Below, piece by piece: positions 1 to 64,000 of a stretch of DNA of 64,000 nucleotides; within the stretch, counting starts at the first letter, position 1; the number at the start of each line of letters is the position of its first letter. The stretch lies in assembly GCA_964367745.1 (NCBI GenBank), contig CAYIYK010000004.1, forward strand, positions 449 to 64,448, written 5' to 3'. The notes beneath the pieces were generated by a model. That model was given only the letters and a program-made list of their open reading frames with translations, had not been told where the DNA came from and did not search any database. The position numbers were made by a program, and so were the translations under genes. Origin of the DNA: an uncultured Candidatus Saccharibacteria bacterium. Lineage in GTDB: Bacteria; Patescibacteriota; Minisyncoccia; Phycocordibacterales; PALSA-1337.

Positions 1-214
1 ACCTTTTCCGAACTAGTAAAAAACGCGAGCCTGTACTATAAATTTGCTCTTGATAGTGAAAAGAGGGATTTGGTTTCAACCATATTTACCGAACTCATCT
101 TTCATGACGGACACCTTGTAGAATATAAGGCAAAAGATGGTTTTGACGCTCTTTTGAAGAGGTCTGGGCTAACTGGCTCCGGCGGCAGGGATCGAACCTG
201 CGACCAATCGCTTA

Positions 215-781
215 CGTATCCTCCACTATTACTAATGGTACGGACTATATCATCTCCATAAGCTAACTTTGTGTTTTTCGCTTTTAGGGGTGAGGGGCTT
301 CCCATCTTTTTAAAGATAGTACTCCCTTTCGGGATAGTCTCTACACCTTCAACTGATTAATTAAAATCAGAAGCTTGGCTCGGTATTGCCCTAATTTTTT
401 AATGTTAGGGTTTCACCGAATTCACCTCATTTTCGACCAGAATTTCTTCTGGAAGCTGCTGTATGCCAGCACCGACTTCTCTATGACAATTCGCACAAAG
501 TAATACACATTTATCTAATTCAGCTTTAACTTTTTCCCAGGATCTCGTATAACCTTTATCACCTATACCAAATTCTTTTTTATCGCTATTGATATGATGG
601 AGTTCTAAAGCTCCTGCAAACCTGTTATAACCACATAATAAACACTTATTACCCTTGTACTCAATAGCCATCGCTTTAATCTTACGTCGTCTTTTTGTGA
701 CGGCTCTTATTAAAGCTTCTCTTCGGTCTGCATACTTTCTTCTATCTGACATAATTTTAATTATATCAAATAGAATCGTTT
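215..781 (-). mobile_element. Group I self-splicing intron (about 567 nt) in the tRNA anticodon loop, carrying an HNH endonuclease ORF
   Basis: The 5' exon ends in U and the intron ends in G (omega-G) directly before the 3' exon. The region 3' of the ORF (reverse complement of 215..404) contains AGACTA, a TCCCGAAAGGGA hairpin and GATATAGTCC. These resemble the P7 5' strand, P8 and the P7 3' strand (AAGATATAGTC) of group I cores. A possible P1 guide GCAG lies about 30 nt into the intron. Confidence 0.55.
405..752 (-). CDS. HNH homing endonuclease (intron-encoded)
   Basis: 115-aa ORF with CxxC...HH..N...CxxC..H pattern (CLLCGYNRF...LELHHINSDK...CANCHREV), typical of a zinc-binding HNH nuclease. 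It is in the same orientation as, and nested inside, the tRNA intron. Confidence 0.8.
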   Translation of the reverse strand: MSDRRKYADRREALIRAVTKRRRKIKAMAIEYKGNKCLLCGYNRFAGALELHHINSDKKEFGIGDKGYTRSWEKVKAELDKCVLLCANCHREVGAGIQQLPEEILVENEVNSVKP

Positions 782-845
782 ACAGGCGACTGCTCTACCG
801 CTGAGCTACACCGGAATATATTCTTTTACGGTAATAGAAATGATT

Positions 846-957
846 GGAAGGTGGTGAAGTTGTTTATGAAGACCCTTTCGCAGGACACGAAGGTGTCCGA
901 GAAGAGCAAAAAGTCAGTAGACTTTTATGCGAGGTCTGAATAGACAACTCCACCACC
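846..957 (+). ncRNA. Candidate structured small RNA (GC-rich island, long closing helix GGTGGTG/CACCACC with two internal hairpins); identity unknown, SRP-RNA-like features are weak
   Basis: GGTGGTG (850-856) pairs with CACCACC (951-957), AGTTGT with ACAACT, AGACC with GGTCT and TCGC with GCGA. There is an internal hairpin GGACAC-GAAG-GTGTCC (883-898) and a second hairpin AAAAGTC-AGTA-GACTTTT (909-926). GC content is far above the local background and no ORF is present. Confidence 0.3.
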
Positions 958-1042
958 GGCAATATCGTGGGTTCCGAATAAGCTTTTCTTTCTCCACTTA
1001 TCAATCTTTCTAATATAAAGAACATTAAGTATACTACCAGAT

Positions 1043-1276
1043 ATGTATATAAAAGTGAAGGTATTAGCAGGAGCAAAAAGAGAAATAGTAGAGAAAGAAT
1101 CAGATGATCACTATAGAATATCGGTAAAGGAAAAAGCAGAAAATAATCAAGCAAATAAAAGAATTCTAGAGATCATGCATGAACAATTTCCAAACTCACA
1201 AATAAGGATAATATCAGGCCACCATTCACCAAGCAAGATACTAAGTGTAGAGGACAAAACTACCAATGAGTCTTGA
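1043..1276 (+). CDS. DUF167/YggU-family small protein
   Basis: 77 aa. Pattern IKVKV.P.AK...I...........V.A.P..G.AN..L...L...F....I.I..G..S..K matches the YggU (UPF0235) family. Confidence 0.65.
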   Translation: MYIKVKVLAGAKREIVEKESDDHYRISVKEKAENNQANKRILEIMHEQFPNSQIRIISGHHSPSKILSVEDKTTNES

Positions 1277-2231
1277 TATACTCTGAAGTCTCACTCATAG
1301 AAAAAGGCTGAGTACTATTCCCTACTCTCACATAAAAATCTTCTTTTTTATCACCACTGATAAGATAAGCGGGTTTATGACCTTCTCTAACATTAATAAT
1401 ACAAATATCTTTGCCATCAATTTTATCAAATTTAACACTTACATATTTAGAAAAAGAAAGACCGATCATAGTTTTAATCAGCATACTTAGGTGATTCTCG
1501 AAGCCATCACGATTCTTCTTTGGAAGAGCTTTAAAATCATTTTCAAGACCGGTAACTTTACCATCATCATTTACACCAATAATAAGAGTACCACCATCAG
1601 CATTCAAAAACCCTACAATAGTTTTCATAATAACTTTCTCAAGTTCTTTACTAACTTCACCTTTTCTAACATCATATCTTAAAGTCTCTTTGAATTCGAC
1701 AAAAGCACTCTCACCATCTTCGATAAGCTTCAAAGGATCACTAGTTATGATACGCCCTGAAGCACTATGCGCCATTTGCTTTATCATATGTGAATAGTCT
1801 TCGTAATCAGCAATATTTTTAATCTTTGTAATACGAGAATTGTTATGCTCTATAATAATAGTTGCATGATTCATCAGTCTTCCAAGTGGAGATTGATAAA
1901 CTTCAACAGAAGCGACTTCATCCATACTTACTGATTTTCTTCTACGAAAAAGTAGGCCTGATTTCTTTATTATCTCTTTATCCTTTATTTCATAATGAGA
2001 GAAATACCAATTCAAAAATAGGATAAAAATGTAAGACAATTGAAAAACTGAGAATAGAATAATTATAAAAATATCATATCGAATATATTTAAAGAGTGAA
2101 AAAGACTTATACAACTCCTCATAGTTAGCAAGAAAAGAGGCGAAAAAGAACATTAGGGAAGCAAGTATTTCCATCACCATCACGTCTCTCAAAAAGACTA
2201 ATGGTCCTTCTTTTATGACGATTTTTCTCAT
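1260..2231 (-). CDS. Membrane protein with N-terminal TM segments, a bacterial PH-like (YdbT/bPH_2-like) region and a C-terminal AlbA_2 (Schlafen-like, divergent-AAA) nucleic-acid-binding domain
   Basis: Hydrophobic N-terminus with two predicted TM helices. The C-terminal block ESAFVEFKETLRYD...VGFLNADGGTLIIGVNDDGKVTGL is characteristic of the AlbA_2/Schlafen-type domain. Confidence 0.6.
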   Translation of the reverse strand: MRKIVIKEGPLVFLRDVMVMEILASLMFFFASFLANYEELYKSFSLFKYIRYDIFIIILFSVFQLSYIFILFLNWYFSHYEIKDKEIIKKSGLLFRRRKSVSMDEVASVEVYQSPLGRLMNHATIIIEHNNSRITKIKNIADYEDYSHMIKQMAHSASGRIITSDPLKLIEDGESAFVEFKETLRYDVRKGEVSKELEKVIMKTIVGFLNADGGTLIIGVNDDGKVTGLENDFKALPKKNRDGFENHLSMLIKTMIGLSFSKYVSVKFDKIDGKDICIINVREGHKPAYLISGDKKEDFYVRVGNSTQPFSMSETSEYIKTHW

Positions 2232-2251
2232 ACAACTATATTAGCACAAAG

Positions 2252-2956
2252 TTACAACTTATAACCATTTATTCTTGTTCTTTTTATAGAAAAAGCTAAA
2301 GACGGAATATCACAATCCTTCCCAATTCTATCTGCCAAAGTTCTCATATAAGTACCACTCGAACAACTAACTTTAATTTTTAAAATAATAAATTTAACAA
2401 TACCATTTTTATCAGAAAAATCTTTCCATTTATCCAGAATTTCTTTTTGTCTAAAGTCCCCTTTAACCTTTGAAATATTTTGATTAACTATTTCATAAAT
2501 TTTACTACCAGATACAGCTTTCGAACCAACTTGCTCAATACTATATATCTCTACTTCTTTAGTCGGCATTTCTTCAGGCATTTCTCCACCTTTTTCCAAC
2601 ATAGAAATAATTTTCGAAGAATATCTAGGATATTGTTGAATGAATTTCCCTTTATATTTATTAAAATCGATAGAATCAAAAGACTTCTTCTCTATATCTG
2701 TGATCAAACCCAAACTGTCAAAACTGTCAGTTGAAACACCAAAAAGTATTTCAACTTCATATTCTTTATCCATTCTTAGATATTTTTCTTTATCTTTACA
2801 ATCATCTCCAACAAGGATGATGAGTAGACCTTCTGCCATAGGATCAAGACGTCCAGCATAGGTCATTGGTATGTCTTTTGGTTTGCCATATTCAAGTCGA
2901 ATACGTTCTAGACATTCAAGAGGTGTTTCGCCTATATTTTTGTAAGTTAAATACAT
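2252..2956 (-). CDS. truB: tRNA pseudouridine(55) synthase
   Basis: Motif AGRLDPMAEGLLIILVG (TruB catalytic Asp motif) and a C-terminal PUA-like region. Confidence 0.85.
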   Translation of the reverse strand: MYLTYKNIGETPLECLERIRLEYGKPKDIPMTYAGRLDPMAEGLLIILVGDDCKDKEKYLRMDKEYEVEILFGVSTDSFDSLGLITDIEKKSFDSIDFNKYKGKFIQQYPRYSSKIISMLEKGGEMPEEMPTKEVEIYSIEQVGSKAVSGSKIYEIVNQNISKVKGDFRQKEILDKWKDFSDKNGIVKFIILKIKVSCSSGTYMRTLADRIGKDCDIPSLAFSIKRTRINGYKL

Positions 2957-2966
2957 ATTTGTTACA

Positions 2967-4283
2967 ATGTACCTTATGAGTAAAAACTTATCAACCGACC
3001 CATATAAGGGTGTTCGTGACTTCTATCCCGAGGATATGGCAGTACAAAATCAGATATTCAAAATCTGGAGAACTGTCGTAGAGAAATTCGGCTACCAAGA
3101 ATACAATGCTTCAGTACTAGAACCAGCAGAACTATATAGAGCAAAGACTGGAGAAGAAATATTGGAAAGACAATCTTACCTTTTTAAAGACCGTGGAGAT
3201 CGAGAAGTTATGCTACGTCCTGAAATGACTCCGACACTAGCAAGAATGGTAGCAGGAAGAAAAAGAGAGCTTTCATATCCTCTACGTTGGTATTCAATTC
3301 CCAACTTTTTTAGATATGAACAACCACAAAGAGGAAGATTGAGAGAATTCTGGCAATTGAATGTTGATATTTTTGGCGTAGACAATATCCAAGCTGAAAT
3401 CGAAATAATCCAAATCGCGTATGAAATAACAAAAGCATATGGTCTAAAAGATTCAGAATTCGAAATACGCTTGGGTAATAGAAAAATTTTAAACTATATA
3501 ACAAAAGACGTTTTTAGTCTTGATGAAGAGAATTCTCAAAAGCTTTTAAAACTTATAGATCAAAAAAGAAAAATTCCTAGTGATGTTTTCGCAAGTACAG
3601 CAGAGACAATACTTGGCGATACTCCAAATGGAAAAAGAATAAGCCAGTTTTTAGCTTTGATGAATTCACAGAATTTTGAAGAATTCACAAATCATTTAAA
3701 TCAAACAAAAGAAGAGCATATTGGTATAAAAGAAGTTAGAGAAGCTCTTAAAGGACTACAATCGCTCGGAGTAACAAATGCAATATTTGATCAAACCATA
3801 ACTCGTGGAATGGACTACTATACTGGAGTTATCTTTGAAGTATTCGACAAAAATCCAAACAATAGAAGATCAGTATTTGGTGGAGGAAGATACGATGATT
3901 TGCTTTCACTTTTTGGAACAGAGAAAGTTCCTGCTTTTGGCTTCGGTGCTGGAGACGTCGTAGCACGAGATCTTATGGAAACATATGGAGGAATAAATTC
4001 ACCGGAATCAGTATACCCAGCAGATATTTACCTTTGTCTATTAAATAAAGAAGTCTCACCTTATGCTCAAGAACTTGCTCAAGCCTTAAGAAATAAAGGA
4101 ATAAAAGTAAGTATAGATTATTCTTTTAGAAAAATTGGGGATCAAATAAAAACTGCCGACAAAATACATATTCCTAATATAATATGTATCGGCGAAGAAG
4201 AAGTCAAAACTGGCAATATAAAGTTAAAGAACTTAAAGTCAGGTGAAGAAAAAATCTATACTATTGATACAATAGTTATATAA
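2967..4283 (+). CDS. hisS: Histidine--tRNA ligase
   Basis: Class II aaRS motifs and the HisS signatures (RPEMT, FRYEQPQRGRLREFWQ, GGGRYDDL). An alternative start is at 2976. Confidence 0.9.
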   Translation: MYLMSKNLSTDPYKGVRDFYPEDMAVQNQIFKIWRTVVEKFGYQEYNASVLEPAELYRAKTGEEILERQSYLFKDRGDREVMLRPEMTPTLARMVAGRKRELSYPLRWYSIPNFFRYEQPQRGRLREFWQLNVDIFGVDNIQAEIEIIQIAYEITKAYGLKDSEFEIRLGNRKILNYITKDVFSLDEENSQKLLKLIDQKRKIPSDVFASTAETILGDTPNGKRISQFLALMNSQNFEEFTNHLNQTKEEHIGIKEVREALKGLQSLGVTNAIFDQTITRGMDYYTGVIFEVFDKNPNNRRSVFGGGRYDDLLSLFGTEKVPAFGFGAGDVVARDLMETYGGINSPESVYPADIYLCLLNKEVSPYAQELAQALRNKGIKVSIDYSFRKIGDQIKTADKIHIPNIICIGEEEVKTGNIKLKNLKSGEEKIYTIDTIVI

Positions 4284-4288
4284 ATAAA

Positions 4289-4870
4289 ATGAGGAAAATA
4301 ACATTCGATATTGAAACTAGAAATATTTTTAGTGATGTAAATTCAAATGACCCTACCGCTCTTGATATCTCAGTTGTTTGCATTCACGATTCGCTAAATG
4401 ATAGCTATTCGAGTTACCTTCAAGAAGATTTACCTAAACTTTGGCCAATACTAGAACAAGCAGATATGTTAATCACCTTTAACGGTGACCATTTTGATAT
4501 TCCCCTTTTAAATAAATACTATTCTGGAGATTTAGGCAAAATAAAAAGTCTTGATCTACTAGCTGAAGTCAAAAACTCTATAGGAAGAAGGATTAAACTC
4601 GACACGATTGCAGAAGCAACTCTAGGTACAAACAAAAGTGGTCATGGTCTACAAGCAGTAGAATGGTGGAAAACTGGTGAAATAGATAAAATAATCAAAT
4701 ATTGTATAGAAGATGTAAAGATTACAAAACAACTTTATGACTATGCACTAGCAAATAGCAATCTGAAGTACAAAGATTTGGCAGGTGGAGCGATAAAAGA
4801 TATAAAACTTAATACAAAAGATTGGGAAATGAAAAAAGAATCGTCAATGACATTTACACTTCCTTTTTAA
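4289..4870 (+). CDS. RNase H-like fold protein, predicted 3'-5' exonuclease (PolB-exonuclease-like/YprB-type)
   Basis: The N-terminal FDIET motif plus downstream acidic motifs (FNGDHFDIP, YCIEDV) resemble a DEDD-type exonuclease. Confidence 0.55.
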   Translation: MRKITFDIETRNIFSDVNSNDPTALDISVVCIHDSLNDSYSSYLQEDLPKLWPILEQADMLITFNGDHFDIPLLNKYYSGDLGKIKSLDLLAEVKNSIGRRIKLDTIAEATLGTNKSGHGLQAVEWWKTGEIDKIIKYCIEDVKITKQLYDYALANSNLKYKDLAGGAIKDIKLNTKDWEMKKESSMTFTLPF

Positions 4871-4887
4871 TAAGTATAATGTAATTT

Positions 4888-5691
4888 ATGAATAAAATAA
4901 TTTCAATTTTTGCAGTATTAATAATTGCGGTTCTGATTTTAGTTTCAGTTAATAAAAAGAATGATGTTAAGAAAGTTACAGAAAATACAGTAGCGACTTC
5001 TACAGTTGGCGCAATACAGATTTCTGATATTAAGATTGCTGATGGTGTATACACAATAAATCCTTCAGATGTAAAACTTACTTGGACAGGTAGAAAAGTC
5101 ATATTGAAAAAGTGGATTGATAGTGGAGTAGTAAGTGTGAAAGAAGCTAGTTTTGAAATAAAGGACAATAGTGCTATTTCAAACAAGTTTGTCATCGACA
5201 TGACAAGTATTACAGGCAAGTCTACTGGTGCTGGGGGAGGACAAGACAAGCTAACTACACATCTAAAGTCTGCTGATTTCTTTGATGTAGCACAATTCCC
5301 TACTTCAACTTTCGTAGCAAAAGAATTGGTAGTTGATACAAGTACTTCAACAAAAGAAATTCCAGCAAATTCAAAGAGATTTATAATAAATGGTGATATG
5401 ACAATAAAGGGTGTTACAAATCCAATATCAATCCCTACAGTATTTACAGCTTCAACTGATGGTCTAAATATTACAGCTGTAGGTTCTGTCGATCTAGATA
5501 GAACACTTTGGAATGTAAAATACGGTTCAGGCAAATTCTTCGACAATCTTGGAGACAATGTAATCGATGATATGTTCAATATCTCATTTGAAACAAAGAT
5601 ATCACTAGGTAGTACAACTACAGCTAGTACAACTTCAACAACTGCTAGTTCAACACCAGTAACAGCAAGTTCAACTCCAATTAAAAAATAA
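4888..5691 (+). CDS. YceI-like (polyisoprenoid-binding) family lipoprotein/secreted protein with a Thr/Ser-rich C-terminal tail
   Basis: N-terminal TM/signal segment. YceI-like motifs (HLKSADFFDVAQFPTSTF, DMTIKGVT). The C-terminus is TTASTTSTTASSTPVT. Confidence 0.7.
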   Translation: MNKIISIFAVLIIAVLILVSVNKKNDVKKVTENTVATSTVGAIQISDIKIADGVYTINPSDVKLTWTGRKVILKKWIDSGVVSVKEASFEIKDNSAISNKFVIDMTSITGKSTGAGGGQDKLTTHLKSADFFDVAQFPTSTFVAKELVVDTSTSTKEIPANSKRFIINGDMTIKGVTNPISIPTVFTASTDGLNITAVGSVDLDRTLWNVKYGSGKFFDNLGDNVIDDMFNISFETKISLGSTTTASTTSTTASSTPVTASSTPIKK

Positions 5692-5693
5692 TA

Positions 5694-6533
5694 ATGGACA
5701 ATCCAAAACCACAACCAGTACTTAATATTCCAACTGCAATAGTTATTGCAGGCGCGATCATCGCAGGTGCAGTTATTTGGACAAAGGGTCCAATGGTGCC
5801 GAAGAATAACAATGTTGCTTCTGCTTCAGAATCATTTGAGCAGAATCTAAAACCAGTTACAGAGAATGATCACATATATGGCAATCCGAATGCAAAGGTA
5901 AAAATTATCGAGTATTCTGATCCTTCTTGTCCTTTCTGCAAAGTCTTCCACAATACAATGAAGAAACTGATGAATGATTACGGTACTGGCGGGAACGTGG
6001 CTTGGGTTTATAGAAGTTATCCATTAGATAAACCGGGAGTGGACGGTAGAATACTTCATCCAAATGCAGGTTATGAATCTCAAGCTATGGAATGCGCAGC
6101 TGATCAAGGAGGAAATGAGAAATTCTGGAAATATACAAATCGACTATATGAAATCACTCCATCAGTAACATCAAATAGCCCGGAGGGATTGGATAGAAAG
6201 CAATTACCAGAAATCGCAAAGTTCGCAGGTTTAGACACAGAGAAATTCAACAACTGTCTAGCTACAGCAAAGTTCAAAGAAAAAGTAGAATCTGATTTCA
6301 ATGATGGATTGAATATCGGTATACAAGGAACACCATCAAGTATCATAGTTCTAGACAAACCATTCTCAGTATCAATAAAAGAAAAGTTGATGGCAATATA
6401 CGAGCCATACAAAGATCCTCAGACTGGTGAATATCCTCTAAGATTAAGTGCAGATAATAAAATGGTAATGCTAGGTGGAGCAATGCCAATAGAAGTAATG
6501 AAAGCGACGATAGATCTACTCTATAGTTATTAA
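5694..6533 (+). CDS. DsbA-like thiol:disulfide oxidoreductase (thioredoxin fold, CPFC active site), membrane anchored
   Basis: N-terminal TM helix. SDPSCPFCKVFH CxxC motif in a thioredoxin-like context. Confidence 0.8.
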   Translation: MDNPKPQPVLNIPTAIVIAGAIIAGAVIWTKGPMVPKNNNVASASESFEQNLKPVTENDHIYGNPNAKVKIIEYSDPSCPFCKVFHNTMKKLMNDYGTGGNVAWVYRSYPLDKPGVDGRILHPNAGYESQAMECAADQGGNEKFWKYTNRLYEITPSVTSNSPEGLDRKQLPEIAKFAGLDTEKFNNCLATAKFKEKVESDFNDGLNIGIQGTPSSIIVLDKPFSVSIKEKLMAIYEPYKDPQTGEYPLRLSADNKMVMLGGAMPIEVMKATIDLLYSY

Positions 6534-6547
6534 AATAGCAAAAGAAA

Positions 6548-6572
6548 AGCCAGACACTGTCTGGCTTTTTTG
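6548..6572 (+). terminator. Rho-independent terminator after the DsbA-like gene
   Basis: AGCCAGACA-C-TGTCTGGCT perfect hairpin followed by TTTTTT. Confidence 0.7.
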
Positions 6573-6630
6573 ATTCAAATTTCTTCGGCTAAGTGAGAGA
6601 AGTGGTATCTTTCTCCACATTCAATTCTCG

Positions 6631-7239
6631 TCAAAGATCAGAGATAGTCAAAGTTTTTTCTTCCAACTCAGTCTCAAGCGAAGAGATTCTTTGCTTGAGT
6701 TTCTCGATTTCCACACACTGAGCAGTACGTTTGTCTGCTGTGGCGTATGATTCGAGTGTTTCGAGATCGATGACACCGGCTGCAAACTGAAAAAGAAGAT
6801 CTGGGTCATCAACAAGCTGGAAACCTTCTGGAGGGTTTTTCCCTCTAGGAGAAAACTCTGTATAGGTGGCAAATTTTCTGCCGTCTTCCAAAGTGATCAC
6901 TGCCGGGAAACGATCTCCGAAAGATATAGTACCTCCATCAAAAACGTAATGTCTTTCCAGATCGGCAAAAATAATTTTATTATTCTGACTGATGCCAATA
7001 AATGCATGAGTGATGAGGGTATCGTGACCTTGATTGTAGCCAATAATGAGTCCAATCACTGTCATTTTTATACCACTCGGAGGCCTTACCACAATCGGTG
7101 TTCTGTCAAAACCCACCCTGCTTTTCTTGGCAAGGGTACAACTACACCCGATAACACCCACACTAGTATTATCGAATTTGGATGTAAGAACAACTGTACC
7201 ATTCTCGACACTTACTTTGATCAATTCACTAATTTTCAC
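6631..7239 (-). CDS. Hypothetical protein with a C-terminal coiled coil; weak resemblance to a dUTPase/dCTP-deaminase-like or Ntn-like beta-fold, unassigned
   Basis: 202-aa ORF with good coding character. The C-terminal 40 aa are heptad-like (LKQRISSLETELEEK). No confident family match from sequence alone. Confidence 0.45.
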   Translation of the reverse strand: MKISELIKVSVENGTVVLTSKFDNTSVGVIGCSCTLAKKSRVGFDRTPIVVRPPSGIKMTVIGLIIGYNQGHDTLITHAFIGISQNNKIIFADLERHYVFDGGTISFGDRFPAVITLEDGRKFATYTEFSPRGKNPPEGFQLVDDPDLLFQFAAGVIDLETLESYATADKRTAQCVEIEKLKQRISSLETELEEKTLTISDL

Positions 7240-7409
7240 AACTGCCCTTTCCTTTATTCAGAGACATCGTCTCTGAGGATTTAGGTGATGCATTCATCGA
7301 ATACATCTTACGAAAACCGTTCGTATTCGGAACTATGAAGAACATAGCTTTCGTATATATACCATATAAAAGTACTTATGTAAAGATGTTTCGAAACATT
7401 ATCTATATG

Positions 7410-10337
7410 CTAATTCCTTAGACTTTTCTTCATAGACTTCCCCAACAAACAATATTCACAATCTTTATCTCCGCAGTTTTTATCAAAGAAATCCAGATTG
7501 TATATTTCACTAGCTTTTTCTTTTATTAGAATCAAAAGTGCATCTACTTCTTCATCATTTATTTCAAATTTATCCTTTACATATTTACCATTTGATCCAG
7601 GTTCTATGAAATCAAGTTCTCCAGATTTCATTATGTATTTCTTTTTTTCATCCAATTGTAGTAGTAGTTTATAGAAACTAAGTTGCCTATGATAATTTTC
7701 TTTATTATCTGATTTTCTTTTTCCTGTTTTATAATCTACAACATTTACAACAGTATCATCTATGAATTCTATTTTATCTAGATTACCTTTTAAAATTAGA
7801 GTGAAATCTCCCCTTTTATCTTGTACTTCTACATGAACACCTCTAATACTATATTCTGTTAATAGATTGCGATTCCAAGTCCCCTTGTAAGCCTCAAAAT
7901 AGCCTTGTAGCGAGTCTTTTCCTTTATTTAGGCTATCTGATAAATCCGAAGGAGAAAGTAGGGTATTCTTTAGATTAAACTCAAATAGTGACAATAGATC
8001 TTGCAGATTCATATCTTGTTCTTCTTTGTATTTATTAAAAAATACTCTTAGAGTTTCGTGTATAGCAATACCGTACATTTGGTGTTTACTTTGTGCCTTT
8101 GGTAGACGAATAAGGTTTACGAAAAAATATTCCCAAGGACATTTTATATAGTTATTCAAAGCAGTTACAGCTAGTCCTTGTTCTAAAAATAGATTTTGCA
8201 AATATTGTTTATCACCAATTTCTTGATTTTTAATAACTGTTTTTTCTTTGAATTTTTCTTTTGTATTTATTTTATTTTCTATAATTGAAATCTCTTTATG
8301 TTCTGAAGATATTTCATCCAAAAATTGTGATGGTAATAGTTCTTTCCCTTCACTACTTTCTCTTGGATAAGTTATTACAACTTCTTTTCTGGCTCTTGTT
8401 AAAGCAACATAAAATAGTCTTCTCTCGTCATCCATATTTGCCTCAAAAGATTTAATAGTTGTAAAGAAGGTTCTCTTTATCTTGTTCCCCCAATGACCAT
8501 CATATACTCCGACTATATATACATATTCAAATTCCAATCCTTTCGATTTGTGTGCAGTCATAAGTCTTACCCCATCTTTCTCTAGAGCTTTACCGGTTTT
8601 AGTTAGTATTCCGTGTTCTCTTACTCTTTCTATATGTTCGATAAAATTTGAAAGATAGTATTGGCCTTTGGTATTTGATAGCTTTTTTATTTCATTAAAG
8701 AACATTTCTAGGACCGACATCTTCTCAAGTGAATCATCAGAAGAAAGTGCGTATTGTAAAAACCCTGATTCTCTAATAACAATTTCAAAAACATCCACGA
8801 AGGGTTTATTCATAGACAAACTAGCCCAAGTTGAAATTTTATCCGCAAGTTCAGGGAAATTCTCTTTTACCAAATCTATTAATTTTCTTTTTTCTTTTCT
8901 TGTTTGATCAAAGATTTTAAATATATCTATAGAATTTATATTAAAGAAATCTATAAATAAAAACTTGCCGAGCTTTTCTTCATTTGAAAGATCATTTATC
9001 AATTCAAATATCGTAATAAGCTTACAAACATTTTCATCTTTCAATATATCACTGTCACTTTCTACTCTATATGGAATATCATTTTTTGAAAAAGCATCAG
9101 CAATACTTATAACATCTCTATTGTCTCTATATAGAACGGCTATTTCACTTGGTTCTATACCCTTTTTAATTTTTTCTTTTATATTCTCAATAATAAAATT
9201 ATTCTCACTATCACTATCTATACATTCAAATATCTTTAACAATTCTTTACCTTTTTCCGCACGAGATTGTAGAGAGACTCTAACATAACCTTCAGGCATT
9301 ATGTTCTTTGAAATAAGTGAGTGCGAAGCGTCGAGTATTGTCTGTGTTGAACGATAATTTTCTTCGAGATCTATAACTACCGCATTTTTATATTTCTTTT
9401 TAAAATAAAGAAAGTTGTCTAGTGATGCACCTTGGAATCTATATATTGCCTGCTTCTCATCACCTACGATAAAAAGGTTTGGATTGTCATGGAAGTTTGA
9501 GAGTAATTCTAATATTGCATTCTGAGCATTGTTTGCATCCTGGTGTTCGTCAGCAAGTATATATTGATAGTTTTCTTGTAAAATCAAAAGTAAATCTTCA
9601 TCTTTTTTCAATGTCTTTATAACTTCGACTATCATATCTTCGAAATCATAGAATTTATTTTTCTCTAATGCTTTTTCATATTCTTTATACAAAACTAAAA
9701 GCTCTTTATTCTTTTCAATTCTTTCTCTTATCTTTATATACTCACCTTTCATTTTGCCTTTATGAGCACCTTTTGCATGAACTTTTTCTGGTATATCTTC
9801 GAATTCTTTTTCTTGTTTAATTATGATATTTTCAAATTCAAAAGCTCCTATAGCTTCCCTCTTTAGATTTCTTATTTCAGATAGACTAGGTTTAACATAA
9901 AAGAAAATATCACCATAAGGTTTTAGCATTGCGAAATCATTTTTCTCAATTATCTTTTCCATTAGGGCAATCTGATCTATTTCTGTAATTGCTTTTGATC
10001 CTATGATTCTTGGGAATCTTTCTGGATACTGTTTTATAACTTCATTACAAAAACCATGGAATGTACTTATATTTACTTTATATCCATCAGTACCAACTAT
10101 CGATACTAGTTTTTTCCTCATTGCATAAGCGCCTGATTCAGTGAAAGTCAGTGCCAAAATATTCTCAGGTGAAGTGTCAGACTGTTTTAATATATTGGCA
10201 ATACGTAAAGTCAAAATAGAAGTTTTACCAGTTCCAGGACCAGCTATAACCATAACAGGACCATCGATTGTATCGACAGCCTGTTTCTGTGCTTTATTTA
10301 AGCGTGAGTATTGTTGGGTGAAATCATTATTATCCAT
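7410..10337 (-). CDS. UvrD/PcrA-family ATP-dependent DNA helicase fused to a C-terminal Cas4/AddB-like PD-(D/E)XK nuclease domain with a four-Cys (Fe-S type) signature
   Basis: Walker A AGPGTGKTS, helicase motifs, and a C-terminal region with CPWEYFF ... DYKTGK ... QLSFYKLL ... CGDKDCEYC. Confidence 0.85.
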   Translation of the reverse strand: MDNNDFTQQYSRLNKAQKQAVDTIDGPVMVIAGPGTGKTSILTLRIANILKQSDTSPENILALTFTESGAYAMRKKLVSIVGTDGYKVNISTFHGFCNEVIKQYPERFPRIIGSKAITEIDQIALMEKIIEKNDFAMLKPYGDIFFYVKPSLSEIRNLKREAIGAFEFENIIIKQEKEFEDIPEKVHAKGAHKGKMKGEYIKIRERIEKNKELLVLYKEYEKALEKNKFYDFEDMIVEVIKTLKKDEDLLLILQENYQYILADEHQDANNAQNAILELLSNFHDNPNLFIVGDEKQAIYRFQGASLDNFLYFKKKYKNAVVIDLEENYRSTQTILDASHSLISKNIMPEGYVRVSLQSRAEKGKELLKIFECIDSDSENNFIIENIKEKIKKGIEPSEIAVLYRDNRDVISIADAFSKNDIPYRVESDSDILKDENVCKLITIFELINDLSNEEKLGKFLFIDFFNINSIDIFKIFDQTRKEKRKLIDLVKENFPELADKISTWASLSMNKPFVDVFEIVIRESGFLQYALSSDDSLEKMSVLEMFFNEIKKLSNTKGQYYLSNFIEHIERVREHGILTKTGKALEKDGVRLMTAHKSKGLEFEYVYIVGVYDGHWGNKIKRTFFTTIKSFEANMDDERRLFYVALTRARKEVVITYPRESSEGKELLPSQFLDEISSEHKEISIIENKINTKEKFKEKTVIKNQEIGDKQYLQNLFLEQGLAVTALNNYIKCPWEYFFVNLIRLPKAQSKHQMYGIAIHETLRVFFNKYKEEQDMNLQDLLSLFEFNLKNTLLSPSDLSDSLNKGKDSLQGYFEAYKGTWNRNLLTEYSIRGVHVEVQDKRGDFTLILKGNLDKIEFIDDTVVNVVDYKTGKRKSDNKENYHRQLSFYKLLLQLDEKKKYIMKSGELDFIEPGSNGKYVKDKFEINDEEVDALLILIKEKASEIYNLDFFDKNCGDKDCEYCLLGKSMKKSLRN

Positions 10338-10358
10338 ATAAAGATATTATACACTTTG

Positions 10359-10386
10359 TTGACAAGAAATATGAGTTTGATAACAT
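10359..10386 (+). promoter_or_regulatory. Sigma70-like promoter candidate (TTGACA-16nt-TAACAT) facing a downstream intrinsic terminator
   Basis: TTGACA at 10359-10364 and TAACAT at 10381-10386. No plus-strand CDS follows. Confidence 0.3.
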
Positions 10387-10467
10387 AAGAACATAATCCT
10401 TGCGAATCATTAAGGAAACTTAAGCAGGTTCGATCGACACTATTGTTGATGGCAAGAATTTCACAAG

Positions 10468-10490
10468 CCTCCTTCGGGAGGTTTTGTGTT
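10468..10490 (+). terminator. Intrinsic terminator (CCTCC-TTCG-GGAGG + TTTTGTGTTT), oriented for the plus strand; abuts the stop of the minus-strand hypothetical gene
   Basis: Perfect 5-bp GC stem with a UUCG tetraloop and a U-tract on the plus strand only. Confidence 0.5.
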
Positions 10491-10864
10491 TATTCTTTCA
10501 TGATACTGAAAAAGTGAATTGTTCCGTTGTTTAACCTTCTTAGAATTATTCTAATACATAAACCATCATTTATTCTATGCTTTATCGTCCAAAAATATGC
10601 TATTGATTGTTTCTTAACACTTTTTTCTTCATTATCTACAGTCTTGGTCTTTCTGAGTATACTTGAAACGTAGATTAAAAGATTAAATCTTTTTATAACT
10701 TCATCTCTAGGTCTAGGAATACGATCCTTATACACTATATGATTCAGACCGTAATCATTAAAATAAATCTTCTCACTCAAAAAAGCCGGACACTTCACGT
10801 TTCCGAGCTTTTTATATTTATTCTCTTCGTTTACCAAATATTTATTCCAATCCTCATCATTCAT
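10490..10864 (-). CDS. Hypothetical basic protein (124 aa)
   Basis: ORF with coding-like composition. No recognisable family. Confidence 0.4.
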   Translation of the reverse strand: MNDEDWNKYLVNEENKYKKLGNVKCPAFLSEKIYFNDYGLNHIVYKDRIPRPRDEVIKRFNLLIYVSSILRKTKTVDNEEKSVKKQSIAYFWTIKHRINDGLCIRIILRRLNNGTIHFFSIMKE

Positions 10865-10992
10865 CTACAAACCCTATCAAGACCAAATAAAATCCGTATT
10901 AAATATTTATAAAATCTAAATAAAATTTTTATTAGTATTTAATATTTTTTACGACACCCAAAGAATCATATATATTGTCGCGTTTTATTTTA

Positions 10993-11295
10993 TTAATTAG
11001 CGTATGTAATTAAAATAACAATTATTGCTACACAACAGTACACAAGATTTATCCTAAAAACTTTTTTTATTTTAATTGGATCATTTTTTATGTAGGCCAA
11101 AATACTTTTTACAACCAAGAATAACCCAGTAAATGTCGTTAATATATTAATCTTTGGCAAAATTACACACTGAACTACTTGTTGTTTTTCAACAAACATA
11201 CAGCCAAGAGTCGAAAAAAATCCCAAAGATGCAGACAGAAGAGTACTGATTAGACTAACAATTACAGGTAATATGATGTTTAGTCTTTTCATCAA
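10993..11295 (-). CDS. Hypothetical small membrane protein (about 3 TM)
   Basis: Hydrophobic segments. Lies upstream of, and in the same orientation as, rpoD. Confidence 0.4.
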   Translation of the reverse strand: MMKRLNIILPVIVSLISTLLSASLGFFSTLGCMFVEKQQVVQCVILPKINILTTFTGLFLVVKSILAYIKNDPIKIKKVFRINLVYCCVAIIVILITYAN

Positions 11296-11300
11296 TTATA

Positions 11301-12494
11301 CTAGTAATTCTTAAGCCTATTTATATTATCATGCTGTCTTATCTTCTCATGCGCTTTTGCTTCAATCTGTCTGATACGCTCTCGAGTTACACCAAATTCT
11401 TTACCTACTTCTTCTAGTGTATGAGTAACTCCGTCATTTAGACCATGTCTCATCTCTAGAATCTTTTTTTCTTTTTCTGATAGATCATTCAATATTGTAT
11501 TTACTTGATCTCTTAGTATTCTTCTTGATGATTCTTGATCAGGAGAAAGGATTTTATCATCAAAGAGGAAGTCTCCTAGAGTAGACTTTCCATCATCACT
11601 ATCATCTCCTACAGGACTTTCAAGAGACACAACGTCTTGGTCGATCTTCTCGATATTGTAAATTTTCTCAACATCAAGACCCATTTCTGTTGCTATTTCA
11701 TCAGCCAAAGGATCTCTTCCTAGATCTTGAGTTAGTCTTCTAACTACTTGTTTGTACTTCGCAATTGTTTCTACCATGTGTACCGGAACTCGAATAGTTC
11801 TAGACTGATCAGCTAGAGCACGAGTAATAGCCTGTCGTATCCACCAAGTAGCGTAAGTTGAGAATTTATATCCTTTTGTCCAATCGAACTTATCTACAGC
11901 TTTAAACAGACCTAGATTTCCCTCTTGAATCAAATCAAGAAGTGTAAGATCTGGACTTCTTCCTACGTATTTCTTTGCAATAGATACTACGAGTCGAAGG
12001 TTTGCTCTTGCCAATAGATTCTTTGCTTCTCTATCACCTTGTTCAATTCTTTTTGCCAATTCTTTTTCATTTACCGCAGAGATAAGAGAATATTGACCGA
12101 TCTCTTTCAAATACATTTGTATAGAATCGTATGAAGCATCACTACTTCTTGTACCATAAGAATATTTCTTTTGTGTTACAGGTATTTCTGGCTCAACTTC
12201 AAGTAGTCCTCCACCTTCCAGAACATCGATTCCTGCAACAGAAAACTTCGTATATAGTTCATCCAAGAAACTAATATCTTGTTCAATAGTTGGGAATTCT
12301 TTTAGAATTTCATCAAAAGTAACAAATCCTCTTTCTTTTCCTTTATTTATAAGCTTATTTGCTTTTGTATCAAATTCCTTTGATTTACTTTCTTTTTTAA
12401 CTGGTTTTGATGAAGCAGGTTTTGTTGTTTTCTTAGGTTTTGTAGATTTTACAGCCTTCTTTACTACCTTCTTATTTTTTTGTTTCTTTTTCAT
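11301..12494 (-). CDS. rpoD: RNA polymerase sigma factor RpoD (sigma-70), with a Lys-rich N-terminal extension
   Basis: Region 2-4 motifs ([13 protein letters not shown], region 4 HTH). Classic dnaG-rpoD linkage. Confidence 0.95.
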
Positions 12495-12504
12495 ATTTAA
12501 TATA

Positions 12505-14265
12505 TTAAATTCCCTTTTTTAATAAATTTTCTATTTCTTGTCTTCTTTTTATCAATCTATTTAATTTCTCTTGATCAGATGGAATTCCTGATTTCATCAC
12601 TTCAGCAAATTCTTCTCTTACTATATCGTCCTCAAAATTTATCATGAGCTCATTTAGGCTTTCATGTAAAATCTTTTTTAAATCCTTAATATTTTCTTTA
12701 TTAGTACCAAAAGTTATTTCGGCCTCTAAAAGTAGCTCATTTTTAAATGGCTCTATGTTTTTTATTAGATTGTCGTACTTATCTCCCGAGATTTGTTTAA
12801 TGGTAGCTATATTGCTATCTACATTTATACTTAAATCCGGATTTTTTTCTAAATAATAAAATAAGCCAAACAGTTTTCTGGTTATAGTATCAAGTCTCGA
12901 AGAATTATTTTTAATTTGTTCCTCTTTTTTTACTTGTACTACTTCATTCTTAATCAAAGATTCTGCTTGTTTTAAATCTTCTCTTATTGAATCTTCAGAA
13001 ATACCTGTTTTCTCTTTTATTAACTTTATATAGTGTGCTTTTTCCATCGCGCCTGTAAGAGGAGCAATAAATGGAAATACATTATCCCGAAGTGCTTGTG
13101 GAAGCTTTCGTGGATCAAGTTTTTGTGAAAGCACAGTATCAATTTGAAATTCTACCACAGGTTTGGAATTTCGCAAGACATTCTTCCATGATTCAGGATT
13201 AGATAGAACTAGATCAGCTGGATCCTTACCATCTGGCAAATCTGCTATCTTTACATCCATACCTAGACTAAGAGCAATACGAGCTGAACGCATAGCTGCT
13301 TTCCTACCAGCATTATCAGAATCAAAAGCTAAAATGATATTGTTTGAAAGTCTTTTTACAATACCTAGATTGTTTACCACATTTTCTTTTGAAAAAAGTG
13401 AATCAGCTAGCGCTGTGCCTGATACTGCTACAGTATTCTTTATACCAGCTTGATGCGAAAGCACTAGATCCATTTGCCCTTCAACTAGAATTGAATAGTT
13501 CTTTATTCTTATATCTGTTTTTGCTTTATCAATACCATAAAGTACAGTTGATTTGTTAAAAAGTATTGTATCTGGGCTATTTAGATATTTTGCAGATTTA
13601 CCATCATCAACAAGTATTCTTCCTGAAAAAGCTATTACCCTACCTCCTGAATCAGATATTGGAAACATTATTCTTCCACGGAATCTGTCATAGTATTCTT
13701 TTTTTATTCCACCTATTTCATCTGGCTTTTTTATTAACCCTGCTTTTTCAATATCAGAATCCAAATATTTTTTGCCTTTCAAATATGTATAAAGCAATCT
13801 CCAATCTGCAGGAACATAACCAATGCGGAATGATTTTGCTGTTTCTTCTGTAATTCCCCTAGATTTTACATAGTCTATTGCTTGTTGAGATTTCTTTAGA
13901 TTTTCTTCAAAAAAAACTGTTGTGTCTTCTATTATTGCTAGCAATCTTTCCTTTTCACTTTTATTTAAATCATTATTTTTATCAAATTCTATACTTACTC
14001 CTGCGCGTTCAGCTAACATTTTTAAAGAACCCATGAAGTCTAATCCTTCGAATTGTTGTACGAAGTTAAAAATATCTCCTTTTGCCCCACAACCGAAACA
14101 ATAATATCCTCCACGATCAGGTGACACATAGAAAGAGGGAGTCTTTTCATTATGAAATGGGCATTTACCTTTTAGATTCTTGCCCGCTCTTTCGAGTTTT
14201 ACATAAGAACCTACGACTTCTTCTATGCCGAGCCTCTCTTTTATTTTTTCCACGTTTGAAGACAT
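12505..14265 (-). CDS. dnaG: DNA primase
   Basis: Zinc ribbon [13 protein letters not shown]...CFGCG and TOPRIM EGQMDLV. The start is placed at [10 protein letters not shown] (14265); the longer ORF to 14400 is unlikely. Confidence 0.9.
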
Positions 14266-14357
14266 ATATAGTGTATATAGTATATAGGTTTTAAAAACTA
14301 TGTCACTAATATAAACAAATCCCCCTTTCCTTGCGGATTGGGGGGATGAACTCATGT

Positions 14358-14588
14358 TCAACATTCTACATATGAATAAGCTGGGTTGGATCTTAGACAC
14401 TCAACAACCACTACTTCTGAGATAACAACGTAAACATCCAACAACTCGCCTGCACTTACCTCAATGTGTACGATACTATCATTGATTTCGGTGATAGTAC
14501 CATTGATAGTATGACCAGACCTTAACACCAATGTCAGTAATTTTCTTGATTTACTGAGTGCTACCAAAATTTGTTTAATATCCTTCAT
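14358..14588 (-). CDS. Small Sm-like (Hfq/LSm-type) putative RNA-binding protein
   Basis: 76 aa. LLTLVLRSGHTINGTITEINDSIVHIEV resembles the Hfq Sm1 segment ([26 protein letters not shown]). Confidence 0.35.
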   Translation of the reverse strand: MKDIKQILVALSKSRKLLTLVLRSGHTINGTITEINDSIVHIEVSAGELLDVYVVISEVVVVECLRSNPAYSYVEC

Positions 14589-14656
14589 TATTATCCTATT
14601 CGTTAGGTAATTCCAACAAAACTTTACATTATTAAAAATTAATTGTCAAATTTATT

Positions 14657-15262
14657 TTAATCTTTTAAAAAACTCCTTCTATGTAGATCTATCAAGCCGT
14701 ATTTATCTATCGCTTCATAATGCCCTTTTGTTCCATATCCTTTATTTACATCAAGTTTATACTGGGGGTATTTTTTTGAAAGTTTTATCATTTTTCTATC
14801 CCTCAAGACCTTTGCACAAATTGAAGCTAGTGCAATAATCTTTTCTTTTTCATCACCTTTTATTATTGTCTTTTGATTTATATATTCTTTTGGCGCTTTC
14901 AACCCGCCATCAAGTAAAACTTTAGTATTTTCTTTTTTTAAATTATTTCTTTCAACCAATTTATCTACAGAAATCCTTAATGCATTTTTTATTGCAAAAG
15001 AAAGACCCTTTTTATCAATTATTTTCTCTGATTGAAATACTACGCTAAAATCTACCAGACCTTCATCACGAATCTTCTCTATTTTTTTAAACCATTCTTC
15101 CCTATCTTTTTCTTTGAGTTGTTTTGACTCTTTAACTTTTGAAAACAATCTCAGAGCTTTTTTGTCTAGCACAACAAAAGAACCCACTGCTACCGGTCCA
15201 GCAATGGGTCCTCTTCCTACCTCGTCGATTCCTATGGTGTGTGTAGATTTCTTAGGTATCAA
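14657..15262 (-). CDS. rnhB: Ribonuclease HII
   Basis: GIDEVGRGPIAGPVAVG N-terminal catalytic motif. Confidence 0.9.
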   Translation of the reverse strand: MIPKKSTHTIGIDEVGRGPIAGPVAVGSFVVLDKKALRLFSKVKESKQLKEKDREEWFKKIEKIRDEGLVDFSVVFQSEKIIDKKGLSFAIKNALRISVDKLVERNNLKKENTKVLLDGGLKAPKEYINQKTIIKGDEKEKIIALASICAKVLRDRKMIKLSKKYPQYKLDVNKGYGTKGHYEAIDKYGLIDLHRRSFLKD

Positions 15263-15267
15263 AAGAA

Positions 15268-15810
15268 TTATTTATTTGTAGGATCACCCCAACATCCAGG
15301 ATTCGGCCATGTACCACTTACTGAAGTTCCTCTTGACGTTCTTCCGTTATGGCCAGCACAGTAATAATCATTCCCAGTACCTGAAGGCAATCTACCAATA
15401 ATTGTAAACGATGACCCAGCAACAGCAGTTACCGCATTACTAACCGCACCCACGAATAATCTTTGCCCAGTACTAGATAAATCAGATCTAATTTTGTTGC
15501 ATATTTCAATTACATTTGTAGCATATTTTGAATTTGGAGTACCAGTTGTTGATGGAAATCTATTAATATCACAATTATAAGTATCATCTAATATCCACCC
15601 ACCTTGGAGATTTGAGTATGAGCCAGTATCAGAAAATTCTAGATTCATGAGATTTCTAATTTGTAATATACTAGATACAATAGCTGTATCCCTCGATCTA
15701 TTTCTAGCTGTACTCAAACTCGCCAAAACTACACTTGAAAGCAATCCGATAATTGAAATCACAACCAACAATTCAACTAATGTAAAACCTCTAGTTTTAT
15801 TTATTTTCAT
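15268..15810 (-). CDS. Type IV pilin / pseudopilin with prepilin N-methylation motif
   Basis: KTRGFTLVELLVVISIIG class III signal peptide followed by a variable globular domain. Confidence 0.8.
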   Translation of the reverse strand: MKINKTRGFTLVELLVVISIIGLLSSVVLASLSTARNRSRDTAIVSSILQIRNLMNLEFSDTGSYSNLQGGWILDDTYNCDINRFPSTTGTPNSKYATNVIEICNKIRSDLSSTGQRLFVGAVSNAVTAVAGSSFTIIGRLPSGTGNDYYCAGHNGRTSRGTSVSGTWPNPGCWGDPTNK

Positions 15811-15873
15811 GCAATTATATTAACATAAGACAATTGTATAGGTACAGTGTATAACTTTTGTTATAATAAAAAT

Positions 15874-18800
15874 ATGAGTCGTTTTATACATCTACATACA
15901 CATAGCCATTACTCTCTGCTTAATGCTTTACCCAAAATCGACGATCTATTGGACGAAGCAAAAAAGAACAATATGCCTGCCCTAGCACTTACAGATGCAG
16001 GAAACCTATATGGAGCAATAGAATTCTATAAGACTGCCAAGAAAAAAGGAGTCAAGCCTATTATGGGTGTAGATTTCTACGTTGCAGTGAGAACAAGGAA
16101 AGACATGCAAGCTGGAATAGATAATAGACGCACACGTTTAGTTCTACTAGCGAAGAATCACGATGGTTTTAAAAATCTTATCAAACTTGTTACCGATTCA
16201 TATTTTGAAGGATTTTACTATAAACCACGTATAGATAAAGAACTGATAGAAAAATACAATAAAGACCTCATTTGTATAGCTCCTTCTTTTTCTAGTGATA
16301 TTTCAAACGCTTTGAAAAATAAAAATGTAGAAAAAGCAAAAGAATGTATTGATTTTTATAAAAAAGTATATGGTAATGAAAACTTCTTTATTGAGATAAC
16401 CCGACACCCAGAAATACAAGGACATGAGGGACTTATGCAACAACTCATAAAACTCTCAAAAGAAACTAATACTCAGATAGTAGCCGCGCACGATGTTTAC
16501 TATATAAATCAAGACGATAAATCTGCTAGAGATATGCTTCAACTAGTAAATACTTCTGGCGATATGTCTGATAAGAATACATCAGGATCTATGGAAGGTT
16601 CTGATGAAGAAAACTTTTCTTTTATAAACGAAGAGAGAGCAATAGAGCTTTTCCACGATATTCCAGAAGCGATTGAAAATACAGTAAAGATAGCAGATAT
16701 GTGCAATGTAGAGATTGTCTTAGGTAAATGGTATTTCCCAGATTTCAAAGTAGCTAGTGGACTAACTCATGATGAAGAATTGAGAAGAATTGCATATGAA
16801 GGTATTCCAAAACGTGGATTGGAATTAACAAAAGAAGTGACTGATAGATTGGATTATGAATTGAAAGTTATTGGAGATAAAGGTTATGCCCAATATTTTC
16901 TTGTAGTGTCAGACCTACTCCGATATGCTCATGAAAATAAAATCCTTACAAATATTCGAGGATCGGTTGCGGGTTCACTTACTACTTATGTAACAAGAAT
17001 TACAAATGTGGATCCTTTGGCTTACAAGCTTCCATTCGAAAGATTCCTAAACCCAGAAAGACCGTCAGCTCCCGACATCGACATGGACTTTGCCGACAAT
17101 CGTCGCGACGAAGTTATTGATTATGCAAGAAAAAAGTATGGTTACGACAAAGTAGCACAGATAGGTACATTCGGTACTATGATGGCAAAAGGTGCAGTAA
17201 GAGATATAGCGAGGGCTATGGGTTTTCCATATGATACTGCAGATAGAATATCGAAATTAATTCCTCTAGGTGCGCAAGGTTTCCCTATGACTATCGATAA
17301 AGCAATAGCGGAAGTACCGGAATTAAAACAAGCATACGAAAGCGAGCCTGATACAAAAAAAATTATAGACATGGCAAAGAAAATCGAAGGTTGTGCAAGG
17401 CACATCTCCGTACACGCTGCTGGTGTTGTAATTTCTCCTGATGCACTTACAGAGCATGTACCACTACAGTACGATACAAAGAATAAAGAAGATGCAAATG
17501 GCAATCCAATAAGGAAAATTATCACTCAGTACGATATGCATGCAGTTGGTGAAGACGGAGTAGGATTGTTGAAATTTGACTTCCTTGGAATCAAAAACCT
17601 ATCGATCTTAGCCGATGCAGTAGATCGCGTAAAGAAAATCGAAGGAATTGATATTGATATAGAAAATATTCCGAGAGATGATAGAAAAACTTTTGAAATG
17701 CTAGCTCGAGGTGAGACTATAGGTCTTTTCCAATTGAATGGAAGTGGAATGACAAAGTTTCTTGTAGAACTAAAACCTTCAAGAATACATGACATAAATG
17801 CCATGGTGGCACTATATCGACCTGGACCTCTAGAATCTATTCCACAATATATAGAAAGAAAACATGATGAATCAAAGGTTGAATATCTAGATCCAAGAAT
17901 GAAAGATATCCTAGATATGTCTTATGGAGTTATCACATACCAAGACGACGTTATGATGATCGCTATAAAACTTGCTGGATATTCTTGGCTTGAAGCAGAC
18001 AAACTTCGAAAAGCTATGGGTAAAAAAATTCCAAAAGAAATGGAAGAACAAAAAGAAAAGCTACTGACCGGTTTCGTAAAACACGGTATGGGTAAAAAGA
18101 ATGCAAACACTCTTTGGAAACTTATCGAGCCTTTCGCTGCTTATGGATTCAACAAAGCACATGCTGCAAGTTATGGATTGGTTGCATATCAGACTTCATA
18201 TATGAAAGCCAATTTCCCTGCTATATATATGTCTGCGGTACTTACAGCTGAATCTGGCGATGTAGAGAAAATTGCTGAAATAATTGCAGAGTGTAAAAGA
18301 ATGAGTATTCCAATTCTTCCACCTGATATAAATGAAAGTTTCAGTCAGTTTACAGTAGTAAAAGGTGGGGGAACTATTTCTTCACAAGCCCGAGGATTGT
18401 CTGAGCGTAGCGACAGCGAAGCGAGTTCCGCAGGGCGAAGTGAGGATATAGTTCCTCCGACCGAAACACAACCAATCAAAGATACTATTCGTTTTGGACT
18501 AGTAACAATTAAAAACTTTGGACAAGGAATATCTACTGCGATAATCGACGAAAGAAAGAAAAATGGTCCATTCAAGTCTCTAACTGATTTCCTTGATCGA
18601 GTAAAAGATAAAAATCTAAATAAAAAGTCTCTTGAAGCTTTGATAAAAGCTGGAGCAATGGATCGATTTGGTATCGACCGTGGTGTTCTCCTTGGAAACC
18701 TAGAGACCCTTCTCGCACACAATAAAGAAAAGTTAAAGCAATCGGATAATCAAGATTCATTATTTGGTCTGATGTCGGATACATCTTCTATACCAAGTCT

Positions 18801-19209
18801 AAAACTTGCTGAAGTTCCAAATATCGATCCGAGAGAAAAACTAGCTTGGGAAAAAGAATTGCTTGGACTATATATTTCTGGACATCCGCTTGATAAATAC
18901 AAAGATATAATTTCAAAAAGAGATTTGGATATTAAAAAAATTAAAGATACCCTAAAAGACGGCACCGAGATAACACTTGCTTGTATAATAGAAGAAATAA
19001 AACCAATAACTACAAAAAAAGGCGATGCAATGGCTTTTGTTAAAGTTGCGGATTTCTCAGGTGAATTGGAAACTGTAATTTTTCCAAAAGTATTGGCAGA
19101 ATTTAAAAATGCTTTTACCCCAGATAAATGTCTAGCCCTCAAGGGAAAAGTAAGTGAAAGAAACGGTCAAAAAAGTATGATTGTTGAAAAAGTTAAAATA
19201 CTAAACTAA
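15874..19209 (+). CDS. dnaE: DNA polymerase III alpha subunit
   Basis: PHP motif HLHTHSHYSLL, polymerase core, and the OB region IRFGLVTIKNFG. An upstream ATG at 15847 is possible. Confidence 0.9.
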   Translation: MSRFIHLHTHSHYSLLNALPKIDDLLDEAKKNNMPALALTDAGNLYGAIEFYKTAKKKGVKPIMGVDFYVAVRTRKDMQAGIDNRRTRLVLLAKNHDGFKNLIKLVTDSYFEGFYYKPRIDKELIEKYNKDLICIAPSFSSDISNALKNKNVEKAKECIDFYKKVYGNENFFIEITRHPEIQGHEGLMQQLIKLSKETNTQIVAAHDVYYINQDDKSARDMLQLVNTSGDMSDKNTSGSMEGSDEENFSFINEERAIELFHDIPEAIENTVKIADMCNVEIVLGKWYFPDFKVASGLTHDEELRRIAYEGIPKRGLELTKEVTDRLDYELKVIGDKGYAQYFLVVSDLLRYAHENKILTNIRGSVAGSLTTYVTRITNVDPLAYKLPFERFLNPERPSAPDIDMDFADNRRDEVIDYARKKYGYDKVAQIGTFGTMMAKGAVRDIARAMGFPYDTADRISKLIPLGAQGFPMTIDKAIAEVPELKQAYESEPDTKKIIDMAKKIEGCARHISVHAAGVVISPDALTEHVPLQYDTKNKEDANGNPIRKIITQYDMHAVGEDGVGLLKFDFLGIKNLSILADAVDRVKKIEGIDIDIENIPRDDRKTFEMLARGETIGLFQLNGSGMTKFLVELKPSRIHDINAMVALYRPGPLESIPQYIERKHDESKVEYLDPRMKDILDMSYGVITYQDDVMMIAIKLAGYSWLEADKLRKAMGKKIPKEMEEQKEKLLTGFVKHGMGKKNANTLWKLIEPFAAYGFNKAHAASYGLVAYQTSYMKANFPAIYMSAVLTAESGDVEKIAEIIAECKRMSIPILPPDINESFSQFTVVKGGGTISSQARGLSERSDSEASSAGRSEDIVPPTETQPIKDTIRFGLVTIKNFGQGISTAIIDERKKNGPFKSLTDFLDRVKDKNLNKKSLEALIKAGAMDRFGIDRGVLLGNLETLLAHNKEKLKQSDNQDSLFGLMSDTSSIPSLKLAEVPNIDPREKLAWEKELLGLYISGHPLDKYKDIISKRDLDIKKIKDTLKDGTEITLACIIEEIKPITTKKGDAMAFVKVADFSGELETVIFPKVLAEFKNAFTPDKCLALKGKVSERNGQKSMIVEKVKILN

Positions 19210-19268
19210 TTTCTGTCGTAAGTGTCAACCCTCTCCACATAATGTTTTTAAAATGGTAAAGTTAGTTA

Positions 19269-21023
19269 ATGAATGAATCAAAAATAGAACACGTACGTCA
19301 TACCTTAGCTCATTTATTAGCATCAGCAGTGCTAGAGCTTTATCCTAATACCCAAAACACCATTGGACCTGCTGTTGACGATGGATTCTATTATGATTTC
19401 GAATTCCCTAGTGAAATCAAACTTTCAGAAAAGGACTTACCCGCTCTCGAGAAAAAAATGAAAGGTCATTTGAAATCTTGGACAAAGTTTACCCATAAAG
19501 AAGTTACAGAAAAAGAAGCCAAGGATTTATTTAAAAATAATCCATATAAAATTGAATTGATTGATGAAATAGTTAAAAAGGGCGAGAAAATCACACTTTA
19601 TACTTGTGGTAATTTCACAGACCTTTGCCGTGGTGGACATTGTGAGAACCCTGCAAAAGAAATTCCAAATGATTCTTTTAAACTGAGTAGAGTTGCAGGT
19701 GCGTATTGGAGAGGTGATGAAAAAAATAAAATGCTAACTAGAATTTATGGTTTGGCTTTCCCTACAAAACTTGAACTTGATGATTATGAGACTATGCGTA
19801 TTGAAGCTGAGAAAAGAGATCACAGGAAACTTGGAAAAGAAATGGGTATATTTTCTTTTGATGAAGACGTAGGTCCAGGACTACCTCTTTGGTTACCTAA
19901 TGGTACTGCAATAATAGAGGAACTGGAAAAACTCGCTAAAGAGTATGAGTTTAAAGGTGGTTATGTGAGAGTAAGAACACCAAATATCGCGAAAGAATCA
20001 ATGTATAAGAAGAGTGGTCACTTGCCATACTATGAAGAAAGTATGTTTCCACCAATGGAATACGAGGGTGGCAAATACTACCTAAAAGCAATGAACTGCC
20101 CTCATCACCACAAGATTTTTGCAACTGAGCAGAGAAGCTACAAACAACTACCACTTCGTCTAGCGGAATATGGTACATGTTATAGACACGAGAAATCTGG
20201 TGAGTTATTTGGATTAATGAGAGTTAGAATGCTTGAAATGAATGATGCTCATATTTACTGTACAGAAGAGCAATTTGCCGACGAATTCAGAGCTGTAAAC
20301 GATATGTATATAAACTATTTCAAGATTTTTGGTATCAAAAAGTACATAATGCGTTTCTCAACTCATGATCCAAAAAGACTTGGTGACAAGTATGTTGACG
20401 ATCCAGTACTATGGAAGAAAACTGAAGATATGGTTAGAAACGTGTTAATTGAATCAAAAATACCATACATTGAGGTACCTAATGAAGCAGCATTCTATGG
20501 ACCGAAGATCGATGTACAAGTATGGAGTGCAATTGGTAGAGAGTTTACTCTAGCTACAAATCAGGTTGATTTTGCTGTACCAAAGAGATTTGATCTAACA
20601 TACAAAGACAGTGATGGTGTAGAGAAAACTCCTCTTTGTATTCACAGAGCACCACTTGGGACACATGAGAGGTTTACTGGTTTCCTAATTGAACATTACG
20701 GAGGTAACTTCCCACTTTGGCTTGCACCGATACAGGTAAATATCATTCCAGTTGGAGAAACTCATCATGCAAAAGCTGTAGAAATATATGACTTACTGAG
20801 ATCAAAAATGATAAGAGCTGAGATCGATTTATCAAATGACGGATTCGGGAAAAAAGTAAGACAAGCAAAAGTTAATAAATCTCCATACTTTATCATTATA
20901 GGCGACAAAGATATTGCAGTTAACAAAGTAACTCTAGAAAGTAGAGATGCTGGACAGATCGGTCAGCTAACTGAAGATGAAGTAATAGAAAAGATTATCA
21001 AAGAAAATACAGAAAGAAGATAA
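19269..21023 (+). CDS. thrS: Threonine--tRNA ligase (short form lacking the N-terminal TGS domain)
   Basis: Editing-domain HxxxH (HTLAH), class II core and anticodon-binding domain. 584 aa. Confidence 0.9.
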   Translation: MNESKIEHVRHTLAHLLASAVLELYPNTQNTIGPAVDDGFYYDFEFPSEIKLSEKDLPALEKKMKGHLKSWTKFTHKEVTEKEAKDLFKNNPYKIELIDEIVKKGEKITLYTCGNFTDLCRGGHCENPAKEIPNDSFKLSRVAGAYWRGDEKNKMLTRIYGLAFPTKLELDDYETMRIEAEKRDHRKLGKEMGIFSFDEDVGPGLPLWLPNGTAIIEELEKLAKEYEFKGGYVRVRTPNIAKESMYKKSGHLPYYEESMFPPMEYEGGKYYLKAMNCPHHHKIFATEQRSYKQLPLRLAEYGTCYRHEKSGELFGLMRVRMLEMNDAHIYCTEEQFADEFRAVNDMYINYFKIFGIKKYIMRFSTHDPKRLGDKYVDDPVLWKKTEDMVRNVLIESKIPYIEVPNEAAFYGPKIDVQVWSAIGREFTLATNQVDFAVPKRFDLTYKDSDGVEKTPLCIHRAPLGTHERFTGFLIEHYGGNFPLWLAPIQVNIIPVGETHHAKAVEIYDLLRSKMIRAEIDLSNDGFGKKVRQAKVNKSPYFIIIGDKDIAVNKVTLESRDAGQIGQLTEDEVIEKIIKENTERR

Positions 21024-21029
21024 CAAAAT

Positions 21030-21056
21030 AAAATCCCCTTTCGGGGATTTTATTTT
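21030..21056. terminator. Bidirectional intrinsic terminator between thrS and the convergent surface-protein gene
   Basis: AAAATCCCC-TTTC-GGGGATTTT flanked by A/T runs on both sides. Confidence 0.7.
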
Positions 21057-21076
21057 AAATATAGTTTAAGTATTTA

Positions 21077-22129
21077 TTATATCTTTTTACTATTGAATAC
21101 TAGGTACATGATCATAAATAGCAGTACTACTATAACCATCACTGCAACCCAACCCCATGGAACATCTGCATAAGTAGATAGAGATGCTACCTGGCTATTT
21201 GTTTTCTTATCAGTAACTTTCTTTGTAACTTCTGTTGTTGTCTTTTTTGCTGGAACTTCAACATATTTTATTATTGTCTTTGGGGCTGAAACTACAGGTG
21301 TAGTAACTACTGGAGGATTGTATGTTGGGTAAGTATTTTGATATTGATTATTGTAATATGGGTTTACTGGCGCGCCGACTGTTAAAGAATTTGAACAAAC
21401 TCTAGATATACTTTGACTACCAGATCTAACTGTAACTGTAGCATTTTTAATACCAGGAGAATTGTAGAAAATATCTAGTGTTCTATTGTATCCATAAACA
21501 CTATCATTTCCTGACCATGAGAATGAATAGTTACCATTACCGCCAGAAGGTAGCGCAGTCCAAGAAACTCTAGTTCCAACTGGTGCAAAAGGAGTGTTCA
21601 CTGAACAAGATACAGTTAGTGGAATATTGTAATTGTTGTAGTTATTATAATTATAGTTATTGTTATTATTGTAGTCGTAGTTGTTGTAATTATAATTGTT
21701 ATTGTTGTAATAGTCGTAATTATTATAATTACTATTGTTATAATTATAGTTAGTATTACTATTATTATTTATATCTGAACCGTAGATTTGAACTGAATTA
21801 CAATTTTTTGTAATACTTTGACCACCTGATGTAACAGTTATAGAAGCTGATTTAACGCCAGATGTATTGTAATCAGTATCAAGATTTGATCCATATCCTG
21901 AGAGACCATTTGTTCCTCTCCATGTAATATAGTAATCATTATTACCTCCGAAAGCAGAAGCTCTCCAAGTAACAGTTTCTCCTGTTGAAGCAGTCATCGT
22001 ATTTGGATAGCAAGTAGCATCTAGAGTAGCGTATGTCTCTGCTTTAGCAAATAGAGGCAAAAGCGTAAAGACCGCTATAAATATAGCTAGAATATACCAT
22101 TTTTTATTACCATGAATTATGTTTTTCAT
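21077..22129 (-). CDS. Secreted, C-terminally membrane-anchored protein with two copies of a roughly 80-aa Cys-flanked repeat domain separated by an Asn/Tyr-rich linker
   Basis: Signal peptide, two domains (C..VTW.A.A.GG...Y...W.G...S...K.A...V.SG.Q...C), Pro/Thr-rich stalk and a C-terminal TM helix. Confidence 0.7.
   Translation of the reverse strand: MKNIIHGNKKWYILAIFIAVFTLLPLFAKAETYATLDATCYPNTMTASTGETVTWRASAFGGNNDYYITWRGTNGLSGYGSNLDTDYNTSGVKSASITVTSGGQSITKNCNSVQIYGSDINNNSNTNYNYNNSNYNNYDYYNNNNYNYNNYDYNNNNNYNYNNYNNYNIPLTVSCSVNTPFAPVGTRVSWTALPSGGNGNYSFSWSGNDSVYGYNRTLDIFYNSPGIKNATVTVRSGSQSISRVCSNSLTVGAPVNPYYNNQYQNTYPTYNPPVVTTPVVSAPKTIIKYVEVPAKKTTTEVTKKVTDKKTNSQVASLSTYADVPWGWVAVMVIVVLLFMIMYLVFNSKKI
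21640..21775. repeat. Low-complexity AAT/TAT-type codon tract encoding an Asn/Tyr-rich linker (NYNYNN...)
   Basis: Visible as a long run of ATT/ATA/GTT-rich short repeats on the plus strand inside CDS 21077..22129. Confidence 0.7.
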
Positions 22130-22162
22130 ATACTAGTATTTTATATTAAATTATGCTGTATG

Positions 22163-23068
22163 TCAATAGACGGATACGTAACCACAATTCTTAGATACTC
22201 TCTGCCCTCCCTCAACAACAGTCACACTTGCTGTCTTTGATCCAGGAGTATTGTATTGTAAAGATGCGCTAGAACCATTGCTGTACACCCCATCATTACC
22301 AAACCATGAGTATCGATAATTACCATTACCTCCATATGCCGAAGCTGTCCATGTTATAAGACTTCCGACTCTAACATTTGAATACGAAGGATAGCATGTA
22401 ACTTGTAGTGCTTGACTTGGTCTATAGTAGCTATAATCGTAATTATAATTATTGTAATAGTTATAGACTGGAGTTGCTTGGTATTGATTACCGTAGTCAC
22501 GTATCAAGATACTATCGCAGTTCTTTGTCATTGTTTGATTACCTGACACAACACTAACAGAAGCCTTCTTACTTCCTCCCGAACGATACCTCATCGTTGC
22601 AGAAGATCCAGTACCAGAGAAACCATTTGAACCAGACCAGGTTATATGATAATTTCCATTACCACCGTAGACTGAGGCATTCCAAACTATTGTATCACCA
22701 ACAAATGCTTCAGTTATAGAAGCGTAGCAACTAACCCCTAATGGTTCGTATACAGGTGGGTAGTATGTTGGAGGATTATTGTCTCTGTGTCGATTATCAT
22801 AGTCATCATACACATATATTGGTGTAGCATATACAGGTTGTCGACCCGGTCTACCAGGTCTTGTTGGTCTATTGTCTACATTGTAATTACTATGATCACC
22901 ATTGTAGTTATTTGTATAAGTATTGTAACTATTTGAAATACCGCTATTATCGTCATCATCACAAGCAAAGAAACACGCAGGATCGACGATTCTACCAAAA
23001 TCAAATGCATGTGTCTTAATTGGCAACAGCATTATTAAACCAAGAATTATTACTAGGTATTTATTCAT
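22163..23068 (-). CDS. Paralogous secreted protein with two more copies of the same Cys-flanked repeat domain and an RPG/Tyr/Asn-rich N-terminal region
   Basis: Signal peptide. The repeats are LGVSCYASITEAFVGDTIVWNASVYGGNGNYHITWSG... and LQVTCYPSYSNVRVGSLITWTASAYGGNGNYRYSWFG... Confidence 0.7.
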   Translation of the reverse strand: MNKYLVIILGLIMLLPIKTHAFDFGRIVDPACFFACDDDDNSGISNSYNTYTNNYNGDHSNYNVDNRPTRPGRPGRQPVYATPIYVYDDYDNRHRDNNPPTYYPPVYEPLGVSCYASITEAFVGDTIVWNASVYGGNGNYHITWSGSNGFSGTGSSATMRYRSGGSKKASVSVVSGNQTMTKNCDSILIRDYGNQYQATPVYNYYNNYNYDYSYYRPSQALQVTCYPSYSNVRVGSLITWTASAYGGNGNYRYSWFGNDGVYSNGSSASLQYNTPGSKTASVTVVEGGQRVSKNCGYVSVY

Positions 23069-23096
23069 ATGTTTTATTTATCAAAAATACTAATAA

Positions 23097-25163
23097 CTAT
23101 ATATCAATCGTAGCTTTCTTAGCGTTTGATTGAATGAACATCTTTCTACTTGGAACATCTGTACCCATCAACATATCGAATACTTTGTCTGCATCTTGTG
23201 CATCATCTATATTTACTTGGCGTAAAATTCTATGTTCTGGGTCCATAGTTGTTTCCCATAGCTCATCTGCATTCATTTCTCCGAGACCCTTATATCTCTG
23301 TATAGAGATTTTAGATTTCTTTGCATTTGTTTCTTCTTCTACTTCCTCTGTTCCCTCTTCAACTGTATTTTGGACATCGGTATTCTCGATATCATTCATT
23401 TCACCGATTTCTTTTCCTAGTACTTTATTCTTTTCTTCTTCAGAATAAAAATACATTATCTCTTTTCCTCTTTTAACTTTGTATAGTGGTGGTTGAGCAA
23501 TATAAACATATCCTCCTTCGATTAACGGTTTGAAATATCTATAAAGCAAAGTGAGTATAAGCGTACGGATATGCGCTCCGTCAACATCGGCATCAGTTGC
23601 AAGAATAATCTTGTGATATCTCAATTTTGAAATATCAAAAGTATCACCGATTGCAGTACCGAAAGCCAAAACAAGATTTTTTATCTGCTCTGAACCAAGC
23701 ATTCTATCTAGTCTTGCTCTTTCAATATTTAGAATCTTTCCTCTCAAAGGCAAGATAGCTTGTGTTCTTCGATCACGCCCAGTCTTTGCAGTACCTCCCG
23801 CTGAATCTCCCTCTACGATAAATAGTTCAGATTCAGAAGCGACATTTGTCTGACAGTCTGCTAGCTTTCCTGGAAGTGTCATACCTTCTAGAGCACCTTT
23901 TCGAAGAACACTATCCTTAGCAGCTTTAGCTGCCTTTCGAGCCTTCATAGCTAGAATTACTTTCATTACTATAGCCTTTGCATCATCAGGATTTTCTTCT
24001 AGGAATGCAGCGAAGGCTTCACCAAACACTGTAGATACAGCACTTTGTGCTTCTACCGATCCAAGCTTTGCTTTTGTTTGACCTTCGAATTGAATTTCTC
24101 TTAGTTTAACTGAGATAACAACAGTAAGACCTTCAAGCGCATCATCTCCCGTAAAACTATCTTCACCATCTTTTGTTAGATTGTTCTTTTTTGCATAAGA
24201 GTTAAGAGAACGCGTAAGAGCAGTTTTGAAACCTGTAACGTGAGTACCGTGTTCTGGGTTATAAATATTGTTTGCAAAAGCAAGAATACGAGCAGAGATA
24301 TCGTCTGCGTATTGCAAAGCGATTTCGACTGATTCAACTCCTTCCACTTTCTTTTCTACATAAAAGATATTTTTATGTATTGGTTTTAATATTTGATTGT
24401 TGAACTTAACAAGAGAAGTAAGACCGTTTTCGAAGAAGAATGTTTGTGAAGGGACTTGAAGATTTAGTTTACTTATATAAGTTATTTCTGGATCAATCTC
24501 TAAATCTTTTGCTTCTCTGGCATCGATAACAGTGATTCTCAAACCCTTTACAAGATATGCTTGTTGTCTTAGTGAGTTTACAACTCTATTAAAATCAAAT
24601 TTAACCTCTTTAAAGATTATTACATCAGGTTCGAAAGCAACTATAGTTCCTCTTTCTTTTGTCTTGCCAACTTTTTTAACGGCATATTTTTTCTTACCTT
24701 GAGAATATTCTTGTGTATAGATATCTCCATCTTTATGAACCCAAACTTGAGTGTAGACTGAGAGAGCATTCACCACTGAAGCTCCCACTCCATGTAGACC
24801 TCCTGAAACTTTGTATCCACTTTCGTCCCCTCCGAATTTACCTCCAGCATGCAAAACTGTCATAATAGTTTCTAGAGCAGAAACCTTTGTTGCTTTGTGT
24901 ATATCAACTGGAATACCTCTACCGTTATCTGTAACTCTTATTCGATTGTTAGGAAGAAGTGCAACTTCAATATGATCAGCAAAACCACCCATCGCTTCGT
25001 CTCGTGAGTTATCAAAAATTTCTGTAATTAAATGGTGAAGACCGTCTGGTCCTGTAGTACCGATATACATTCCGGGACGCTTTCGAACTGGCTCAAGTCC
25101 TTCCAAGACTTGGATCGAGTCCGCACCGTAATTGTCTTTATTTTTTTCTGGATCTTTTGCCAT
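23097..25163 (-). CDS. gyrB: DNA gyrase subunit B
   Basis: GHKL ATPase, TOPRIM and the C-terminal QRYKGLGEM motif. An acidic insertion lies near the C-terminal domain. Confidence 0.95.
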   Translation of the reverse strand: MAKDPEKNKDNYGADSIQVLEGLEPVRKRPGMYIGTTGPDGLHHLITEIFDNSRDEAMGGFADHIEVALLPNNRIRVTDNGRGIPVDIHKATKVSALETIMTVLHAGGKFGGDESGYKVSGGLHGVGASVVNALSVYTQVWVHKDGDIYTQEYSQGKKKYAVKKVGKTKERGTIVAFEPDVIIFKEVKFDFNRVVNSLRQQAYLVKGLRITVIDAREAKDLEIDPEITYISKLNLQVPSQTFFFENGLTSLVKFNNQILKPIHKNIFYVEKKVEGVESVEIALQYADDISARILAFANNIYNPEHGTHVTGFKTALTRSLNSYAKKNNLTKDGEDSFTGDDALEGLTVVISVKLREIQFEGQTKAKLGSVEAQSAVSTVFGEAFAAFLEENPDDAKAIVMKVILAMKARKAAKAAKDSVLRKGALEGMTLPGKLADCQTNVASESELFIVEGDSAGGTAKTGRDRRTQAILPLRGKILNIERARLDRMLGSEQIKNLVLAFGTAIGDTFDISKLRYHKIILATDADVDGAHIRTLILTLLYRYFKPLIEGGYVYIAQPPLYKVKRGKEIMYFYSEEEKNKVLGKEIGEMNDIENTDVQNTVEEGTEEVEEETNAKKSKISIQRYKGLGEMNADELWETTMDPEHRILRQVNIDDAQDADKVFDMLMGTDVPSRKMFIQSNAKKATIDI

Positions 25164-25215
25164 ATTTTTGTATATTAATACACAAATTATACCAAATTTT
25201 AGCTAGTTTAAACCA

Positions 25216-25245
25216 TTGACAAAGACTATAAAAGTTATAGTATTT
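25216..25245 (+). promoter_or_regulatory. Sigma70-like promoter candidate (TTGACA ... TAGTAT) upstream of near-palindromic repeats
   Basis: TTGACA at 25216-25221 with TAGTAT about 16 nt downstream. Followed by CTGAATAATTTCTG / TATTCAGAAATTA dyad elements. Confidence 0.25.
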
Positions 25246-25346
25246 CTGAAGTTATCTGAATAATTTCTGTGACTGTGGTTGGGCAACAGGTGTATTCAGA
25301 AATTACATACTAGTGATGCTGATCACGCTCATCTTTATTAGTGTGG

Positions 25347-25373
25347 AGCCTCTCCTCGTGGAGAGGCTTTTTA
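25347..25373 (+). terminator. Intrinsic terminator (AGCCTCTCC-TCGT-GGAGAGGCT + TTTTTATTTAT), plus-strand oriented, abutting the pheT stop
   Basis: 9-bp GC-rich stem. A U-tract is present only on the plus strand. Confidence 0.5.
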
Positions 25374-25374
25374 T

Positions 25375-27366
25375 TTATCTCACTTCTAGACCTTCATTTT
25401 TAAGAGAGTCGTACAACTTACTCATTAATTTATTAACCTCATCATCCGTTAATGTTCTATCTTTTGATTGAAAAATTAGGTTATAGGTCAATGATCTCTT
25501 ACCATCTTTATCAAAACGATCTGTCTCTGTTGGGCCTTTAACTAAAAATTCACTGAAAAATATATCGTTATCAATAGTTTTTTGGAGAACATTCAATTTT
25601 AAATCGATAACATCTCTATCCTGAGGAATGAAGAATGAAATATCTCTTGATATAAAAGGATAAGCTGAAAAAGGTACGAACTGCACTCTAGTTCCCTCTT
25701 TAATATCAATTAGTGAGATATCCAAATCTTTTTTAATATTTTCCAAAACTTGATCAAGATTTATTTCCATTGCTCCGTCTATATGATTTGTTTTACCAAT
25801 ATGTTTGCCACCTAGAGATATTATTCCTCCAGTATCATCTACTGTACAAAGTATTTGTGCATCCAATTCTAATTCTTTCAAAACTTCATCTCTTACTGTC
25901 TTTATTTTTTCCTTTTCGTTTTCTAATTTCTTTTTAATATTTTTAATTACAGCAAACAGTGATGTATGTTCTCCATCTTTATCAAATATTTTTCCAATCT
26001 CAAAAATTCTTATTTCATCCAAACCAAGGAGAATAGCGTTCTTCACTGCCAAATCAACTGAATTTAATACATTTGATGACAGGCTAGTTCTTAGAAAACC
26101 TTTATCAGAAGCCATCGGATAACTAACTTCTATATCGCCTTTATTTGTAAAAGATCTTGTGATTATTTCAGAGAAACCTTTATTTACCAATAGATCTTTT
26201 ATTTTCTCTATTAAAATATATTCTCTTGAAGACGAATCTTTATTCTTGAGTTTTGGAGTTATACTTTTTATTTTATCCAAACCTTCTATTCTTCCTATTT
26301 CATCAACGATATCTTCAGGTATAACTAGATCAAGTCTTTCGAAAGGAGGAGTGACAGTATATATAGAATTGTTTACATTTACTTTACATTCAAGTTTCTC
26401 TAGAATTTCAATTACCCTTTTTTCTGATATTGAATAACCTAGGATTAATTCTATTTTTTTATGATCAATATTTACATCCCATGATGTTACTTTCTTATTA
26501 TAGTTATCAGAAATAGAGACAACTAGACAATCTTTCGAATTTTCTTTTAAAATTTTAAGGAATTGTGATGCACCATTTTCCGCTAGATTTGGAGTAATCT
26601 CATTTTCAAATCTTTTCGAAGAATCATTTCTTATTCCAACTTCAAATGAAGTTTTTCTAACAGCACTTGGATTAAAATTTGCAGATTCCAATATTATATT
26701 TTTAGTTTTTAGATCTACTTCAGTCCTCTTCCCACCTTTTACTCCAGCAATAGCAAGAGCACCTTGTTCATCAGCTATAACTATATGATGGCTCTTTAAT
26801 TTAATTTTTTGATCTGAAAGAGTCTCTATTTCTTCACCGTCTTTTGCAAATCTTATTTTTATTTCGCCTTCTATTTTATCTTTATCAAAAGCATGAAGAG
26901 GTTGACCTGTATCAAACATCACATAGTTTGAAATATCCACCACAAGATTTATAGATCTTGAGCCTATAGCCTTTAATCTATCTTTTATCCATTGCGGAGA
27001 TTGTTCATTGTTTATATTATCGATTTGTATTCCTAAATATCTAGAGCAGAGTTCTGTTTCAACTTTTATATTCAAATCACCCTTTACTTCAGGTAAATCA
27101 TTAATCTCTTTTTTAAAATTCAAATTTAAAATCGCACACAAATCATAAGCAACACCTCTATGTGAAAGCATATAATGTGCTCTATCCGGCAAAACCTTAA
27201 TATCAAAAACCGCATCATCTATTTTCTTCCCATCTTTTCCGACTGTTTCTACTTTTTGATAATCTTCAACTTCGCAAGATTTCAATGTCAAAGTCTCTAT
27301 GATTTTTTCATCATCTGGAAGTATTTCTTCAATATAATCTTGTAACCAACTCTTTAGTACTTTCAT
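25375..27366 (-). CDS. pheT: Phenylalanine--tRNA ligase beta subunit (reduced, 663 aa)
   Basis: B3/4 and B5 domains and a C-terminal FDX-ACB-like region. Immediately downstream of pheS. Confidence 0.85.
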   Translation of the reverse strand: MKVLKSWLQDYIEEILPDDEKIIETLTLKSCEVEDYQKVETVGKDGKKIDDAVFDIKVLPDRAHYMLSHRGVAYDLCAILNLNFKKEINDLPEVKGDLNIKVETELCSRYLGIQIDNINNEQSPQWIKDRLKAIGSRSINLVVDISNYVMFDTGQPLHAFDKDKIEGEIKIRFAKDGEEIETLSDQKIKLKSHHIVIADEQGALAIAGVKGGKRTEVDLKTKNIILESANFNPSAVRKTSFEVGIRNDSSKRFENEITPNLAENGASQFLKILKENSKDCLVVSISDNYNKKVTSWDVNIDHKKIELILGYSISEKRVIEILEKLECKVNVNNSIYTVTPPFERLDLVIPEDIVDEIGRIEGLDKIKSITPKLKNKDSSSREYILIEKIKDLLVNKGFSEIITRSFTNKGDIEVSYPMASDKGFLRTSLSSNVLNSVDLAVKNAILLGLDEIRIFEIGKIFDKDGEHTSLFAVIKNIKKKLENEKEKIKTVRDEVLKELELDAQILCTVDDTGGIISLGGKHIGKTNHIDGAMEINLDQVLENIKKDLDISLIDIKEGTRVQFVPFSAYPFISRDISFFIPQDRDVIDLKLNVLQKTIDNDIFFSEFLVKGPTETDRFDKDGKRSLTYNLIFQSKDRTLTDDEVNKLMSKLYDSLKNEGLEVR

Positions 27367-27367
27367 A

Positions 27368-28060
27368 TTAAAATTGATTTATAAATCTCAAATCACCATC
27401 AAAAAGCATTCTTACATCAGGAATATTGTTTTGTCTCATTACAAGTCGATCAATACCAAAACCAAAAGCAAATCCTTTCCAGATATTTGAATCTATACCG
27501 GCAGATTTTAAAACATTTGGGTGCACCATACCTGCACCACCCATTTCGAGCCATTTACCATTAAATAGCATATCAACTTCTACACCCGGTTCAACGAATG
27601 GAAAGAAACTCGGTCGGAAACGTATAACAACATCATTTCCGTAAAGTCTCTTTAGGAAATGTTCTATAGTACCTTTTAAATGACTCATAGATACGTCTTT
27701 ATCAACGTATAAAGCCTCAATTTGAGTGAATTGAGCTTCATGTGTCGCATCTGTAGCTTCATTTCTAAAAACCTTACCAGGAACGATAATAGCGCAAGGT
27801 AGATTGTCTTTATTCTTTTCCAAATATCTTGCCTGAACAGGAGAAGTGTGAGTTCGCATTACTTTTCTTTCTTTACTATTTTTAATCCAAAAAGTATCTT
27901 GCATATCTCTCGCAGGATGATCACTTGGAATATTTAGAGCATCGAAGTTGTATTTCTCCAATTCCAATTCTGGACCTGATGCCACAATAAAGCCCATTTC
28001 AGCAAATATTTGGACTACTTCTCTTATGAACTGAGTTAATGGGTGTAAATGCCCTTTCAT
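27368..28060 (-). CDS. pheS: Phenylalanine--tRNA ligase alpha subunit, catalytic core only (N-terminal coiled-coil region absent)
   Basis: Class II motifs (FRNE, GFAFGFGIDRL). 230 aa; no upstream in-frame extension is possible (37-nt gap to the neighbouring gene). Confidence 0.8.
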   Translation of the reverse strand: MKGHLHPLTQFIREVVQIFAEMGFIVASGPELELEKYNFDALNIPSDHPARDMQDTFWIKNSKERKVMRTHTSPVQARYLEKNKDNLPCAIIVPGKVFRNEATDATHEAQFTQIEALYVDKDVSMSHLKGTIEHFLKRLYGNDVVIRFRPSFFPFVEPGVEVDMLFNGKWLEMGGAGMVHPNVLKSAGIDSNIWKGFAFGFGIDRLVMRQNNIPDVRMLFDGDLRFINQF

Positions 28061-28097
28061 CTCTATACTCTATCAAAAAAACAAAATTGTTGCCATA

Positions 28098-31000
28098 TTA
28101 AAGACCGTTCAACACACCCCTTGTTTTAGGACCAACATATCCATAACCAGAATCATTTATATTTGAGATATTATATTTTTCTTGAAATCTTTTTACAGCT
28201 TTATCTGTAAGAGGACCGAAATATCCAGTTATCATTCCTTCAGGATATATTGTTTTGTCTCTAGAAAGTATTTCCTGTAAAAATCTTACTTCATCACCCT
28301 TTGAACCAAATTGTAATCCCCTTTTAAAAATATATTTTTGTGTTGATGTACCTTTACTATCTTTTAATTCATCAATCGAATATATTTTATTATATTGTAA
28401 TTTCAATAATTCCGCAGCTTCTGTATTTCCACTTTTCTCTAAATTTTTAATTCTATTTGAAATACTACTACCTGTTGTTGTGCGCGTATTATTCATATAA
28501 ATTACAATATCTTTATTCGAAGCTAGATTTGTGGTCGGGACAAAATTTGTCATGGCATTACCTGATGCATCATTTATTGTCCCAGTAATACTACTAACCG
28601 TAAGATCAGATGATGTATCACCTGAAACTACAACATAATCACATGTCCCTGTAGTAGAGTTTGATACAGTAAAAGTACATGTTTGATCAGTAGAACCTGT
28701 ATCTAATGTTATAGTCACATTTCCCGTTGAAGTAACAGCTTCAGAAAATATCACATCAATATCAATGACCTCGCCAGTTGTATATCTACCATCTACTTTA
28801 TCTGAGGATACACTAGATATAGTTGGATTTGTTGAATCTATTTGTTCGTCTATATCAAAAGTATGGCTTGAATAAGAACCAGTGTATGTAAAAGTTATCT
28901 CTCCAGAATCATTTGATGTACAAATCCCTGATGTACATGAACTACCAGTGATATTTTGACCAGTAACACCGTCAACACTGACTTCGTAGTTAGTACTTGC
29001 TTCTAAATCTCCTATAACATGCACTACATTCGTAAGTGCTGTTGTACTAGAAGTCTCAACCCAAGTTTTCTGTCTAGTTCCTGAATTTTGCCAATTAGTA
29101 ATTCTAATATCCAACCATTGAGTGTAGTCAGTATCAGGTAAAGTTATGGACATATCAGCAGTTCCATTCGTTGATGTTGCTGTTATAGGTCTCCACTTTT
29201 CATCACCATAAACTCTAACTGTTGATGATGTCGAAACATTGTGTGTACCCATAGTATATGGTGGTTGATATTCATAAGCACCAGAATCAGGACCTCCGTA
29301 TCTTGGATTTCCCAAAAGATCATATGGTAAAACATGGTAGAAAGATGAGGTTGTTGTTGCGGTATCAATTACTAGCGAAGTTGAAGCTAGAGTATAGTCA
29401 CCGTTTCCTGTATTTAAACCTGTTTCTTGTGATAGATCACTTTTAAAACCTGGTAAATAGAATGCCGCACCGGTAGAAAATTGTCTTCCTGAAAATAGAC
29501 CGTTGAAGTCGCCACCGAAGCTATTTTTTAATGATCTGTCGCCGACAGTACCTACACCATATACTATTGGCCAATTCCCAGTACGTGCACCATCACCACC
29601 ACCTGCACCTGTAAATGTATCGGTCTTTATACCCTGATCTAAAAATATATTAAATTTAGTTGAATAATTTAATTTAGGAATTCTAACACTTCCCGATGAG
29701 TTATATGCGAATTGCTGACGACCACCAGTTAAGGTATTGTGCCAAAGAATAAAATTTGTTGTAGTTGCACCATTATCATTACCTGCCGATATATCCATGG
29801 TTCCTTGAGCATCTCCAGCAACTCTTTCAAATAGATTCTGTATTATTGCTATACCAGTCGTGGTTGATATTGATGACCAGACTACTGCGGTGGACATATT
29901 GTATAAAGTATTAAATGCAAAAATTGCATTCGTACTTGATGCCATCCCACCTGTTACAACTTCAACATCACCAGTCTCAATGAAGTTTGCTCCGGTTACA
30001 CCTTTATTACCTAGAATATTATAAAATTGTGCAGTTATATTTGATGATGAAGTATTACCTCTTACCAGAGCCCATGGTGCTCTTTGTCCTGCAGCATAAG
30101 ATGAGAATCCGGTAGCAAATGAAGTAATTGAATTCTGAGTACCATACAATGTCCTCCAAGAGAATATCGGTGATGATGTGGTGGCATTAATAGTATTATT
30201 ATGTAACCACATTACATCTCCAGCAGTTCTTCCGGATAAACCTCCACCAGATGATACACTTGGACTAACTGTAATACCTTCTATTTTTAAACGAGTAGCT
30301 TTGATTGCGCTACCTGAACCTGAACTAATTTTTGTATTTGCTTTGGTTGCTGTTGATGCAGGTTTAACAATTAACCATGTATCCATAGTTGTTCCAAGGT
30401 CTGATGATGGAACAGTGCCTGGAAAAGGATGGTTACCTTCTGCTAGTAAAATTATACCTCCTCCGGCACTATTTCTCGTCGGAACACCGTTTGAATTATG
30501 GTAAGTTTTCAACGCCGCACCTGCTGCTCCAATAGTTAGATAAGGATTTCCAGCTTCTGCTAATACTTGCGAAGAATAGACCGAGCCAGTTGCATCATTT
30601 CCAGTAGATCTATTTACATAGGCATATCCAATACCATATGTACCTGCTTTATCATTCAACAGACTTAACGTTCCCAATCTTTCATCTGGTTGTGCATATC
30701 CATCACCACCGACCGAACTATTTAGTATAGATGTTTCATCACCGACCCATGGATAAGCAATAAAGTTAGTATCAATAACTTCTGCTTGATTTAATACATC
30801 AATATCCATAGTTGCAGCATAAACCAAAACAGGATTAGTATCTCCAGTTCTTGTCGTTAATGTCATGTCTGTAGTGGTTGATCTTGATGTATGACCACTT
30901 TGATCACTAGCACTGAAAGCAACTGCAGCTACAGGTTTACCATTTTGTGAAAATTTATGAAAAGCTGTAGCTTCAACCAGAAAGTCAGCAGTGACTCTTT

Positions 31001-31619
31001 CATATCCTGGCCATGCCCAACGACCTATTACTTTTGGATAGTTTAGTGTTGAGTTATTGGTTACAGTATAGTTAGTCGCAACGTTGTTATAATTATTTGT
31101 TCCACCACTACCAGAATCACGATAAAATGTTGCTGGGATAGAAACCGTAACATCTGTACCTGATTTCCCCGCTCCACTTTCATCATCAGCATAAATATAT
31201 TCTGATAATGCAACTTTAATAGTTAGAGTACCTCCTGATACTGATTCATCTAGAACACTTCTATCACTAGTAGTATTAGTGGGGAAAGCTTTTCTTACTG
31301 ACTTTGTTCCATACACTGTTCTTGTGATCGTTCCAAGCACCCCAGAAGAATTGTAACCTTGTGACGTTACGGTAAATACGACTTTTGCACCACTTGGGTC
31401 ATTATCTGTTGTACTTGCAAATGAGTCTTCAACGAAACCATAATCTGGAATACCACCGGTACTGAAACCTTCTATATCGAGTTCGGCATACCACCCATCA
31501 CTTGTAATTCTTACTCCAGTAATATCACCAGTCGCAGCAAAAACTGTATTTTTATGAATTAAAAAAGATAGTGTAAATAAGAAACTAACAAATATAAATA
31601 ATCCAAAAATCTTCTTCAT
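28098..31619 (-). CDS. Large secreted Thr/Ser/Gly-rich surface protein (1173 aa) with a C-terminal peptidoglycan-binding (PG_binding_1-like) domain
   Basis: Signal peptide. The C-terminus is GSKGDEVRFLQEILS...GYFGPLTDKAVKRFQEKY. Confidence 0.8.
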   Translation of the reverse strand: MKKIFGLFIFVSFLFTLSFLIHKNTVFAATGDITGVRITSDGWYAELDIEGFSTGGIPDYGFVEDSFASTTDNDPSGAKVVFTVTSQGYNSSGVLGTITRTVYGTKSVRKAFPTNTTSDRSVLDESVSGGTLTIKVALSEYIYADDESGAGKSGTDVTVSIPATFYRDSGSGGTNNYNNVATNYTVTNNSTLNYPKVIGRWAWPGYERVTADFLVEATAFHKFSQNGKPVAAVAFSASDQSGHTSRSTTTDMTLTTRTGDTNPVLVYAATMDIDVLNQAEVIDTNFIAYPWVGDETSILNSSVGGDGYAQPDERLGTLSLLNDKAGTYGIGYAYVNRSTGNDATGSVYSSQVLAEAGNPYLTIGAAGAALKTYHNSNGVPTRNSAGGGIILLAEGNHPFPGTVPSSDLGTTMDTWLIVKPASTATKANTKISSGSGSAIKATRLKIEGITVSPSVSSGGGLSGRTAGDVMWLHNNTINATTSSPIFSWRTLYGTQNSITSFATGFSSYAAGQRAPWALVRGNTSSSNITAQFYNILGNKGVTGANFIETGDVEVVTGGMASSTNAIFAFNTLYNMSTAVVWSSISTTTGIAIIQNLFERVAGDAQGTMDISAGNDNGATTTNFILWHNTLTGGRQQFAYNSSGSVRIPKLNYSTKFNIFLDQGIKTDTFTGAGGGDGARTGNWPIVYGVGTVGDRSLKNSFGGDFNGLFSGRQFSTGAAFYLPGFKSDLSQETGLNTGNGDYTLASTSLVIDTATTTSSFYHVLPYDLLGNPRYGGPDSGAYEYQPPYTMGTHNVSTSSTVRVYGDEKWRPITATSTNGTADMSITLPDTDYTQWLDIRITNWQNSGTRQKTWVETSSTTALTNVVHVIGDLEASTNYEVSVDGVTGQNITGSSCTSGICTSNDSGEITFTYTGSYSSHTFDIDEQIDSTNPTISSVSSDKVDGRYTTGEVIDIDVIFSEAVTSTGNVTITLDTGSTDQTCTFTVSNSTTGTCDYVVVSGDTSSDLTVSSITGTINDASGNAMTNFVPTTNLASNKDIVIYMNNTRTTTGSSISNRIKNLEKSGNTEAAELLKLQYNKIYSIDELKDSKGTSTQKYIFKRGLQFGSKGDEVRFLQEILSRDKTIYPEGMITGYFGPLTDKAVKRFQEKYNISNINDSGYGYVGPKTRGVLNGL

Positions 31620-31663
31620 CTATACATAATATCACATTAGACGAAACAGAAGCTAGAATAAAT

Positions 31664-31739
31664 TGGAGCCACCTCTCGGATTCGAACCGAGGACCTTCAC
31701 TTTACAAAAGTGTTGCTCTACCAACTGAGCTAAGGTGGC
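31664..31739 (-). tRNA. tRNA-Thr(UGU)
   Basis: Reverse complement: GCCACCT-TA-GCTC-AGTTGGTA-GAGC-A-ACACT-TTTGTAA-AGTGA-AGGTC-CTCGG-TTCGAAT-CCGAG-AGGTGGC-T-CCA. Canonical cloverleaf with anticodon TGT. Confidence 0.9.
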
Positions 31740-31746
31740 AATATTA

Positions 31747-32163
31747 TTACTTTTTCAATTCTACTTCTTCCAAAGAATTTGTCGATATACTCTTTAGATA
31801 GAAAGAAGAGCCACCATTTCTGTTTATCTCTCCTCTCCCTCTAACCATATCGATAACCTTCTTTGATGGTGCATGGGCATGAGCCTTCTTGTATGCCCAT
31901 ATATAGGCATTTCTTGCCCATGTAAGAATATGATACGCAATCCATTGAACAAGTGCAAGTGCACTCTTGCGATTTATATAAGAAATGAACTTTTTTGTAT
32001 TGTAATAATATTCACGAACTTTGTGATTTGTCTTGTCTGACATCCTTGAAACCCAAGATTTTTTACCTGAACGGATTTCCGCCATTTTTACTCCGATCAT
32101 TCCTAATATTCCCAAAAAAGATATATAGAATGAAATAATAGATGTATCGAAAAAAATTGACAT
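31747..32163 (-). CDS. Hypothetical membrane protein (138 aa)
   Basis: Two N-terminal TM helices. No family recognised. Confidence 0.4.
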   Translation of the reverse strand: MSIFFDTSIISFYISFLGILGMIGVKMAEIRSGKKSWVSRMSDKTNHKVREYYYNTKKFISYINRKSALALVQWIAYHILTWARNAYIWAYKKAHAHAPSKKVIDMVRGRGEINRNGGSSFYLKSISTNSLEEVELKK

Positions 32164-32169
32164 ATTATA

Positions 32170-32769
32170 CTATTTCTCCAAAACCGCGAATCTATTGAAT
32201 CTAGCGATTGCGATCTTCTCACCAAACTTTTGTCCTGCAGATAGTATCAATGCTTCTATAGTTACATCAGGATTCTTTATAAATGGTTGGTTTAGAAGAA
32301 CCATTTCTCCAAAGTATGTAGCAAGCTTACCTTCTAGAATTTTTTCTTCCATTTCCTTTGGAACCTTTTTGCCACTATCAGCGATTTCTTTTAGGAATAC
32401 TTCTTTTGCTGTATTTTTGTCTGCATCTGTGATCTCATCTTTATTTAAGAATTTTGGATTTGAAGCAGTTACATGCATTGCAATATCTCTTGCTAGTGCT
32501 TTGAATTCTTCATTTCCAGATACAAAGTCTGTCTCACAAACAAGTTCTACAAGAGTAGCTACTCTTCCAGTTGAATGAACATAAGCTTGTACTATACCAG
32601 CTCCAAATGTTCTATCACTTTTCTTTGCGGCAATTTCTCCACTCTTCTTTCGAAGAATTATTCTTGCTTTTTCCATATCTCCTCCAGCTTCCTCCAATGC
32701 TTTTTTACATTGCATTACAGAAATACCAGTTGAATCTCTTAATTCCTTGATTTGTTCAGTTGTGATCAT
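32170..32769 (-). CDS. tsf: Elongation factor Ts
   Basis: N-terminal UBA-like region ITTEQIKELRDSTGISVMQCKKALEEAGGDMEKA. rpsB-tsf linkage. Confidence 0.9.
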   Translation of the reverse strand: MITTEQIKELRDSTGISVMQCKKALEEAGGDMEKARIILRKKSGEIAAKKSDRTFGAGIVQAYVHSTGRVATLVELVCETDFVSGNEEFKALARDIAMHVTASNPKFLNKDEITDADKNTAKEVFLKEIADSGKKVPKEMEEKILEGKLATYFGEMVLLNQPFIKNPDVTIEALILSAGQKFGEKIAIARFNRFAVLEK

Positions 32770-32812
32770 ATTATTTTATTAGATTAACTAAAAAATACTA
32801 AACGAAACTCAA

Positions 32813-33505
32813 TTATACCTTCTTTGCTGTAGAATATGCTTTTACGATTTCTTGTACGAAGAAATTTACACTTGTTTGAGATGAATCATTTCCAACCATT
32901 GGAAGATCCAAACCTTTTATATTGCAATCTGATCCAGCTAGAGCAATTACAGGAATACCCATATCTTGAGCCTCCTTCAACGCTGTCTTTTCCTTCTTTG
33001 GATCAACTATAAATATTGCCTTTGGTAAATCCTTCATTGATACTATACCTGAAAAGAATCTTTCTAGATTTGCGATTTCTTTGTCGATAAGTAGTCTCTC
33101 CTTTTTTGTATATTTAGCCAATTCGCCTTTTTCTTTTTCAGAAACAAGTTTTTCCATCTTTTCTACTCTCTTTCTGATTTGAGTAAAGTTTGTAAGTGTA
33201 CCTCCAATCCATCTACCGTCAACGTAAGGCATATTTATAGATAAAGCGCCTGATTTTATTGAATTTCTTGCTTCACTCTTACCTCCTACAAAAAGGATAG
33301 TTTTCCCTTCTTTAGCTAAAGAAGCTATAAAATCCTTTGCTTTTTCTAATAAAACCTCAGTTTTTTCTAGGTCGAAGATTTCTACTTTGTTTTTAACTCC
33401 GAATATATAAGGAGTAACTGTTGGGTGTCGTCTTGTCTTTGAAAAGGCAAAATGAGCACCTGCTTTGAACATATTTTCTACTCGTGAATTATTGATTGTT
33501 ACCAT
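32813..33505 (-). CDS. rpsB: 30S ribosomal protein S2
   Basis: S2 family motifs (MFKAGAHFAFSKTRRHP, IFIVDPKKE). Upstream of tsf. Confidence 0.9.
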   Translation of the reverse strand: MVTINNSRVENMFKAGAHFAFSKTRRHPTVTPYIFGVKNKVEIFDLEKTEVLLEKAKDFIASLAKEGKTILFVGGKSEARNSIKSGALSINMPYVDGRWIGGTLTNFTQIRKRVEKMEKLVSEKEKGELAKYTKKERLLIDKEIANLERFFSGIVSMKDLPKAIFIVDPKKEKTALKEAQDMGIPVIALAGSDCNIKGLDLPMVGNDSSQTSVNFFVQEIVKAYSTAKKV

Positions 33506-33538
33506 AAATATTGTATAGGAGAGTGTAGCAAATCGGGC

Positions 33539-36500
33539 CTATTTTTGCAAATTCACCTTCGCTCTGGTTAGAGGTCCAAAGAATCCTGAAGCTGGTTTGA
33601 TACCATTTGCTATTTGATATCTTATCAAAGCGGCTTTTGTTGCTGGACCGAAGTATATTGATTCATTACCTCTTGAACCTATTCCTGAGCTAGATATTGT
33701 ATAGCCTTTTGTATTCAAGAATACCTGTAATTGTCTAACATCTGAACCTGATGATCCTAGAGTTAATGATCTAGAGAATGTATATCCTATTGTTGTTGAA
33801 GGTACACTAGATGTTACTGGAGCAGATGGAATCGATACTGTGCCAGTCGAACTATATAGAGAATTCACGATTGACATAGTTTGAGTATCCAATATTCCAG
33901 TTCCAACAATTCCCTTTGCAGTCTGGAACCTAATCAAAGCTGCTCTTGTTGCCGGACCGAAGTATGTCGATTCATTTCCTCTAGAACCTGCACCAAAAGT
34001 TGATACTGCGAAACCTTGATTATTCAAGAATACCTGTAGCAATCTAACATCATCTCCAGTGGCAGTAATAGAGAGTGATCGTACAAATGTCGCTTTTGGT
34101 GCAGAACTTGATGAACCCCCAGATCTACTACTTCCACTTCTACTTGAACCTGAAGATGTAACAGTACTTTGATTCTGATTTGATACAACTGGTGGAGCAA
34201 GTTCATCTATAACCTCGTAAGTTGAGAATCCAGGAACAGTGAATACAAGAGTATTATTGGTATAAGATACTATTGTACATTTATCACATGCCACACCATC
34301 CCTCATAATCTTCGGCTTAGCCGCTGTTATGTTATACAAGGTAATAGTAGCGGGTTTGTTCAATTCTGGAATATTTGATGAATCTAAGTAAACCAAACGA
34401 TTTGAGATATTAAGATTTGAATCAATATCAAGAGATTCACCTGTTGATTTAATCAATGAGTAATTACCTGAATTAAAGTTTACTTTTCCTTGAGAATTTC
34501 TCAATTCAATATCGCTAATAGAATTCAGATCTAGAGATGAAATATCATTTGAGTGAAACTTAGTTAATCTCGGCAATGGACATCCTTTCTTATTTACTGC
34601 AACTTTATCTTTGGTATTAGGACACTTATCACCATCGTTTGGCACTCCATCAGAATCACTGTCTGACTGAACTGATAGCTGGTTTCCAACTGAAATATTT
34701 ACAACTGCGTCTGTCTGATTTGCATTTCCTTTAACATCTATACACTTTATATATATAAAGTTAAGGCCGGTTGAAAGGTTTGTAATATTTGCACCATGTG
34801 AATTATTTGAAGATGTAAATAGATTTGGCATAGATGCATAAGGTATACCAGAGCCACTACTCCACTTACATACAGCTGATTCATCAGTAGTTATGTTAAG
34901 TTTGGCTGAAAAAGTACCTGAAGTAACATCAATTACTTCTCTCGGAGTCGTAATAATTGGAGCAGTAACATCAACTTGATTCACTACTAAATTCGTAGTA
35001 GTAAACATTTTATCAGAAGATAATTGGATTCCTCCCAAAGCGTTTTTCGATTTAACTCTAAAATGGTATGTAGTATTTGGAGATAGATTGGTCAACGTCT
35101 GACTATGGAATGATACAGGGTTCGATACTAGTGATGTTGAGTTTCCATATGCAGATGTTAGTCCGTATTCAATTTGAGTATCTGATACTTCATTTGTACT
35201 CCAAGAAATCACTGCACTAGAATCATTTACTGACGATACAGATATTGAACTTATTATTGGAGTAACAACACTTGGATTTGATATAACTCCATTACATCCA
35301 TACGCTCCGATATAAGTACCATTTTCTCCACCACGACACAATGGTGACGAAGACAGAGGTATCAGACCATCATCAGAAGTAAATGGAACTCCGTCTGGAC
35401 CGAGCGGATTTGAAGGATTTGAAAGTTTCGGATCACCTCCGTTTATACCATTTTTTTCTGAACCTCCAAAAGATAGCAGAGTAGTAGATTTTGCTGGATA
35501 TCCTTGTGCAGCTGGTCCTGCTATATAGTTATAATCTGCAGTTACTTCAGGAGAAGGTAGACCATCACCACCTCTAATCGAGTACCAGCCTCTATCAGAA
35601 TCTGAATTTGCACCAGTCAAATTTCCAGATTCTAGGAATATATTATTTTTGATTACACTACCAACTGGATTACCGTGACCACTTTTGCCGATTACAAAGT
35701 TATGGTTTGAAATACGAGCACTCTTATAAAATGTATTATTTGTAACTATTGTCTGTGGTCTAGTGAAGCTTCCTGACATCTCAACATTTACGAATATATT
35801 ATTTCTTATAAGTAGACCCTTGTTTTCCATTGCAGGCACATTAGTCAATTGTTCTTCTACTGAAGCCAGTTGTTCATCAATATCTTTAATAAAGTTATAC
35901 TCAAATATAGTATTGTTGATTGACTGTTCTGGTGTACCAATACTTGTCATTAGAGTATCGTACATGTCGGATGTACCTGAACCCATTGCAAACACAGTAC
36001 CTATTTTTGGTAGTTCAAAATCTTCCCATCTCGGTGAATCTCTAAATATGTTATATCGGAAGATATTATTATCACCATAGAAAGCTATCATTCTCCAACC
36101 ATTCATCTTTTCCCATATATTTTTTTCTACTATGTGATTTGAACCTTGAATTTGTAGGCCTTTACCAGCAAGATTACTTAGAGTGTTTCCTTGAATTAGA
36201 CAATTGTCTGGTTGATATCCGCCAGATGAAAGCATTATTATTCCCCATAGACCATTCTTTTCTGCTCTATTCATATATATTGTTGCTGCTACCGGTCCTT
36301 CAGTAAAAACAGTATTTGATGGATCTAGAGTGAGAACCTTATCCGTTACGGATATAACACGTTTTGTCTCATATTTGTATGGAACACCTCCGTTATTATC
36401 ATGATTCTGTATTTGTTTATTTATATTTGACCCTATATAGATAGACATCCCTGGTTCAAAACCTGCTGCAATAAATCCTCCATTTGGATTAGTTATCGTC

Positions 36501-39500
36501 TTTGTTGGTCCATCAAAATACATATTTTTAGAATATATGTATATACCGTCTCTAATAGTGTTATCTATTATCTGACAATTATCAGCAGGCGGTTCTACAG
36601 TAATATGTCCCTGATCAAGTCCCACACCGTATCTTGTAATATCAAATCCCTCAACTCTTACGTATGGATTCTTAATTCTAAAACCTTTCATAGTAACAAT
36701 ACCTTGAGCTTTAAATGTTACGTATTTACCAGACTGACCAACACTAGCAGTTTGCACATGTTCTGGATATACACCAGCAGTTATTAAACATGTCTCACCA
36801 GCCTTAATTACATTTGCACATTTTTGAATAGTTTTGAAAGGTGAAGATTGCGTACCCGGATTCGTATCACTACCAGTATTAGATACGTACAAAGTATTAA
36901 GTGAAGGTGTGATAGGTGGGACCGTAGGTGGAGGATTTGATCCAACTCCACTACCTGAACCTGTAGCAAAGACCTTTGTTGGATCACAACTATACGCACC
37001 TATATCAACACCACTTGAACCCTTAGCACACAATGGGGATCCTGGTAGAGGCTTTAGTCCATCATCGATAGTAAAAGGTAGACCGTCTGGACCAAGCGGA
37101 TTCGCGGGATTAGTAAATTTAGGATTACCACCATTTATTCCATTTGCTTCTAGATTATCAACCTTGAAGCCTGTCTTACCTGGATAACCTAAACCAGCTG
37201 AACCCGCCACGAAGTTATAATCTGCAAGAACCCCAGGTGTAGGTTTACCGTCATCTCCTCTTACAGAGTACCAGCCATTATCATTCTGTATTTCATCTTT
37301 AACTCCAGAATCCACAAAAGCATTATTTTTTATCTCGCTACCGACCGGATTACCATGTGCACTTTTTCCAATTACAAAGTTTTGATTTGATATTCTAGCA
37401 CTCTTATAGAATGTGTTATTACTCAATATTGTCTGTGGTCTTGTAAAACTTCCTGACATTTCAACATTTATAAATACATTGTTTCTAATGTATAAACCCT
37501 TATTTTGTAGTGCTGTACCAACAGATGCAGCTTCCTCAACTGAGGCTAGTTGTTCATCAACATCTTTTACGAAGTTATATTCAAATACATTATCATTTAC
37601 TTGTTGATCAATGGCTCCCGTACTAGTCATCAGAGTATCGTACATATCCCATGATCCAGAACCAAGCGCAAATTGAGTACCGGGCTTTGGCAATTGGAAT
37701 CCTGGCCAGCGTGTAGAATCTCTAAAAATATTATAACGAAAAACATTGTTACTTCCGAAAAAAGAAATCATTCGCCATCCGTTCATACGCTCAAAAGTGT
37801 TCTTTTCAATAACATTATTCAAGCCAGCAATTTGCATACCTTTACCTGCTAAGTTGCGTAATGTGTTACCCTGTATCAAACAATTGTCAGGTTGACCACG
37901 TGATGTTGATGAATTGAATATAATACCCCATACACCATTCTTTTCTGCTTTATTAACATATATTGTAGAGGTAACTGGACCTTCACTAAATACTGTATTA
38001 GAAGGATCGAGTGTTAATGTGGTATCGGTAACTGCAATAACTTTCTTCGTTTCGAACTTATACGGAACAGCACCGTTGTTATCGTGATTTAATATTTGAT
38101 TATTGATATCAGAAGCTATATATATAGTCACACCAGGAACGAAACCAGCAGATATAAAACCACCTGAGGGGTTTGTAATGGTTCTATTCGCTCCGTTGAA
38201 AGTAAAGTTGTTTGAACTAAGATAAATACCATCGCGAATAGTATTGTTTATTATCTGAGAATAATCTCCTTCTGGTTCTACAGCGATGTGTCCTTGATCA
38301 AGACCGACATCGTATTTAGTAATATCAAATCCTTCGATTCTAACGTAAGGATTCTTAATTCTGAAACCTTTCATAGTAACAGTACCTTGAGCCTTGAATG
38401 TTACATATTTACCATTTGCACCACTATTTAATGTCTCGACATGTTCCGGATAAACACCTGCGGTAACTAGACATGTTTCTCCAGCCTTAACTATATTTGC
38501 ACACTTTTGAATTGTCTTTAGTGGAGAAGATTGTGCACCGGTATTTGTATCGTTACCTGAACTTGAAACATAGATAGTACCAGTTGTAGGAACAACAACT
38601 GGTGGTTGATTTGTAGGTGGGTTATTGTTTGGAGGTGTTACCGATATTCCACCTGTACCTGAATTCCCTGTCGCAAAAACTTTATTTGAATCGCAACTAT
38701 ACACACCAATGTCAACACCATTCAATCCCTTTCCGCAAAGAGGTGATCCTGGTAAAGGTTTCAAACCGTCATCAGTAGTAAAGGGAATATTATCTGGACC
38801 ATCTGGATCGTTTACATTTTTAAGCATTGGATCACCACCATTTACTCCATTCTTTTCGCAGAAACGGAAGTTCTTATTTACACCACTAACACAACCATCT
38901 GCTCTTTTTGGGGGATATCCAAGTGATGCAGGTCCTGATACGAAGTTGTAATTTGTCACATAAGTATTTCTAATACTTGTATCGAGATCACTTGTTAATT
39001 TAAGATATTTATATATACCACTTTTATATGCTGAATAACTAGGTGAGACATAGAAATCACTTTCACTTGATAAAGCCTTGGTTTTTGCTGTTGGACGTCC
39101 ATTACCATCTGTGTAGCCATTTGCCACGAGATCACTCATTATTCCAGCGGCGATTGGTGTTAATGATGTCTCATTAGCTGCAACCTCATTTGTTACATAG
39201 AACCTCATAACTTCCTGTCCGATTCCTGCCCCAGAGTTAGAGTAAAATCCCTGTGTATCACCACCCCTTCCACCACCTATGAATGCGTTGCTGATTGCTG
39301 TCATCCTAGAAGAATCACCCCTAGTTAAACTGCCACCTGACACGAGTCCGTCCTGTGTGTATGCTGTCTTATAAAATGTATTATTTTCAAAAGTTATACC
39401 AGGTACACCTAGGTTCCAGTTATTACCAATATTTGCAAAAACATTTCTTCTAAAAGTAAAGTCGCGGAAATCTGGCATGAGTCTTGGGTTAACCAGACTA

Positions 39501-41218
39501 CCACCACTATTCATTTGACCCATTTGATAACCTGTTTCAGTTATTGCTAAAAGATTTTCAATCCAATTTTCTTCGAAAAGCATATTGAATGATCTACCTC
39601 CATTATCTGCGAAAGTTTGTACGAAGTCAGGGTGATTCCCAGTACCCGATACTGGAATAGAATTCCTAAAAACATTTCTATAAAATACGTGATCTTGACC
39701 AAAAGGACGTACGAGATCCCAACCACCAGCCTCTTCAAAAACATTGTTTTCAAATCTACTTCCAATACCATCGGTTGTAAGGTAATTAGCATTGATCCTA
39801 CTTACTGTATTTCCTTTAAATAGACAATAATTACCAGTAATTCCTCCGTCTCTCGAAGATGAATAGAATGATATACCTGCAACTCTTTTTACTCCGTCAT
39901 GTATTGTATTGTTTAAAACCTTACAATAATCTCCACCTTTTGTAACACCAATATATTGTTGATTTAAACTTGGACCAGTAATGTCGAAACCATCAACAGT
40001 CACATAAGAATTTCTAATATCAAAACCATTTACAACTACCTTGCCATTTGCCTTGAAAGTGACACGATTCGAATCACTTGTTCCATTCTTCTTTGTCATT
40101 ACTTGCTCTGAATAATCTCCTGCACTAACAAGACAAGTGTCACCTGCTTCAGCAACATTTGCACATGCTTGAATTGTTGGATATTCTTCAGGAACACATT
40201 TTGTACTTGCTCCAGCACAGCCAGCACTTACATTTTGACTAACAACAGGTGATACGATTTGAGAAATTACAGCTGGTTTAGTAACAGCAGGTGCAGTTGA
40301 AACTGGAGTAACTGCATTATTAATAGTCTGAGTATTAGTAGATGATGTAACACTTGAAGCTGCACTACCACTCAATGAGTACAGATCAGAAACTTCTTGA
40401 GAAGTAACTGCGCGGTTATAAATACGTACATCGTCTATATCACCAGAATAGAAATTGGGAATATTGTTCCATCCAATTCTTAGAGGATCGTTAACTGAAG
40501 TATTCAATAATCCACCAGCACCACTAACACTTCCAATTTGATTACCGTTTACATAGACCGTTGAAGATGGATTACTGTAAACAACCACAACATGATTCCA
40601 ACTACCAGTTGATAGTGTGTTAGCAGGAGTCATTTGTGAAAATGCTACTCCACCACCGCTAGAACCACCAATTCTCCATATTACAGATAGAGATGTACCA
40701 TTTGAACCAACCTCAAAAAGTCTTCCAGTTCCCCATTTAGTTATAAAGGGTTTTGAACCTACTGATGGCTTCACCCAGAAAGATATTGAAGCGGAATTTA
40801 AACCATTTAAAGCATTAAAATTTGGAACATCTACATATTGATTTGTTCCATTTAGTTTTAGAGATCCCGAGCCAATTTTCCCAGGTACCCAAGTAGAATT
40901 CCCTCCTACTATTGTTCCATTGTTTGTTCCAACTGAATCAGTAGCAGTAGTTCCGGAAGTTTCGTCTAGTTTAAAATGAGATACTAGACCGTTTGTTAAG
41001 GTGGCACCTACTTGAGCGTGTTGTAGATTACTATATGACGCTACATCAGTCTTTGAAAAAATTTCTTCTATCTTTTTATCTAATAAATTGGTAAGTGCTA
41101 GTGTTGCTATGAACATACAACCAATCAATGAAAACGCATAAAGAACATTGACTGGTTGCTTTAATATTTTTTTGTATTTTTCCATATAGTTATGGAATAA
41201 TTTTAACACACATACCAT
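33539..41218 (-). CDS. Giant surface protein (2559 aa): N-terminal LamG domain, two tandem roughly 500-aa right-handed beta-helix units, FN3 domain, thrombospondin-type-3-like acidic repeat and two C-terminal peptidoglycan-binding domains
   Basis: LamG signature (WNHVVVVY...DDVRIYNRAVTSQEVSDLY). A duplicated block LKTIQKCANIVKAGETCLVTAGVYPEHV... / FKTIQKCANVIKAGETCLITAGVYPEHV.... FN3 (ISWSTNEVSDTQIEYG...TTYHFRV). DSDSDGVPNDGDKCP. Two DVRxLQVFLN...FGPAT PG-binding repeats. Confidence 0.85.
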   Translation of the reverse strand: MVCVLKLFHNYMEKYKKILKQPVNVLYAFSLIGCMFIATLALTNLLDKKIEEIFSKTDVASYSNLQHAQVGATLTNGLVSHFKLDETSGTTATDSVGTNNGTIVGGNSTWVPGKIGSGSLKLNGTNQYVDVPNFNALNGLNSASISFWVKPSVGSKPFITKWGTGRLFEVGSNGTSLSVIWRIGGSSGGGVAFSQMTPANTLSTGSWNHVVVVYSNPSSTVYVNGNQIGSVSGAGGLLNTSVNDPLRIGWNNIPNFYSGDIDDVRIYNRAVTSQEVSDLYSLSGSAASSVTSSTNTQTINNAVTPVSTAPAVTKPAVISQIVSPVVSQNVSAGCAGASTKCVPEEYPTIQACANVAEAGDTCLVSAGDYSEQVMTKKNGTSDSNRVTFKANGKVVVNGFDIRNSYVTVDGFDITGPSLNQQYIGVTKGGDYCKVLNNTIHDGVKRVAGISFYSSSRDGGITGNYCLFKGNTVSRINANYLTTDGIGSRFENNVFEEAGGWDLVRPFGQDHVFYRNVFRNSIPVSGTGNHPDFVQTFADNGGRSFNMLFEENWIENLLAITETGYQMGQMNSGGSLVNPRLMPDFRDFTFRRNVFANIGNNWNLGVPGITFENNTFYKTAYTQDGLVSGGSLTRGDSSRMTAISNAFIGGGRGGDTQGFYSNSGAGIGQEVMRFYVTNEVAANETSLTPIAAGIMSDLVANGYTDGNGRPTAKTKALSSESDFYVSPSYSAYKSGIYKYLKLTSDLDTSIRNTYVTNYNFVSGPASLGYPPKRADGCVSGVNKNFRFCEKNGVNGGDPMLKNVNDPDGPDNIPFTTDDGLKPLPGSPLCGKGLNGVDIGVYSCDSNKVFATGNSGTGGISVTPPNNNPPTNQPPVVVPTTGTIYVSSSGNDTNTGAQSSPLKTIQKCANIVKAGETCLVTAGVYPEHVETLNSGANGKYVTFKAQGTVTMKGFRIKNPYVRIEGFDITKYDVGLDQGHIAVEPEGDYSQIINNTIRDGIYLSSNNFTFNGANRTITNPSGGFISAGFVPGVTIYIASDINNQILNHDNNGAVPYKFETKKVIAVTDTTLTLDPSNTVFSEGPVTSTIYVNKAEKNGVWGIIFNSSTSRGQPDNCLIQGNTLRNLAGKGMQIAGLNNVIEKNTFERMNGWRMISFFGSNNVFRYNIFRDSTRWPGFQLPKPGTQFALGSGSWDMYDTLMTSTGAIDQQVNDNVFEYNFVKDVDEQLASVEEAASVGTALQNKGLYIRNNVFINVEMSGSFTRPQTILSNNTFYKSARISNQNFVIGKSAHGNPVGSEIKNNAFVDSGVKDEIQNDNGWYSVRGDDGKPTPGVLADYNFVAGSAGLGYPGKTGFKVDNLEANGINGGNPKFTNPANPLGPDGLPFTIDDGLKPLPGSPLCAKGSSGVDIGAYSCDPTKVFATGSGSGVGSNPPPTVPPITPSLNTLYVSNTGSDTNPGTQSSPFKTIQKCANVIKAGETCLITAGVYPEHVQTASVGQSGKYVTFKAQGIVTMKGFRIKNPYVRVEGFDITRYGVGLDQGHITVEPPADNCQIIDNTIRDGIYIYSKNMYFDGPTKTITNPNGGFIAAGFEPGMSIYIGSNINKQIQNHDNNGGVPYKYETKRVISVTDKVLTLDPSNTVFTEGPVAATIYMNRAEKNGLWGIIMLSSGGYQPDNCLIQGNTLSNLAGKGLQIQGSNHIVEKNIWEKMNGWRMIAFYGDNNIFRYNIFRDSPRWEDFELPKIGTVFAMGSGTSDMYDTLMTSIGTPEQSINNTIFEYNFIKDIDEQLASVEEQLTNVPAMENKGLLIRNNIFVNVEMSGSFTRPQTIVTNNTFYKSARISNHNFVIGKSGHGNPVGSVIKNNIFLESGNLTGANSDSDRGWYSIRGGDGLPSPEVTADYNYIAGPAAQGYPAKSTTLLSFGGSEKNGINGGDPKLSNPSNPLGPDGVPFTSDDGLIPLSSSPLCRGGENGTYIGAYGCNGVISNPSVVTPIISSISVSSVNDSSAVISWSTNEVSDTQIEYGLTSAYGNSTSLVSNPVSFHSQTLTNLSPNTTYHFRVKSKNALGGIQLSSDKMFTTTNLVVNQVDVTAPIITTPREVIDVTSGTFSAKLNITTDESAVCKWSSGSGIPYASMPNLFTSSNNSHGANITNLSTGLNFIYIKCIDVKGNANQTDAVVNISVGNQLSVQSDSDSDGVPNDGDKCPNTKDKVAVNKKGCPLPRLTKFHSNDISSLDLNSISDIELRNSQGKVNFNSGNYSLIKSTGESLDIDSNLNISNRLVYLDSSNIPELNKPATITLYNITAAKPKIMRDGVACDKCTIVSYTNNTLVFTVPGFSTYEVIDELAPPVVSNQNQSTVTSSGSSRSGSSRSGGSSSSAPKATFVRSLSITATGDDVRLLQVFLNNQGFAVSTFGAGSRGNESTYFGPATRAALIRFQTAKGIVGTGILDTQTMSIVNSLYSSTGTVSIPSAPVTSSVPSTTIGYTFSRSLTLGSSGSDVRQLQVFLNTKGYTISSSGIGSRGNESIYFGPATKAALIRYQIANGIKPASGFFGPLTRAKVNLQK

Positions 41219-41248
41219 AAATAATGGTGTGTATAAAACCTATTTTAT

Positions 41249-43441
41249 CTATTTTCCTAGATTGTATAGTTGCAATACTTCACCTGACGAGATGGCTCTA
41301 TTATAAATCCTCACATCATCAATCAAACCTTGATATGATCTAGTGGAACCATTATCATTCCCTATATATATTGGTCTAGATTGACTTGATATTGATGCAG
41401 GAATAGTACCCTCAAGTGTTGCCGTACTTAATACCCCATCGACATAAAGATCTAATCTCGTATTTGGACCATCATATACTCCAACGATGTGATGCCATTT
41501 ATCATCATTTACTGCATTTACTGATGATCTTGCCGCATCTCTACTTCCACCTCCTACATCTTTGTCAATTACAATTTTAACTTTATGATCACTGGAATTT
41601 TCATTTATTGCCAACACGTATCCCCATTCAATACCATCCCATCTTCCAACTATTTCTTTTGTTGTTGTTACTTTTGATCCCGTCTTTATCCATGCAGACA
41701 ATGTAAAAGCGGTATTGAATGTTAGATTTGTCGGGGAGTCCTTTGAGAGAACATCATCAGTTCCATCAAATTTCACCCCTTGCCCAATTTTGCCAAGAGC
41801 ATAAAAGGTTGAGGTTGATATATTTGAAGAGTTCATATTATTATTTCCACTTCTATCTCTTGCAACCCCACCTGCCATATCTCCACCATCAAATGTCCAA
41901 TACCCGACTAGTCCGCAGGTTAATCCTGATACACAAGATGGATTTTGAACTACGGTTTGTGATGAAGATTGTTTTGTCGAAACAACACCAGTATACAACT
42001 GCCTTATCTCTCCTGATGTTAGCGCCCTGTCATATATTCTAAATTCATCTATTACTCCATTTACCGATTGATTTGCATTACCTGTACCGCCGATTCTGAT
42101 AAACCTCATAGCATCAAATGTTCCAATAGATGGTGTAGTCGAATTGTACAATACACCATTTATATACCAATCTATTTGGGTCGGTGTATATACAAAAGTA
42201 TTTAAATATGGAAGTCTAGTTTCTGAATTATAAGTAGAAGATAAATTTCCAGTACCATTATTAGAACTTGCTTGTATCTTTGGACTACCTCCCGTACTGT
42301 ACCATCTGAAGTTACAGCAGCCTGTAAAAGATGTTCTACCCATATGGAAACCAGTCTGATTTCCATTCCAAGAATTAATTAATTTGGGTGTATACCAGAG
42401 TGATATAGTGAATGTTGATCTTTCTGCCCCTAAATCAGAGTATAAATAGTCACTATTCGAAGTGAACCTTAAAGCTTGACCTTTTACCCCTGTTGTATAA
42501 AAAGTTGAACTAGCTATATTCCCCATATTTGCAAATAGTCCATTACCACTGTTATCTCTCACAACTCCATTTACTATATCTTTTCCATCAAAAGACCAGT
42601 ATGTTATAAGCCCACATGATAGACCGACTGAGCATGTGGTGGTAGCGGTTATAACTGATGCGGAATTCTGTTTGTTTGATGCGCCAGAAGAGTATAGTTG
42701 TGAAATTTCATTTGTATTCAGACTGCGATTATAGACACGCACATCGTCCATTTTACCTTTAAAGGGGACTCCTCCACTATCTCCAATTCTTATAGCATTA
42801 GAATTCGTGGTTATACTTCCAGATACGTTAGTTGATGAAATTAATACATTATCTATATATAAGCTTTGAGTGGTGCCGTTATATGTCGTGACGATATGAT
42901 GCCAATTACCATCAAACAGATTCACTGCGCCGCTTGTAGTAACCCAGTTATTTACCCCTGTTAGATAGAATAGGACTATCCCATCTTGTCTAATATACAT
43001 GTTATAACTAAGATTTTTCTCAATTATAGACATATAAGTAACTGATGATTGTTGTATTGGTTTTATCCAAGCAGACATAGAAATAGTAGCGGATGGACTG
43101 AGACTAGCACTACTATTTACATTTACATAGTCATCGACTCCATCAAAATTAAAGCCTTGGCCGATCTTCCCAAGAGTATAGAAAGTAGAACTAGCAATAT
43201 TTATTAAATTTCCACTATTACCGTTTCCACTTCTATCTCTTGCAACACCACCTGTCATATCTCTACCATCAAATGTCCAATATCCTACAAGTCCGCAACT
43301 TGGTCCAGAACTACAATTTACAGATGGAAGAATAGATGGAGACACTCCGATAAAAGAGGCATTCGTATAATTTGATGGAATTATCAAAACAAGAAAAATA
43401 AATAATACAAAAAACAAATATATTTTATTTACTTTGATCAC
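41249..43441 (-). CDS. Secreted protein with three tandem LamG (concanavalin A-like) domains (730 aa)
   Basis: Three repeats of CGLVGYWTFDG...RDRSGNGN...W.H.V.TY.......LY.D.......DDVR.YNR.L...E..QLY. Confidence 0.8.
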   Translation of the reverse strand: MIKVNKIYLFFVLFIFLVLIIPSNYTNASFIGVSPSILPSVNCSSGPSCGLVGYWTFDGRDMTGGVARDRSGNGNSGNLINIASSTFYTLGKIGQGFNFDGVDDYVNVNSSASLSPSATISMSAWIKPIQQSSVTYMSIIEKNLSYNMYIRQDGIVLFYLTGVNNWVTTSGAVNLFDGNWHHIVTTYNGTTQSLYIDNVLISSTNVSGSITTNSNAIRIGDSGGVPFKGKMDDVRVYNRSLNTNEISQLYSSGASNKQNSASVITATTTCSVGLSCGLITYWSFDGKDIVNGVVRDNSGNGLFANMGNIASSTFYTTGVKGQALRFTSNSDYLYSDLGAERSTFTISLWYTPKLINSWNGNQTGFHMGRTSFTGCCNFRWYSTGGSPKIQASSNNGTGNLSSTYNSETRLPYLNTFVYTPTQIDWYINGVLYNSTTPSIGTFDAMRFIRIGGTGNANQSVNGVIDEFRIYDRALTSGEIRQLYTGVVSTKQSSSQTVVQNPSCVSGLTCGLVGYWTFDGGDMAGGVARDRSGNNNMNSSNISTSTFYALGKIGQGVKFDGTDDVLSKDSPTNLTFNTAFTLSAWIKTGSKVTTTKEIVGRWDGIEWGYVLAINENSSDHKVKIVIDKDVGGGSRDAARSSVNAVNDDKWHHIVGVYDGPNTRLDLYVDGVLSTATLEGTIPASISSQSRPIYIGNDNGSTRSYQGLIDDVRIYNRAISSGEVLQLYNLGK

Positions 43442-43476
43442 TATGTTATTTTATCATAACTTAATTACCAACAATA

Positions 43477-46400
43477 CTACCTCCCCGCCACCTTCCCTCT
43501 AGTCAAAGGCCCAAACAACCCAGAAGCAGGTTTAATGTTGTTAGCAACCTGGTATCTGATAAGGGCGGATTTGGTAGCAGGGCCAAAGGTTGTAGATTCT
43601 AGTCCTTTAGATCCAGCTCCTTTAGTCGATACTGTAAATCCTTGTGAGTTTAGGAAGATTTGTAGTTGTCTTACATCTTCTCCTTTGGTACCTAGTGATA
43701 GGTTACGTTTGAATGGGTATGGTGAGGTTTTTGTAGTGGTAGGTGTATATACTAGTGGATATGTCTGTATTGTCTTTGTAGTGGTTGTAGGGGTACGAGA
43801 TATAGATGAACCTCCTCCGCCTCCACCTCCTCTAGATGGTGTAGATGTGACTACCGTTGGTATCTTTGTGAATGTAGCTACTACTACCTTGTCTGAAGTT
43901 GAGTTTACAGTACAACTACCCGTTCCTGAACATACTCCCCCAGTCCATCCTCCAAATGTTGATCCTGAGTCTGGTGTAGCTGTTAGAGTTAGTGTTGTAG
44001 AGTCATTTACCACCTCTGAACAATCACTACCACAAGATATACCTGTACCTGACACTGTACCTGTTCCTGAGCCTAGTGGAGTTACTGATATTGTATATGT
44101 TACAGGTGGTGTTGTACCTTCGATGATTGAGTATGTAGAGAAGCTAGGTACAGTGAATACTAGGGTACCGTTTATGTATGAGATGATTGTACATGTAGTA
44201 CATTCTACTCCGTCTTTAATTACCTTTGGTGTCTTTGCTGTAAGGTTGTATAGCGTTACTGTAGCTCCTTTGTTTAGTTCAGGCATACGAGAAGAGTCTA
44301 GAGACAGAGTTCCTTTGGCTATAGATATATTTGCATCTAGGTCTAGAGGTTCGCCTGTACTCTTTACTAGAGTAAGTGGTGTAGAGTATGAGATCTTACC
44401 TAGACTGTTCTGTATATCAAATGAAGATACACTGTTTAGATCTGCATTAGCTAGGTTAACTGATGTTGTGAACTTTGTTGTTAGAGGTAGAGCACAACCA
44501 TAGTTGTTTACTGTTACTCCTGTAGGTGTATATGGACACTTGTCTAGGGTGTTTGATATACCGTCAGAGTCGGAGTCACTAATGACAGGGGTTGGGGTGA
44601 CTGAAGGGGTTGGAGTGGGAGTGACTACAGTTGTAACAGTATTTGAAGATGAATTATTTTGACCTGAAGTGTTGTTAGAATTTTTCTTTATAAGAACATA
44701 TACACCGAATTTTGATGAAGTGTGTGGTCTATTATAATCATGATAAGAACCACTTAGGTCTCCTTTATAAGAATCAACAGAAGAAATATTTATTGGTATA
44801 TTTATACTTCCTCCATTGTATGTACCACTAAGTACAGGTGTGCCGAAATAATTTTGTACATCTCTAACTTCATAAGAATCACCGGAAGATAAACGACTTG
44901 AAACATCTACAGGAATAGTGCTCTGACCTGACCAATTCATAATAGAGATGTAAGATTTATTTGAATCGTATTGATTATTTTTAATGACAATCAACGGGGT
45001 ACTTGGTAGAGTCCCTGTATAAGAACCATTCAAATCAAATCCAGAATTTTTCCAAGTAGAGAATATACAATCGCGAGAATAGGTCTTACATGCACTAACA
45101 TATGTATAAGTTCCAGGTAGAGTCATGAGTAGAGGAAGGCCGTAATTATAAGTATTATTATTGAATGAGTATTTAGAGATATCACCAGTCTCTTGCGCTC
45201 TAACTTCAAAGTCTTTGTAGAAGAGATTGTTTGTTACGGTCATCTTATCCCACCAGAAAGCTTGTAAACCTTCATAGAAATAGTTGTTAGAAATTTCTAC
45301 GTCTTGATTCAACTTATTATTGTAATAAAGCCTAAACATACCATTCTCACCTGATATATTATTTCGAATTTTTATACCAGCAGCAGACGTAACTCCTCCT
45401 ACAAGCGCTTCATTATTAAAGACAACATTGTCTTCAAAAGTCATATTTAAAACAGGTGCAGCAGAACCATAAGCTTGAATGCCGTAAAAGAAAGCAGAAA
45501 ATAGAATATTATTTTTTACCAGAAGAGTGGGACTGCTATTTTGTAAATATAGATTATGACTATGTAATCTATCAGGTGCATCATAACCATTTCTAAAAAT
45601 TATATTTCCGTATATCTCAGTATTAACATTTTGTGGATTCACATAAATACCATTACCTACAACATCATGTATTATTAAATTTATAATTTTTACTCCATTA
45701 GTATTAATTAGATTAACACCAGAAGCAATTGGTATATCAGTTGGTGAGGAACTTGATTGAGTAGATACCCTCTTAACTGTAGGACTTGCAGTTATTTCAA
45801 AATCTCTATAAGTCACATAGCCTCCATTTTCTTGTGTTATTCCACCCTGAACAACAACCGATTCACTATTATAGGGTTTGATAACTATACTATTACCAGA
45901 AGACCCCATTAGTCCTGTCTTGAAATTACCACTATATGCTCCGCCACGTAAATAAATAGTATTACCCGGTTTAATATATTTATTAGTATTATTTAAAGCT
46001 GTTTGCAAATCCCACGGATTATTTATTGTTCCGTTTCCCTGTGATGATCCAGATGGTGAGACAAACCATTCTGTGGTATTCGCAGGTGGAAGTGAGACTG
46101 CGGTAAATTCGGCCGTTATGGTTGTGTTTGCTGAAATTATAACAGTACAATTTCCTACTCCAGAGCATTGTCCTCCCCATCCAGAAAATGTTGATTCGGA
46201 TGTCGGTGTAGCACTGAGGGTAATAGAAGTTCCAGAGACTGATACTTGAGAACAACTTGATCCACAGGAAATATTACCGCCGGAAATCGTTCCTGTACCG
46301 GTGCCAGATTTCTGTATAGAAAGAGTATAAGTAGAAGGTGTTGGAATAGGGTTAGGAATGGGGGTTGGGGTTGGAGTAGGAGTAGGGGTGGGAGTTGTTG

Positions 46401-47121
46401 GTGGATTATTAGTTGTACCGGAACCTAGATTGTAGAGTTCTGTGATTTCACTACTAGAAAGCGAGCGGTTATAAATTCGGAGATCGTCAAGAGAACCTTT
46501 AGTATTACTACTGATACCACTCATACCACTTCCGATCTTGAATCTTGGTTGTATCGGCTGACTACAAAAAACTGTAGGTCCAGTAGAAACTTGGACTCCG
46601 TCGATATATAAATATGAATTAGTACTATCCCAAGTATTGACGATATGACTCCATTTGTTAATCAAATTATATGTATATATACCAGAACGGAAGGGGTTAT
46701 TATTAGTAAACATATGCATAATAACTTGATCGGCCGTGTAAAAAACACTTAAACATACATTTCCTGATGATCCCATTTCCTGACCAACAAACATCTGGCC
46801 CGCAGTTGAGCCCGAACTATTAACCCAAAATGAATAGGCACCACTACTACCGTTTGTGGCCATTTGATTTTCAATGGTGATTCTGTCATCTACCCCATCA
46901 AGAAGAATTGCTCCAACTCCTACCTTGCCTGTGGTCTGTGTTGGGCCACCAGCTAGCGTTCCAGGATTCTGTCCTGTAGAGTCTAAGCCTAGATTAGATG
47001 GATCATCAAAAGTGAACCTAGAAACTAGACCTGAATTTAAATCTATATTTTGTGCTTTAGAAAAATTTATACCAAACAATAGTAAAGGTAATATCAATAA
47101 AAACTTATATTTTTTATACAT
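43477..47121 (-). CDS. Giant surface protein (1214 aa): LamG, Pro-Thr linker, InlB-B-repeat-like domain, beta-helix region, TSP3-like motif, second InlB-B-repeat-like domain and C-terminal peptidoglycan-binding domain
   Basis: Signal peptide. LamG (DDLRIYNRSLSSSEITELY). TYTLSIQKSGTGTGTISGGNISCGSSC...FSGWGGQCSGVGNCTV. DSDSDGISNTLDKCP. C-terminal DVRQLQIFLNSQGF...FGPAT. Confidence 0.85.
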   Translation of the reverse strand: MYKKYKFLLILPLLLFGINFSKAQNIDLNSGLVSRFTFDDPSNLGLDSTGQNPGTLAGGPTQTTGKVGVGAILLDGVDDRITIENQMATNGSSGAYSFWVNSSGSTAGQMFVGQEMGSSGNVCLSVFYTADQVIMHMFTNNNPFRSGIYTYNLINKWSHIVNTWDSTNSYLYIDGVQVSTGPTVFCSQPIQPRFKIGSGMSGISSNTKGSLDDLRIYNRSLSSSEITELYNLGSGTTNNPPTTPTPTPTPTPTPIPNPIPTPSTYTLSIQKSGTGTGTISGGNISCGSSCSQVSVSGTSITLSATPTSESTFSGWGGQCSGVGNCTVIISANTTITAEFTAVSLPPANTTEWFVSPSGSSQGNGTINNPWDLQTALNNTNKYIKPGNTIYLRGGAYSGNFKTGLMGSSGNSIVIKPYNSESVVVQGGITQENGGYVTYRDFEITASPTVKRVSTQSSSSPTDIPIASGVNLINTNGVKIINLIIHDVVGNGIYVNPQNVNTEIYGNIIFRNGYDAPDRLHSHNLYLQNSSPTLLVKNNILFSAFFYGIQAYGSAAPVLNMTFEDNVVFNNEALVGGVTSAAGIKIRNNISGENGMFRLYYNNKLNQDVEISNNYFYEGLQAFWWDKMTVTNNLFYKDFEVRAQETGDISKYSFNNNTYNYGLPLLMTLPGTYTYVSACKTYSRDCIFSTWKNSGFDLNGSYTGTLPSTPLIVIKNNQYDSNKSYISIMNWSGQSTIPVDVSSRLSSGDSYEVRDVQNYFGTPVLSGTYNGGSINIPINISSVDSYKGDLSGSYHDYNRPHTSSKFGVYVLIKKNSNNTSGQNNSSSNTVTTVVTPTPTPSVTPTPVISDSDSDGISNTLDKCPYTPTGVTVNNYGCALPLTTKFTTSVNLANADLNSVSSFDIQNSLGKISYSTPLTLVKSTGEPLDLDANISIAKGTLSLDSSRMPELNKGATVTLYNLTAKTPKVIKDGVECTTCTIISYINGTLVFTVPSFSTYSIIEGTTPPVTYTISVTPLGSGTGTVSGTGISCGSDCSEVVNDSTTLTLTATPDSGSTFGGWTGGVCSGTGSCTVNSTSDKVVVATFTKIPTVVTSTPSRGGGGGGGSSISRTPTTTTKTIQTYPLVYTPTTTKTSPYPFKRNLSLGTKGEDVRQLQIFLNSQGFTVSTKGAGSKGLESTTFGPATKSALIRYQVANNIKPASGLFGPLTRGKVAGR
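43500..44546. repeat. Copy 1 of a roughly 1.05-kb segmental repeat (3' end of the giant-protein gene 43477..47121)
   Basis: About 95% identical overall to 55182..56233, with a roughly 530-bp core (about 44015..44546) that is essentially 100% identical. Confidence 0.9.
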
Positions 47122-47152
47122 GTCACTATTCTAACATGTAAATAAATAGAAA

Positions 47153-48088
47153 TTATTGTTGTTTATCCTCACCCATCTTCATCTCTTGCATTTTAGCTAT
47201 AATGTCATCAAGTTTTCCTTGCATAATACCGTAAATATTACTCCATGATTCTTTTATTCTATGATCAGTCAACCTATCTTGAGGAAAATTGTAAGTTCGA
47301 ATCTTTTCTGATCTATCAGCAGTACCGATTTGATCCTTCTTATTAGCATTAAACTTCTTTGCTTCTTCTTCCTCTTTTATTGCTGAATACTTTGCTGACA
47401 AAATAGCCATAGCTGTCTCTTTGTTAGCTGATTGACTACGCTCAGCCGTTGAACGGACATCAAGACCTGTTGGAATGTGTACTATTCTCACCGCCGTTTC
47501 TACTTTGTTAACATTTTGCCCTCCCTTACCTCCTGAACGTGAAGTTTCTATATGGAGGTCAGCTGGGTTCATCTCAAATTTAACTTTTTTACGTAATGGC
47601 AAAACAGCCACGGTTGCAGTAGATGTATGAACACGCCCCATCTTCTCTGTTGCTGGAACTCTTTGTACTCTATGAACTCCTGTTTCATATCTGAGCTGTG
47701 TATATACAGTTTTTCCTTTTATTTCTAGAGTAAGATCATCTATAGACTTTGTAGACCATCCTTGTGACTCTGCATATCTATCGTACATTTCATAAAGTTC
47801 ATGTGCAAAAATATTTGCTTCATCTCCACCAGCTCCCGCACGAATTTCTAGGATAATTTCTGTAGGGTATTCTATTTCTTCTTTTTCTGAATCAACTATC
47901 ACCTTAATCTGATTTTCTGTATTTTTCTTTTGTTCAGTAATGATATCAAGATCTGCTTGAGCAATCTCCTTCATACTAGGGTCATTTTCAACCATAGAAA
48001 TAATATCAGCTTCATCCTTTAAAAGCTTTTCATATATTTCAGCTAGATATGCTGTTTTGTGATTTTTCTTATATTCTTCGAGATTCAT
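47153..48088 (-). CDS. prfA: Peptide chain release factor 1
   Basis: GGQNVNK motif and PAT tripeptide (RVPATEKMGRVHTS). Confidence 0.85.
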   Translation of the reverse strand: MNLEEYKKNHKTAYLAEIYEKLLKDEADIISMVENDPSMKEIAQADLDIITEQKKNTENQIKVIVDSEKEEIEYPTEIILEIRAGAGGDEANIFAHELYEMYDRYAESQGWSTKSIDDLTLEIKGKTVYTQLRYETGVHRVQRVPATEKMGRVHTSTATVAVLPLRKKVKFEMNPADLHIETSRSGGKGGQNVNKVETAVRIVHIPTGLDVRSTAERSQSANKETAMAILSAKYSAIKEEEEAKKFNANKKDQIGTADRSEKIRTYNFPQDRLTDHRIKESWSNIYGIMQGKLDDIIAKMQEMKMGEDKQQ

Positions 48089-48376
48089 TTATGCCTTCTT
48101 TGTAGAAGTTTTGGCATTTGCTTTCTCAGTAGACTTTGTTTGTCTTGACTTGAACTTTTCAACACGTCCTGCACTATCAAGTGTCTTTTCTTGGTTAGTA
48201 TAGAAAGGGTGTGATGAACTAGAGATTTCTACATGGTATGCAGGGTATTCTTTACCATCAGTAAACTTAACAGTTTCCTTTGTTTTAATTGTTGATGAAA
48301 TTAGAAATTGAACTCCGTTTGAATTATCAACGAATACTACTGGTCTATATTCCTTTGGGTGAATGTCTTTCTTCAT
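48089..48376 (-). CDS. rpmE: 50S ribosomal protein L31 (type B, non-zinc form)
   Basis: [15 protein letters not shown]...HPFYT, lacking the CxxC pairs. Confidence 0.85.
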
Positions 48377-48410
48377 AAGTTATTTAATATTTGATATAAA
48401 CAAGACTTTA

Positions 48411-49757
48411 TCATAGTCCTTGCAATGGGTCAATCATGGTTCTTTGTATATTATCTGCCTTTAACATAACCTGGTTTCCATAAGAAGTATTCACATTTCC
48501 TGAACATGATCTTCCTGAATAGTACTTACAAGCGGCATTTCTCTCTGCAGTATAACTTCCGGCTTTGGCTCCCAAGTCGGTAAGGAACATAGATGAAGCC
48601 ATAAATGCATGTTCTGGATTCCAAGGATTAGGATTCGCTATATTTAAGGCTGAAGCAATTCTATCTTTAAATAGCATCCAAGTAGAAGGGATAAACTGAG
48701 CTGGTCCCATGGCACCTCCATAGCCACCGGCTGAAGGTATAGGGCAAGAGACGAGAGTCTTTGTCGGATCTTTTCCAAGCGCACCAGTAATCTCTAAGAA
48801 TGGCCCAACATCTCTACTTGGTTTCATTACATTTGGAAACGTCGTTCCACTTTTAATACTTATACCTGCTCCGGTATTTGTATCTGTTAAATAACATGAA
48901 CCAACGTTCTTACCCAAAGCAGATTCTTGAGTCAAAATAGCCAAAAGGAAAGCGGGTCTAATTCCTGTAGATTTTTGGGCTTCTTGAGCATACTTCAATG
49001 CTTCACCGAATGGAATTGCGGCTGAATCTCTTAGAGAGAATAGTGCCGCTTTTATTTGAGCAGCTTTCGCTTTCTTTTGAGCCAGCTCTTGGGAATATGT
49101 AATCTCATTACTCTTACTTATACTCAACAATCTCTGTTTTTCTTTTTCGTTTATTTCTATATTCTTTTTTTCAGTTTCAATAGCAGCTCTGGCGTCTGAC
49201 TCTTGATTCTTCCTTTTATTTAAATTATCTTTTTCTGTCTGAGTCTGGGCTTTATCGCTTCTAATATTTTCAAATGTAACCTTCAGAGATTGTTGAACTG
49301 AATCAAAATTGTCTACATCGATAAAAACCTGTGTAAGGTTCTCTTTTGACAATACAAACTCTGCAAAAGAAATGGCATCTAGTTCATTATTTTTTCTCAT
49401 TATTTGGGCCAGAGTCTCTTTTCCTCTATTTATATGTCCATCCAAATCTTCAATCTTAGCCTGTTTATTATTTATGTCTTTACCAAGACTTTCAATCAAA
49501 AGGTTCTTGGCACGAATATTTAATTGTGCTGCTTTTATTTTTGTATTTAAAATTAAAATATCTCTAGAGATAGAAGCTGTTTGATTCTTTGTATCAGCAA
49601 GTATTTTTTCTGTTTCCGCTTGCTCTTTTTCAACTTGGGCAAGCTCAGCTCTTAATCTTGCTTCTTTTTGATCAGTAGTTTCATTTGACTGAGCAAATAT
49701 GTGAATAGGAAAAAGAACTGAAATTGAAATTAATGTCAAAAACAGAATTTTTCGCAT
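48411..49757 (-). CDS. Secreted coiled-coil protein with a C-terminal lytic-transglycosylase-like (SLT/MltB-type) domain; EnvC/PcsB-like architecture
   Basis: Signal peptide, about 230 aa of heptad-rich coiled coil, then a GAMGPAQFIPSTW motif region. Confidence 0.65.
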   Translation of the reverse strand: MRKILFLTLISISVLFPIHIFAQSNETTDQKEARLRAELAQVEKEQAETEKILADTKNQTASISRDILILNTKIKAAQLNIRAKNLLIESLGKDINNKQAKIEDLDGHINRGKETLAQIMRKNNELDAISFAEFVLSKENLTQVFIDVDNFDSVQQSLKVTFENIRSDKAQTQTEKDNLNKRKNQESDARAAIETEKKNIEINEKEKQRLLSISKSNEITYSQELAQKKAKAAQIKAALFSLRDSAAIPFGEALKYAQEAQKSTGIRPAFLLAILTQESALGKNVGSCYLTDTNTGAGISIKSGTTFPNVMKPSRDVGPFLEITGALGKDPTKTLVSCPIPSAGGYGGAMGPAQFIPSTWMLFKDRIASALNIANPNPWNPEHAFMASSMFLTDLGAKAGSYTAERNAACKYYSGRSCSGNVNTSYGNQVMLKADNIQRTMIDPLQGL

Positions 49758-49795
49758 TTATATATTGTAACACAATTAGAAAACGGAACGATAGA

Positions 49796-50455
49796 TTATT
49801 TCTTTGCTTCAGCAGAATCTTCAACTGGAGCTTCTCCTTCTTTAGCTTCTTTTCCTTTCTTTGTAACTTCAATAGCTGACATATCGATAGGTTTAACTTC
49901 ATCTATTTCATCTTTTGCTTCAGAAACTGATGCGATGATTTCTAGAGGTCCAGAAACTAGAGTTACTCCTGCACCAAGCTTTATATCCTTTGCTAGAATT
50001 GTACTTGAGAAATCTACAAGTGATGAGATATCTACTTTCAATTCATGAGGGAGGTCTCTTGCTCCAGCTTCGATTTCCAATTCTCGAGCCACTTTAACTA
50101 GAATAGCACCCTTATCCTTTACAGCTGGTGATACACCTTCAAATACTAGAGGGATATTTACTTTAACCTTCTTTCCCTTTTCAATTACATAAAAATCAGC
50201 GTGTCGTGGAGCACCTGTTACTGGGTGAACATCTATATCATGTATCAAAGCTTCGTGTTCAGTATTACCTTCTTTTAGAATAATTATTGATGATTCACCA
50301 GCCTTTTTATAAGCTTTAATGAATTCAATCATAGAAACTACAACAGAAGTTGATTTCTGCTTTGGACCATAGAAAACTGCAGGCATTTTGCCCATTTCTC
50401 TTAGAGTTTCTGGCTTGATCTTCAAATCTCTTGTTTCAGTGTTTAATGTAATCAT
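49796..50455 (-). CDS. rplY: 50S ribosomal protein L25 / general stress protein Ctc form
   Basis: L25 N-domain (RDLKIKPETLREMGKMPAVFYG) plus Ctc-type C-domain and an acidic tail. Confidence 0.85.
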   Translation of the reverse strand: MITLNTETRDLKIKPETLREMGKMPAVFYGPKQKSTSVVVSMIEFIKAYKKAGESSIIILKEGNTEHEALIHDIDVHPVTGAPRHADFYVIEKGKKVKVNIPLVFEGVSPAVKDKGAILVKVARELEIEAGARDLPHELKVDISSLVDFSSTILAKDIKLGAGVTLVSGPLEIIASVSEAKDEIDEVKPIDMSAIEVTKKGKEAKEGEAPVEDSAEAKK

Positions 50456-50548
50456 GTTCAGACTATTATATACAGAATTAATAAAAAGGCAAGAAAAAAC
50501 CTGTTTTTTAGTATTTTAGTCCAAAATATACTAAAAAATACCTGAAAA

Positions 50549-50665
50549 CTACATTGCTACGTAATTCATTATAAGATAAGTAGCAATAGCATTTGCTACT
50601 ATAGTTATAATCATGATTGCGTATACTGATTTTGGTAATTTTATCTTTACTTCTTCTTTTGCCAT
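50549..50665 (-). CDS. Possible 38-aa single-TM micro-protein
   Basis: ATG...TAG ORF MAKEEVKIKLPKSVYAIMIITIVANAIATYLIMNYVAM, 5 nt downstream of the 65-aa ORF. Not supported beyond ORF structure. Confidence 0.2.
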   Translation of the reverse strand: MAKEEVKIKLPKSVYAIMIITIVANAIATYLIMNYVAM

Positions 50666-50670
50666 AAATT

Positions 50671-50868
50671 TTAAATGAAATAATAAATTATTAATCCTGT
50701 TGCAACTAAATTTAGAAAAAATATAAAAAGTAGAACACCCTTAGATTGTGATTCATCTTTTATAATCCCCGTTTTAATCAACCAAGCAGTTAAAGCCCCG
50801 TATTGATTGACATTTTGTCTCATTTGACCAAAACCTATGTTATCCTCTTCAAATTGAACATTCGACAT
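50671..50868 (-). CDS. Possible 65-aa small membrane protein
   Basis: ORF 6 nt downstream of fba with a C-terminal TM helix. Confidence 0.3.
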   Translation of the reverse strand: MSNVQFEEDNIGFGQMRQNVNQYGALTAWLIKTGIIKDESQSKGVLLFIFFLNLVATGLIIYYFI

Positions 50869-50874
50869 AAAAAA

Positions 50875-51732
50875 TTATTTAATATTATTGAATAATTTCA
50901 ACTTCTCTACTACGACCTTTTGCATTGCCTCCCTTGCTCCTTTCAAATATTTATAAGGAGCAACTTCATCTGGATCTTCAGAAAGTGATTTCATCAAACC
51001 AGACTTGAATGCAACTCTCAACTCAGTATTTATATGTATTATAGAAATACCAGCTTCAATTGCATTCCTTATATCTTCATTCGAATTCCCAGATGCACCA
51101 TGGAGAACGAGTGGTGTTTTTACACTGTCTGCTATTTCCTTTATCCTTAAAATATTTAGTGCCGGCTCTCCTCCTTTTACTATACCATGAACATTACCAA
51201 CTGCAGGAGCAAGCATATCCACACCAGTAGAATTTACAAAATCAACTGCCTCTTGCACTTCAGTAAGTCTTCCTACACCTTCTGGAACTGAATCTAGAAG
51301 TTTTGAAGACTTACCTATAAAACCTATTTCTGACTCTACGATAATATTAGGATTAACACTTCTAGCATATTCAACACATTGTTTTGCAATTTTAATATTT
51401 TCCTCCATTGGCAATGCTGATCCATCATAAATCACAGAATCATATCCAGCATCTATAACTTCTTTAACTTTTTCAAAAGTATAAGTATGATCGGCGTTTA
51501 GATAGACTTCCTGACCAGTTGATTCTCTGTAAGCGTGAACCATAGCTACCAATTCGTTTTTTCCAATAAAATCTCTTTCACCTTCTGATGCACCAATAAT
51601 AACTGGTACATTCAATTCTTTTGCACCAAGTACAACCGCCCAAAAACCGTCACTGTTTGAAATATTAAAATGGCCAACTGCAACCTTTTTTCTTTTTGCT
51701 TCTTCCACGCAATCTTTAAGTATTTTTTTCAT
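50875..51732 (-). CDS. fba: Class II fructose-bisphosphate aldolase family protein
   Basis: Class II aldolase motifs (VAVGHFNISN, His-rich zinc site LHGASG). Confidence 0.85.
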   Translation of the reverse strand: MKKILKDCVEEAKRKKVAVGHFNISNSDGFWAVVLGAKELNVPVIIGASEGERDFIGKNELVAMVHAYRESTGQEVYLNADHTYTFEKVKEVIDAGYDSVIYDGSALPMEENIKIAKQCVEYARSVNPNIIVESEIGFIGKSSKLLDSVPEGVGRLTEVQEAVDFVNSTGVDMLAPAVGNVHGIVKGGEPALNILRIKEIADSVKTPLVLHGASGNSNEDIRNAIEAGISIIHINTELRVAFKSGLMKSLSEDPDEVAPYKYLKGAREAMQKVVVEKLKLFNNIK

Positions 51733-51750
51733 GATATAATATTAACACAT

Positions 51751-52761
51751 ATGTTTGATAAAAATATAGATTTCTTGGCAATTGGAGATATTACTACTGA
51801 TGCTTTTATTAGATTAAAGGAGGCGAAAGTTCACTGTAAGATAAATGATGAGGATTGTGAGATATCGATGCGCTTTGGAGACAAAGTTCCTTTTGAATAC
51901 GTAAAGATAGTTAAAGGGGTTGGTAATTCTGCAAATGCTGCTGTTTCAATAGCGAGACTAGGCATAAGATCAAATCTACGTTCTGCACTTATGACACAAG
52001 TTGGTGCTGATGAAAATGGTAAAGATTGTTTAGCAAATCTAGTGAAAGAAAAAGTAGATACACGCTATGCAAAAACTCATAAAGGTCTATCTACCAACTA
52101 TCACTTTGTACTTTGGTATGAATCAGATAGGACAATTCTAATAAACCATACTGAATTCCCTTACAAATTCCCTGAGATCAGGAAGAATCCAAAATGGATT
52201 TATCTTAGTTCATTGAGTTCAAATTCAAAAGACTATCACAAAGAGATTTCTGATTATCTAAATAAAAACCCGGATGTAAAACTTGCTTTTCAGCCTGGAA
52301 CTTTTCAGATGAAATTGGGGATTAAAGAATTAAAAGATATATACAAGAGAACTGAAGTTTTCATTTGTAACTTCGAGGAAAGCCAGAGGATACTACATTC
52401 AGATTCAAGAGATATAAAAGTTCTACTATCAGAAATGCATGCAAATGGACCTAAAATTGTAATTATTACTGATGGACCAAAAGGTTCGTATATGCTTGAT
52501 GGTGAACATTTCTACTTCATGCCGATTTTTCCTGATCCAAAGCCACCAGTAGAGAGAACCGGTTGTGGTGATGCATTTGCTTCGACTTTTGTTGGTGCTA
52601 TGATGCTTGGTAAATCACCTCTTGAAGCTCTAGTCTGGGCACCTGTTAATCCTATGTCAGTTGTTCAGTATGTTGGAGCCCAAGAAGGACTGCTTGATAA
52701 AGAAAGTATAGAATGGCATTTAAAAAATGCACCGGAAGACTATAGACCTCGAGAAATATAA
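51751..52761 (+). CDS. PfkB-family carbohydrate/nucleoside kinase
   Basis: N-terminal GD motif (LAIGDITTD) and C-terminal GCGDAFASTFVG anion-hole motif. The start is at MFDKNIDF; the longer ORF overlaps fba. Confidence 0.8.
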   Translation: MFDKNIDFLAIGDITTDAFIRLKEAKVHCKINDEDCEISMRFGDKVPFEYVKIVKGVGNSANAAVSIARLGIRSNLRSALMTQVGADENGKDCLANLVKEKVDTRYAKTHKGLSTNYHFVLWYESDRTILINHTEFPYKFPEIRKNPKWIYLSSLSSNSKDYHKEISDYLNKNPDVKLAFQPGTFQMKLGIKELKDIYKRTEVFICNFEESQRILHSDSRDIKVLLSEMHANGPKIVIITDGPKGSYMLDGEHFYFMPIFPDPKPPVERTGCGDAFASTFVGAMMLGKSPLEALVWAPVNPMSVVQYVGAQEGLLDKESIEWHLKNAPEDYRPREI

Positions 52762-52764
52762 AGA

Positions 52765-54668
<1,904 letters not shown>

Positions 54669-54701
54669 TTTAATTATATAAAATTATTTGATAGACAAAC
54701 A

Positions 54702-54731
54702 AAAAACTGCCACTCGGCAGTTTTTTGTTTT
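54702..54731. terminator. Bidirectional intrinsic terminator between the convergent LOG and RRM genes
   Basis: AAAAACTGCC-ACTC-GGCAGTTTTTTG. Confidence 0.7.
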
Positions 54732-54746
54732 AAGACGGGTAAAGTA

Positions 54747-55052
54747 TTACCAATTTCCTCGACCTTCTCCACCTCGATTGAAATCCTTTCGAGGAGCACG
54801 AGGTTCCATAGGACGAGCCTCGTTCACAGTAAGATTTCTTCCATCAAGTGGCTTACCGTTGAACATATTGATAGCATTGTCTGCTTCTGCATCTGTAGCC
54901 ATTTGAACGAATCCAAAACCTTTTGATCGGTTTGTCATCTTGTCCATAATGATTGATGCTGATTCAACTGTTCCTGCAGCAGCGAAGTGAGATCTTAGAC
55001 CATCCTCACTTGTACCGTATGAAATACCTCCTACATATAACTTCTTTGCCAT
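54747..55052 (-). CDS. RRM-domain RNA-binding protein with a Gly/Arg-rich tail
   Basis: RNP-2 LYVGGI and RNP-1 KGFGFVQM. Confidence 0.8.
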   Translation of the reverse strand: MAKKLYVGGISYGTSEDGLRSHFAAAGTVESASIIMDKMTNRSKGFGFVQMATDAEADNAINMFNGKPLDGRNLTVNEARPMEPRAPRKDFNRGGEGRGNW

Positions 55053-55157
55053 TTCTTTTTAACTTTTACCTCGTCTTTAATAAATAAACGTAAGCGACTA
55101 GGAAAACTTACAAAGGTATCGTACAGGGTTATAGACCACAAGTCAATAGTGTATAAA

Positions 55158-58100
55158 TTACTTCCCTGTTACTTTTTTCATTGTAAGTGGCCCAAAGAAA
55201 CCAACAGATGGTTTAATATTGTTAGCAACTTGGTATCTAATAAGGGCAGATCTGGTAGCAGGGCCAAAGGTTGTAGATTCTAGTCCTTTAGATCCAGCTC
55301 CTTTAGTCGATACTGTAAATCCTTGTGAGTTTAGGAAGATTTGTAGTTGTCTTACATCTTCTCCCTTGATACCTAGTGATAGGTTACGCTTGAATGGATA
55401 CAGTGAGGTTTTTGTAGTATTTATTGTATATACTGGTGGATATGTCTGTATTGTCTTTGTAGTGGTTGTAGGGGTGCGAGATACAGATGATCTTCCTCCT
55501 CCGCCTCCACCACCTCCTCTAGATGAAGTAGATTCGACTACACTTGGTATCTTTGTAAATGTAGCTACTACTACCTTGTCTGATGTAGAGTTTACAGTAC
55601 AACTACCTGTTCCTGAACATACTCCTCCAGTCCATCCTCCAAATGTTGATCCTGGGTCTGGTGTAGCTGTTAGAGTTAGTGTTGTAGAGTCATTTACTAC
55701 CTCTGAACAATCACTACCACAAGATATACCTGTACCTGACACTGTACCTGTTCCTGAGCCTAGTGGAGTTACTGATATTGTATATGTTACAGGTGGTGTT
55801 GTACCTTCGATGATTGAGTATGTAGAGAAGCTAGGTACAGTGAATACTAGGGTACCGTTTATGTATGAGATGATTGTACATGTAGTACATTCTACTCCGT
55901 CTTTAATTACCTTTGGTGTCTTTGCTGTAAGGTTGTATAGCGTTACTGTAGCTCCTTTGTTTAGTTCAGGCATACGAGAAGAGTCTAGAGACAGAGTTCC
56001 TTTGGCTATAGATATATTTGCATCTAGGTCTAGAGGTTCGCCTGTACTCTTTACTAGAGTAAGTGGTGTAGAGTATGAGATCTTACCTAGACTGTTCTGT
56101 ATATCAAATGAAGATACACTGTTTAGATCTGCATTAGCTAGGTTAACTGATGTTGTGAACTTTGTTGTTAGAGGTAGAGCACAACCATAGTTGTTTACTG
56201 TTACTCCTGTAGGTGTATATGGACACTTGTCTACAGAGTTCGCAATACCGTCTAGGTCGGAGTCTGCTACTGTTGGAGTGACGGGGGTGGGGGTGGGAGT
56301 GGGAGTCGAGGTTACAGGGGTTGGAGATGGGGTCGGTATATAAGGATTAGGTTGGTTTGAAATATTTGAAAGCTGAGTAGAATTTAAATTTAAAATATTT
56401 GGAAAATAACTAACACCTTCTGTACCGTAGGAAATCAAATCCACTCCATTATTTGACCACTTTAATTTTCTAGAAAGAGTAGTGTCGGTTATGACGGGTT
56501 GAAACACAAGAGTTGTCGGGTCAATTCTATATATTTTATTATCTACATATATCCAAACATAACCATCTGGACCAAGTTCTAACTTAAATTCCATTCTAGA
56601 GAATCTTCCATCAAGACCTCCGAAGGTGTTTCCTGCAACTCCAATAGATTTCGGTGCTATTATCATTGTTCTATTTGATGGTTTGAACAAGAATACTCTA
56701 GGTCCTGAAGGGTCTGCGCTCGTAGTAACTCCTAATACTTGATCATTTGCCACTTCTTTCATAAAGGCATTTACTCCGAGATCATAACTACCTTCTATGG
56801 TCTTGGTTAATGCGTTTATAACCGTAAGTTTTCCATCATTACTAGATACAACAACTTTAGAGCGATTGTTTGAAGTAGTTAGACTTGCAAACTTTATTGA
56901 ATTACCAGTCGCGGGTGGATTCCCACCAGTCCATATACCTGCAAAAATCTCTCCACCAACAGCAGTTCTTGGCTCATACCAAGCCACACCTCCATAATCT
57001 ACACATCCCGGAGTAGCTCCACACATATCACCTCCGATCCATATCTTACCCTCTGAATCGTAGTCGAGATAGTATCTATAATTCATATGTTCACTTGTGA
57101 TTACTTTTACTGGATTTGTACCAGCTAGTCTTGAAGATACTGCCTGTGTTGGCATCCACCTAAAGACCTGGTTAGGATAGCCAGCAAAATATATTTCATC
57201 AGTCCCAGACGGTGTAAGTGAACTTGGAACTTTCAATGTTGTATATATACTAACCGGTGGCAACCCTGCTATTGGTGTCGTGATTATTTGTCTAACATAA
57301 TCATAAAATGTTGTAATATCTCCAAAAGCGAAGAATTTATTATTCCCTTGATAAGGTTCAACAGACATAATTGGTAAATCATACCAAAGGTCATTGTATC
57401 TTAATGATGATGTTTTATATCCAGATATTGGATAATTCCAAGTACTATGTGGACCGTAATGTACAGTACTGACCGGATTGGCAATATTTGGTAATATGCC
57501 GTCCCAATTCATATCGTAGTCAAACGCACTAATGAATTGATTATAATTTCCATACCCCATCATTGATATATGGTTTTTATAATTTAGATCAATTTGGGTT
57601 TGTGTACCACTATTAGGTAGGGTACCTGTAATTAAAGTTGCTTTACCATTTTCAAGCCAATAATATTTGACTCCCGATCCTGTATTCCTATATATATAGG
57701 GTTTTTTTGTTGTATTATCTATACCAATATAGACATTATTCGCCTTAACCTGTATCGCGTCACCATAATTAATTTCATACCAAGTACCATTATCAGCAAG
57801 AGGTCTTACCATTAATCTAGAATAGTTATTTGTAGTATTTTCAGACCACTCAACATAAGCATGAGTCTTATCTACATACAGACTTGGACTACTAGCGTTA
57901 CTGATATCATAAATAATTCCAAGATCCTTCCAACTACTTGCACCGATTGATGGATCATAAGAATATAGATGTGAAGGCACGTTTGAGTGAATAGCGGTGA
58001 AATAAATTTTTCCATCTTCACCTAGAGCCATTGATTGGCCAGCCCACCAAGTCGATCCCCCATTTCGAATGACTGTATTAGTCATTGTAACAGGGTCAAA

Positions 58101-60539
58101 TTCGTTAAAAGATCCTCCAGTTTGATATGAACAGTATTCACCATACCAATAAAATTTATTATGAATTGGATCATAAATACTATTTCTACCCATAGAACAG
58201 ATACCTCCCTCTACCAAGGCGCTAGCGCCAGTACCTGTATTTATATAATGAATATATGCCCTACCTTCCCCAGAAATATCTGCTCCTCCGAAACTATTTA
58301 TAATATGAACTGTACCTGCGTTATCCTTCCACATTATATTTTGGGCTGCATAACCCTGCCTTCCTTGTATTACATGTGGTAGAGAAATTTGAGTAGTACC
58401 AAAAGATGTTGCAGATTGACCGGTCGTAGTTACAGTAAGTGGACTAGATTGGTTTGACACATTACCTGAAGTGTCCACAGATAATACTTGATACAGATAT
58501 GTTGAACCAGCTGTTAAACCACTATCAGTATATGAATTACCTGAAGTCACAATAGCCGTCTGTATATTATTTCTATAGATTTTATAACCGGAAATTGCCA
58601 CATTGTCGGTAGAAGGTGTCCAAGATATAGTAGCTGAGGTATTGCCGATATTTGAAGATGTTAAATTTGAAGGGACTGATGGTGCAGTAACGTCAGATGA
58701 ACCAGGATTTGAAGTTGCCACACCTGAATATATATTCGCGATTTCGGCTGGTGTTAGAGCACGGTTATAAACTCTGATATCATCTATAAAACCCTTAAAA
58801 TATTCACTTCGAGATTTACCGATAACAAATGGAATCGTAGGTGACACTATTGATACACCCGGACCAACTCTCTCGGATGAAGGTATCGAATTCTTAAAGA
58901 AAGTGATTTTATTTGTAACTAAATCATAAGTAAATGCTATGTGTGTCCATTGATCGACAGGTGGTGCTGATGTTTTTTGAAAATCATAAGTTGTACCATT
59001 GATCAAAACCCTGGAAGTTGCTGTTCCATCCCACATACCACCAAGACCGAATCCTGATTGACCATATGTATTATTATGTATAAAAGGTTCTTGAGAAGAC
59101 CATACTGTTTTTGGATATACCCAGGCAGAAACTGTGACAGAATTTAAATTTGAAAAAGCACTCATTTGACCAAACTGTGCAAAATCGTCTATACCATCAA
59201 AAGATACCGCTTGCCCAATTCTCCCACCCACCCAAACTGGTGAACTTGCTCCGGTAGAAAGACTTGCATTATTATTATTTCCACTTGAATCACCGATTGT
59301 TGTTCCAGAACCTTCATCAAAATTATATTTAAGTATCAATCCGTTTTGGATGTTATTTACTGGAGTTGGTGCAGGAGTAGGAGTTGGCGTGGGAGTGGGA
59401 GTTGGTGTCGGAGTCGGAGTTGGAGTTGGTTGTGCAACTACCACTTGTTGAGTTGAAACACTAAATGATTGTGATTGGGACGATGAATTCCCTGCCGCAT
59501 CATAAGCTAAAACCGTATATGAATAACTAGTACCAGTAGTAAGACCGGAAACATTAAATGTATTTGTACTTACTGTACTTATTTGATTATTATTTTGAAA
59601 AACTTTATATCCAGTTACTGCAGTATTATCTGTAGATACTGACCAATTTAGAGTAAATGAAGTCTGTGTAATATTTGCAGATGAAAGGTTGGTAGGGATA
59701 CTTGGTGCTGTTGTGTCAGCGACTGGAGTTGGTACTGGGCTTGAAACTGAACCGCTAAAATTATAAAGATCTGATATCTCACTAGAAGACAATGCTCTAT
59801 TATATAAACGAACCTCATCAATAGATCCATTAAAATATCCTCCATCTATAGGATCTCTACCGACTTCAAATATTGAACCTTGATCAGGTATTAGAGACCC
59901 GTTGAATGATTTTGGTGTACTCGCCACTCCATTCTTATAATATATAACTGTATTTAAACTTGCATTATATGTAAAAGCAATATGTGTCCAAGAACCGGCA
60001 ACAGGTTCAGATACTGAAGGAAAATCAATCGAATCATAACCAAAATATATTCTCGATCCATCAGCCCACAAGGCACCTATACCGAATTCTCTTCCTGATT
60101 GAATATATGGTCTTATACTACTACTACCTGGAGTAGTAGACCATTTAGCGTTTGGCTTAACCCAAGCAGAAACTGTTATAGCGCCCGCGTTCTTTAGGGC
60201 GGTAATACTATTCATCTTTACATAGTCATTCACACCATCAAGATTCAAGGCTCCAGCACCAACTTTACCTGTAGTTATACTTGCACCGTTCATAGCTGTA
60301 CCATTATTTGACCCTGCCGAATCTGTACCTATATTGTTTGAATCATCAAAATTGTAATAAGCGACTAACCCTGATCCTGCACCAGATACCTGGGCGCTTT
60401 GTGTTGTATTTTGAATAGTATTAATAAAAGAAAAGACATCGCCAACTTTCAGACTAGAGTGATTTATAAAATAAACTGACCCGATTAAAAGTAGCAGGAG
60501 GATTGCGAATGCGTGTGATGATTTTATATTTTTTTTCAT
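55158..60539 (-). CDS. Giant surface protein (1793 aa): two LamG + FN3 modules, Pro-Thr linkers, a probable beta-propeller-like middle region, TSP3-like motif, InlB-B-repeat-like domain and C-terminal peptidoglycan-binding domain
   Basis: Signal peptide. LamG (IDEVRLYNRALSSSEISDLY; IDDIRVYNRALTPAEIANIY). FN3 (TGYKVFQNNNQ...; SGYKIYRNN...). DSDLDGIANSVDKCP. The C-terminal roughly 340 aa are near-identical to the C-terminus of the 43477..47121 protein. Confidence 0.85.
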   Translation of the reverse strand: MKKNIKSSHAFAILLLLLIGSVYFINHSSLKVGDVFSFINTIQNTTQSAQVSGAGSGLVAYYNFDDSNNIGTDSAGSNNGTAMNGASITTGKVGAGALNLDGVNDYVKMNSITALKNAGAITVSAWVKPNAKWSTTPGSSSIRPYIQSGREFGIGALWADGSRIYFGYDSIDFPSVSEPVAGSWTHIAFTYNASLNTVIYYKNGVASTPKSFNGSLIPDQGSIFEVGRDPIDGGYFNGSIDEVRLYNRALSSSEISDLYNFSGSVSSPVPTPVADTTAPSIPTNLSSANITQTSFTLNWSVSTDNTAVTGYKVFQNNNQISTVSTNTFNVSGLTTGTSYSYTVLAYDAAGNSSSQSQSFSVSTQQVVVAQPTPTPTPTPTPTPTPTPTPAPTPVNNIQNGLILKYNFDEGSGTTIGDSSGNNNNASLSTGASSPVWVGGRIGQAVSFDGIDDFAQFGQMSAFSNLNSVTVSAWVYPKTVWSSQEPFIHNNTYGQSGFGLGGMWDGTATSRVLINGTTYDFQKTSAPPVDQWTHIAFTYDLVTNKITFFKNSIPSSERVGPGVSIVSPTIPFVIGKSRSEYFKGFIDDIRVYNRALTPAEIANIYSGVATSNPGSSDVTAPSVPSNLTSSNIGNTSATISWTPSTDNVAISGYKIYRNNIQTAIVTSGNSYTDSGLTAGSTYLYQVLSVDTSGNVSNQSSPLTVTTTGQSATSFGTTQISLPHVIQGRQGYAAQNIMWKDNAGTVHIINSFGGADISGEGRAYIHYINTGTGASALVEGGICSMGRNSIYDPIHNKFYWYGEYCSYQTGGSFNEFDPVTMTNTVIRNGGSTWWAGQSMALGEDGKIYFTAIHSNVPSHLYSYDPSIGASSWKDLGIIYDISNASSPSLYVDKTHAYVEWSENTTNNYSRLMVRPLADNGTWYEINYGDAIQVKANNVYIGIDNTTKKPYIYRNTGSGVKYYWLENGKATLITGTLPNSGTQTQIDLNYKNHISMMGYGNYNQFISAFDYDMNWDGILPNIANPVSTVHYGPHSTWNYPISGYKTSSLRYNDLWYDLPIMSVEPYQGNNKFFAFGDITTFYDYVRQIITTPIAGLPPVSIYTTLKVPSSLTPSGTDEIYFAGYPNQVFRWMPTQAVSSRLAGTNPVKVITSEHMNYRYYLDYDSEGKIWIGGDMCGATPGCVDYGGVAWYEPRTAVGGEIFAGIWTGGNPPATGNSIKFASLTTSNNRSKVVVSSNDGKLTVINALTKTIEGSYDLGVNAFMKEVANDQVLGVTTSADPSGPRVFLFKPSNRTMIIAPKSIGVAGNTFGGLDGRFSRMEFKLELGPDGYVWIYVDNKIYRIDPTTLVFQPVITDTTLSRKLKWSNNGVDLISYGTEGVSYFPNILNLNSTQLSNISNQPNPYIPTPSPTPVTSTPTPTPTPVTPTVADSDLDGIANSVDKCPYTPTGVTVNNYGCALPLTTKFTTSVNLANADLNSVSSFDIQNSLGKISYSTPLTLVKSTGEPLDLDANISIAKGTLSLDSSRMPELNKGATVTLYNLTAKTPKVIKDGVECTTCTIISYINGTLVFTVPSFSTYSIIEGTTPPVTYTISVTPLGSGTGTVSGTGISCGSDCSEVVNDSTTLTLTATPDPGSTFGGWTGGVCSGTGSCTVNSTSDKVVVATFTKIPSVVESTSSRGGGGGGGGRSSVSRTPTTTTKTIQTYPPVYTINTTKTSLYPFKRNLSLGIKGEDVRQLQIFLNSQGFTVSTKGAGSKGLESTTFGPATRSALIRYQVANNIKPSVGFFGPLTMKKVTGK
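55182..56233. repeat. Copy 2 of the roughly 1.05-kb segmental repeat (3' end of the giant-protein gene 55158..60539)
   Basis: See copy 1. The spurious plus-strand ORFs 43535..44503 and 55219..56190 translate almost identically, which confirms the repeat. Confidence 0.9.
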
Positions 60540-60601
60540 TTTTTATTTATATCTAATATTAACATTTTTTCTTTTTAAACAACTTTTTATTATCCACAAA
60601 A

Positions 60602-62800
60602 TTACCTTCCAGTATTATAAAGTTGCGCCACCTCTGATTGTGACAGTACTCTATTATATATACGGACATCATCAATCTTCCCTTTTATAAGATAATTTGG
60701 ACTACCACTCGATAGTAGTGAACCTATAGTGAGCGGTGTATTAACATTCCTTATTGTTGTAAAAGTACCACCTTGGGTATTAGTATCATCAACCTGGACA
60801 CCGTTGTAATATAGCTTTACTGAGCTTGATGTAGAACCACCATCATAAGTACCAACTATGTGGTACCATACACCCTTAACTATTTTTCGGGAAGTTGATC
60901 TTCCTATATAGCCAGCACTGGAACTATCTAGGAGCATGAGACCTAGACCAGACCCATCTGTCTCAAAAAGTTGTCCCATTTCCAAGGTATAAGCATAACT
61001 ACCACTCTCATCGAATTTACCAATAATGGAAGGGCTATTTGTAAAATCATTAAACAAAGCCCATGTAGATATTGAAAATGGTACTCCACCATTCAAATCC
61101 AGAATATCTCCCATGGAAATATAATCATTTGTTCCGTCAAAATTACCAGCTTGCCCTATCTTACCCGGTGTATAGAAAGTTGATGTGGCTATATTATTCA
61201 AATTCCCATTATTACCATTACCACTTCTATCTCTCACTACACCACCTACCATATCTTTACCATCAAAAGTCCAATAGCCTACGAGACCACAACTTAATCC
61301 TGATATACATGAAGAATTTTGAATTATGTTTTGTGACGAAGATTGTTTTGTTGATATATTACTAATATATAGTTGTTTAATCTCTCCAACCGTAAGTGCC
61401 CTATCATAAACTCTGAATTCATCAATTACACCATTTACTGATTGATTTGCATTACCTGTACCTCCGAGTGTAATGAATCTCATAGCATCAAATGTCCCCA
61501 CAGATGGTGCTGTCGAATTATATAAAACACCATTTATATACCAATCTATTTGAGTCGGAGTGTAGACGAAAGTATTTAGATATGGGAGTCTTGTTTCAGA
61601 ACTATACACAGTCGATTGTGCAGAACTTCCACCATTATTTGAACTTGCTTGTATCCTAGGATTGTTACCGGTACTGTACCATCGATAAAAATTTGATTCA
61701 TTGTATGTAGTCTTACCCATTTGAAAACCTGTTTGATTGCCCTGCCAATCACTAGCTTTTCTGGGTGTATACCATAGTGATATAGTGAAAGTTGATCTTG
61801 CTGTACCTAGATCAGAAAATATATAATCATTGTTTGAAGTAAACCTTAAAGCCTGCCCTTTGACACCTGCAGTATAGAAAGTTGATGTAGAAATATTTGC
61901 AGTGTTTGCAACTGTACCACTTCCACTTCTATCTCTTACAACACCGTTAACTATATCTTTTCCATCAAAAGTCCAATAGCCTACGAGACCACAAGAAAGA
62001 CCAATTGAGCATGTAGAGGTATTAACTACAGATGAAGAAGAGCTTTGTTTATTCGAAGCACCAGAAGAGTACAATTGGGAAATCTCGGAAGTAGAAAGTG
62101 CTCTATTATATACGCGAACATCATCGATCAGACCATTAAACCATGATCCAGTTGAACCGTACAACGATCCAAATGTTATTGATTGATTAGTCCAATTTAA
62201 ATTTCCAGCGCTGGTAGAATTGACCTGAACACCATTTTCATAAAGTCTTTCAATTACGCCATCTGAAGTCATTAGAACATGCACCCACTTATTTGAATAG
62301 TTATTTGTACCAGCTATATTTCTATTCGCTACACCATCGTAAATACGAGACATTGACTGACCTGAAGCGTTAATTCCGACAAAAGCCTCGTTTTCACCCA
62401 CCAAAACAGCTCTCATTTCAGTACCTATATTATTAGGTTTAAGCCAAGCTGATATTGTAATGTTATTGAAATTATTTGGATTTATTGTGGTCTTAAATAT
62501 GTAGTCATTACTTCCATCAAAATTACCAGCTTGCCCTATCTTACCCGGTGTATAGAAAGTTGATGTGGCTATATTATTCAAATTCCCATTATTACCATTA
62601 CCACTTCTATCTCTCACTACACCACCTACCATATCTTTACCGTCAAAAGTCCAGTATCCTACCAATCCACAAGAAAGACCGTATGTACAATTAGATAAAG
62701 GTAAAACATTCGGTGACTTCCCCATAGATGAAGAATGGGAGAATAATGGTGCTGAAGAGATTAACAGTATTATAATTGCCTTAATAAAATTTTTATTCAT
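60602..62800 (-). CDS. Secreted protein with three tandem LamG domains (732 aa), paralog of 41249..43441
   Basis: Three LamG repeats. The first and third share an exact 41-aa block encoded by an exact 125-nt nucleotide repeat. Confidence 0.8.
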   Translation of the reverse strand: MNKNFIKAIIILLISSAPLFSHSSSMGKSPNVLPLSNCTYGLSCGLVGYWTFDGKDMVGGVVRDRSGNGNNGNLNNIATSTFYTPGKIGQAGNFDGSNDYIFKTTINPNNFNNITISAWLKPNNIGTEMRAVLVGENEAFVGINASGQSMSRIYDGVANRNIAGTNNYSNKWVHVLMTSDGVIERLYENGVQVNSTSAGNLNWTNQSITFGSLYGSTGSWFNGLIDDVRVYNRALSTSEISQLYSSGASNKQSSSSSVVNTSTCSIGLSCGLVGYWTFDGKDIVNGVVRDRSGSGTVANTANISTSTFYTAGVKGQALRFTSNNDYIFSDLGTARSTFTISLWYTPRKASDWQGNQTGFQMGKTTYNESNFYRWYSTGNNPRIQASSNNGGSSAQSTVYSSETRLPYLNTFVYTPTQIDWYINGVLYNSTAPSVGTFDAMRFITLGGTGNANQSVNGVIDEFRVYDRALTVGEIKQLYISNISTKQSSSQNIIQNSSCISGLSCGLVGYWTFDGKDMVGGVVRDRSGNGNNGNLNNIATSTFYTPGKIGQAGNFDGTNDYISMGDILDLNGGVPFSISTWALFNDFTNSPSIIGKFDESGSYAYTLEMGQLFETDGSGLGLMLLDSSSAGYIGRSTSRKIVKGVWYHIVGTYDGGSTSSSVKLYYNGVQVDDTNTQGGTFTTIRNVNTPLTIGSLLSSGSPNYLIKGKIDDVRIYNRVLSQSEVAQLYNTGR
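61137..61272. repeat. Intragenic direct repeat copy A (about 136 nt, 1 mismatch) in the LamG x3 gene
   Basis: Identical to 62517..62652. Encodes GKDMVGGVVRDRSGNGNNGNLNNIATSTFYTPGKIGQAGNFDG in LamG domains 1 and 3. Confidence 0.9.
62517..62652. repeat. Intragenic direct repeat copy B
   Basis: See copy A. Confidence 0.9.
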
Positions 62801-62801
62801 A

Positions 62802-64000
62802 TTATTCTTGATTAACTACCGGAACCTGTTCTTGAACACTTGGTTCATTTACTATATCAGGCTGTGTAATATAATTTTGATTATCCTCAACGACCACTTC
62901 TTGATTATTATTTTGGTCATTCGGCGGTGTATCTGAAATTATAGTTGGTGTCGAAGTCGAGGTGGGTGTTTGGACTTGATCGATTACTGTATCTACTGTT
63001 GATGTACTTGTATTATTTGAATTATCAGTATTTTGGTTACTATTTGTTATATTCTGATTTATATCTTCACTAGGTGGAATGGGATTTGAAATTAGAGTTG
63101 TTGTATGACCCGCTCCAGCATTTATAAGCATAGCTTTTAATTGATCTTTATTTACACAAACATCATCAACACATAGTTTTTCTTCTACATGTATTTCTTT
63201 TACGAATATACTCTTGAAATTCAAAGATATATTTGATAATTTCTCAATCAAAATTGAAGTTAAATTAGAAATAAATGAATCAGATTGAACTAGCTTGTCA
63301 GCTGTTGTAGACGCAATAGAATCTGATATTAAGTTTAATGTAGTAGACGCAATCGATAACATTAGCGTACTACTTGATGTTAGATTATATAAATCATTTT
63401 TAATTGAAACTATTTCTGAATTTAAATCTACAGTTGATGACGATATTAGAGTGTTGATAGTTGAAGATGGAGTAACACTTGACGATACATTAGAAGACAG
63501 TACATAACTTGGGGTTGTTGAACTTAGATCTTTAATTTGCTTCTGTTGTTCCTGTACCGCCTGAATCAAAAGTCCTGTTATTTTTTCGAAATGTAGTGAC
63601 AGAGGTTTTCCGTCATATCCATAATCTACTAGATTTTTATCTATCTTCTCCACTTCTTCTGCAATCAATCCATAACTCTTATTTGTTTCAAATTCTTGCT
63701 TTTCAATATAATCAAAATTTACAACTGAGAATTTTGATAATTCATCTAATGCATAGCCACTTGCAAGTGGTGTTACATTTTCCTTAAATCTTATAGATGA
63801 CGGAGTACAACTAGCACCACCAGCATCTGTAATGTCCTTACTTGTAGTTATACATACAGCATTACCAGTAGCAGATGATGTTAGACCGTTAAATGCCACT
63901 GTTCCAACCACTGAGAATTTTCTCCATGGTGTACTTGAACCGACTCCAACACTTCCACTTTCTAGAACCTTCAATAGTGATGTGTTGCTACTATTTAAAG
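62802..64000 (-). CDS. Partial gene (5' end beyond window): tail-fibre-like protein containing a peptidase-S74 / intramolecular-chaperone (endosialidase chaperone) domain followed by a long Ser/Thr/Asn-rich C-terminal extension
   Basis: SSIRFKENVTPL...FSVVNFDYIEK...YGLIAEEVEKIDKNLVDYG...IQAVQEQQKQIKDL matches the phage tail-spike auto-chaperone domain. The reading frame stays open to the window edge; the annotated start is only a TTG. Confidence 0.55.
   Translation of the reverse strand, partial: LNSSNTSLLKVLESGSVGVGSSTPWRKFSVVGTVAFNGLTSSATGNAVCITTSKDITDAGGASCTPSSIRFKENVTPLASGYALDELSKFSVVNFDYIEKQEFETNKSYGLIAEEVEKIDKNLVDYGYDGKPLSLHFEKITGLLIQAVQEQQKQIKDLSSTTPSYVLSSNVSSSVTPSSTINTLISSSTVDLNSEIVSIKNDLYNLTSSSTLMLSIASTTLNLISDSIASTTADKLVQSDSFISNLTSILIEKLSNISLNFKSIFVKEIHVEEKLCVDDVCVNKDQLKAMLINAGAGHTTTLISNPIPPSEDINQNITNSNQNTDNSNNTSTSTVDTVIDQVQTPTSTSTPTIISDTPPNDQNNNQEVVVEDNQNYITQPDIVNEPSVQEQVPVVNQE

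Follow-up and report, generated by a model that had tools for sequence, protein, structure and literature searches.

An HNH endonuclease gene in the group I intron of a Patescibacteria-type tRNA-Asn gene: intron core, candidate leaderless expression and free-standing relatives

The window (the whole 64-kb stretch of DNA that was analysed) carries on its minus strand, to which all feature coordinates below refer, a tRNA-Asn gene split into two exons. Exon 1 (782..815, 34 nt) covers tRNA positions 1-35 and ends in ...CCUGU, with U782, the last of C32, U33, G34 and U35, as the -1 nucleotide of the 5' splice site. Exon 2 (174..214, 41 nt) covers positions 36-76, starts with UAAGCG and supplies U36, A37, the 3' halves of the stems, the discriminator G73 and an encoded CCA at 176-174. 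Both exons were delimited from the sequence, from ARAGORN and from the corresponding allele of L164, a syntenic close relative whose flanking proteins are 67-84% identical to those of the window. Consistent with the first-pass annotation, in which the halves 815..782 and 214..174, lying 567 nt apart, had been joined into a canonical tRNA-Asn(GUU), ARAGORN identified the joined 75-mer as tRNA-Asn(GUU), with acceptor and anticodon stems of 7 and 5 bp, D and T arms, G73 and CCA. Run on the genomic sequence with its intron option, the program returned tRNA-Asn (gtt) i(35,567); with its default settings it missed the split gene, as did the Rfam tRNA model. The splice junction is fixed by L164, because that relative carries the same tRNA gene uninterrupted, identical to the window exons over tRNA positions 1-73 and with the anticodon GTT.

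The 567 nt between anticodon positions 35 and 36 (215..781) form a group I intron, as judged by Rfam, ARAGORN and covariation. The Rfam model Intron_gpI (RF00028) matches 522..222 at 64.3 bits (E = 5e-14, model positions 1-253), which is above the curated gathering score of 50 bits, and the group I splice-site rules that had been invoked for the locus hold at both ends, with U at -1 and a terminal G (omega-G) at 215. Among 81 sequences (80 homologous loci and the window), 64 share a uniform Asn 35/36 junction, and every one of these 64 has the terminal G; the 17 outside this pattern include at least some truncated contigs or variant D-arms.

We used an alignment of 52 homologues, made with MAFFT, to examine the covariation of the intron helices. 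Of all helix cells in the alignment, 95.9% were paired, compared with 73.7% after shuffling and at most 47.8% in slid registers, and the covariation score was 0.58 against 0.16 for shuffled alignments. Double changes occurred at 38 of 53 pairs, and the observed values were reached in none of 500 shuffles. Covariation is very strong across P2-P8, P7.1 and P7.2 included. The hairpin P2 (CCAGAA-GAAA-UUCUGG, 437..452), which lies inside the open reading frame described below, shows compensatory changes at five of seven pairs with 99.5% of its cells paired. It is followed, within 380..429, by the P3 5' strand (429-425), P4 (419-414/385-380) and P5 (410-409/390-389), the stop codon of the reading frame (407-405) falling in P5, and then, within 345..379, by P6 (379-377/347-345) and P6a (373-367/356-350), the latter with compensatory changes at all seven pairs. 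The guanosine-binding helix P7 pairs GACUA (335..339) with UAGUC (247-243) and is invariant in 52 of 52 aligned homologues, hence without covariation there; in the divergent relative L080 it reads GGCCA/UGGUC, with one compensatory change from U-A to C-G. Within 302..334 lie P7.1 (UCCC-GAAA-GGGA, 334-331/326-323) and P7.2 (319-313/308-302), with compensatory changes at 4/4 pairs and at 6/6 counted pairs, respectively. The P3 3' strand (295-291), P8 (290-287/257-254, extended by 282-279/264-261) and the P7 3' strand occupy 243..295. Finally, P9 (CCAUUA-GUAA-UAGUGG, 223..238) was placed from the sequence and the Rfam alignment, and was left out of the covariation count because its MAFFT columns were out of register. 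The intron is IA-like, an assignment made on P7.1 and P7.2, the hallmark additional helices that separate P7 from the P3 3' strand. The labels of the elements that the first-pass annotation had described as P7/P8-like need one minor correction: AGACUA...UAGUC is indeed P7, but UCCCGAAAGGGA is P7.1 and not P8.

The internal guide sequence, GCAG (456..459), forms the 3' strand of P1 and pairs with exon nucleotides C32-U35 (CUGU/GCAG), which places a U.G wobble, U782-G459, at the splice site. GCAG(C) just upstream of P2 is invariant in nearly all homologues, and in introns that lack a reading frame it lies 6-7 nt from the splice site. The exon side of P1 is invariant too, so its core 4 bp cannot covary; across homologues, however, intron position +1 does covary with the nucleotide 5' of the guide sequence (G-C versus A-U). 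P1 in the window has only these 4 bp; the fifth pair that many homologues form is replaced here by an A/A mismatch.

An open reading frame for an HNH endonuclease of 115 aa (405..752, stop included) sits in L1, the P1 loop, on the same strand as the tRNA, and its 3'-terminal 55 nt are shared with the guide sequence (codons Q-Q-L) and P2-P5. The predicted protein is basic at its N-terminus and combines a zinc motif, CxxC...CxNCH, with the catalytic motif HH...N...H; the whole CxxC...HH...N...CxNCH pattern is intact in the 115-aa zinc-finger HNH frame of the first-pass annotation. The profile search against Pfam proposed there also passes, although barely, with PF01844 scoring 22.3 bits against a threshold of 21.4; the PHROG HNH families match strongly (phrog_2255, E = 3.8e-29). 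A PDB sequence search returned only weak matches (E ~0.3-0.4), to the LtrA endonuclease domain and to McrA, and a sub-threshold NCBIfam match was set aside as spurious. C37-x2-C40, H52-H53 and C86-x-N-C89-H90 are each conserved at 98% or more in 57 homologues, and among the 57 introns with an identifiable ORF start nearly all keep the frame intact. With a dN/dS of 0.04-0.16 and largely saturated synonymous sites, the gene is under strong purifying selection. The chromosomal context is, as had been proposed, like that of CPR/Patescibacteria genomes: the GC content of the window is 35%, its genes include housekeeping genes as well as some for giant LamG/PG-binding proteins, and the closest loci among the matches listed are metagenome-assembled genomes labelled Paceibacteria, Parcubacteria, 'Saccharibacteria' or Patescibacteria group.

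Two other readings would change the identity or the standing of this tRNA gene. If the intron boundaries were shifted by two nucleotides, the host would be a tRNA-Thr, read in the window as Thr(CGU); at about 15 of the 80 homologous loci ARAGORN, run with introns, indeed gave Thr(UGU or CGU) i(33/34), and PMC13011429 documents the same Asn/Thr ambiguity. For the window, however, ARAGORN itself returns Asn i(35,567), the shifted intron would end in A217 instead of G and so break the omega-G rule, and uninterrupted alleles identical over positions 1-73 read GTT. Moreover, the discriminator is G73, as expected of a tRNA-Asn from the identity elements of E. coli AsnRS, whereas the real tRNA-Thr of the window has U73. 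Sequencing of spliced homologues has likewise confirmed position 35/36, according to PMC13011429. Given the GTT of the uninterrupted alleles, omega-G, G73 and the ARAGORN result, we reject the Thr(CGU) reading, whose probability we regard as practically nil. Very unlikely too, if not to quite the same degree, is a decaying pseudogene whose intron no longer splices, with translation served by a second, intact tRNA-Asn elsewhere. Such a reading can point to the short P1 with its one mismatch and to a view of the genome that spans only 64 kb, but all core helices are intact in the window and constrained by covariation in the family, the exons match functional-looking uninterrupted alleles exactly, and the same HNH protein, residue for residue, is encoded on 10 independent metagenome contigs, with the identical gene present in sample SRR28520274; on these counts the pseudogene reading was rejected. 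We conclude with high confidence that the locus is a single Patescibacteria-type tRNA-Asn(GUU) gene interrupted at 35/36 by a subgroup-IA group I intron, with a gene for an HNH endonuclease, putatively a homing enzyme, in its P1 loop.

Inspection of the P1 loop suggested how this gene might be expressed. An extended -10 promoter-like motif, TGATATAAT (760..768), lies 7 nt upstream of the HNH ATG. Among 56 homologous introns, a perfect TATAAT is present in 40 and at least five of the six positions are matched in 48, of which 38 also have the TGn extension; the spacing from motif to ATG is 6-10 nt with a mode of 6, and an SD-like 4-mer upstream of the frame was found in one intron only. ORF-less introns lack the extended -10 motif, and two of the four free-standing copies (L018 and L038) retain a -10-like hexamer with the frame. 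The same arrangement recurs elsewhere in the window, where a -10 hexamer stands 5-8 nt before the first ATG of 7/34 genes compared with 4/275 internal ATGs (p = 2.6e-5), and SD-like motifs were not enriched at gene starts within the 64 kb. A promoter scan, which requires a -35 hexamer, did not list the extended -10 site. The conserved motif and the lack of a Shine-Dalgarno sequence suggest an intron-internal promoter that would give a leaderless HNH mRNA. In phage T4, the intron-encoded endonuclease is made from a promoter that lies within the intron itself.

Homologues of the HNH protein occur in at least 273 loci or species genomes and, besides these, in 419 phage records, and the embedded form, with the gene in the P1 loop, is that of the window and of most of these genomes. 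Four Patescibacteria loci (L018, L038, L059 and L060) have the HNH gene free-standing beside a tRNA-Asn with an ORF-less intron, and the closest phage homologues are free-standing genes that adjoin intron-less tRNA-Asn genes. This last arrangement, in phage tRNA arrays, was found in six of nine sampled lineages, which infect Bacillus, Prevotella, Klebsiella, Erwinia and Vibrio. In the HNH tree the Patescibacteria clade has a bootstrap value of 33, too weak to indicate the direction of transfer between phage and bacterium.

Comparison of the window with L164 also shows that the presence or absence of the intron is polymorphic at a syntenic site. The exact 30-nt uninterrupted junction was found in at least 92 metagenome contigs, and intron-less alleles are interleaved with intron-bearing relatives. 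Synteny with a DUF167 gene is conserved across loci, the HNH protein being more conserved than this DUF167 neighbour. Saturated synonymous divergence together with conserved synteny points to long vertical inheritance, yet a classical homing cycle predicts decay of the endonuclease, and the protein may thus owe its retention to a role other than homing. The case for homing is indirect and consists of the empty L164 site, the abundance of uninterrupted targets, the purifying selection and the phage homologues beside tRNA-Asn.

Both the motif and the persistence of the protein admit another explanation. TGnTATAAT might act in RNA, as an A/U-rich translation enhancer or as part of the structure of L1, with the frame translated from the pre-tRNA or from the excised intron and no promoter involved; we consider this unlikely, while granting it appreciable weight. 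The region is AT-rich, the scan gave no -35/-10 pair there, and the promoter is predicted from sequence. Nevertheless, most lineages reproduce every base of the extended -10 consensus amid L1 flanks that vary in sequence and length, the peak at 6 nt is the spacing that normally separates a -10 hexamer from the start of transcription, 55 of the 56 introns are without an SD-like motif, the significant enrichment at other gene starts of the window concerns this same architecture, and the motif travels with the frame and not with the ribozyme. Less probable again is that the HNH protein has given up homing, or does more than homing, and is kept because it benefits the intron or the host, for example through maturase-like help in pairing the guide sequence with the 5' splice site over a P1 loop of ~320 nt, or through action on other nucleic acids. 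Vertical persistence over a long time with no decay, which a simple homing cycle does not predict, would fit such a benefit, as seen in the low dN/dS, the saturated synonymous sites, the conserved synteny and the frames left intact in nearly all introns; so would the very basic N-terminus. However, no HNH maturase is known, and the conserved catalytic and zinc residues argue for retained nuclease activity. The ORF-less introns L038 and L060 pass the Rfam threshold with no internal frame, and 11 of the 15 Asn introns in PMC13011429 are ORF-less. Ongoing homing can also explain the selection, given abundant intron-less targets interleaved with intron-bearing relatives, and the phage homologues that stand free beside tRNA-Asn resemble classic homing endonuclease genes in their behaviour.

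The class to which the locus belongs has been catalogued as 'Asn.4Ug' (Williams 2020, doi 10.1101/2020.01.27.920355), and Nakagawa et al. 2026 (PMC13011429) report fifteen Asn introns, four of them with HNH genes, in Patescibacteria. The novelty that the first-pass annotation had seen in a tRNA-Asn intron with an HNH frame in such a genome therefore does not stand, as the Patescibacteria 35/36 class, with PF01844 genes in some members, is already in Williams 2020 and PMC13011429. The window shares with these published introns the host gene, the 35/36 site, U at -1, the terminal G, apparently the host phylum, an IA-type core with P7.1 and P7.2, and the failure of default tRNA finders to see the gene; the four with HNH genes are likewise longer than 500 nt with an HNH (PF01844) frame. 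The locus is a further case of the published class, from which it differs in nothing essential. A keyword search of the main text of PMC13011429 found no internal promoter, leaderless transcript or free-standing homologues, and that text makes no mention of a frame in L1 overlapping the guide sequence to P5, of phage homologues or of a syntenic empty site.

Other bacterial tRNA introns resemble the window in part. The cyanobacterial tRNA-fMet intron (I-Ssp6803I) is likewise a group I intron of the anticodon loop, self-splicing as that of the window is predicted to be, with a homing endonuclease gene, the tRNA-Arg LAGLIDADG and Bacteroidota tRNA-Leu HNH introns of PMC13011429 are also endonuclease-bearing, and such introns show a similar pattern of presence and absence among relatives. 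They differ in residing in other tRNAs, at loop positions 33/34, 34/35 or 36/37, in belonging mostly to subgroup IC rather than IA, and in encoding other endonuclease families (PD-(D/E)XK, LAGLIDADG). The phage systems I-HmuI and I-HmuII (SPO1/SP82), I-BasI, I-TevIII and I-PfoP3I (PMC3428280) do combine IA introns with small, nicking HNH enzymes, but they interrupt protein-coding genes (DNA polymerase, nrdB) with the frames in other loops, and their proteins are larger, with separate DNA-binding modules; the PDB search detected no sequence similarity between these enzymes and that of the window. The free-standing HNH homologues beside tRNA-Asn genes, in phage tRNA arrays and next to ORF-less introns in Patescibacteria, have configurations that have been proposed as precursors of composite mobile introns, and they recall the free-standing endonucleases and collaborative homing of F-CphI/psbA, mobE/I-TevIII and T4 SegB (PMC3984707, PMC2790892, PMC2330249). 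In the window, by contrast, the endonuclease gene is already inside the intron, and SegB, from the T4 tRNA cluster, is a GIY-YIG and not an HNH enzyme.

In the sequence of events that we propose, a precursor would be transcribed from the tRNA promoter, and the guide sequence GCAG (459-456) would pair with exon CUGU and so place the U.G wobble where exon 1 ends. The core from P3 to P9 would then fold, free guanosine would attack the 5' splice site, terminal G215 would take the place of the guanosine, and the exons would be ligated into a functional tRNA-Asn. These splicing steps are modelled at the locus on a homologue from Patescibacteria with the same tRNA-Asn 35/36 site (GCA_016700035.1), for which PMC13011429 reports self-splicing in vitro. 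The HNH protein would most likely be made from its own extended -10 promoter (768-760), with transcription starting at the AUG or within 1-2 nt of it to give a leaderless mRNA; ribosomes would translate this transcript alone and leave the pre-tRNA free to fold. The putative endonuclease would cut intron-less tRNA-Asn alleles, and repair would copy the intron in. Its lineage appears tied to tRNA-Asn genes, and the free-standing closest phage relatives, beside intron-less tRNA-Asn, would fit a route to the mobile intron by endonuclease-gene invasion or collaborative homing. More broadly, we tentatively propose a tRNA-Asn-specific family of HNH homing endonucleases, shared by phages and Patescibacteria and present at three stages of composite-intron formation, in whose embedded form the gene has its own extended -10 and a leaderless mRNA. 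In the same joint proposal, which as a whole is slightly more apt to fail in some part than to hold throughout, ribosomes would translate only the leaderless transcript, so that folding and splicing of the pre-tRNA, whose guide sequence and P2-P5 coincide with the last 55 nt (the last 18 codons) of the frame, would go on undisturbed. Neither the three-stage family nor the leaderless promoter appears in Williams 2020 or in the main text of PMC13011429.

Because default finders miss the gene, a genome such as this one would be scored as lacking tRNA-Asn, which distorts estimates of completeness, a point already made in the papers on the class (Williams 2020; PMC13011429). The endonuclease-bearing element is, at no fewer than 273 species-level genomes, far commoner than the four complete-genome cases. 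An old, vertically co-inherited and selected HNH gene sits awkwardly beside the conclusion of limited mobility in PMC13011429, and its persistence equally so beside the classical cycle of gain, decay and loss of homing endonuclease genes. With free-standing phage homologues and a clean syntenic empty site, these introns offer a tractable system for the fusion of an endonuclease and a ribozyme into one mobile element, and they could also address how a bacterium without Shine-Dalgarno-led initiation separates translation from ribozyme folding.

The tRNA-Asn(GUU) gene lies on the minus strand, with exon 1 (UCCGGUGUAGCUCAGCGGUAGAGCAGUCGCCUGU, 815..782) and exon 2 (UAAGCGAUUGGUCGCAGGUUCGAUCCCUGCCGCCGGAGCCA, 214..174) separated by an intron at 781..215. 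The first-pass annotation had held that the two halves, 567 nt apart, join into a perfect cloverleaf, and ARAGORN duly identified the joined 75-nt sequence as tRNA-Asn(GUU); with its intron option it also recovered the gene from the genomic locus, as tRNA-Asn (gtt) i(35,567). Run over the window, default ARAGORN and the Rfam tRNA model did not detect the split gene, the sole tRNA they found being an unrelated tRNA-Thr at 31664-31739. The boundaries of Patescibacteria tRNA-Asn introns are often placed two nucleotides off by ARAGORN and tFind, turning Asn into Thr (PMC13011429), and we found this shift at about 15 of 80 homologous loci. We rejected a Thr(CGU) reading of the window locus, under which the intron would end in A, not G.

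Scanning metagenomes with the 30-nt joined exon junction as query, we found an uninterrupted tRNA-Asn junction in at least 92 contigs. One of these contigs, locus L164 (JACCDT011973111.1, 1271-5190), is a close syntenic relative with an uninterrupted tRNA-Asn and shares with the window the gene order exonuclease, HisRS, TruB, Schlafen/bPH protein, DUF167, tRNA-Asn, the five proteins being 84%, 81%, 67%, 79% and 67% identical, respectively. Its tRNA-Asn has the anticodon GTT and equals the spliced tRNA of the window over positions 1-73. As an empty site occurring in nature, L164 places the insertion at 35/36 and shows the intron to be polymorphic among related genomes. The 3' CCA is encoded in the window gene and missing from that of L164. 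The Schlafen/bPH gene at 1260-2231 (minus strand), next but one to tRNA-Asn, fuses bPH_2, a bacterial PH domain, to Schlafen AlbA_2. Elsewhere in the window, 28098-62800 (minus strand) encodes a series of very large proteins of 730-2559 aa, predicted to be secreted or located at the surface. Their domains are Laminin_G_3 (concanavalin-like), fn3 and beta-helix, with PG_binding_1 at the C-terminus in most. The intron begins with 8 nt (AAACGAUU, 781-774) similar to the 9 nt that open exon 2 (UAAGCGAUU, 214-206, both minus strand), so that even in the interrupted gene exon 1 could pair into a 4-bp pseudo-anticodon stem; the resemblance may be left over from insertion, or may offer an alternative pairing in competition with P1.

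That the intervening sequence is a group I intron was borne out by an Rfam Intron_gpI match at 522..222 (minus strand) of 64.3 bits (E 5e-14; curated threshold 50 bits). In an alignment of 52 ribozyme segments, each running from guide sequence to terminal G, RNAalifold recovered P2, P3, P4, P5, P6/P6a, P7.1, P7.2 and P8. In an explicit pair count over these segments, with P7 included as a pseudoknot, 95.9% of cells held a standard pair, against 73.7% after shuffling and at most 47.8% in slid registers, and the covariation score was 0.58, against 0.16 and at most 0.13. None of 500 shuffles gave pairing or covariation values as high as those observed, and 38 of 53 pairs showed compensatory changes. 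P7 (GACUA/UAGUC) did not vary in the alignment. On this comparative evidence we assign the intron to subgroup IA, marked by P7.1 and P7.2, in agreement with the published classification of Patescibacteria tRNA-Asn 35/36 introns (PMC13011429). Of the core elements noted in the first pass the P7-like part stands, and the 'P8-like' element UCCCGAAAGGGA is P7.1. Five homologous loci (L018, L026, L054, L059, L080) have ribozymes without P7.1 and P7.2, GACUA running directly into GAUACCG, and in L080 P7 is altered to GGCCA/UGGUC, with one compensatory pair; related tRNA-Asn introns thus have more than one core architecture.

The ORF-less introns of three homologous loci (L018, L059, L060) reveal where the endonuclease gene sits. 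In these, P1 pairs exon CUGU plus one intron nucleotide with N-GCAG across a loop of 5 nt, and P2 comes next. In the window, the invariant GCAG(C) and then the covarying P2 hairpin lie at 459-437, within the 3' end of the ORF, so the P1 loop is filled by the HNH ORF. The final 55 nt of the ORF (459-405) double as guide sequence, P2, P3 (5' strand), P4 and P5, and the stop codon falls in P5.

The 115-aa ORF (752..405, minus strand), proposed from the outset to be an HNH endonuclease, narrowly passed the Pfam threshold for HNH, at 22.3 bits with the cutoff at 21.4, and strongly matched phage HNH families (phrog_2255, E 3.8e-29). Scanning one genome per species, we found at least 273 loci encoding a relative, nearly all in Patescibacteria MAGs. 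Eighty were kept and, of the 81 sequences including the window, 64 fit one pattern: exon 1 ending in CTGT, intron ending in G, exon 2 starting with TAA, and discriminator G. The CxxC...HH...N...CxNCH motif is essentially invariant, and dN/dS against the window is 0.04-0.16, with synonymous sites saturated in most comparisons. DUF167 lies upstream of tRNA-Asn at no fewer than 12 intron-bearing loci, where identity to the window is 41-74% for DUF167 and 70-88% for HNH, a pattern that indicates vertical co-inheritance over a long time under strong constraint. Intron-less alleles occur in relatives of similar divergence, so that gain or loss of the intron is ongoing.

Relatives also occur outside introns. 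Searching phage genomes with tblastn yielded HNH relatives in 419 records; in all nine phage lineages sampled the homologue lies within a tRNA array, and in six it is directly beside an intron-less tRNA-Asn(GUU), with identities of 49-62%. The tRNA-Asn is 69-125 nt upstream of HNH in Bacillus phages Bastille (L179) and BCU4 (L181), Prevotella phage Lak-C1 (L180) and Klebsiella phage KP13-7 (L184), and 4-58 nt downstream in Erwinia phage Kaldavass (L183, 1516-1590) and Vibrio phage PG216 (L186, 1474-1548), where it is unannotated in GenBank. We estimate this adjacency to be far above chance (binomial p ~6e-5, with ~20 tRNA species per array), less extremely so if related phages are pooled. The inspected Bastille and BCU4 proteins have an extra N-terminal CxxC...CxxC module, and their genes a Shine-Dalgarno sequence. 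Four Patescibacteria loci carry a free-standing HNH directly beside a tRNA-Asn with an ORF-less intron of 186-269 nt, two of these introns passing the Rfam threshold. HNH is immediately upstream in L018 (2995-3605), L060 (3001-3657) and L038 (3001-3680), its 3' end overlapping the first tRNA bases in L038, and 59 nt downstream in L059 (2211-2845). In a neighbour-joining tree phage HNH proteins form a basal grade and the four free-standing copies are scattered in the intron-encoded clade, at a weak bootstrap of 33. These configurations fit models of endonuclease-gene invasion and collaborative homing (reviewed in PMC3984707).

Among 56 introns with a recognisable M-x-D-x-R-K-Y ORF start, a perfect TATAAT precedes the HNH ATG in 40 and a match at five or more of its six positions in 48, 38 of the latter with a TGn extension. 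Hexamer and ATG are 6-10 nt apart (mode 6; window 7), the sequence between splice site and motif varies freely in composition and length, and only one intron has an SD-like 4-mer. The -10 motif was not found in ORF-less introns, and of the four free-standing copies, L018 and L038 keep a -10-like hexamer with the ORF. Among the 34 long genes of the whole window, 7 have such a hexamer 5-8 nt upstream of the first ATG, compared with 4 of 275 (1.5%) internal ATGs (Fisher p = 2.6e-5), and SD-like motifs show no enrichment at gene starts. Leaderless starts therefore look like a normal expression mode of this organism, one that the HNH gene would use, and gene starts in this genome appear to be largely leaderless. 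Examples, often with a TG extension, are 15874(+), 10337(-), 47121(-), 49757(-), 31619(-), 22129(-) and 53985(+); the first is probably the DnaE start (TGTTATAAT-N6-ATG), rather than GTG 15847 of the mechanical listing. For the HNH gene we infer a promoter inside the intron from which a leaderless mRNA is made, an arrangement that would keep translation apart from ribozyme folding in the pre-tRNA. Seven element-bearing contigs (L068, L073, L078, L024, L025, L069, L075) were binned outside Patescibacteria, the MAG labels being Eubacteriales, Blastocatellia, Deltaproteobacteria, Simkania, Gammaproteobacteria or Elusimicrobiaceae. Among these contigs, L068, L073 and L078 are variants without a -10 motif, in which the ORF starts 17-25 nt into the intron; L078 has an SD-like AGAGG. 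These bins could reflect mis-binning, or real spread with a different expression signal.

The evidence supports the feature as real and the first-pass interpretation of it, and we infer that the window copy splices and that its HNH protein cleaves tRNA-Asn DNA. The novelty that had been implied for an intron-split tRNA-Asn with HNH does not hold, the class having been described by Williams 2020 (doi 10.1101/2020.01.27.920355), as type 'Asn.4Ug', one of 21 kinds of tRNA listed as intron-split in bacteria, and by Nakagawa et al. (bioRxiv 2025; mSystems 2026, PMC13011429). From 95 complete Patescibacteria genomes, the latter report group I introns at 35/36 in 15 tRNA-Asn(GUU) genes; one of these introns spliced itself precisely in vitro, and four encode an HNH (PF01844) endonuclease. 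A keyword search of that paper's main text turned up no mention of an internal promoter, a leaderless transcript or a free-standing copy. Relative to the literature that we found, it is the placement of the ORF, its expression signals, the maintenance of HNH and its relatives elsewhere that go further, and only these are of wider interest.

Follow-up and report, generated by a model that had tools for sequence, protein, structure and literature searches.

A fast-diversifying island of exported LamG-rich giant proteins in a Patescibacteria-type bacterium, with a possible role in glycan recognition

A 64,000-nucleotide stretch of DNA (the window), probably from an uncultivated, ultra-small bacterium of the Patescibacteria (Paceibacteria-like), encodes giant proteins with lectin-like heads and predicted cell-wall anchors; their genes evolve through whole-domain swaps. 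On balance, we favor the view that these genes form a Sec-exported, fast-diversifying island of surface proteins that recognize, and perhaps cut, glycans of a partner or host cell. Most likely, the island proteins bind sugars on the surface of partner cells, a role already suspected for Patescibacteria. A contribution of the island to host attachment by an episymbiont is plausible and fits speculation in the literature on the LamG proteins of CPR bacteria; we assume the episymbiotic lifestyle from the affiliation with Patescibacteria MAGs.

Genes and domains of the island

Genes for giant exported proteins make up 73% of positions 33539-64000 and 40% of the whole 64-kb window. All of the large-protein open reading frames (ORFs) were found, every one on the minus strand:

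28098-31619, minus strand: ORF for a 1173-aa protein with a C-terminal PG_binding_1 domain
33539-41218, minus strand: ORF for a 2559-aa protein; the true start is probably Met12, at 41185
41249-43441, minus strand: ORF for a 730-aa protein with three LamG domains (3xLamG)
43477-47121, minus strand: ORF for a 1214-aa protein, predicted to be wall-anchored
47153-55052: housekeeping block (RF, L31, a 448-aa protein, L25, FBA, PfkB, TGT, LOG, RRM; Pfam)
55158-60539, minus strand: ORF for a 1793-aa protein, predicted to be wall-anchored
60602-62800, minus strand: ORF for a 732-aa 3xLamG protein
62802-64000, minus strand: 3' end of the S74 giant gene, frame open to the window end, 398 aa visible

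The sequence-only reading had placed seven large secreted proteins, four of them with PG-binding C termini, within 33539-64000. All seven ORFs exist and Pfam recovered all four C-terminal domains; the seventh protein, at 28098-31619, accounts for the fourth PG-binding C terminus and lies outside that region. The domain calls bear out the overall picture of an island of LamG-rich exported giants, four of which have PG-binding C termini. The housekeeping block is outside the apparatus and serves as a conserved synteny anchor for the island; its 448-aa product is a secreted, coiled-coil/SLT-like protein (Pfam).

The island proteins are rich in Ser, Thr, Gly and Asn, and each one with a visible N terminus has a signal-peptide-like start, which suggests a location at the cell surface. 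In a hydropathy scan four have a single N-terminal hydrophobic segment, and in the 1214- and 732-aa proteins the leader is shorter and falls below the scan threshold. Hydropathy and motif scans of the island proteins found no further transmembrane segment and no sortase motif, and Pfam and motif scans found no SLH, LysM or LPXTG anchor. An LPXTG sortase-anchored adhesin was rejected, as the proteins have neither a C-terminal sortase motif nor a C-terminal hydrophobic segment.

Searches at the curated Pfam cut-offs (Laminin_G_3 27.6, PG_binding_1 23, Peptidase_S74 22, TSP_3 25, DUF1565 20.3, Beta_helix 25.9 and Pel9A-like 25.2 bits) recovered the LamG, PG_binding_1, fn3, InlB B-repeat, beta-helix and Peptidase_S74 families that had been read from the translations. 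Laminin_G_3 (PF13385) is above cut-off in five proteins (73-236 bits), with three copies each in the 730-aa (236 bits) and 732-aa (218 bits) proteins; the 1793-aa protein has two, and the 2559- and 1214-aa proteins have one apiece. PG_binding_1 (PF01471), which by sequence also matches the N-terminal domain of the PDB entry 1lbu, is above cut-off in four proteins (30-76 bits; 76 bits for the two copies in the 2559-aa protein, then 31.5, 29.9 and 34.1). Peptidase_S74 (PF13884; 39.4 bits), fn3 and Flg_new_2 (InlB B-repeat) also exceed their cut-offs, and the beta-helix profiles are at or near theirs (DUF1565 31-34, Beta_helix 24-41, Pel9A-like 24.7 bits). The TSP3-like domains did not hold up: the TSP_3 profile scores 15-20 bits, below cut-off, tandem repeats are absent, and what is visible is a single motif, DSDSDGIxNxxDKCP (pattern DxDxDGxxNxxDxCP), at the start of each C-terminal module.

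The giants with a PG-binding end differ in what precedes it. The 1793-aa protein has a signal peptide, LamG, fn3, LamG, fn3, 720 aa without an assigned domain (Pfam), and a C-terminal part composed of the TSP3-like motif, a conserved beta-rich domain, an InlB B-repeat and PG_binding_1 (55173-55364). The 1214-aa protein has a signal peptide, LamG, a B-repeat, a beta-helix, the shared C-terminal module and PG_binding_1 (43498-43683). In the 2559-aa protein an N-terminal anchor or signal is followed by LamG, 580 aa without an assigned domain, two beta-helix units, fn3 and the C-terminal module, with PG_binding_1 at 33872-34060 and 33563-33748. Its tandem beta-helix units of ~560 aa (36899-38581 and 35219-36898) reflect an internal duplication with a spacing of ~1680 nt; the orthologs in two other loci (L081 and L087) are 1994-1996 aa long and have one unit. 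The C-terminal module is common to these three LamG-headed giants: each has the one TSP3-like acidic motif, the conserved beta-rich domain and PG_binding_1, and two also have the B-repeat. All that the 1173-aa protein has in common with the others is PG_binding_1 (28119-28298; 34 bits); it has an N-terminal signal peptide, and a Pfam scan of it matched nothing else, with ~1100 aa free of domain matches.

Gene order and the S74-LamG pair

Two syntenic three-gene cassettes had been proposed, and the likeness between them is partial. The middle genes, for the 730- and 732-aa proteins, are genuinely paralogous (52% identity over the full length), and the third genes have the N-terminal LamG and the C-terminal module in common (44-53%). 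The first genes have no similarity in the visible part. Rather than being a counterpart of the S74 giant, the 1214-aa protein is a paralog of the third-gene class, and its C-terminal module matches the one in the 1793-aa protein at 92% identity.

The giants are real genes and not assembly chimeras, because both gene orders recur in independent assemblies. Contigs from another metagenome carry the 1214-aa C terminus followed by orthologs of the 730-aa (84%) and 2559-aa (83%) proteins, and the S74 tail followed by orthologs of the 732-aa (66%) and 1793-aa proteins. A further MAG has the order S74, LamGx3 and an ortholog of the 1793-aa protein at 85%. Conservation of the cassette order is uneven: the S74-LamGx3 order recurs, and the first two genes of cassette 1 are missing in a close relative. 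In that relative, whose housekeeping proteins are 95-98% identical, the 2559-aa ortholog comes immediately after the release-factor gene; the 1214- and 730-aa genes are absent from between these two genes in L081 and L087. Because the relative has neither gene at this position, cassette 1 (the 1214- and 730-aa genes) is a recent lineage-specific insertion.

Of the two, cassette 2 represents the ancestral locus. The S74 giant, a LamG-repeat gene, optional giants and then RRM-LOG-TGT-PfkB-FBA, or most of that block, are found in this order on six other MAG contigs (L002, L003, L006, L035, L043 and L056). The locus is chromosomal, with this conserved neighborhood and no phage genes in the window. 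A Pfam scan for phage and reverse-transcriptase genes covered most other window ORFs of at least 200 aa and several shorter ones; those scanned encode housekeeping proteins or exported proteins without a known family, and none is a phage, integrase or reverse-transcriptase gene.

The pair formed by an S74 giant and a downstream 3xLamG gene recurs across Patescibacteria, co-oriented and often abutting; it is frequent, not obligate. In the window, the start codon of the 732-aa gene lies 1 nt past the stop codon of the S74 gene. Among 78 loci with a LamGx3 homolog, an S74 giant is present in 28, with a gap of at most 36 nt in 15; it is upstream and co-oriented in 27 of the 28, a figure that gauges position and orientation rather than frequency because the loci were chosen through LamGx3. 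As a control, a LamG gene lay downstream of a generic soil-metagenome S74 gene in 1 of 85 cases. Most LamGx3 genes have no S74 neighbor, and four long-tailed Patescibacteria-like giants that were identified through S74 itself have no downstream LamG gene.

The S74 gene has no in-frame upstream stop, and its 5' part lies beyond the window end; the ortholog in L014 has at least 1956 aa and is 87% identical over the visible part. The Peptidase_S74 domain (~63627-63800), in a region that matches the PHROG tail fiber family phrog_1980 (1e-11), is not at the extreme C terminus: a Ser/Thr/Asn-rich tail of 270 aa follows it in the window, and tails of 120-450 aa do so in Patescibacteria homologs. In generic S74 proteins from soil the tail is ~70-100 aa long. 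The Ser and Lys of the window motif SSIRFKENV are conserved (in at least 80% of rows) across 28 homologs and invariant in alignment A3 (S49, K54). From work on endosialidases, we take these two residues to be the catalytic dyad at the cleavage site.

Module exchange, wall anchoring and the beta-helix fold

The LamG modules may bind glycan or protein ligands at a variable rim. AF2 models the 730-aa protein as three beta-sandwich domains (pLDDT 69), and the Foldseek matches of this model are arrays of neurexin LNS and laminin LG domains (E 1e-16 to 1e-12), the lectin domain of trans-sialidase and the receptor-binding domain of BoNT. By sequence, the LamG modules match CBM-like LamG domains in the PDB, from an arabinanase (5hon) and from a protein with an S-layer domain (4qvs).

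Both 3xLamG genes are mosaics. The 730-aa ortholog in L079 is 84% identical, and the 732-aa protein is only 39% identical to its positional ortholog in L014, where the flanking genes are at 85-87% (the 1793-aa ortholog at 85% over its full length). A hypervariable core (17-31% identity) lies between conserved framework ends in the LamG modules, an indirect sign of ligand binding at the rim. The R1 and R3 framework segments of the 732-aa protein are 91% identical in nucleotides, with 21 of 24 fourfold sites the same. In L080, the R1 core is 78% identical to that of the 730-aa protein versus 24% to that of the 732-aa protein, whereas the R3 core is 90% identical to the 732-aa R3 versus 25% to the 730-aa R3. 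These comparisons indicate that whole LamG modules are swapped between paralogs and strains. Each LamG module is under purifying selection. The dN/dS of the surface genes is 0.02-0.11 (0.10 for the 1793-aa protein); their dN is 4-10 times higher than that of housekeeping genes, and clusters at 90% identity or more have 1-2 members for surface genes versus 15-18 for housekeeping genes. We suspect that specificity shifts through LamG-module swaps, domain duplication or deletion and gene insertion, and not through point mutation. A diversity-generating retroelement (DGR) target was also considered and rejected: the scanned window ORFs have no reverse-transcriptase domain, and the repeats are LamG framework segments, not TR/VR pairs.

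We lean towards the PG-binding domains anchoring these proteins to the organism's own wall rather than to that of a host. The C-terminal 369 aa common to the 1214- and 1793-aa proteins are 92% identical (88-95% for the DNA), and paralogs and orthologs with differing N-terminal parts keep the anchor module at 92-97% identity. The PG-binding domain of the module shares 54-61% identity with its counterparts in M23 murein endopeptidases. This conservation and the likeness to M23 enzymes are consistent with a ligand that does not vary and belongs to the organism's own wall. Archaea, the hosts of methanogen-attached Paceibacteria, are not known to have murein, and such hosts would argue for own-wall anchoring over binding of the host wall. 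PG_binding_1 could equally bind the wall of a bacterial host.

Profile matches, an AF2 model of unit 1 of the 2559-aa protein (pLDDT 85, pTM 0.88) and Foldseek all support a right-handed parallel beta-helix. The best Foldseek matches of the model are GH136, GH120, PL6, PL9 and phage depolymerases, with RG lyase, GH110 and GH28 also found (E 5e-11 to 1e-6, TM ~0.45-0.55); identity to known enzymes is just 10-14%. Charged residues are conserved at E46, H77, R116/D117, D312, H400, K469 and E478, and some homologs of the unit have dockerin domains. We confidently predict a glycan lyase/hydrolase-like fold for the beta-helix units, and their enzymatic activity is putative.

Proposed function, alternatives and known systems

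We postulate that the island has two kinds of components. The first would be the wall-tethered giants of 1173, 1214, 1793 and 2559 aa, three of them with an N-terminal LamG (concanavalin-A-like lectin) head. The PG_binding_1 end would hold each giant non-covalently on the cell's own peptidoglycan with the lectin head outward, fn3 and InlB B-repeat domains would act as spacers after the head, and two of the giants would carry beta-helix units. The second would be the operon-like pair, an S74 giant fiber followed by the secreted three-LamG protein. The S74 domain, as an intramolecular-chaperone/self-cleaving domain, suggests a trimeric fiber, and the 3xLamG protein might be its exchangeable ligand-binding partner. 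In function, the two kinds of components would be analogous to phage tail fibers, tailspikes and adhesins. We also entertain, as a speculative extension, a tail-fiber-like host-recognition organelle that is not a virion, in which a trimerized, S74-cut fiber, an exchangeable 3xLamG tip adhesin and PG-anchored LamG/beta-helix giants work together, the giants as depolymerases that would breach the glycan coat of the partner. If this organelle exists, swaps at conserved framework junctions would reprogram host range, and the repertoire of LamG modules would predict the hosts to which a lineage can attach.

The giants could instead be wall-anchored nutritional glycanases (LamG as CBM, beta-helix catalysis, fn3 and an anchor) that feed a sugar-fermenting cell on polymers from the environment or the host, with adhesion incidental. 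The GH and PL folds nearest to the beta-helix, the dockerin domains of some homologs, the CBM-like PDB matches of LamG and the adjoining glycolytic genes (FBA, PfkB) are in line with this. That LamG is also used as a CBM by nutritional enzymes (5hon) speaks against our favored reading. However, the beta-helix unit occurs in only two of the seven proteins, and Pfam finds no enzyme-like domain in the 3xLamG proteins, the S74 fiber or the 1793- and 1173-aa proteins. Whole-module replacement of LamG among close relatives also fits specificity under pressure from hosts or phages better than CBMs for bulk substrates, and we regard a mainly nutritional role as unlikely. Less probable still is a variable envelope or S-layer coat, whose structural components would turn over quickly and thereby evade phages and predators instead of binding hosts. 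PG-binding anchors, the Ser/Thr/Gly/Asn-rich composition, mosaic paralogs and divergence far faster than that of housekeeping genes would suit such a coat, as would 4qvs being the best PDB sequence match of the LamG head, but no single lattice-type protein dominates and Pfam finds no SLH or known S-layer domain. Lectin-type heads, depolymerase-like folds and a tail-fiber-type chaperone domain point instead to ligand recognition. The two roles are compatible and not mutually exclusive.

An origin as a phage-derived or prophage tail-fiber module, or as mis-binned viral DNA, is largely refuted and very improbable. PHROG does match families of tail fiber proteins for the S74 region, of virion structural proteins for the 732-aa protein (2e-34) and of endolysins for the PG-binding domains, and multi-LamG proteins are found in IMG/VR contigs. 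These matches are all at the level of single domains, however, and the LamG relatives on viral contigs are distant (24-37% identity), with S74 nearby in 2 of 80. Among the scanned ORFs of the window none is a capsid, terminase, portal, integrase or other phage gene, the island is interspersed with ribosomal, tRNA-synthetase and glycolytic genes, and the chromosomal neighborhood is kept across distant MAGs.

Our favored reading, recognition of partner glycans, has precedents. LamG or concanavalin-like surface proteins of CPR/Patescibacteria and DPANN have been proposed to attach symbionts to hosts (PMC11310336, PMC12911398, PMC9563170), and a host-attachment role has been speculated for those of CPR (PMC11310336, PMC12911398, PMC10936435). 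The island proteins resemble them in domain superfamily, organism group, export and abundance. In the literature searched, CPR/DPANN LamG proteins are not described as having a 3xLamG architecture in which the framework is conserved and the cores can be swapped, and there is no account of the pairing with an S74 giant, a common PG-binding C-terminal module or turnover between strains. Similarly, high expression of extracellular PGBD proteins is described for methanogen-attached Paceibacteria (Kuroda et al. 2024, PMC10936435); by their description these proteins are like the island giants in being extracellular, in their PG-binding domain and Ig/PKD-type spacers, and in their proposed role in attachment.

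Phage receptor-binding proteins include tail fibers and endosialidase tailspikes that end in an S74 chaperone domain, beta-helix capsule depolymerases and tip adhesins encoded downstream. With them the island shares S74 with its conserved Ser/Lys motif, a depolymerase-like beta-helix, LamG matches to phage structural proteins, mosaic module swapping and a binding protein encoded directly downstream of the fiber gene. In contrast to phage fibers, the island lies on the chromosome and does not belong to a virion, and its fibers are far larger (1,300 to >3,600 aa). Phage fibers end in S74, whereas the Patescibacteria homologs add their 120-450-aa tail, and phage fibers are anchored to a baseplate, the island giants (as predicted) to peptidoglycan. 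Non-covalently attached surface glycanases and adhesins of Gram-positive bacteria follow a like domain logic (signal peptide, binding module, beta-helix, fn3, C-terminal wall-binding module) but use an SLH/CWB-type anchor, where in the island giants a lineage-specific module comes before PG_binding_1.

Genes and proteins of the island

The sequence-only reading had placed seven large secreted proteins, four of them with a peptidoglycan (PG)-binding end, between 33539 and 64000. ORF calling found all of the listed large genes and upheld both counts; the range was too narrow, as the 1173-aa protein lies outside it.

28098-31619, 1173-aa ORF, the seventh large protein and fourth PG-binding end
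33539-41218, minus strand, 2559-aa ORF
41249-43441, minus strand, 730-aa ORF with three LamG modules (3xLamG)
43477-47121, minus strand, 1214-aa ORF
55158-60539, minus strand, 1793-aa ORF
60602-62800, minus strand, 732-aa ORF (3xLamG)
62802 to the window end, minus strand, open reading frame of the S74 giant

The S74 reading frame has no upstream stop, and the gene is thus cut off by the window. Island genes account for 73% of the interval 33539-64000 and for 40% of the window as a whole. The genes between them are indeed housekeeping genes (release factor [RF], L31, L25, FBA, PfkB, TGT, LOG, an RRM protein, S2, EF-Ts and tRNA-Thr), as are those in the remainder of the window (DnaE, GyrB, PheST, ThrRS, HisRS, sigma-70, DnaG and others). 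A promoter and terminator scan gave the same counts as shuffled sequence. Elsewhere in the window, 1260-2231 (minus strand) encodes a 323-aa protein with a bacterial PH domain (bPH_2) and a Schlafen AlbA_2 domain, unrelated to the island and possibly defence-related. Between ThrRS and GyrB are adjacent 350- and 301-aa ORFs (21077-23068, minus strand) with at most a weak PKD-like match in Pfam.

All of the named domain families except TSP_3 scored above curated Pfam thresholds: Laminin_G_3, Beta_helix/DUF1565/Pel9A-like, fn3, Flg_new_2 (InlB B-repeat), PG_binding_1 and Peptidase_S74. TSP_3 reached only 15-20 bits against a cut-off of 25, but a single DxDxDGxxNxxDxCP motif does open the C-terminal module common to the 1214-, 1793- and 2559-aa proteins. 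Every protein with a visible N-terminus has a signal-peptide-like start. In a hydropathy scan, four have a lone N-terminal hydrophobic segment; the 1214- and 732-aa proteins have shorter leaders, which fall under the threshold. Hydropathy and motif scans found no additional transmembrane segments and no sortase motif in these proteins. Met12 (41185) is the likelier start of the 2559-aa protein because its orthologs align only from residue 12. Public annotations shorten the 730- and 732-aa proteins to 712 and 707 aa, with starts 3' of the signal peptide; we favor the longer ORFs because ortholog conservation spans their N-termini (start region 62726-62800 in the 732-aa gene).

Each LamG module begins with a near-invariant framework of about 58 aa, C..GLSCGLVGYWTFDGKD..GV.RD.SGNGN.GNL.NI.TSTFY..GKIGQ..NFDG, and ends with a conserved C-terminal DDVRIYNR.LS..E..QLY motif and a linker. 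The core between these ends is only 17-31% identical from module to module. An AF2 model of the 730-aa 3xLamG protein has three beta-sandwich domains (pLDDT 69), and its best PDB folds are neurexin LNS arrays, laminin LG arrays, the trans-sialidase lectin domain and the receptor-binding domains of clostridial neurotoxins.

In S74 giants of 1,690-2,573 aa, the S74 domain is the only Pfam match, and the N-terminal parts match none. Upstream giants without an S74 match yielded no common C-terminal Pfam domain. S74 homologs conserve the motif S-S-x-R-x-K-x-N-[IV], in which we take the Ser and Lys to be the auto-cleavage site residues. The tail after the S74 domain is unusual, at 120-450 aa in the Patescibacteria giants versus about 70-100 aa in generic S74 proteins.

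Beta-helix units of about 560 aa occur twice in tandem in the 2559-aa protein and once in the 1214-aa protein. The model of unit 1 (pLDDT 85, pTM 0.88) is nearest to solved folds of GH136 lacto-N-biosidase, GH120 xylosidase, PL6 chondroitinase B and alginate lyases, PL9 Pel9A, rhamnogalacturonan lyase, GH110 and GH28, and then to phage capsule depolymerases; identity to these glycan-cleaving enzymes and depolymerases matched by fold is 10-14%. Homologs of the unit also exist as stand-alone proteins of 560-580 aa (59-63% identity). A MAG of the DPANN archaeon Candidatus Diapherotrites encodes a homolog of the 2559-aa protein's unit (P0165; 48% identity, 92% coverage), and the domain may be common to ultra-small bacteria and archaea.

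The common C-terminal module comprises a Pro/Thr linker, the TSP3-like motif, a conserved beta-rich domain of about 150 aa without a Pfam match, a B-repeat (missing in the 2559-aa protein), a Gly-rich linker and one or two PG_binding_1 domains. A homolog search with this module was dominated by matches to the promiscuous B-repeat.

Origin of the two cassettes and their conservation in Patescibacteria

The large genes had been read as two syntenic cassettes, 1214-730-2559 (cassette 1) and S74-732-1793 (cassette 2). This description fits in part. The middle genes are paralogs over their full length (52% identity), and the third genes are partly alike, with a common N-terminal LamG domain (30%) and C-terminal module (44-53%) but unlike middles. 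The first genes are not equivalent: what is visible of the S74 gene product does not resemble the 1214-aa protein, which has the build of a third gene and shares its last 369 aa with the 1793-aa protein at 92% identity.

The arrangement is not an assembly chimera. Only one long repeat is shared by different genes, namely the last 1.1 kb (3') of those for the 1214- and 1793-aa proteins; its copies are 88-95% identical in DNA, not 100%, and the junctions recur in three independent assemblies. One contig of ENA sample ERZ650252 has the 1214-aa C-terminus (97%) followed by the 730-aa ortholog (84%) and the 2559-aa ortholog (83% over 1412 aa); another has the S74 tail (71%), the 732-aa ortholog (66%) and the 1793-aa ortholog. 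MAG GCA_964629235.1 has S74 (87%), a 3xLamG gene and the 1793-aa ortholog (85% over full length).

Cassette 1 is a resident giant with two genes inserted upstream in the window lineage. Two relatives, locus L081 (GCA_964629235.1) and JGI contig L087, have housekeeping proteins 95-98% identical to those of the window. In both, RF is followed directly by an ortholog of the 2559-aa protein (1994-1996 aa, 81% identical), with one beta-helix unit versus two, and the 1214- and 730-aa genes are absent from this interval; hence this conclusion. The insertion is also present in the ERZ650252 population, and the giant of the window additionally acquired a 560-aa internal duplication. Similarly, in L014, also from GCA_964629235.1, the 1793-aa ortholog is followed by another, unrelated giant that the window lacks. 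Close relatives (L081 2694-3299; also L082-L087) have a 201-aa prepilin-type (N_methyl) gene between a 65-aa ORF and L25, where the window has a 215-nt gap (50456-50670); this gene was either lost in the window lineage or gained in the relatives.

The 3xLamG family is very large, with 1509 matches at E<=1e-10 among the candidates scored, and includes three-, four- and five-or-more-module versions. Its named sources are Paceibacterota, Moranbacteria, Taylorbacteria or the Patescibacteria group. Scanning the GTDB species genomes yielded 76 loci, the majority from MAGs labelled as Patescibacteria lineages and a few with other, probably automatic, labels. We called ORFs in these loci, which were chosen through LamG, and searched them with HMMs from the domains of the window. 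An S74-domain giant ORF is present in 28 loci and is upstream of and co-oriented with the LamG-repeat gene in 27 of these, a measure of position and orientation and not of pairing frequency, given the LamG-based selection. The gap between the two genes is -4 to 36 nt in 15 loci and 1 nt in the window.

Across relatives, it is the S74-3xLamG order that recurs; giants with the C-terminal module adjoin 3xLamG genes only in a minority of loci (L014, L025, L043, L023, L008, L002). In six MAG contigs (L002, L003, L006, L035, L043, L056), S74 giant, LamG-repeat gene, optional giants and RRM-LOG-TGT-PfkB-FBA follow one another, whole or mostly, and cassette 2 is therefore at an ancestral chromosomal position. 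Most 3xLamG genes have an upstream neighbor other than an S74 giant. A reciprocal metagenome scan from the S74 side recovered mostly small S74 genes from soil that belong to an unrelated class; a downstream LamG gene followed 1 of 85 generic soil S74 genes and none of the four long-tail, Patescibacteria-like giants in that scan. Because of these four giants, we grade the pairing as frequent, not obligate. IMG/VR contained only distant multi-LamG proteins, with an S74 gene nearby in 2 of 80 loci, and thus the S74-3xLamG unit is cellular and not viral.

Several other features of these loci were noted. A small exported family (about 180-240 aa, 15 members) is directly 5' of 3xLamG (L013 8088-8675, L015 6263-6814 and 13 other loci), in several loci between the upstream giant and 3xLamG; it is absent there in the window. 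Also directly 5' of 3xLamG, in several MAGs, are small ORFs (L007 6564-7082, L033 1081-1623, L030 2188-2862, L031 9253-9906) whose products, judged by eye, look like NYN-type nuclease-domain proteins and IS200/REP-type transposases. Some of them separate 3xLamG from the S74 giant, suggesting that this junction is an insertion hotspot. Four soil metagenome contigs (L192, L197, L217, L224; GC 54-57%) have one-strand tandem arrays of three to six S74 genes (350-600 aa), which encode non-phage-looking S74 proteins of a distinct, apparently unrelated class. Contigs classed as viral in IMG/VR (L088-L167; e.g., L128, L156, L164) encode multi-LamG proteins of up to six modules and 2,232 aa, and some of these arrays look like cellular islands.

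Diversification of the LamG cores

Between the window and L014, the genes flanking 3xLamG are 85-87% identical in protein and 83% in DNA, whereas the 3xLamG proteins are 39% identical, with framework segments at 60-80% and cores at 12-24%. The 3xLamG protein at the cassette 2 position in ERZ650252 is a mosaic of the 730- and 732-aa types. Compared module by module, the core of its first module (R1) agrees with the 730-aa protein at 78% identity and with the 732-aa protein at 24%; its R3 core sides with the 732-aa protein (90%) over the 730-aa protein (25%). The R1 and R3 frameworks of the 732-aa gene have 91% nucleotide identity (fourfold-degenerate sites identical at 21/24) and the cores 31%, which indicates recent gene conversion.

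Orthologous modules have dN/dS (omega) of 0.02-0.11, and the island genes are therefore constrained coding genes under purifying selection. This rules out positive selection by point mutation on the LamG cores, and diversification thus proceeds via whole-module exchange, domain duplication and gene insertion. A diversity-generating retroelement was also ruled out, as reverse transcriptase was absent from the window ORFs scanned. The C-terminal anchor module has the opposite trend and is 92-97% identical among paralogs and orthologs. At a threshold of at least 90% identity, surface proteins form clusters of 1-2 members versus 15-18 for PheS and FBA.

Possible roles in surface recognition

We lean towards surface glycan or partner recognition as the general role of the island. 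The proteins would leave the cell via Sec, and the giants could be held non-covalently on the bacterium's own wall by PG_binding_1, with the LamG head distal. We favor own-wall tethering because the anchor is C-terminal, is homogenised despite differing outward parts, and carries a PG-binding domain that shares 54-61% identity with its counterparts in M23 murein endopeptidases. The S74 giant is probably a trimeric fibre cleaved after folding, which we presume from the endosialidase/tail-fibre family to which its domain belongs. The 3xLamG protein, whose gene abuts the S74 gene, is our leading candidate for a swappable binding partner of this fibre, and the beta-helix units may cleave glycans. 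We postulate that this set works like a phage receptor-binding toolkit (fibre, tip adhesin and depolymerase) but mounted on the cell wall.

Other explanations seem less probable. The proteins could be wall-anchored nutritional glycanases, which we consider unlikely, and we are still more doubtful that they form a variable envelope or S-layer coat. Phage-derived DNA might be suspected from island domains labelled 'tail fibre', 'virion structural protein' and 'endolysin'; however, phage hallmark genes were absent from the window ORFs scanned and chromosomal synteny is conserved. We therefore reject a prophage and regard a phage origin of the DNA as very improbable.

Host finding and attachment by ultra-small CPR/Patescibacteria are still poorly understood, and to our knowledge almost none of these bacteria are in culture. 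Exported LamG/concanavalin proteins abound in CPR and DPANN genomes and are thought to mediate attachment (PMC11310336, PMC12911398, PMC9563170), and in host-attached Paceibacteria, extracellular proteins with PG-binding domains are highly expressed (PMC10936435). The central functional claim for the island is the field's existing expectation. Our literature search found no description of the S74 giant-3xLamG pairing, the module-swapping architecture of framework and core, or the common C-terminal module. The island turns the general statement that there are many LamG proteins into specific candidates, one being the recurrent operon of fibre gene and 3xLamG gene. The unit of variation, a LamG core between conserved framework junctions, could serve for typing in metagenomes and for correlation with co-occurring hosts, and the C-terminal module is a possible search handle for the wall-anchored surface proteome. 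We suspect that such islands could be misread as viral DNA given their phage-type domain labels, which bears on the LamG 'auxiliary metabolic genes' reported for CPR phages.

One more exported protein of the window (448 aa; 48411-49757, minus strand) has an N-terminal coiled coil, matches SLT (lytic transglycosylase) only weakly and below threshold, and may be an enzyme that remodels the cell wall. A close relative has it at 96% identity; it also adjoins L31/RF in L003 and has homologs in L035, L055 and L066.

Follow-up and report, generated by a model that had tools for sequence, protein, structure and literature searches.

Two giant surface-protein genes of an uncultured Saccharibacteria bacterium share a 3' cassette encoding a predicted self-cleaving domain and a wall anchor, probably homogenised by gene conversion

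In H. pylori, the bab paralogues occupy separate loci and combine a variable ligand-binding region with a C-terminal region that is >90% identical and is homogenised by intragenomic conversion (PMC4552749). Surface proteins that cut their own chain are described from other systems: C. difficile CwpV self-cuts without an enzyme, by an N-O acyl shift at Thr that parts the wall anchor from the functional portion (PMC3256870), and autopeptidases of the ZU5 superfamily have been proposed for large bacterial surface proteins (PMC3482391). Autocleavage is known at HFS or SFS motifs, with the -2 residue dispensable in Nup98 and CARD8 (PMC3210808). The locus described here lies in a 64,000-nucleotide stretch (the window) of an uncultured Candidatus Saccharibacteria bacterium (GCA_964367745.1, contig CAYIYK010000004.1, positions 449 to 64,448), and it probably holds a genuine paralogous cassette, composed of a predicted self-cleaving domain and a wall anchor, at the ends of two exported giant surface proteins of the core chromosome and homogenised by conversion. 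A search of the literature on giant, LamG or PG-binding surface proteins of Saccharibacteria found nothing specific.

A BLASTN comparison of the window with itself identified two direct repeats on the same strand, at 43508-44577 (copy A) and 55189-56264 (copy B), offset by 11,681-11,687 bp and 95.08% identical over 1077 columns, with 45 mismatches and four gap openings. These repeats form the 3' 1.07 kb of two minus-strand ORFs, gene A (43477..47121, 1214 aa) and gene B (55158..60539, 1793 aa), and per-site global alignment placed their longest perfect run, of 535 bp, at 44012-44546 in A and 55699-56233 in B. At the protein level, residues A848-1214 and B1425-1793 are 92.4% identical. The first-pass annotation had described a 3' cassette approximately 95% identical, with an essentially identical stretch of approximately 530 bp and copies 11.7 kb apart, all of which is borne out by these alignments. 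It had also called the rest of the two genes unrelated, which stands in so far as there is no further nucleotide homology, but not at the protein level, where the N-terminal LamG domains are 27-35% identical.

The unique heads differ in composition. That of gene A (44578..47121, minus strand) comprises a signal peptide, a LamG domain, an InlB B-repeat 52% identical to the one in the cassette, and a Pel9A-like beta-helix, and that of gene B (56265..60539, minus strand) an N-terminal hydrophobic segment, a LamG-FN3-LamG-FN3 series and a large beta-rich region. Searches with the unique part of gene A returned distant Pel9A-like beta-helix proteins only (no more than 51% identity) and no orthologue, and in a related species, here species X, the release factor gene and the triple-LamG gene have no gene A between them. 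A scan for promoters and terminators around gene A gave sites no commoner than in shuffled sequence. Between the two copies, at 47153..55052, lie core genes for a release factor, L31, an SLT-like protein, L25, a class II aldolase (fructose-bisphosphate aldolase), a PfkB kinase, TGT, a LOG-like protein and an RRM protein, and the surroundings of the copies hold core genes as well. On contig RGWU01000044.1, L31 and its neighbours differ from the window's proteins by at least one residue.

The cassette, encoded throughout on the minus strand, consists in order of a TSP3-like motif, a Nup98/S59-like domain, an InlB B-repeat, a Gly/Thr linker and PG_binding_1. Boundary alignment places the end of nucleotide homology at a Pro/Thr linker directly upstream of the TSP3-like calcium-binding motif (DSDSDGISNTLDKCP; A 44533..44577, residues 849-863; B 56220-56264), which scores 19.6 bits against Pfam TSP_3, below the cut-off of 25. 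The second domain (A 44116..44508, residues 872-1002; B 55803-56195) is the beta-sandwich-like region recognised by the first-pass annotation, read here as an autopeptidase-like domain of Nup98/S59 type. The InlB-B-repeat-like and PG-binding domains named in the same annotation both exceed their Pfam gathering cut-offs: the first as a divergent InlB B-repeat (Flg_new_2, PF18998; A 43861..44097, residues 1009-1087; B 55548-55784) at 31.4-31.8 bits against 23.6, the second as PG_binding_1 (PF01471; A 43498..43683, residues 1147-1208; B 55173-55364) at 31.5 bits in A and 29.9 in B against 23, and the PG_binding_1 region also matches the N-terminal domain of PDB 1lbu_A (E 1.8e-4). Between these two, the Thr-rich linker contains a run of seven Gly in A (43810..43830) and eight in B (55494-55517), at which a 6-bp indel separates the copies by alignment. 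The autopeptidase-like domain falls wholly inside the 535-bp tract, which also takes in the end of the TSP3-like motif on one side and the first third of the InlB B-repeat on the other. An AlphaFold2 model of the whole cassette from a shallow alignment had a pLDDT of 52.6, above 70 in PG_binding_1 only, and a Foldseek search with this low-confidence model was uninformative.

The two proteins end in ...FGPLTRGKVAGR (A) and ...FGPLTMKKVTGK (B), inside PG_binding_1, with no LPXTG sortase anchor at either terminus. They resemble the CWB2, SLH, LysM and GW families of Gram-positive bacteria, in which varied heads are set on one common non-covalent wall-anchoring module; unlike in those families, the shared unit also holds a predicted processing domain and a spacer, and two of its copies are near-identical in DNA. 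PG_binding_1 could bind the wall of the host bacterium instead of the cell's own. Four giant proteins in the window end in PG_binding_1, among them the product of a 2559-aa gene whose end (33539..34672, minus strand) is a diverged third module, with a TSP3-like motif and an autopeptidase-like domain followed by two PG_binding_1 domains. Amino-acid identity to the cassette is 54.7% for its TSP3-like motif and autopeptidase-like domain and 65-69% for its two PG_binding_1 domains.

PF04096 was the sole recurrent weak match of the beta-rich domain, found in five of eight homologues at 15.5-24.6 bits and in window copy A at 18.1 bits, every score being below the Pfam gathering cut-off of 28.4. In hhalign, a 152-sequence alignment of the family matched human Nup98 730-894 (the sequence used being 100% identical to PDB 7f60_C) with a probability of 96.7% and an E of 3.2e-10 over 101 columns, against 0.9% for the reversed control and no more than 4.7% for 30 shuffles. 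A separate AlphaFold2 model of the domain reached a pLDDT of 92.4, and Foldseek found no significant match between the domain and solved structures. The family itself was recovered by an exhaustive HMMER search, needed because word-indexed protein searches were swamped by InlB-repeat proteins when given the whole cassette and gave 0 matches when given the beta-rich domain alone; it comprises 1647 clusters (50% identity) at E <= 1e-3. By the hhalign match the domain is identified here as a homologue of the Nup98/Nup145 autoproteolytic domain (peptidase S59, ZU5 superfamily).

Motif alignment puts the predicted autocleavage site, SF|STY, at F994|S995 in A (44137..44142, within the peptide stretch TVPSFSTYSIIEG), at F1571|S1572 in B (55824-55829) and at F2331|S2332 in the 2559-aa protein (34223-34228), all on the minus strand. 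F-S-T-Y is invariant in 8/8 homologues, hhalign sets SF|STY on the HF|SKY of Nup98 (F863|S864), and in the high-confidence domain model SFST lies on a loop that separates a pair of sandwich strands; autoproteolysis of the cassette between Phe and Ser is predicted from these alignments. Across the family the motif is [G/H/S]-F-[S/T]-x-[Y/F]: among the top 150 representatives, position +1 is S in 95 instances and T in 33, and position -1 is G in 95, H in 38 and S in 25. The cassette family is thereby like Nup98-Nup96/Nup145 (MEROPS S59) in both profile and motif, a [G/H/S]-F-[S/T]-x-Y lying on HF|SKY, and copies A and B share S-F-S with CARD8 and NLRP1 (FIIND). Unlike Nup98 and the wider ZU5 superfamily (PIDD, the FIIND of CARD8/NLRP1, GAIN/GPS), this prokaryotic family is extracellular and joined to a wall anchor, and its cleavage is a prediction.

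Nineteen of the top 150 representatives (approximately 13%) end exactly at Phe, one of them (L027) through a genuine TAG stop directly after it. Such natural members resemble yeast Nup116 and Nup100, in which the S59-type domain is likewise C-terminal and has no cleaved partner. A stretch of 101-400 residues follows the domain in 104 of 148 representatives, and 52 of 150 have a PG_binding-like tail. Autoprocessing by ZU5-superfamily domains has been proposed as generally typical of large bacterial surface proteins with adhesion and glycohydrolase modules (Zhang et al. 2012, PMC3482391). The cassette family has F-S/T where that paper describes a C-terminal CxH thiol motif for the superfamily. 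The polymorphic-toxin versions of ZU5 also sit near the N-terminus of RHS proteins, whereas the cassette family's domain lies approximately 100-400 residues from the C-terminus, often before PG_binding_1. The likeness to CwpV is a functional analogy only, as fold and motif are unrelated and the CWB2 anchor is N-terminal there, whereas PG_binding_1 is C-terminal here.

Differences between the two copies are distributed very unevenly. Within the tract there are no synonymous differences at 140 synonymous sites (dS 0), against a dS of 0.20-0.26 in the 3' part beside it, where dN is 0.05-0.065 and dN/dS approximately 0.25; both paralogous modules are under purifying selection. Divergence outside the tract is approximately 9% (47 differences in approximately 504 bp), and the tract edges are abrupt, with 100% identity flanked by 71% at the 5' edge and 90.6% in the 3' part. 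With the 53 differing columns scattered randomly over the 1077, a run of at least 535 would have P < 1e-14 (0 of 200,000 simulations). Because 0 differences in 535 bp adjoin approximately 9% divergence, the tract is most readily explained as a young conversion tract on older paralogous modules, and the identity pattern implies recent non-reciprocal recombination. Comparison with the cassettes of other lineages follows the same division: in the tract A and B are 100% identical to one another and 91.6-94.2% identical to the cassettes of L004, L008 and species X, and in the 3' part the A-B value of 90.6% compares with 81-89.3%. A shared block at two loci, an abrupt tract and within-genome paralogues closer than orthologues are all features of concerted evolution of the bab type, and as in babA/babB/babC the window's surface-protein paralogues share a C-terminal block that appears to have been homogenised by conversion.

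The first-pass annotation had allowed for either recent gene conversion or segmental duplication, of which conversion is upheld by the contrast in dS and a single recent duplication is not. That one recent segmental duplication occurred without later conversion, the differences being ordinary subsequent divergence, is scarcely credible: such an event cannot yield 0 differences in 535 bp next to 47 in approximately 504 bp, the 3' part of A is as distant from B as the cassettes of different species are from each other, and the A tail matches L004 and L008 whereas the B tail matches species X. In its favour, gene A is missing at the same position in a related species (L013), so that A as a whole, or the 3' end it has now, could be of recent origin.

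The existence of two distinct copies is backed by independent assemblies. Contigs L002 and L003 (ERR4405439) contain the A junction and the A tail, L023 (SRR25018358) contains the B-specific 3' part, and L004, L016, L021 and L022 contain B orthologues with the cassette. Contigs L003, L024, L025 and L026 of the ERR4405439 sample are 100% identical to the window, as is L002 except for four mismatches, all in the cassette: 44278, 44254 and 44196 lie inside the tract, and at 44011, the tract edge, L002 has the B allele. As L002 differs at three sites inside the tract, polishing of the assembly could have slightly raised the apparent identity of the tract to an exact 100%. In its stronger form, this explanation holds that short reads mapping to both copies created all or part of the 535-bp perfect identity and that the true copies differ at a few sites. 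The restriction of all four L002 mismatches to the cassette, in contigs of the sample otherwise 100% identical, would fit such an origin, as would the length of the contig, since to run 64 kb through an exact repeat of 535 bp it must have drawn on long reads or manual curation. Nevertheless, it is unlikely, as the copy-specific 3' differences recur in independent contigs (L003 for A, L023 for B) and contig L001 of a related strain ends 11 bp outside the repeat, as expected if the repeat is present there. Further, counting the three L002 sites would lower the identity of the tract to no less than 99.4%, still above the 90.6% next to it, which leaves the step in divergence and the argument for conversion intact.

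Between species, the cassette also appears to have a history apart from its host genes. Its divergence at fourfold sites is 4-6x below that of the rest of gene B: relative to species X the unique part of B stands at 54.5%, the tract at 11.8% and the 3' part at 21%, and the corresponding values relative to L004 are 47.8%, 8.2% and 16.9%. The neighbouring LOG-like, TGT, aldolase and SLT-like genes diverge from species X by 39-46% at such sites, and the release factor, L25, L31 and RRM genes by 2-22%. Transfer of the cassette and the adjacent ultra-conserved RRM gene as one block was rejected, identity dipping to 63-86% between them. Codon usage differs as well, with a share of fourfold codons ending in A that rises from 0.36-0.40 in the unique parts to 0.57-0.60 in the cassette, and GTA:GTT and CTA:CTT counts of 21:2 and 22:3 in the cassette (chi-square P ~1e-6). 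As a signature unique to the cassette, this bias is only partly upheld; the cassette is among the top outliers (0.65-0.73 vs a mean of 0.51, SD 0.085), and similar values occur at 41492-41941 and elsewhere. The tail is a mosaic in which nine clustered sites in the last 21 nt join the window's B copy with species X and its A copy with L004 and L008, and further site patterns in the cassette are mutually incompatible. Judged by these patterns, the cassette behaves as a recombining unit across related lineages, with a history that would be separate from that of its host genes.

Constrained synonymous sites could alternatively account for the low synonymous divergence, without exchange between lineages; pairwise cassette distances are uniformly low and star-like. 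In its specific form, selection at the nucleotide level would act through an RNA element or through a plus-strand gene antisense to the cassette (43535..44503 and 55219..56190). No stop codon interrupts the antisense frame over 341 and 343 codons, and the runner-up among 22 large genes compared reaches 138; 10 of 11 Tyr codons are preceded by an NNA codon, permutation of synonymous codons gives P ~4e-4, and fourfold-site divergence is low across all lineage pairs. The frame nevertheless has an ATG start in copy A only. It is broken in L004, whose cassette is no less conserved, and it is not open in either L005 or the 2559-aa gene, both distant homologues. Its product has no Pfam match, and elsewhere in the window a second long antisense ORF, of 286 codons, has arisen by chance opposite a bona fide YceI gene. 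The antisense frame shares the wobble position of the sense frame and so would be expected to barely lower dS, and Rfam gave 0 matches at the cassette. A conserved antisense gene is therefore unlikely, lacking a conserved start, an intact frame in L004 and counterparts in distant homologues, and nucleotide-level selection of either kind is a most improbable explanation of the conservation; recombination of the cassette among related lineages is the preferred reading.

The first-pass annotation had also proposed the repeat as a substrate for recombinational adhesin variation, which is not supported. On this reading the shared block would reshuffle adhesin genes to vary the surface, as in the bab, pilS or msp2 systems. 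RecA-type recombination would find ample homology in a direct repeat with 535 exact bp, the window encodes an AddA-like helicase-nuclease, and cassette variants seem to coexist in one population (L002). However, the heads have no nucleotide homology upstream of the cassette, and because the only shared nucleotide block is at the 3' end, recombination inside it cannot swap the variable N-terminal heads. In bab there is also a shared 5' block, from which chimeric, phase-variable adhesins arise, and the shared part is a beta-barrel anchor, whereas the window genes share 3' sequence only, encoding an autopeptidase-like domain and PG_binding_1. A crossover between the direct repeats would delete 11.7 kb of core genes, and there are no silent cassettes, recombinase, reverse transcriptase or inverted repeats found in the window. 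Invertible or shufflon-type switching was rejected for lack of inverted repeats (none of at least 40 nt in 40000-64000) and of a recombinase in the window, and a diversity-generating retroelement was rejected because the scanned ORFs of the window encode no reverse transcriptase domain and the mismatches are of all types, without an adenine-specific pattern. Programmed adhesin variation is accordingly very improbable, and most likely the cassette encodes a self-cleaving domain and a cell-wall anchor rather than a switch for adhesin variation.

For the preferred reading of a paralogous, conversion-homogenised cassette, a most likely sequence of events can be proposed. After Sec export, PG_binding_1 would keep the C-terminus on peptidoglycan, and the autopeptidase-like domain would cut its own chain between Phe and Ser. 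The large head, LamG and beta-helix in A or LamG/FN3 and the beta-rich region in B, may then stay non-covalently on a wall-bound stub of approximately 220 residues. Non-covalent retention of fragments is known from Nup98-Nup96, ZU5-UPA and CwpV, the two CwpV fragments reportedly remaining associated on the wall. At the DNA level, the sequence pattern shows an older duplication of the module, diverged by approximately 9%, in which a recent non-reciprocal exchange overwrote 535 bp spanning the autopeptidase-like domain. Since essential core genes lie between the copies, a crossover between the direct repeats would probably be lethal, so that conversion products alone would persist. A more far-reaching proposal, which we entertain tentatively and consider doubtful, is that the cassette is a self-cleaving docking module, its heads held by strand complementation on stubs that conversion keeps interchangeable, also among co-occurring Saccharibacteria; heads might then be shed or force-released at host contact, and the Phe-ending members of the family might be free heads for stubs encoded elsewhere.

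Taken as a repeat, the cassette shows concerted evolution of surface-protein paralogues in a clean but unremarkable form, in a phylum whose cell surface is little known. With little synonymous divergence and a codon usage of its own, it stands out as a unit that may be moving, or be constrained, apart from its host genes. The annotation is the more useful result, in that a beta-rich domain without a name appears to belong to a widespread Nup98/S59-like family. If this domain self-cleaves, many giant 'adhesins' would be two-piece proteins with non-covalently held heads, and their size, their shedding and their part in host attachment would be read differently.

The two ORFs named in the first-pass annotation were both present on the minus strand, gene A at 43477..47121 (1214 aa) and gene B at 55158..60539 (1793 aa), and the near-identical 3' cassette of about 1 kb that they had been said to share was confirmed by self-BLASTN of the window and by global alignment. 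In this window of 35% G+C, the cassette appeared as a single strong direct repeat, 43508-44577 against 55189-56264, with 95.08% identity over 1077 columns. Identity was uneven along the repeat, in which 535 consecutive bp show no difference at all (44012-44546 = 55699-56233; hereafter the tract). At the gene-5' edge of the tract lie 31 bp with 9 mismatches, beyond which the similarity is gone, and on its gene-3' side lie roughly 500 bp of 90.6% identity, including a 6-bp indel within a Gly run (the 3' part). Random placement of the 53 differing columns would give a run of at least 535 with P < 1e-14, and the repeat finding is real.

Public assemblies were compared with the window for each locus, since a single copy or an assembly artefact had been raised as a concern. 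For gene A, a contig from sample ERR4405439 (L002, 99.9% identical) extends across the junction that links the unique head to the cassette, and another from the same sample (L003, 100%) spans the last 125 bp of A and the next gene. The B-specific 3' part is present in L023 (SRR25018358, 99.6%), a further contig (L001, SRR12762276, 97.3%) ends 11 bp outside the repeat, and gene B orthologues carry the cassette in place in L004 (a Candidatus Saccharibacteria MAG), L008, L016, L021 and L022. These locus-specific contigs and B orthologues therefore establish two distinct copies, and duplication by the assembly was ruled out. L002 differs from the window at four positions, all four within the cassette: three are inside the tract (44278, 44254 and 44196), and the one at 44011 is the copy B allele. 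Either these are cassette variants in the population or polishing made the window copies slightly too alike; even if polishing homogenised them, tract identity would still be at least 99.4%. Separately, three contigs (L024, L025 and L026, from ERR4405439, ERR4405440 and ERR4405441) that are 100% identical to the window all end at 55044, inside the RRM gene, suggesting either a repeat or a branching of strains at this position.

Between A and B, the 3' part has a dS of 0.20-0.26 and a dN of 0.05-0.065, and the resulting dN/dS of about 0.25 indicates purifying selection on both copies, while the tract has 0 differences at 140 synonymous sites. The tract is thus much younger than the remaining repeat. 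This step in dS contradicts a single recent duplication, and is the signature of a gene-conversion tract on top of an older duplication. The earlier proposal of recent gene conversion or segmental duplication accordingly stands as regards conversion, but not as regards one recent duplication.

Comparisons across lineages also give the cassette a history distinct from that of its host genes. Relative to a related species (species X, GCA_010026765.1; loci L013, L016, L019, L021 and L022), fourfold-site divergence was 54.5% in the unique part of B and 39-46% in the LOG-like, TGT, aldolase and SLT-like genes, and 11.8% in the tract and 21% in the 3' part; relative to L004, the values were 47.8% for unique B, 8.2% for the tract and 16.9% for the 3' part. 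All pairwise cassette distances among four lineages were low (8-17% in the tract part, 11-24% in the rest). Site patterns were reticulate: a cluster of nine sites within the final 21 nt groups species X with window B, and L004 and L008 with window A, and further splits are mutually incompatible. These observations show that the cassette is a module recombining among paralogues, and either it also recombines among related lineages or its synonymous sites are constrained.

The share of A-ending fourfold codons was 0.57-0.60 in the cassette vs 0.36-0.40 in the unique parts (chi-square P about 1e-6), with GTA:GTT at 21:2 and CTA:CTT at 22:3; within the window this makes the cassette an outlier, but other outliers exist, and two more distant cassettes, those of L005 and of the gene for a 2559-aa protein (33539..41218), lack the bias. 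Plus-strand ORFs of 322 and 323 aa (43535-44503 and 55219-56190) cover the whole cassette, in a frame that is stop-free over 341 codons in copy A and 343 in copy B. Of 11 Tyr codons, 10 are preceded by an NNA codon, synonymous-codon permutation gave P about 4e-4 for such a frame, and an antisense gene was considered as a rival reading. However, the antisense ATG start is found in copy A only and is unconserved, the frame is interrupted in L004 and does not stay open in distant homologues, and its product has no Pfam match. Further, the two frames share their wobble position, so that antisense coding would barely lower dS, and a 286-aa antisense ORF (4854-5714, minus strand), also without a Pfam match, lies opposite a genuine YceI-like gene (4888-5691, plus strand), indicating that long antisense ORFs arise by chance in this genome. 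The open frame is instead probably a side effect of the bias towards A-ending codons.

The window is core chromosome, encoding DnaE, DnaG, RpoD, GyrB, PheST, ThrRS and an AddA-like helicase-nuclease, and its closest genome match is a Candidatus Saccharibacteria MAG. It also includes an Rfam group I intron (222-522, minus strand; 64.3 bits against a cut-off of 50), with no rRNA or tRNA match in window 1-1400; the intron overlaps an ORF of 115 aa (405-752, minus strand), possibly a homing endonuclease, whose Cys/His motifs are HNH-like. Gene order near the giant genes is fluid. Gene A is wholly missing from species X at the corresponding place: in L013 (8212-8355, contig RGWU01000044.1; a species with about 88% nucleotide identity to the window), compared with window 43441-47153, 41 bp separate the release-factor gene from the triple-LamG gene that comes next, and A was therefore gained in the window lineage or lost in the other. 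In L004, what comes directly after the gene B orthologue is a further surface-protein gene, encoding a signal peptide and an InlB B-repeat (11125-12102), rather than the RRM/LOG/TGT block. The RRM block (54690-55129, comprising the gene at 54747-55052 and its upstream region) shows 95-100% nucleotide identity between species and a fourfold-site divergence of 2% vs 39-46% in four neighbouring genes; it is conserved even in a lineage with a different upstream giant gene (L014, L015, L017, L018 and L020), and a less conserved stretch separates it from the cassette. Two paralogous triple-LamG genes, one following A (41249-43441, minus strand, 730 aa) and the other preceding B (60602-62800, minus strand, 732 aa), are about 76% identical at the nucleotide level along 900 bp, each with internal repeats of about 190 nt, so that regional paralogy extends beyond the cassette. 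The 2559-aa gene, the largest of the surface-protein genes, also contains an internal 1.5-kb tandem duplication (35355-36868 vs 37047-38551, 72% nucleotide identity).

The suggestion that the cassette is a substrate for recombinational adhesin variation was not supported. Self-BLASTN revealed no nucleotide homology of A and B upstream of the cassette, and exchange within it therefore cannot reshuffle the variable heads. As the repeats are in direct orientation, a crossover would delete the intervening genes (peptide-chain release factor, L31, SLT-like protein, L25, class II aldolase, PfkB kinase, TGT, LOG-like protein and RRM protein), and we infer that only non-crossover products survive recombination. 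Neither a recombinase nor a reverse transcriptase turned up among the window ORFs scanned, and inverted repeats of 40 nt or more were absent from 40000-64000. Concerted evolution of a common C-terminal module among surface-protein paralogues, as in A and B, is a well-known phenomenon, exemplified by the bab genes of H. pylori (PMC4552749).

The InlB-B-repeat-like and PG-binding domains previously noted in the shared block were borne out by Pfam matches above cut-offs (Flg_new_2, a divergent InlB B-repeat, and PG_binding_1), the latter also matching the N-terminal domain of PDB 1lbu, while TSP_3 at the cassette start is a weak match. PG_binding_1 lies at the C-terminal end of four giant window proteins (A, B, the 2559-aa protein and a 1173-aa protein), and in the 2559-aa protein there is also a counterpart of the cassette's first half, at 55% identity. 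The TSP3-like motif and the InlB repeat flank a beta-rich domain of roughly 130 residues without prior annotation, which the tract spans in its entirety. Its homologues from the loci compared (further Saccharibacteria, one Paceibacteria MAG and contigs assigned to archaeal bins) have an invariant C-terminal F-S-T-Y. The sole recurrent Pfam match was PF04096 (Nup98-96 autopeptidase S59), in five of eight homologues with sub-threshold scores of 15.5-24.6 bits (cut-off 28.4), and reaching profile position 146-147 of 148 in two of the five; a small family profile likewise had Nup98 domains as its best PDB matches, but at E 0.3.

An exhaustive HMMER search extended the family to 1647 clusters at E <= 1e-3, and hhalign of a 152-sequence family alignment against human Nup98 730-894 (100% identical to PDB 7f60_C) gave a probability of 96.7% (E 3.2e-10, 101 columns), with controls at 0.9% (reversed Nup98) and at most 4.7% (30 shuffles). 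The V-x-G-F-S-t-Y of the family aligned on V-S-H-F/S-K-Y of Nup98 (slash, cleavage site), and the cleaved forms 2q5y and 1ko6 terminate in HF. In the 150 top-ranking representatives, Phe is preceded by G (95), H (38) or S (25) and followed by S (95) or T (33), and 19 of the 150 proteins end exactly at this Phe (including P0241, P0293, P0297, P0303, P0304 and P0307). In L027 (ERZ964708, 4560-4581), the sequence past CCG AGT TTC TAG is unrelated and leads into a new gene; the stop directly after Phe and the loss of homology at that codon indicate that this end is genuine. The domain lies 101-400 residues from the C-terminus in 104 of 148 representatives, and a PG_binding-like tail is present in one third of all representatives. 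An AlphaFold2 model from a 35-sequence alignment (pLDDT 92.4) places SFST in an inter-strand loop, with the downstream strand packing into the sandwich. Autocleavage sites are HF/S in Nup98 and PIDD and SF/S in CARD8 and NLRP1, with Phe and Ser essential and the -2 residue dispensable (PMC3210808), and ZU5, GPS and the Nup96/98 domain have been placed in one superfamily (PMC3482391). We conclude that the beta-rich domain is a homologue of the ZU5/GPS/Nup98 superfamily, and self-cleavage between F994 and S995 of A and between F1571 and S1572 of B is a well-motivated prediction.

A second type of autoprocessing module is present in the same neighbourhood, a 390-aa protein at the head of the surface-protein cluster (62802-63974, minus strand) containing Peptidase_S74, the self-cleaving intramolecular chaperone domain of endosialidases. 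The concept of autoprocessing in bacterial surface proteins was anticipated in 2012, when ZU5-type processing was proposed for large members of this class (PMC3482391). What the present analysis adds is that the cassette couples an S59/ZU5-type domain, predicted to cleave itself, with a peptidoglycan anchor, a combination for which CwpV is the closest bacterial functional analogue (PMC3256870).
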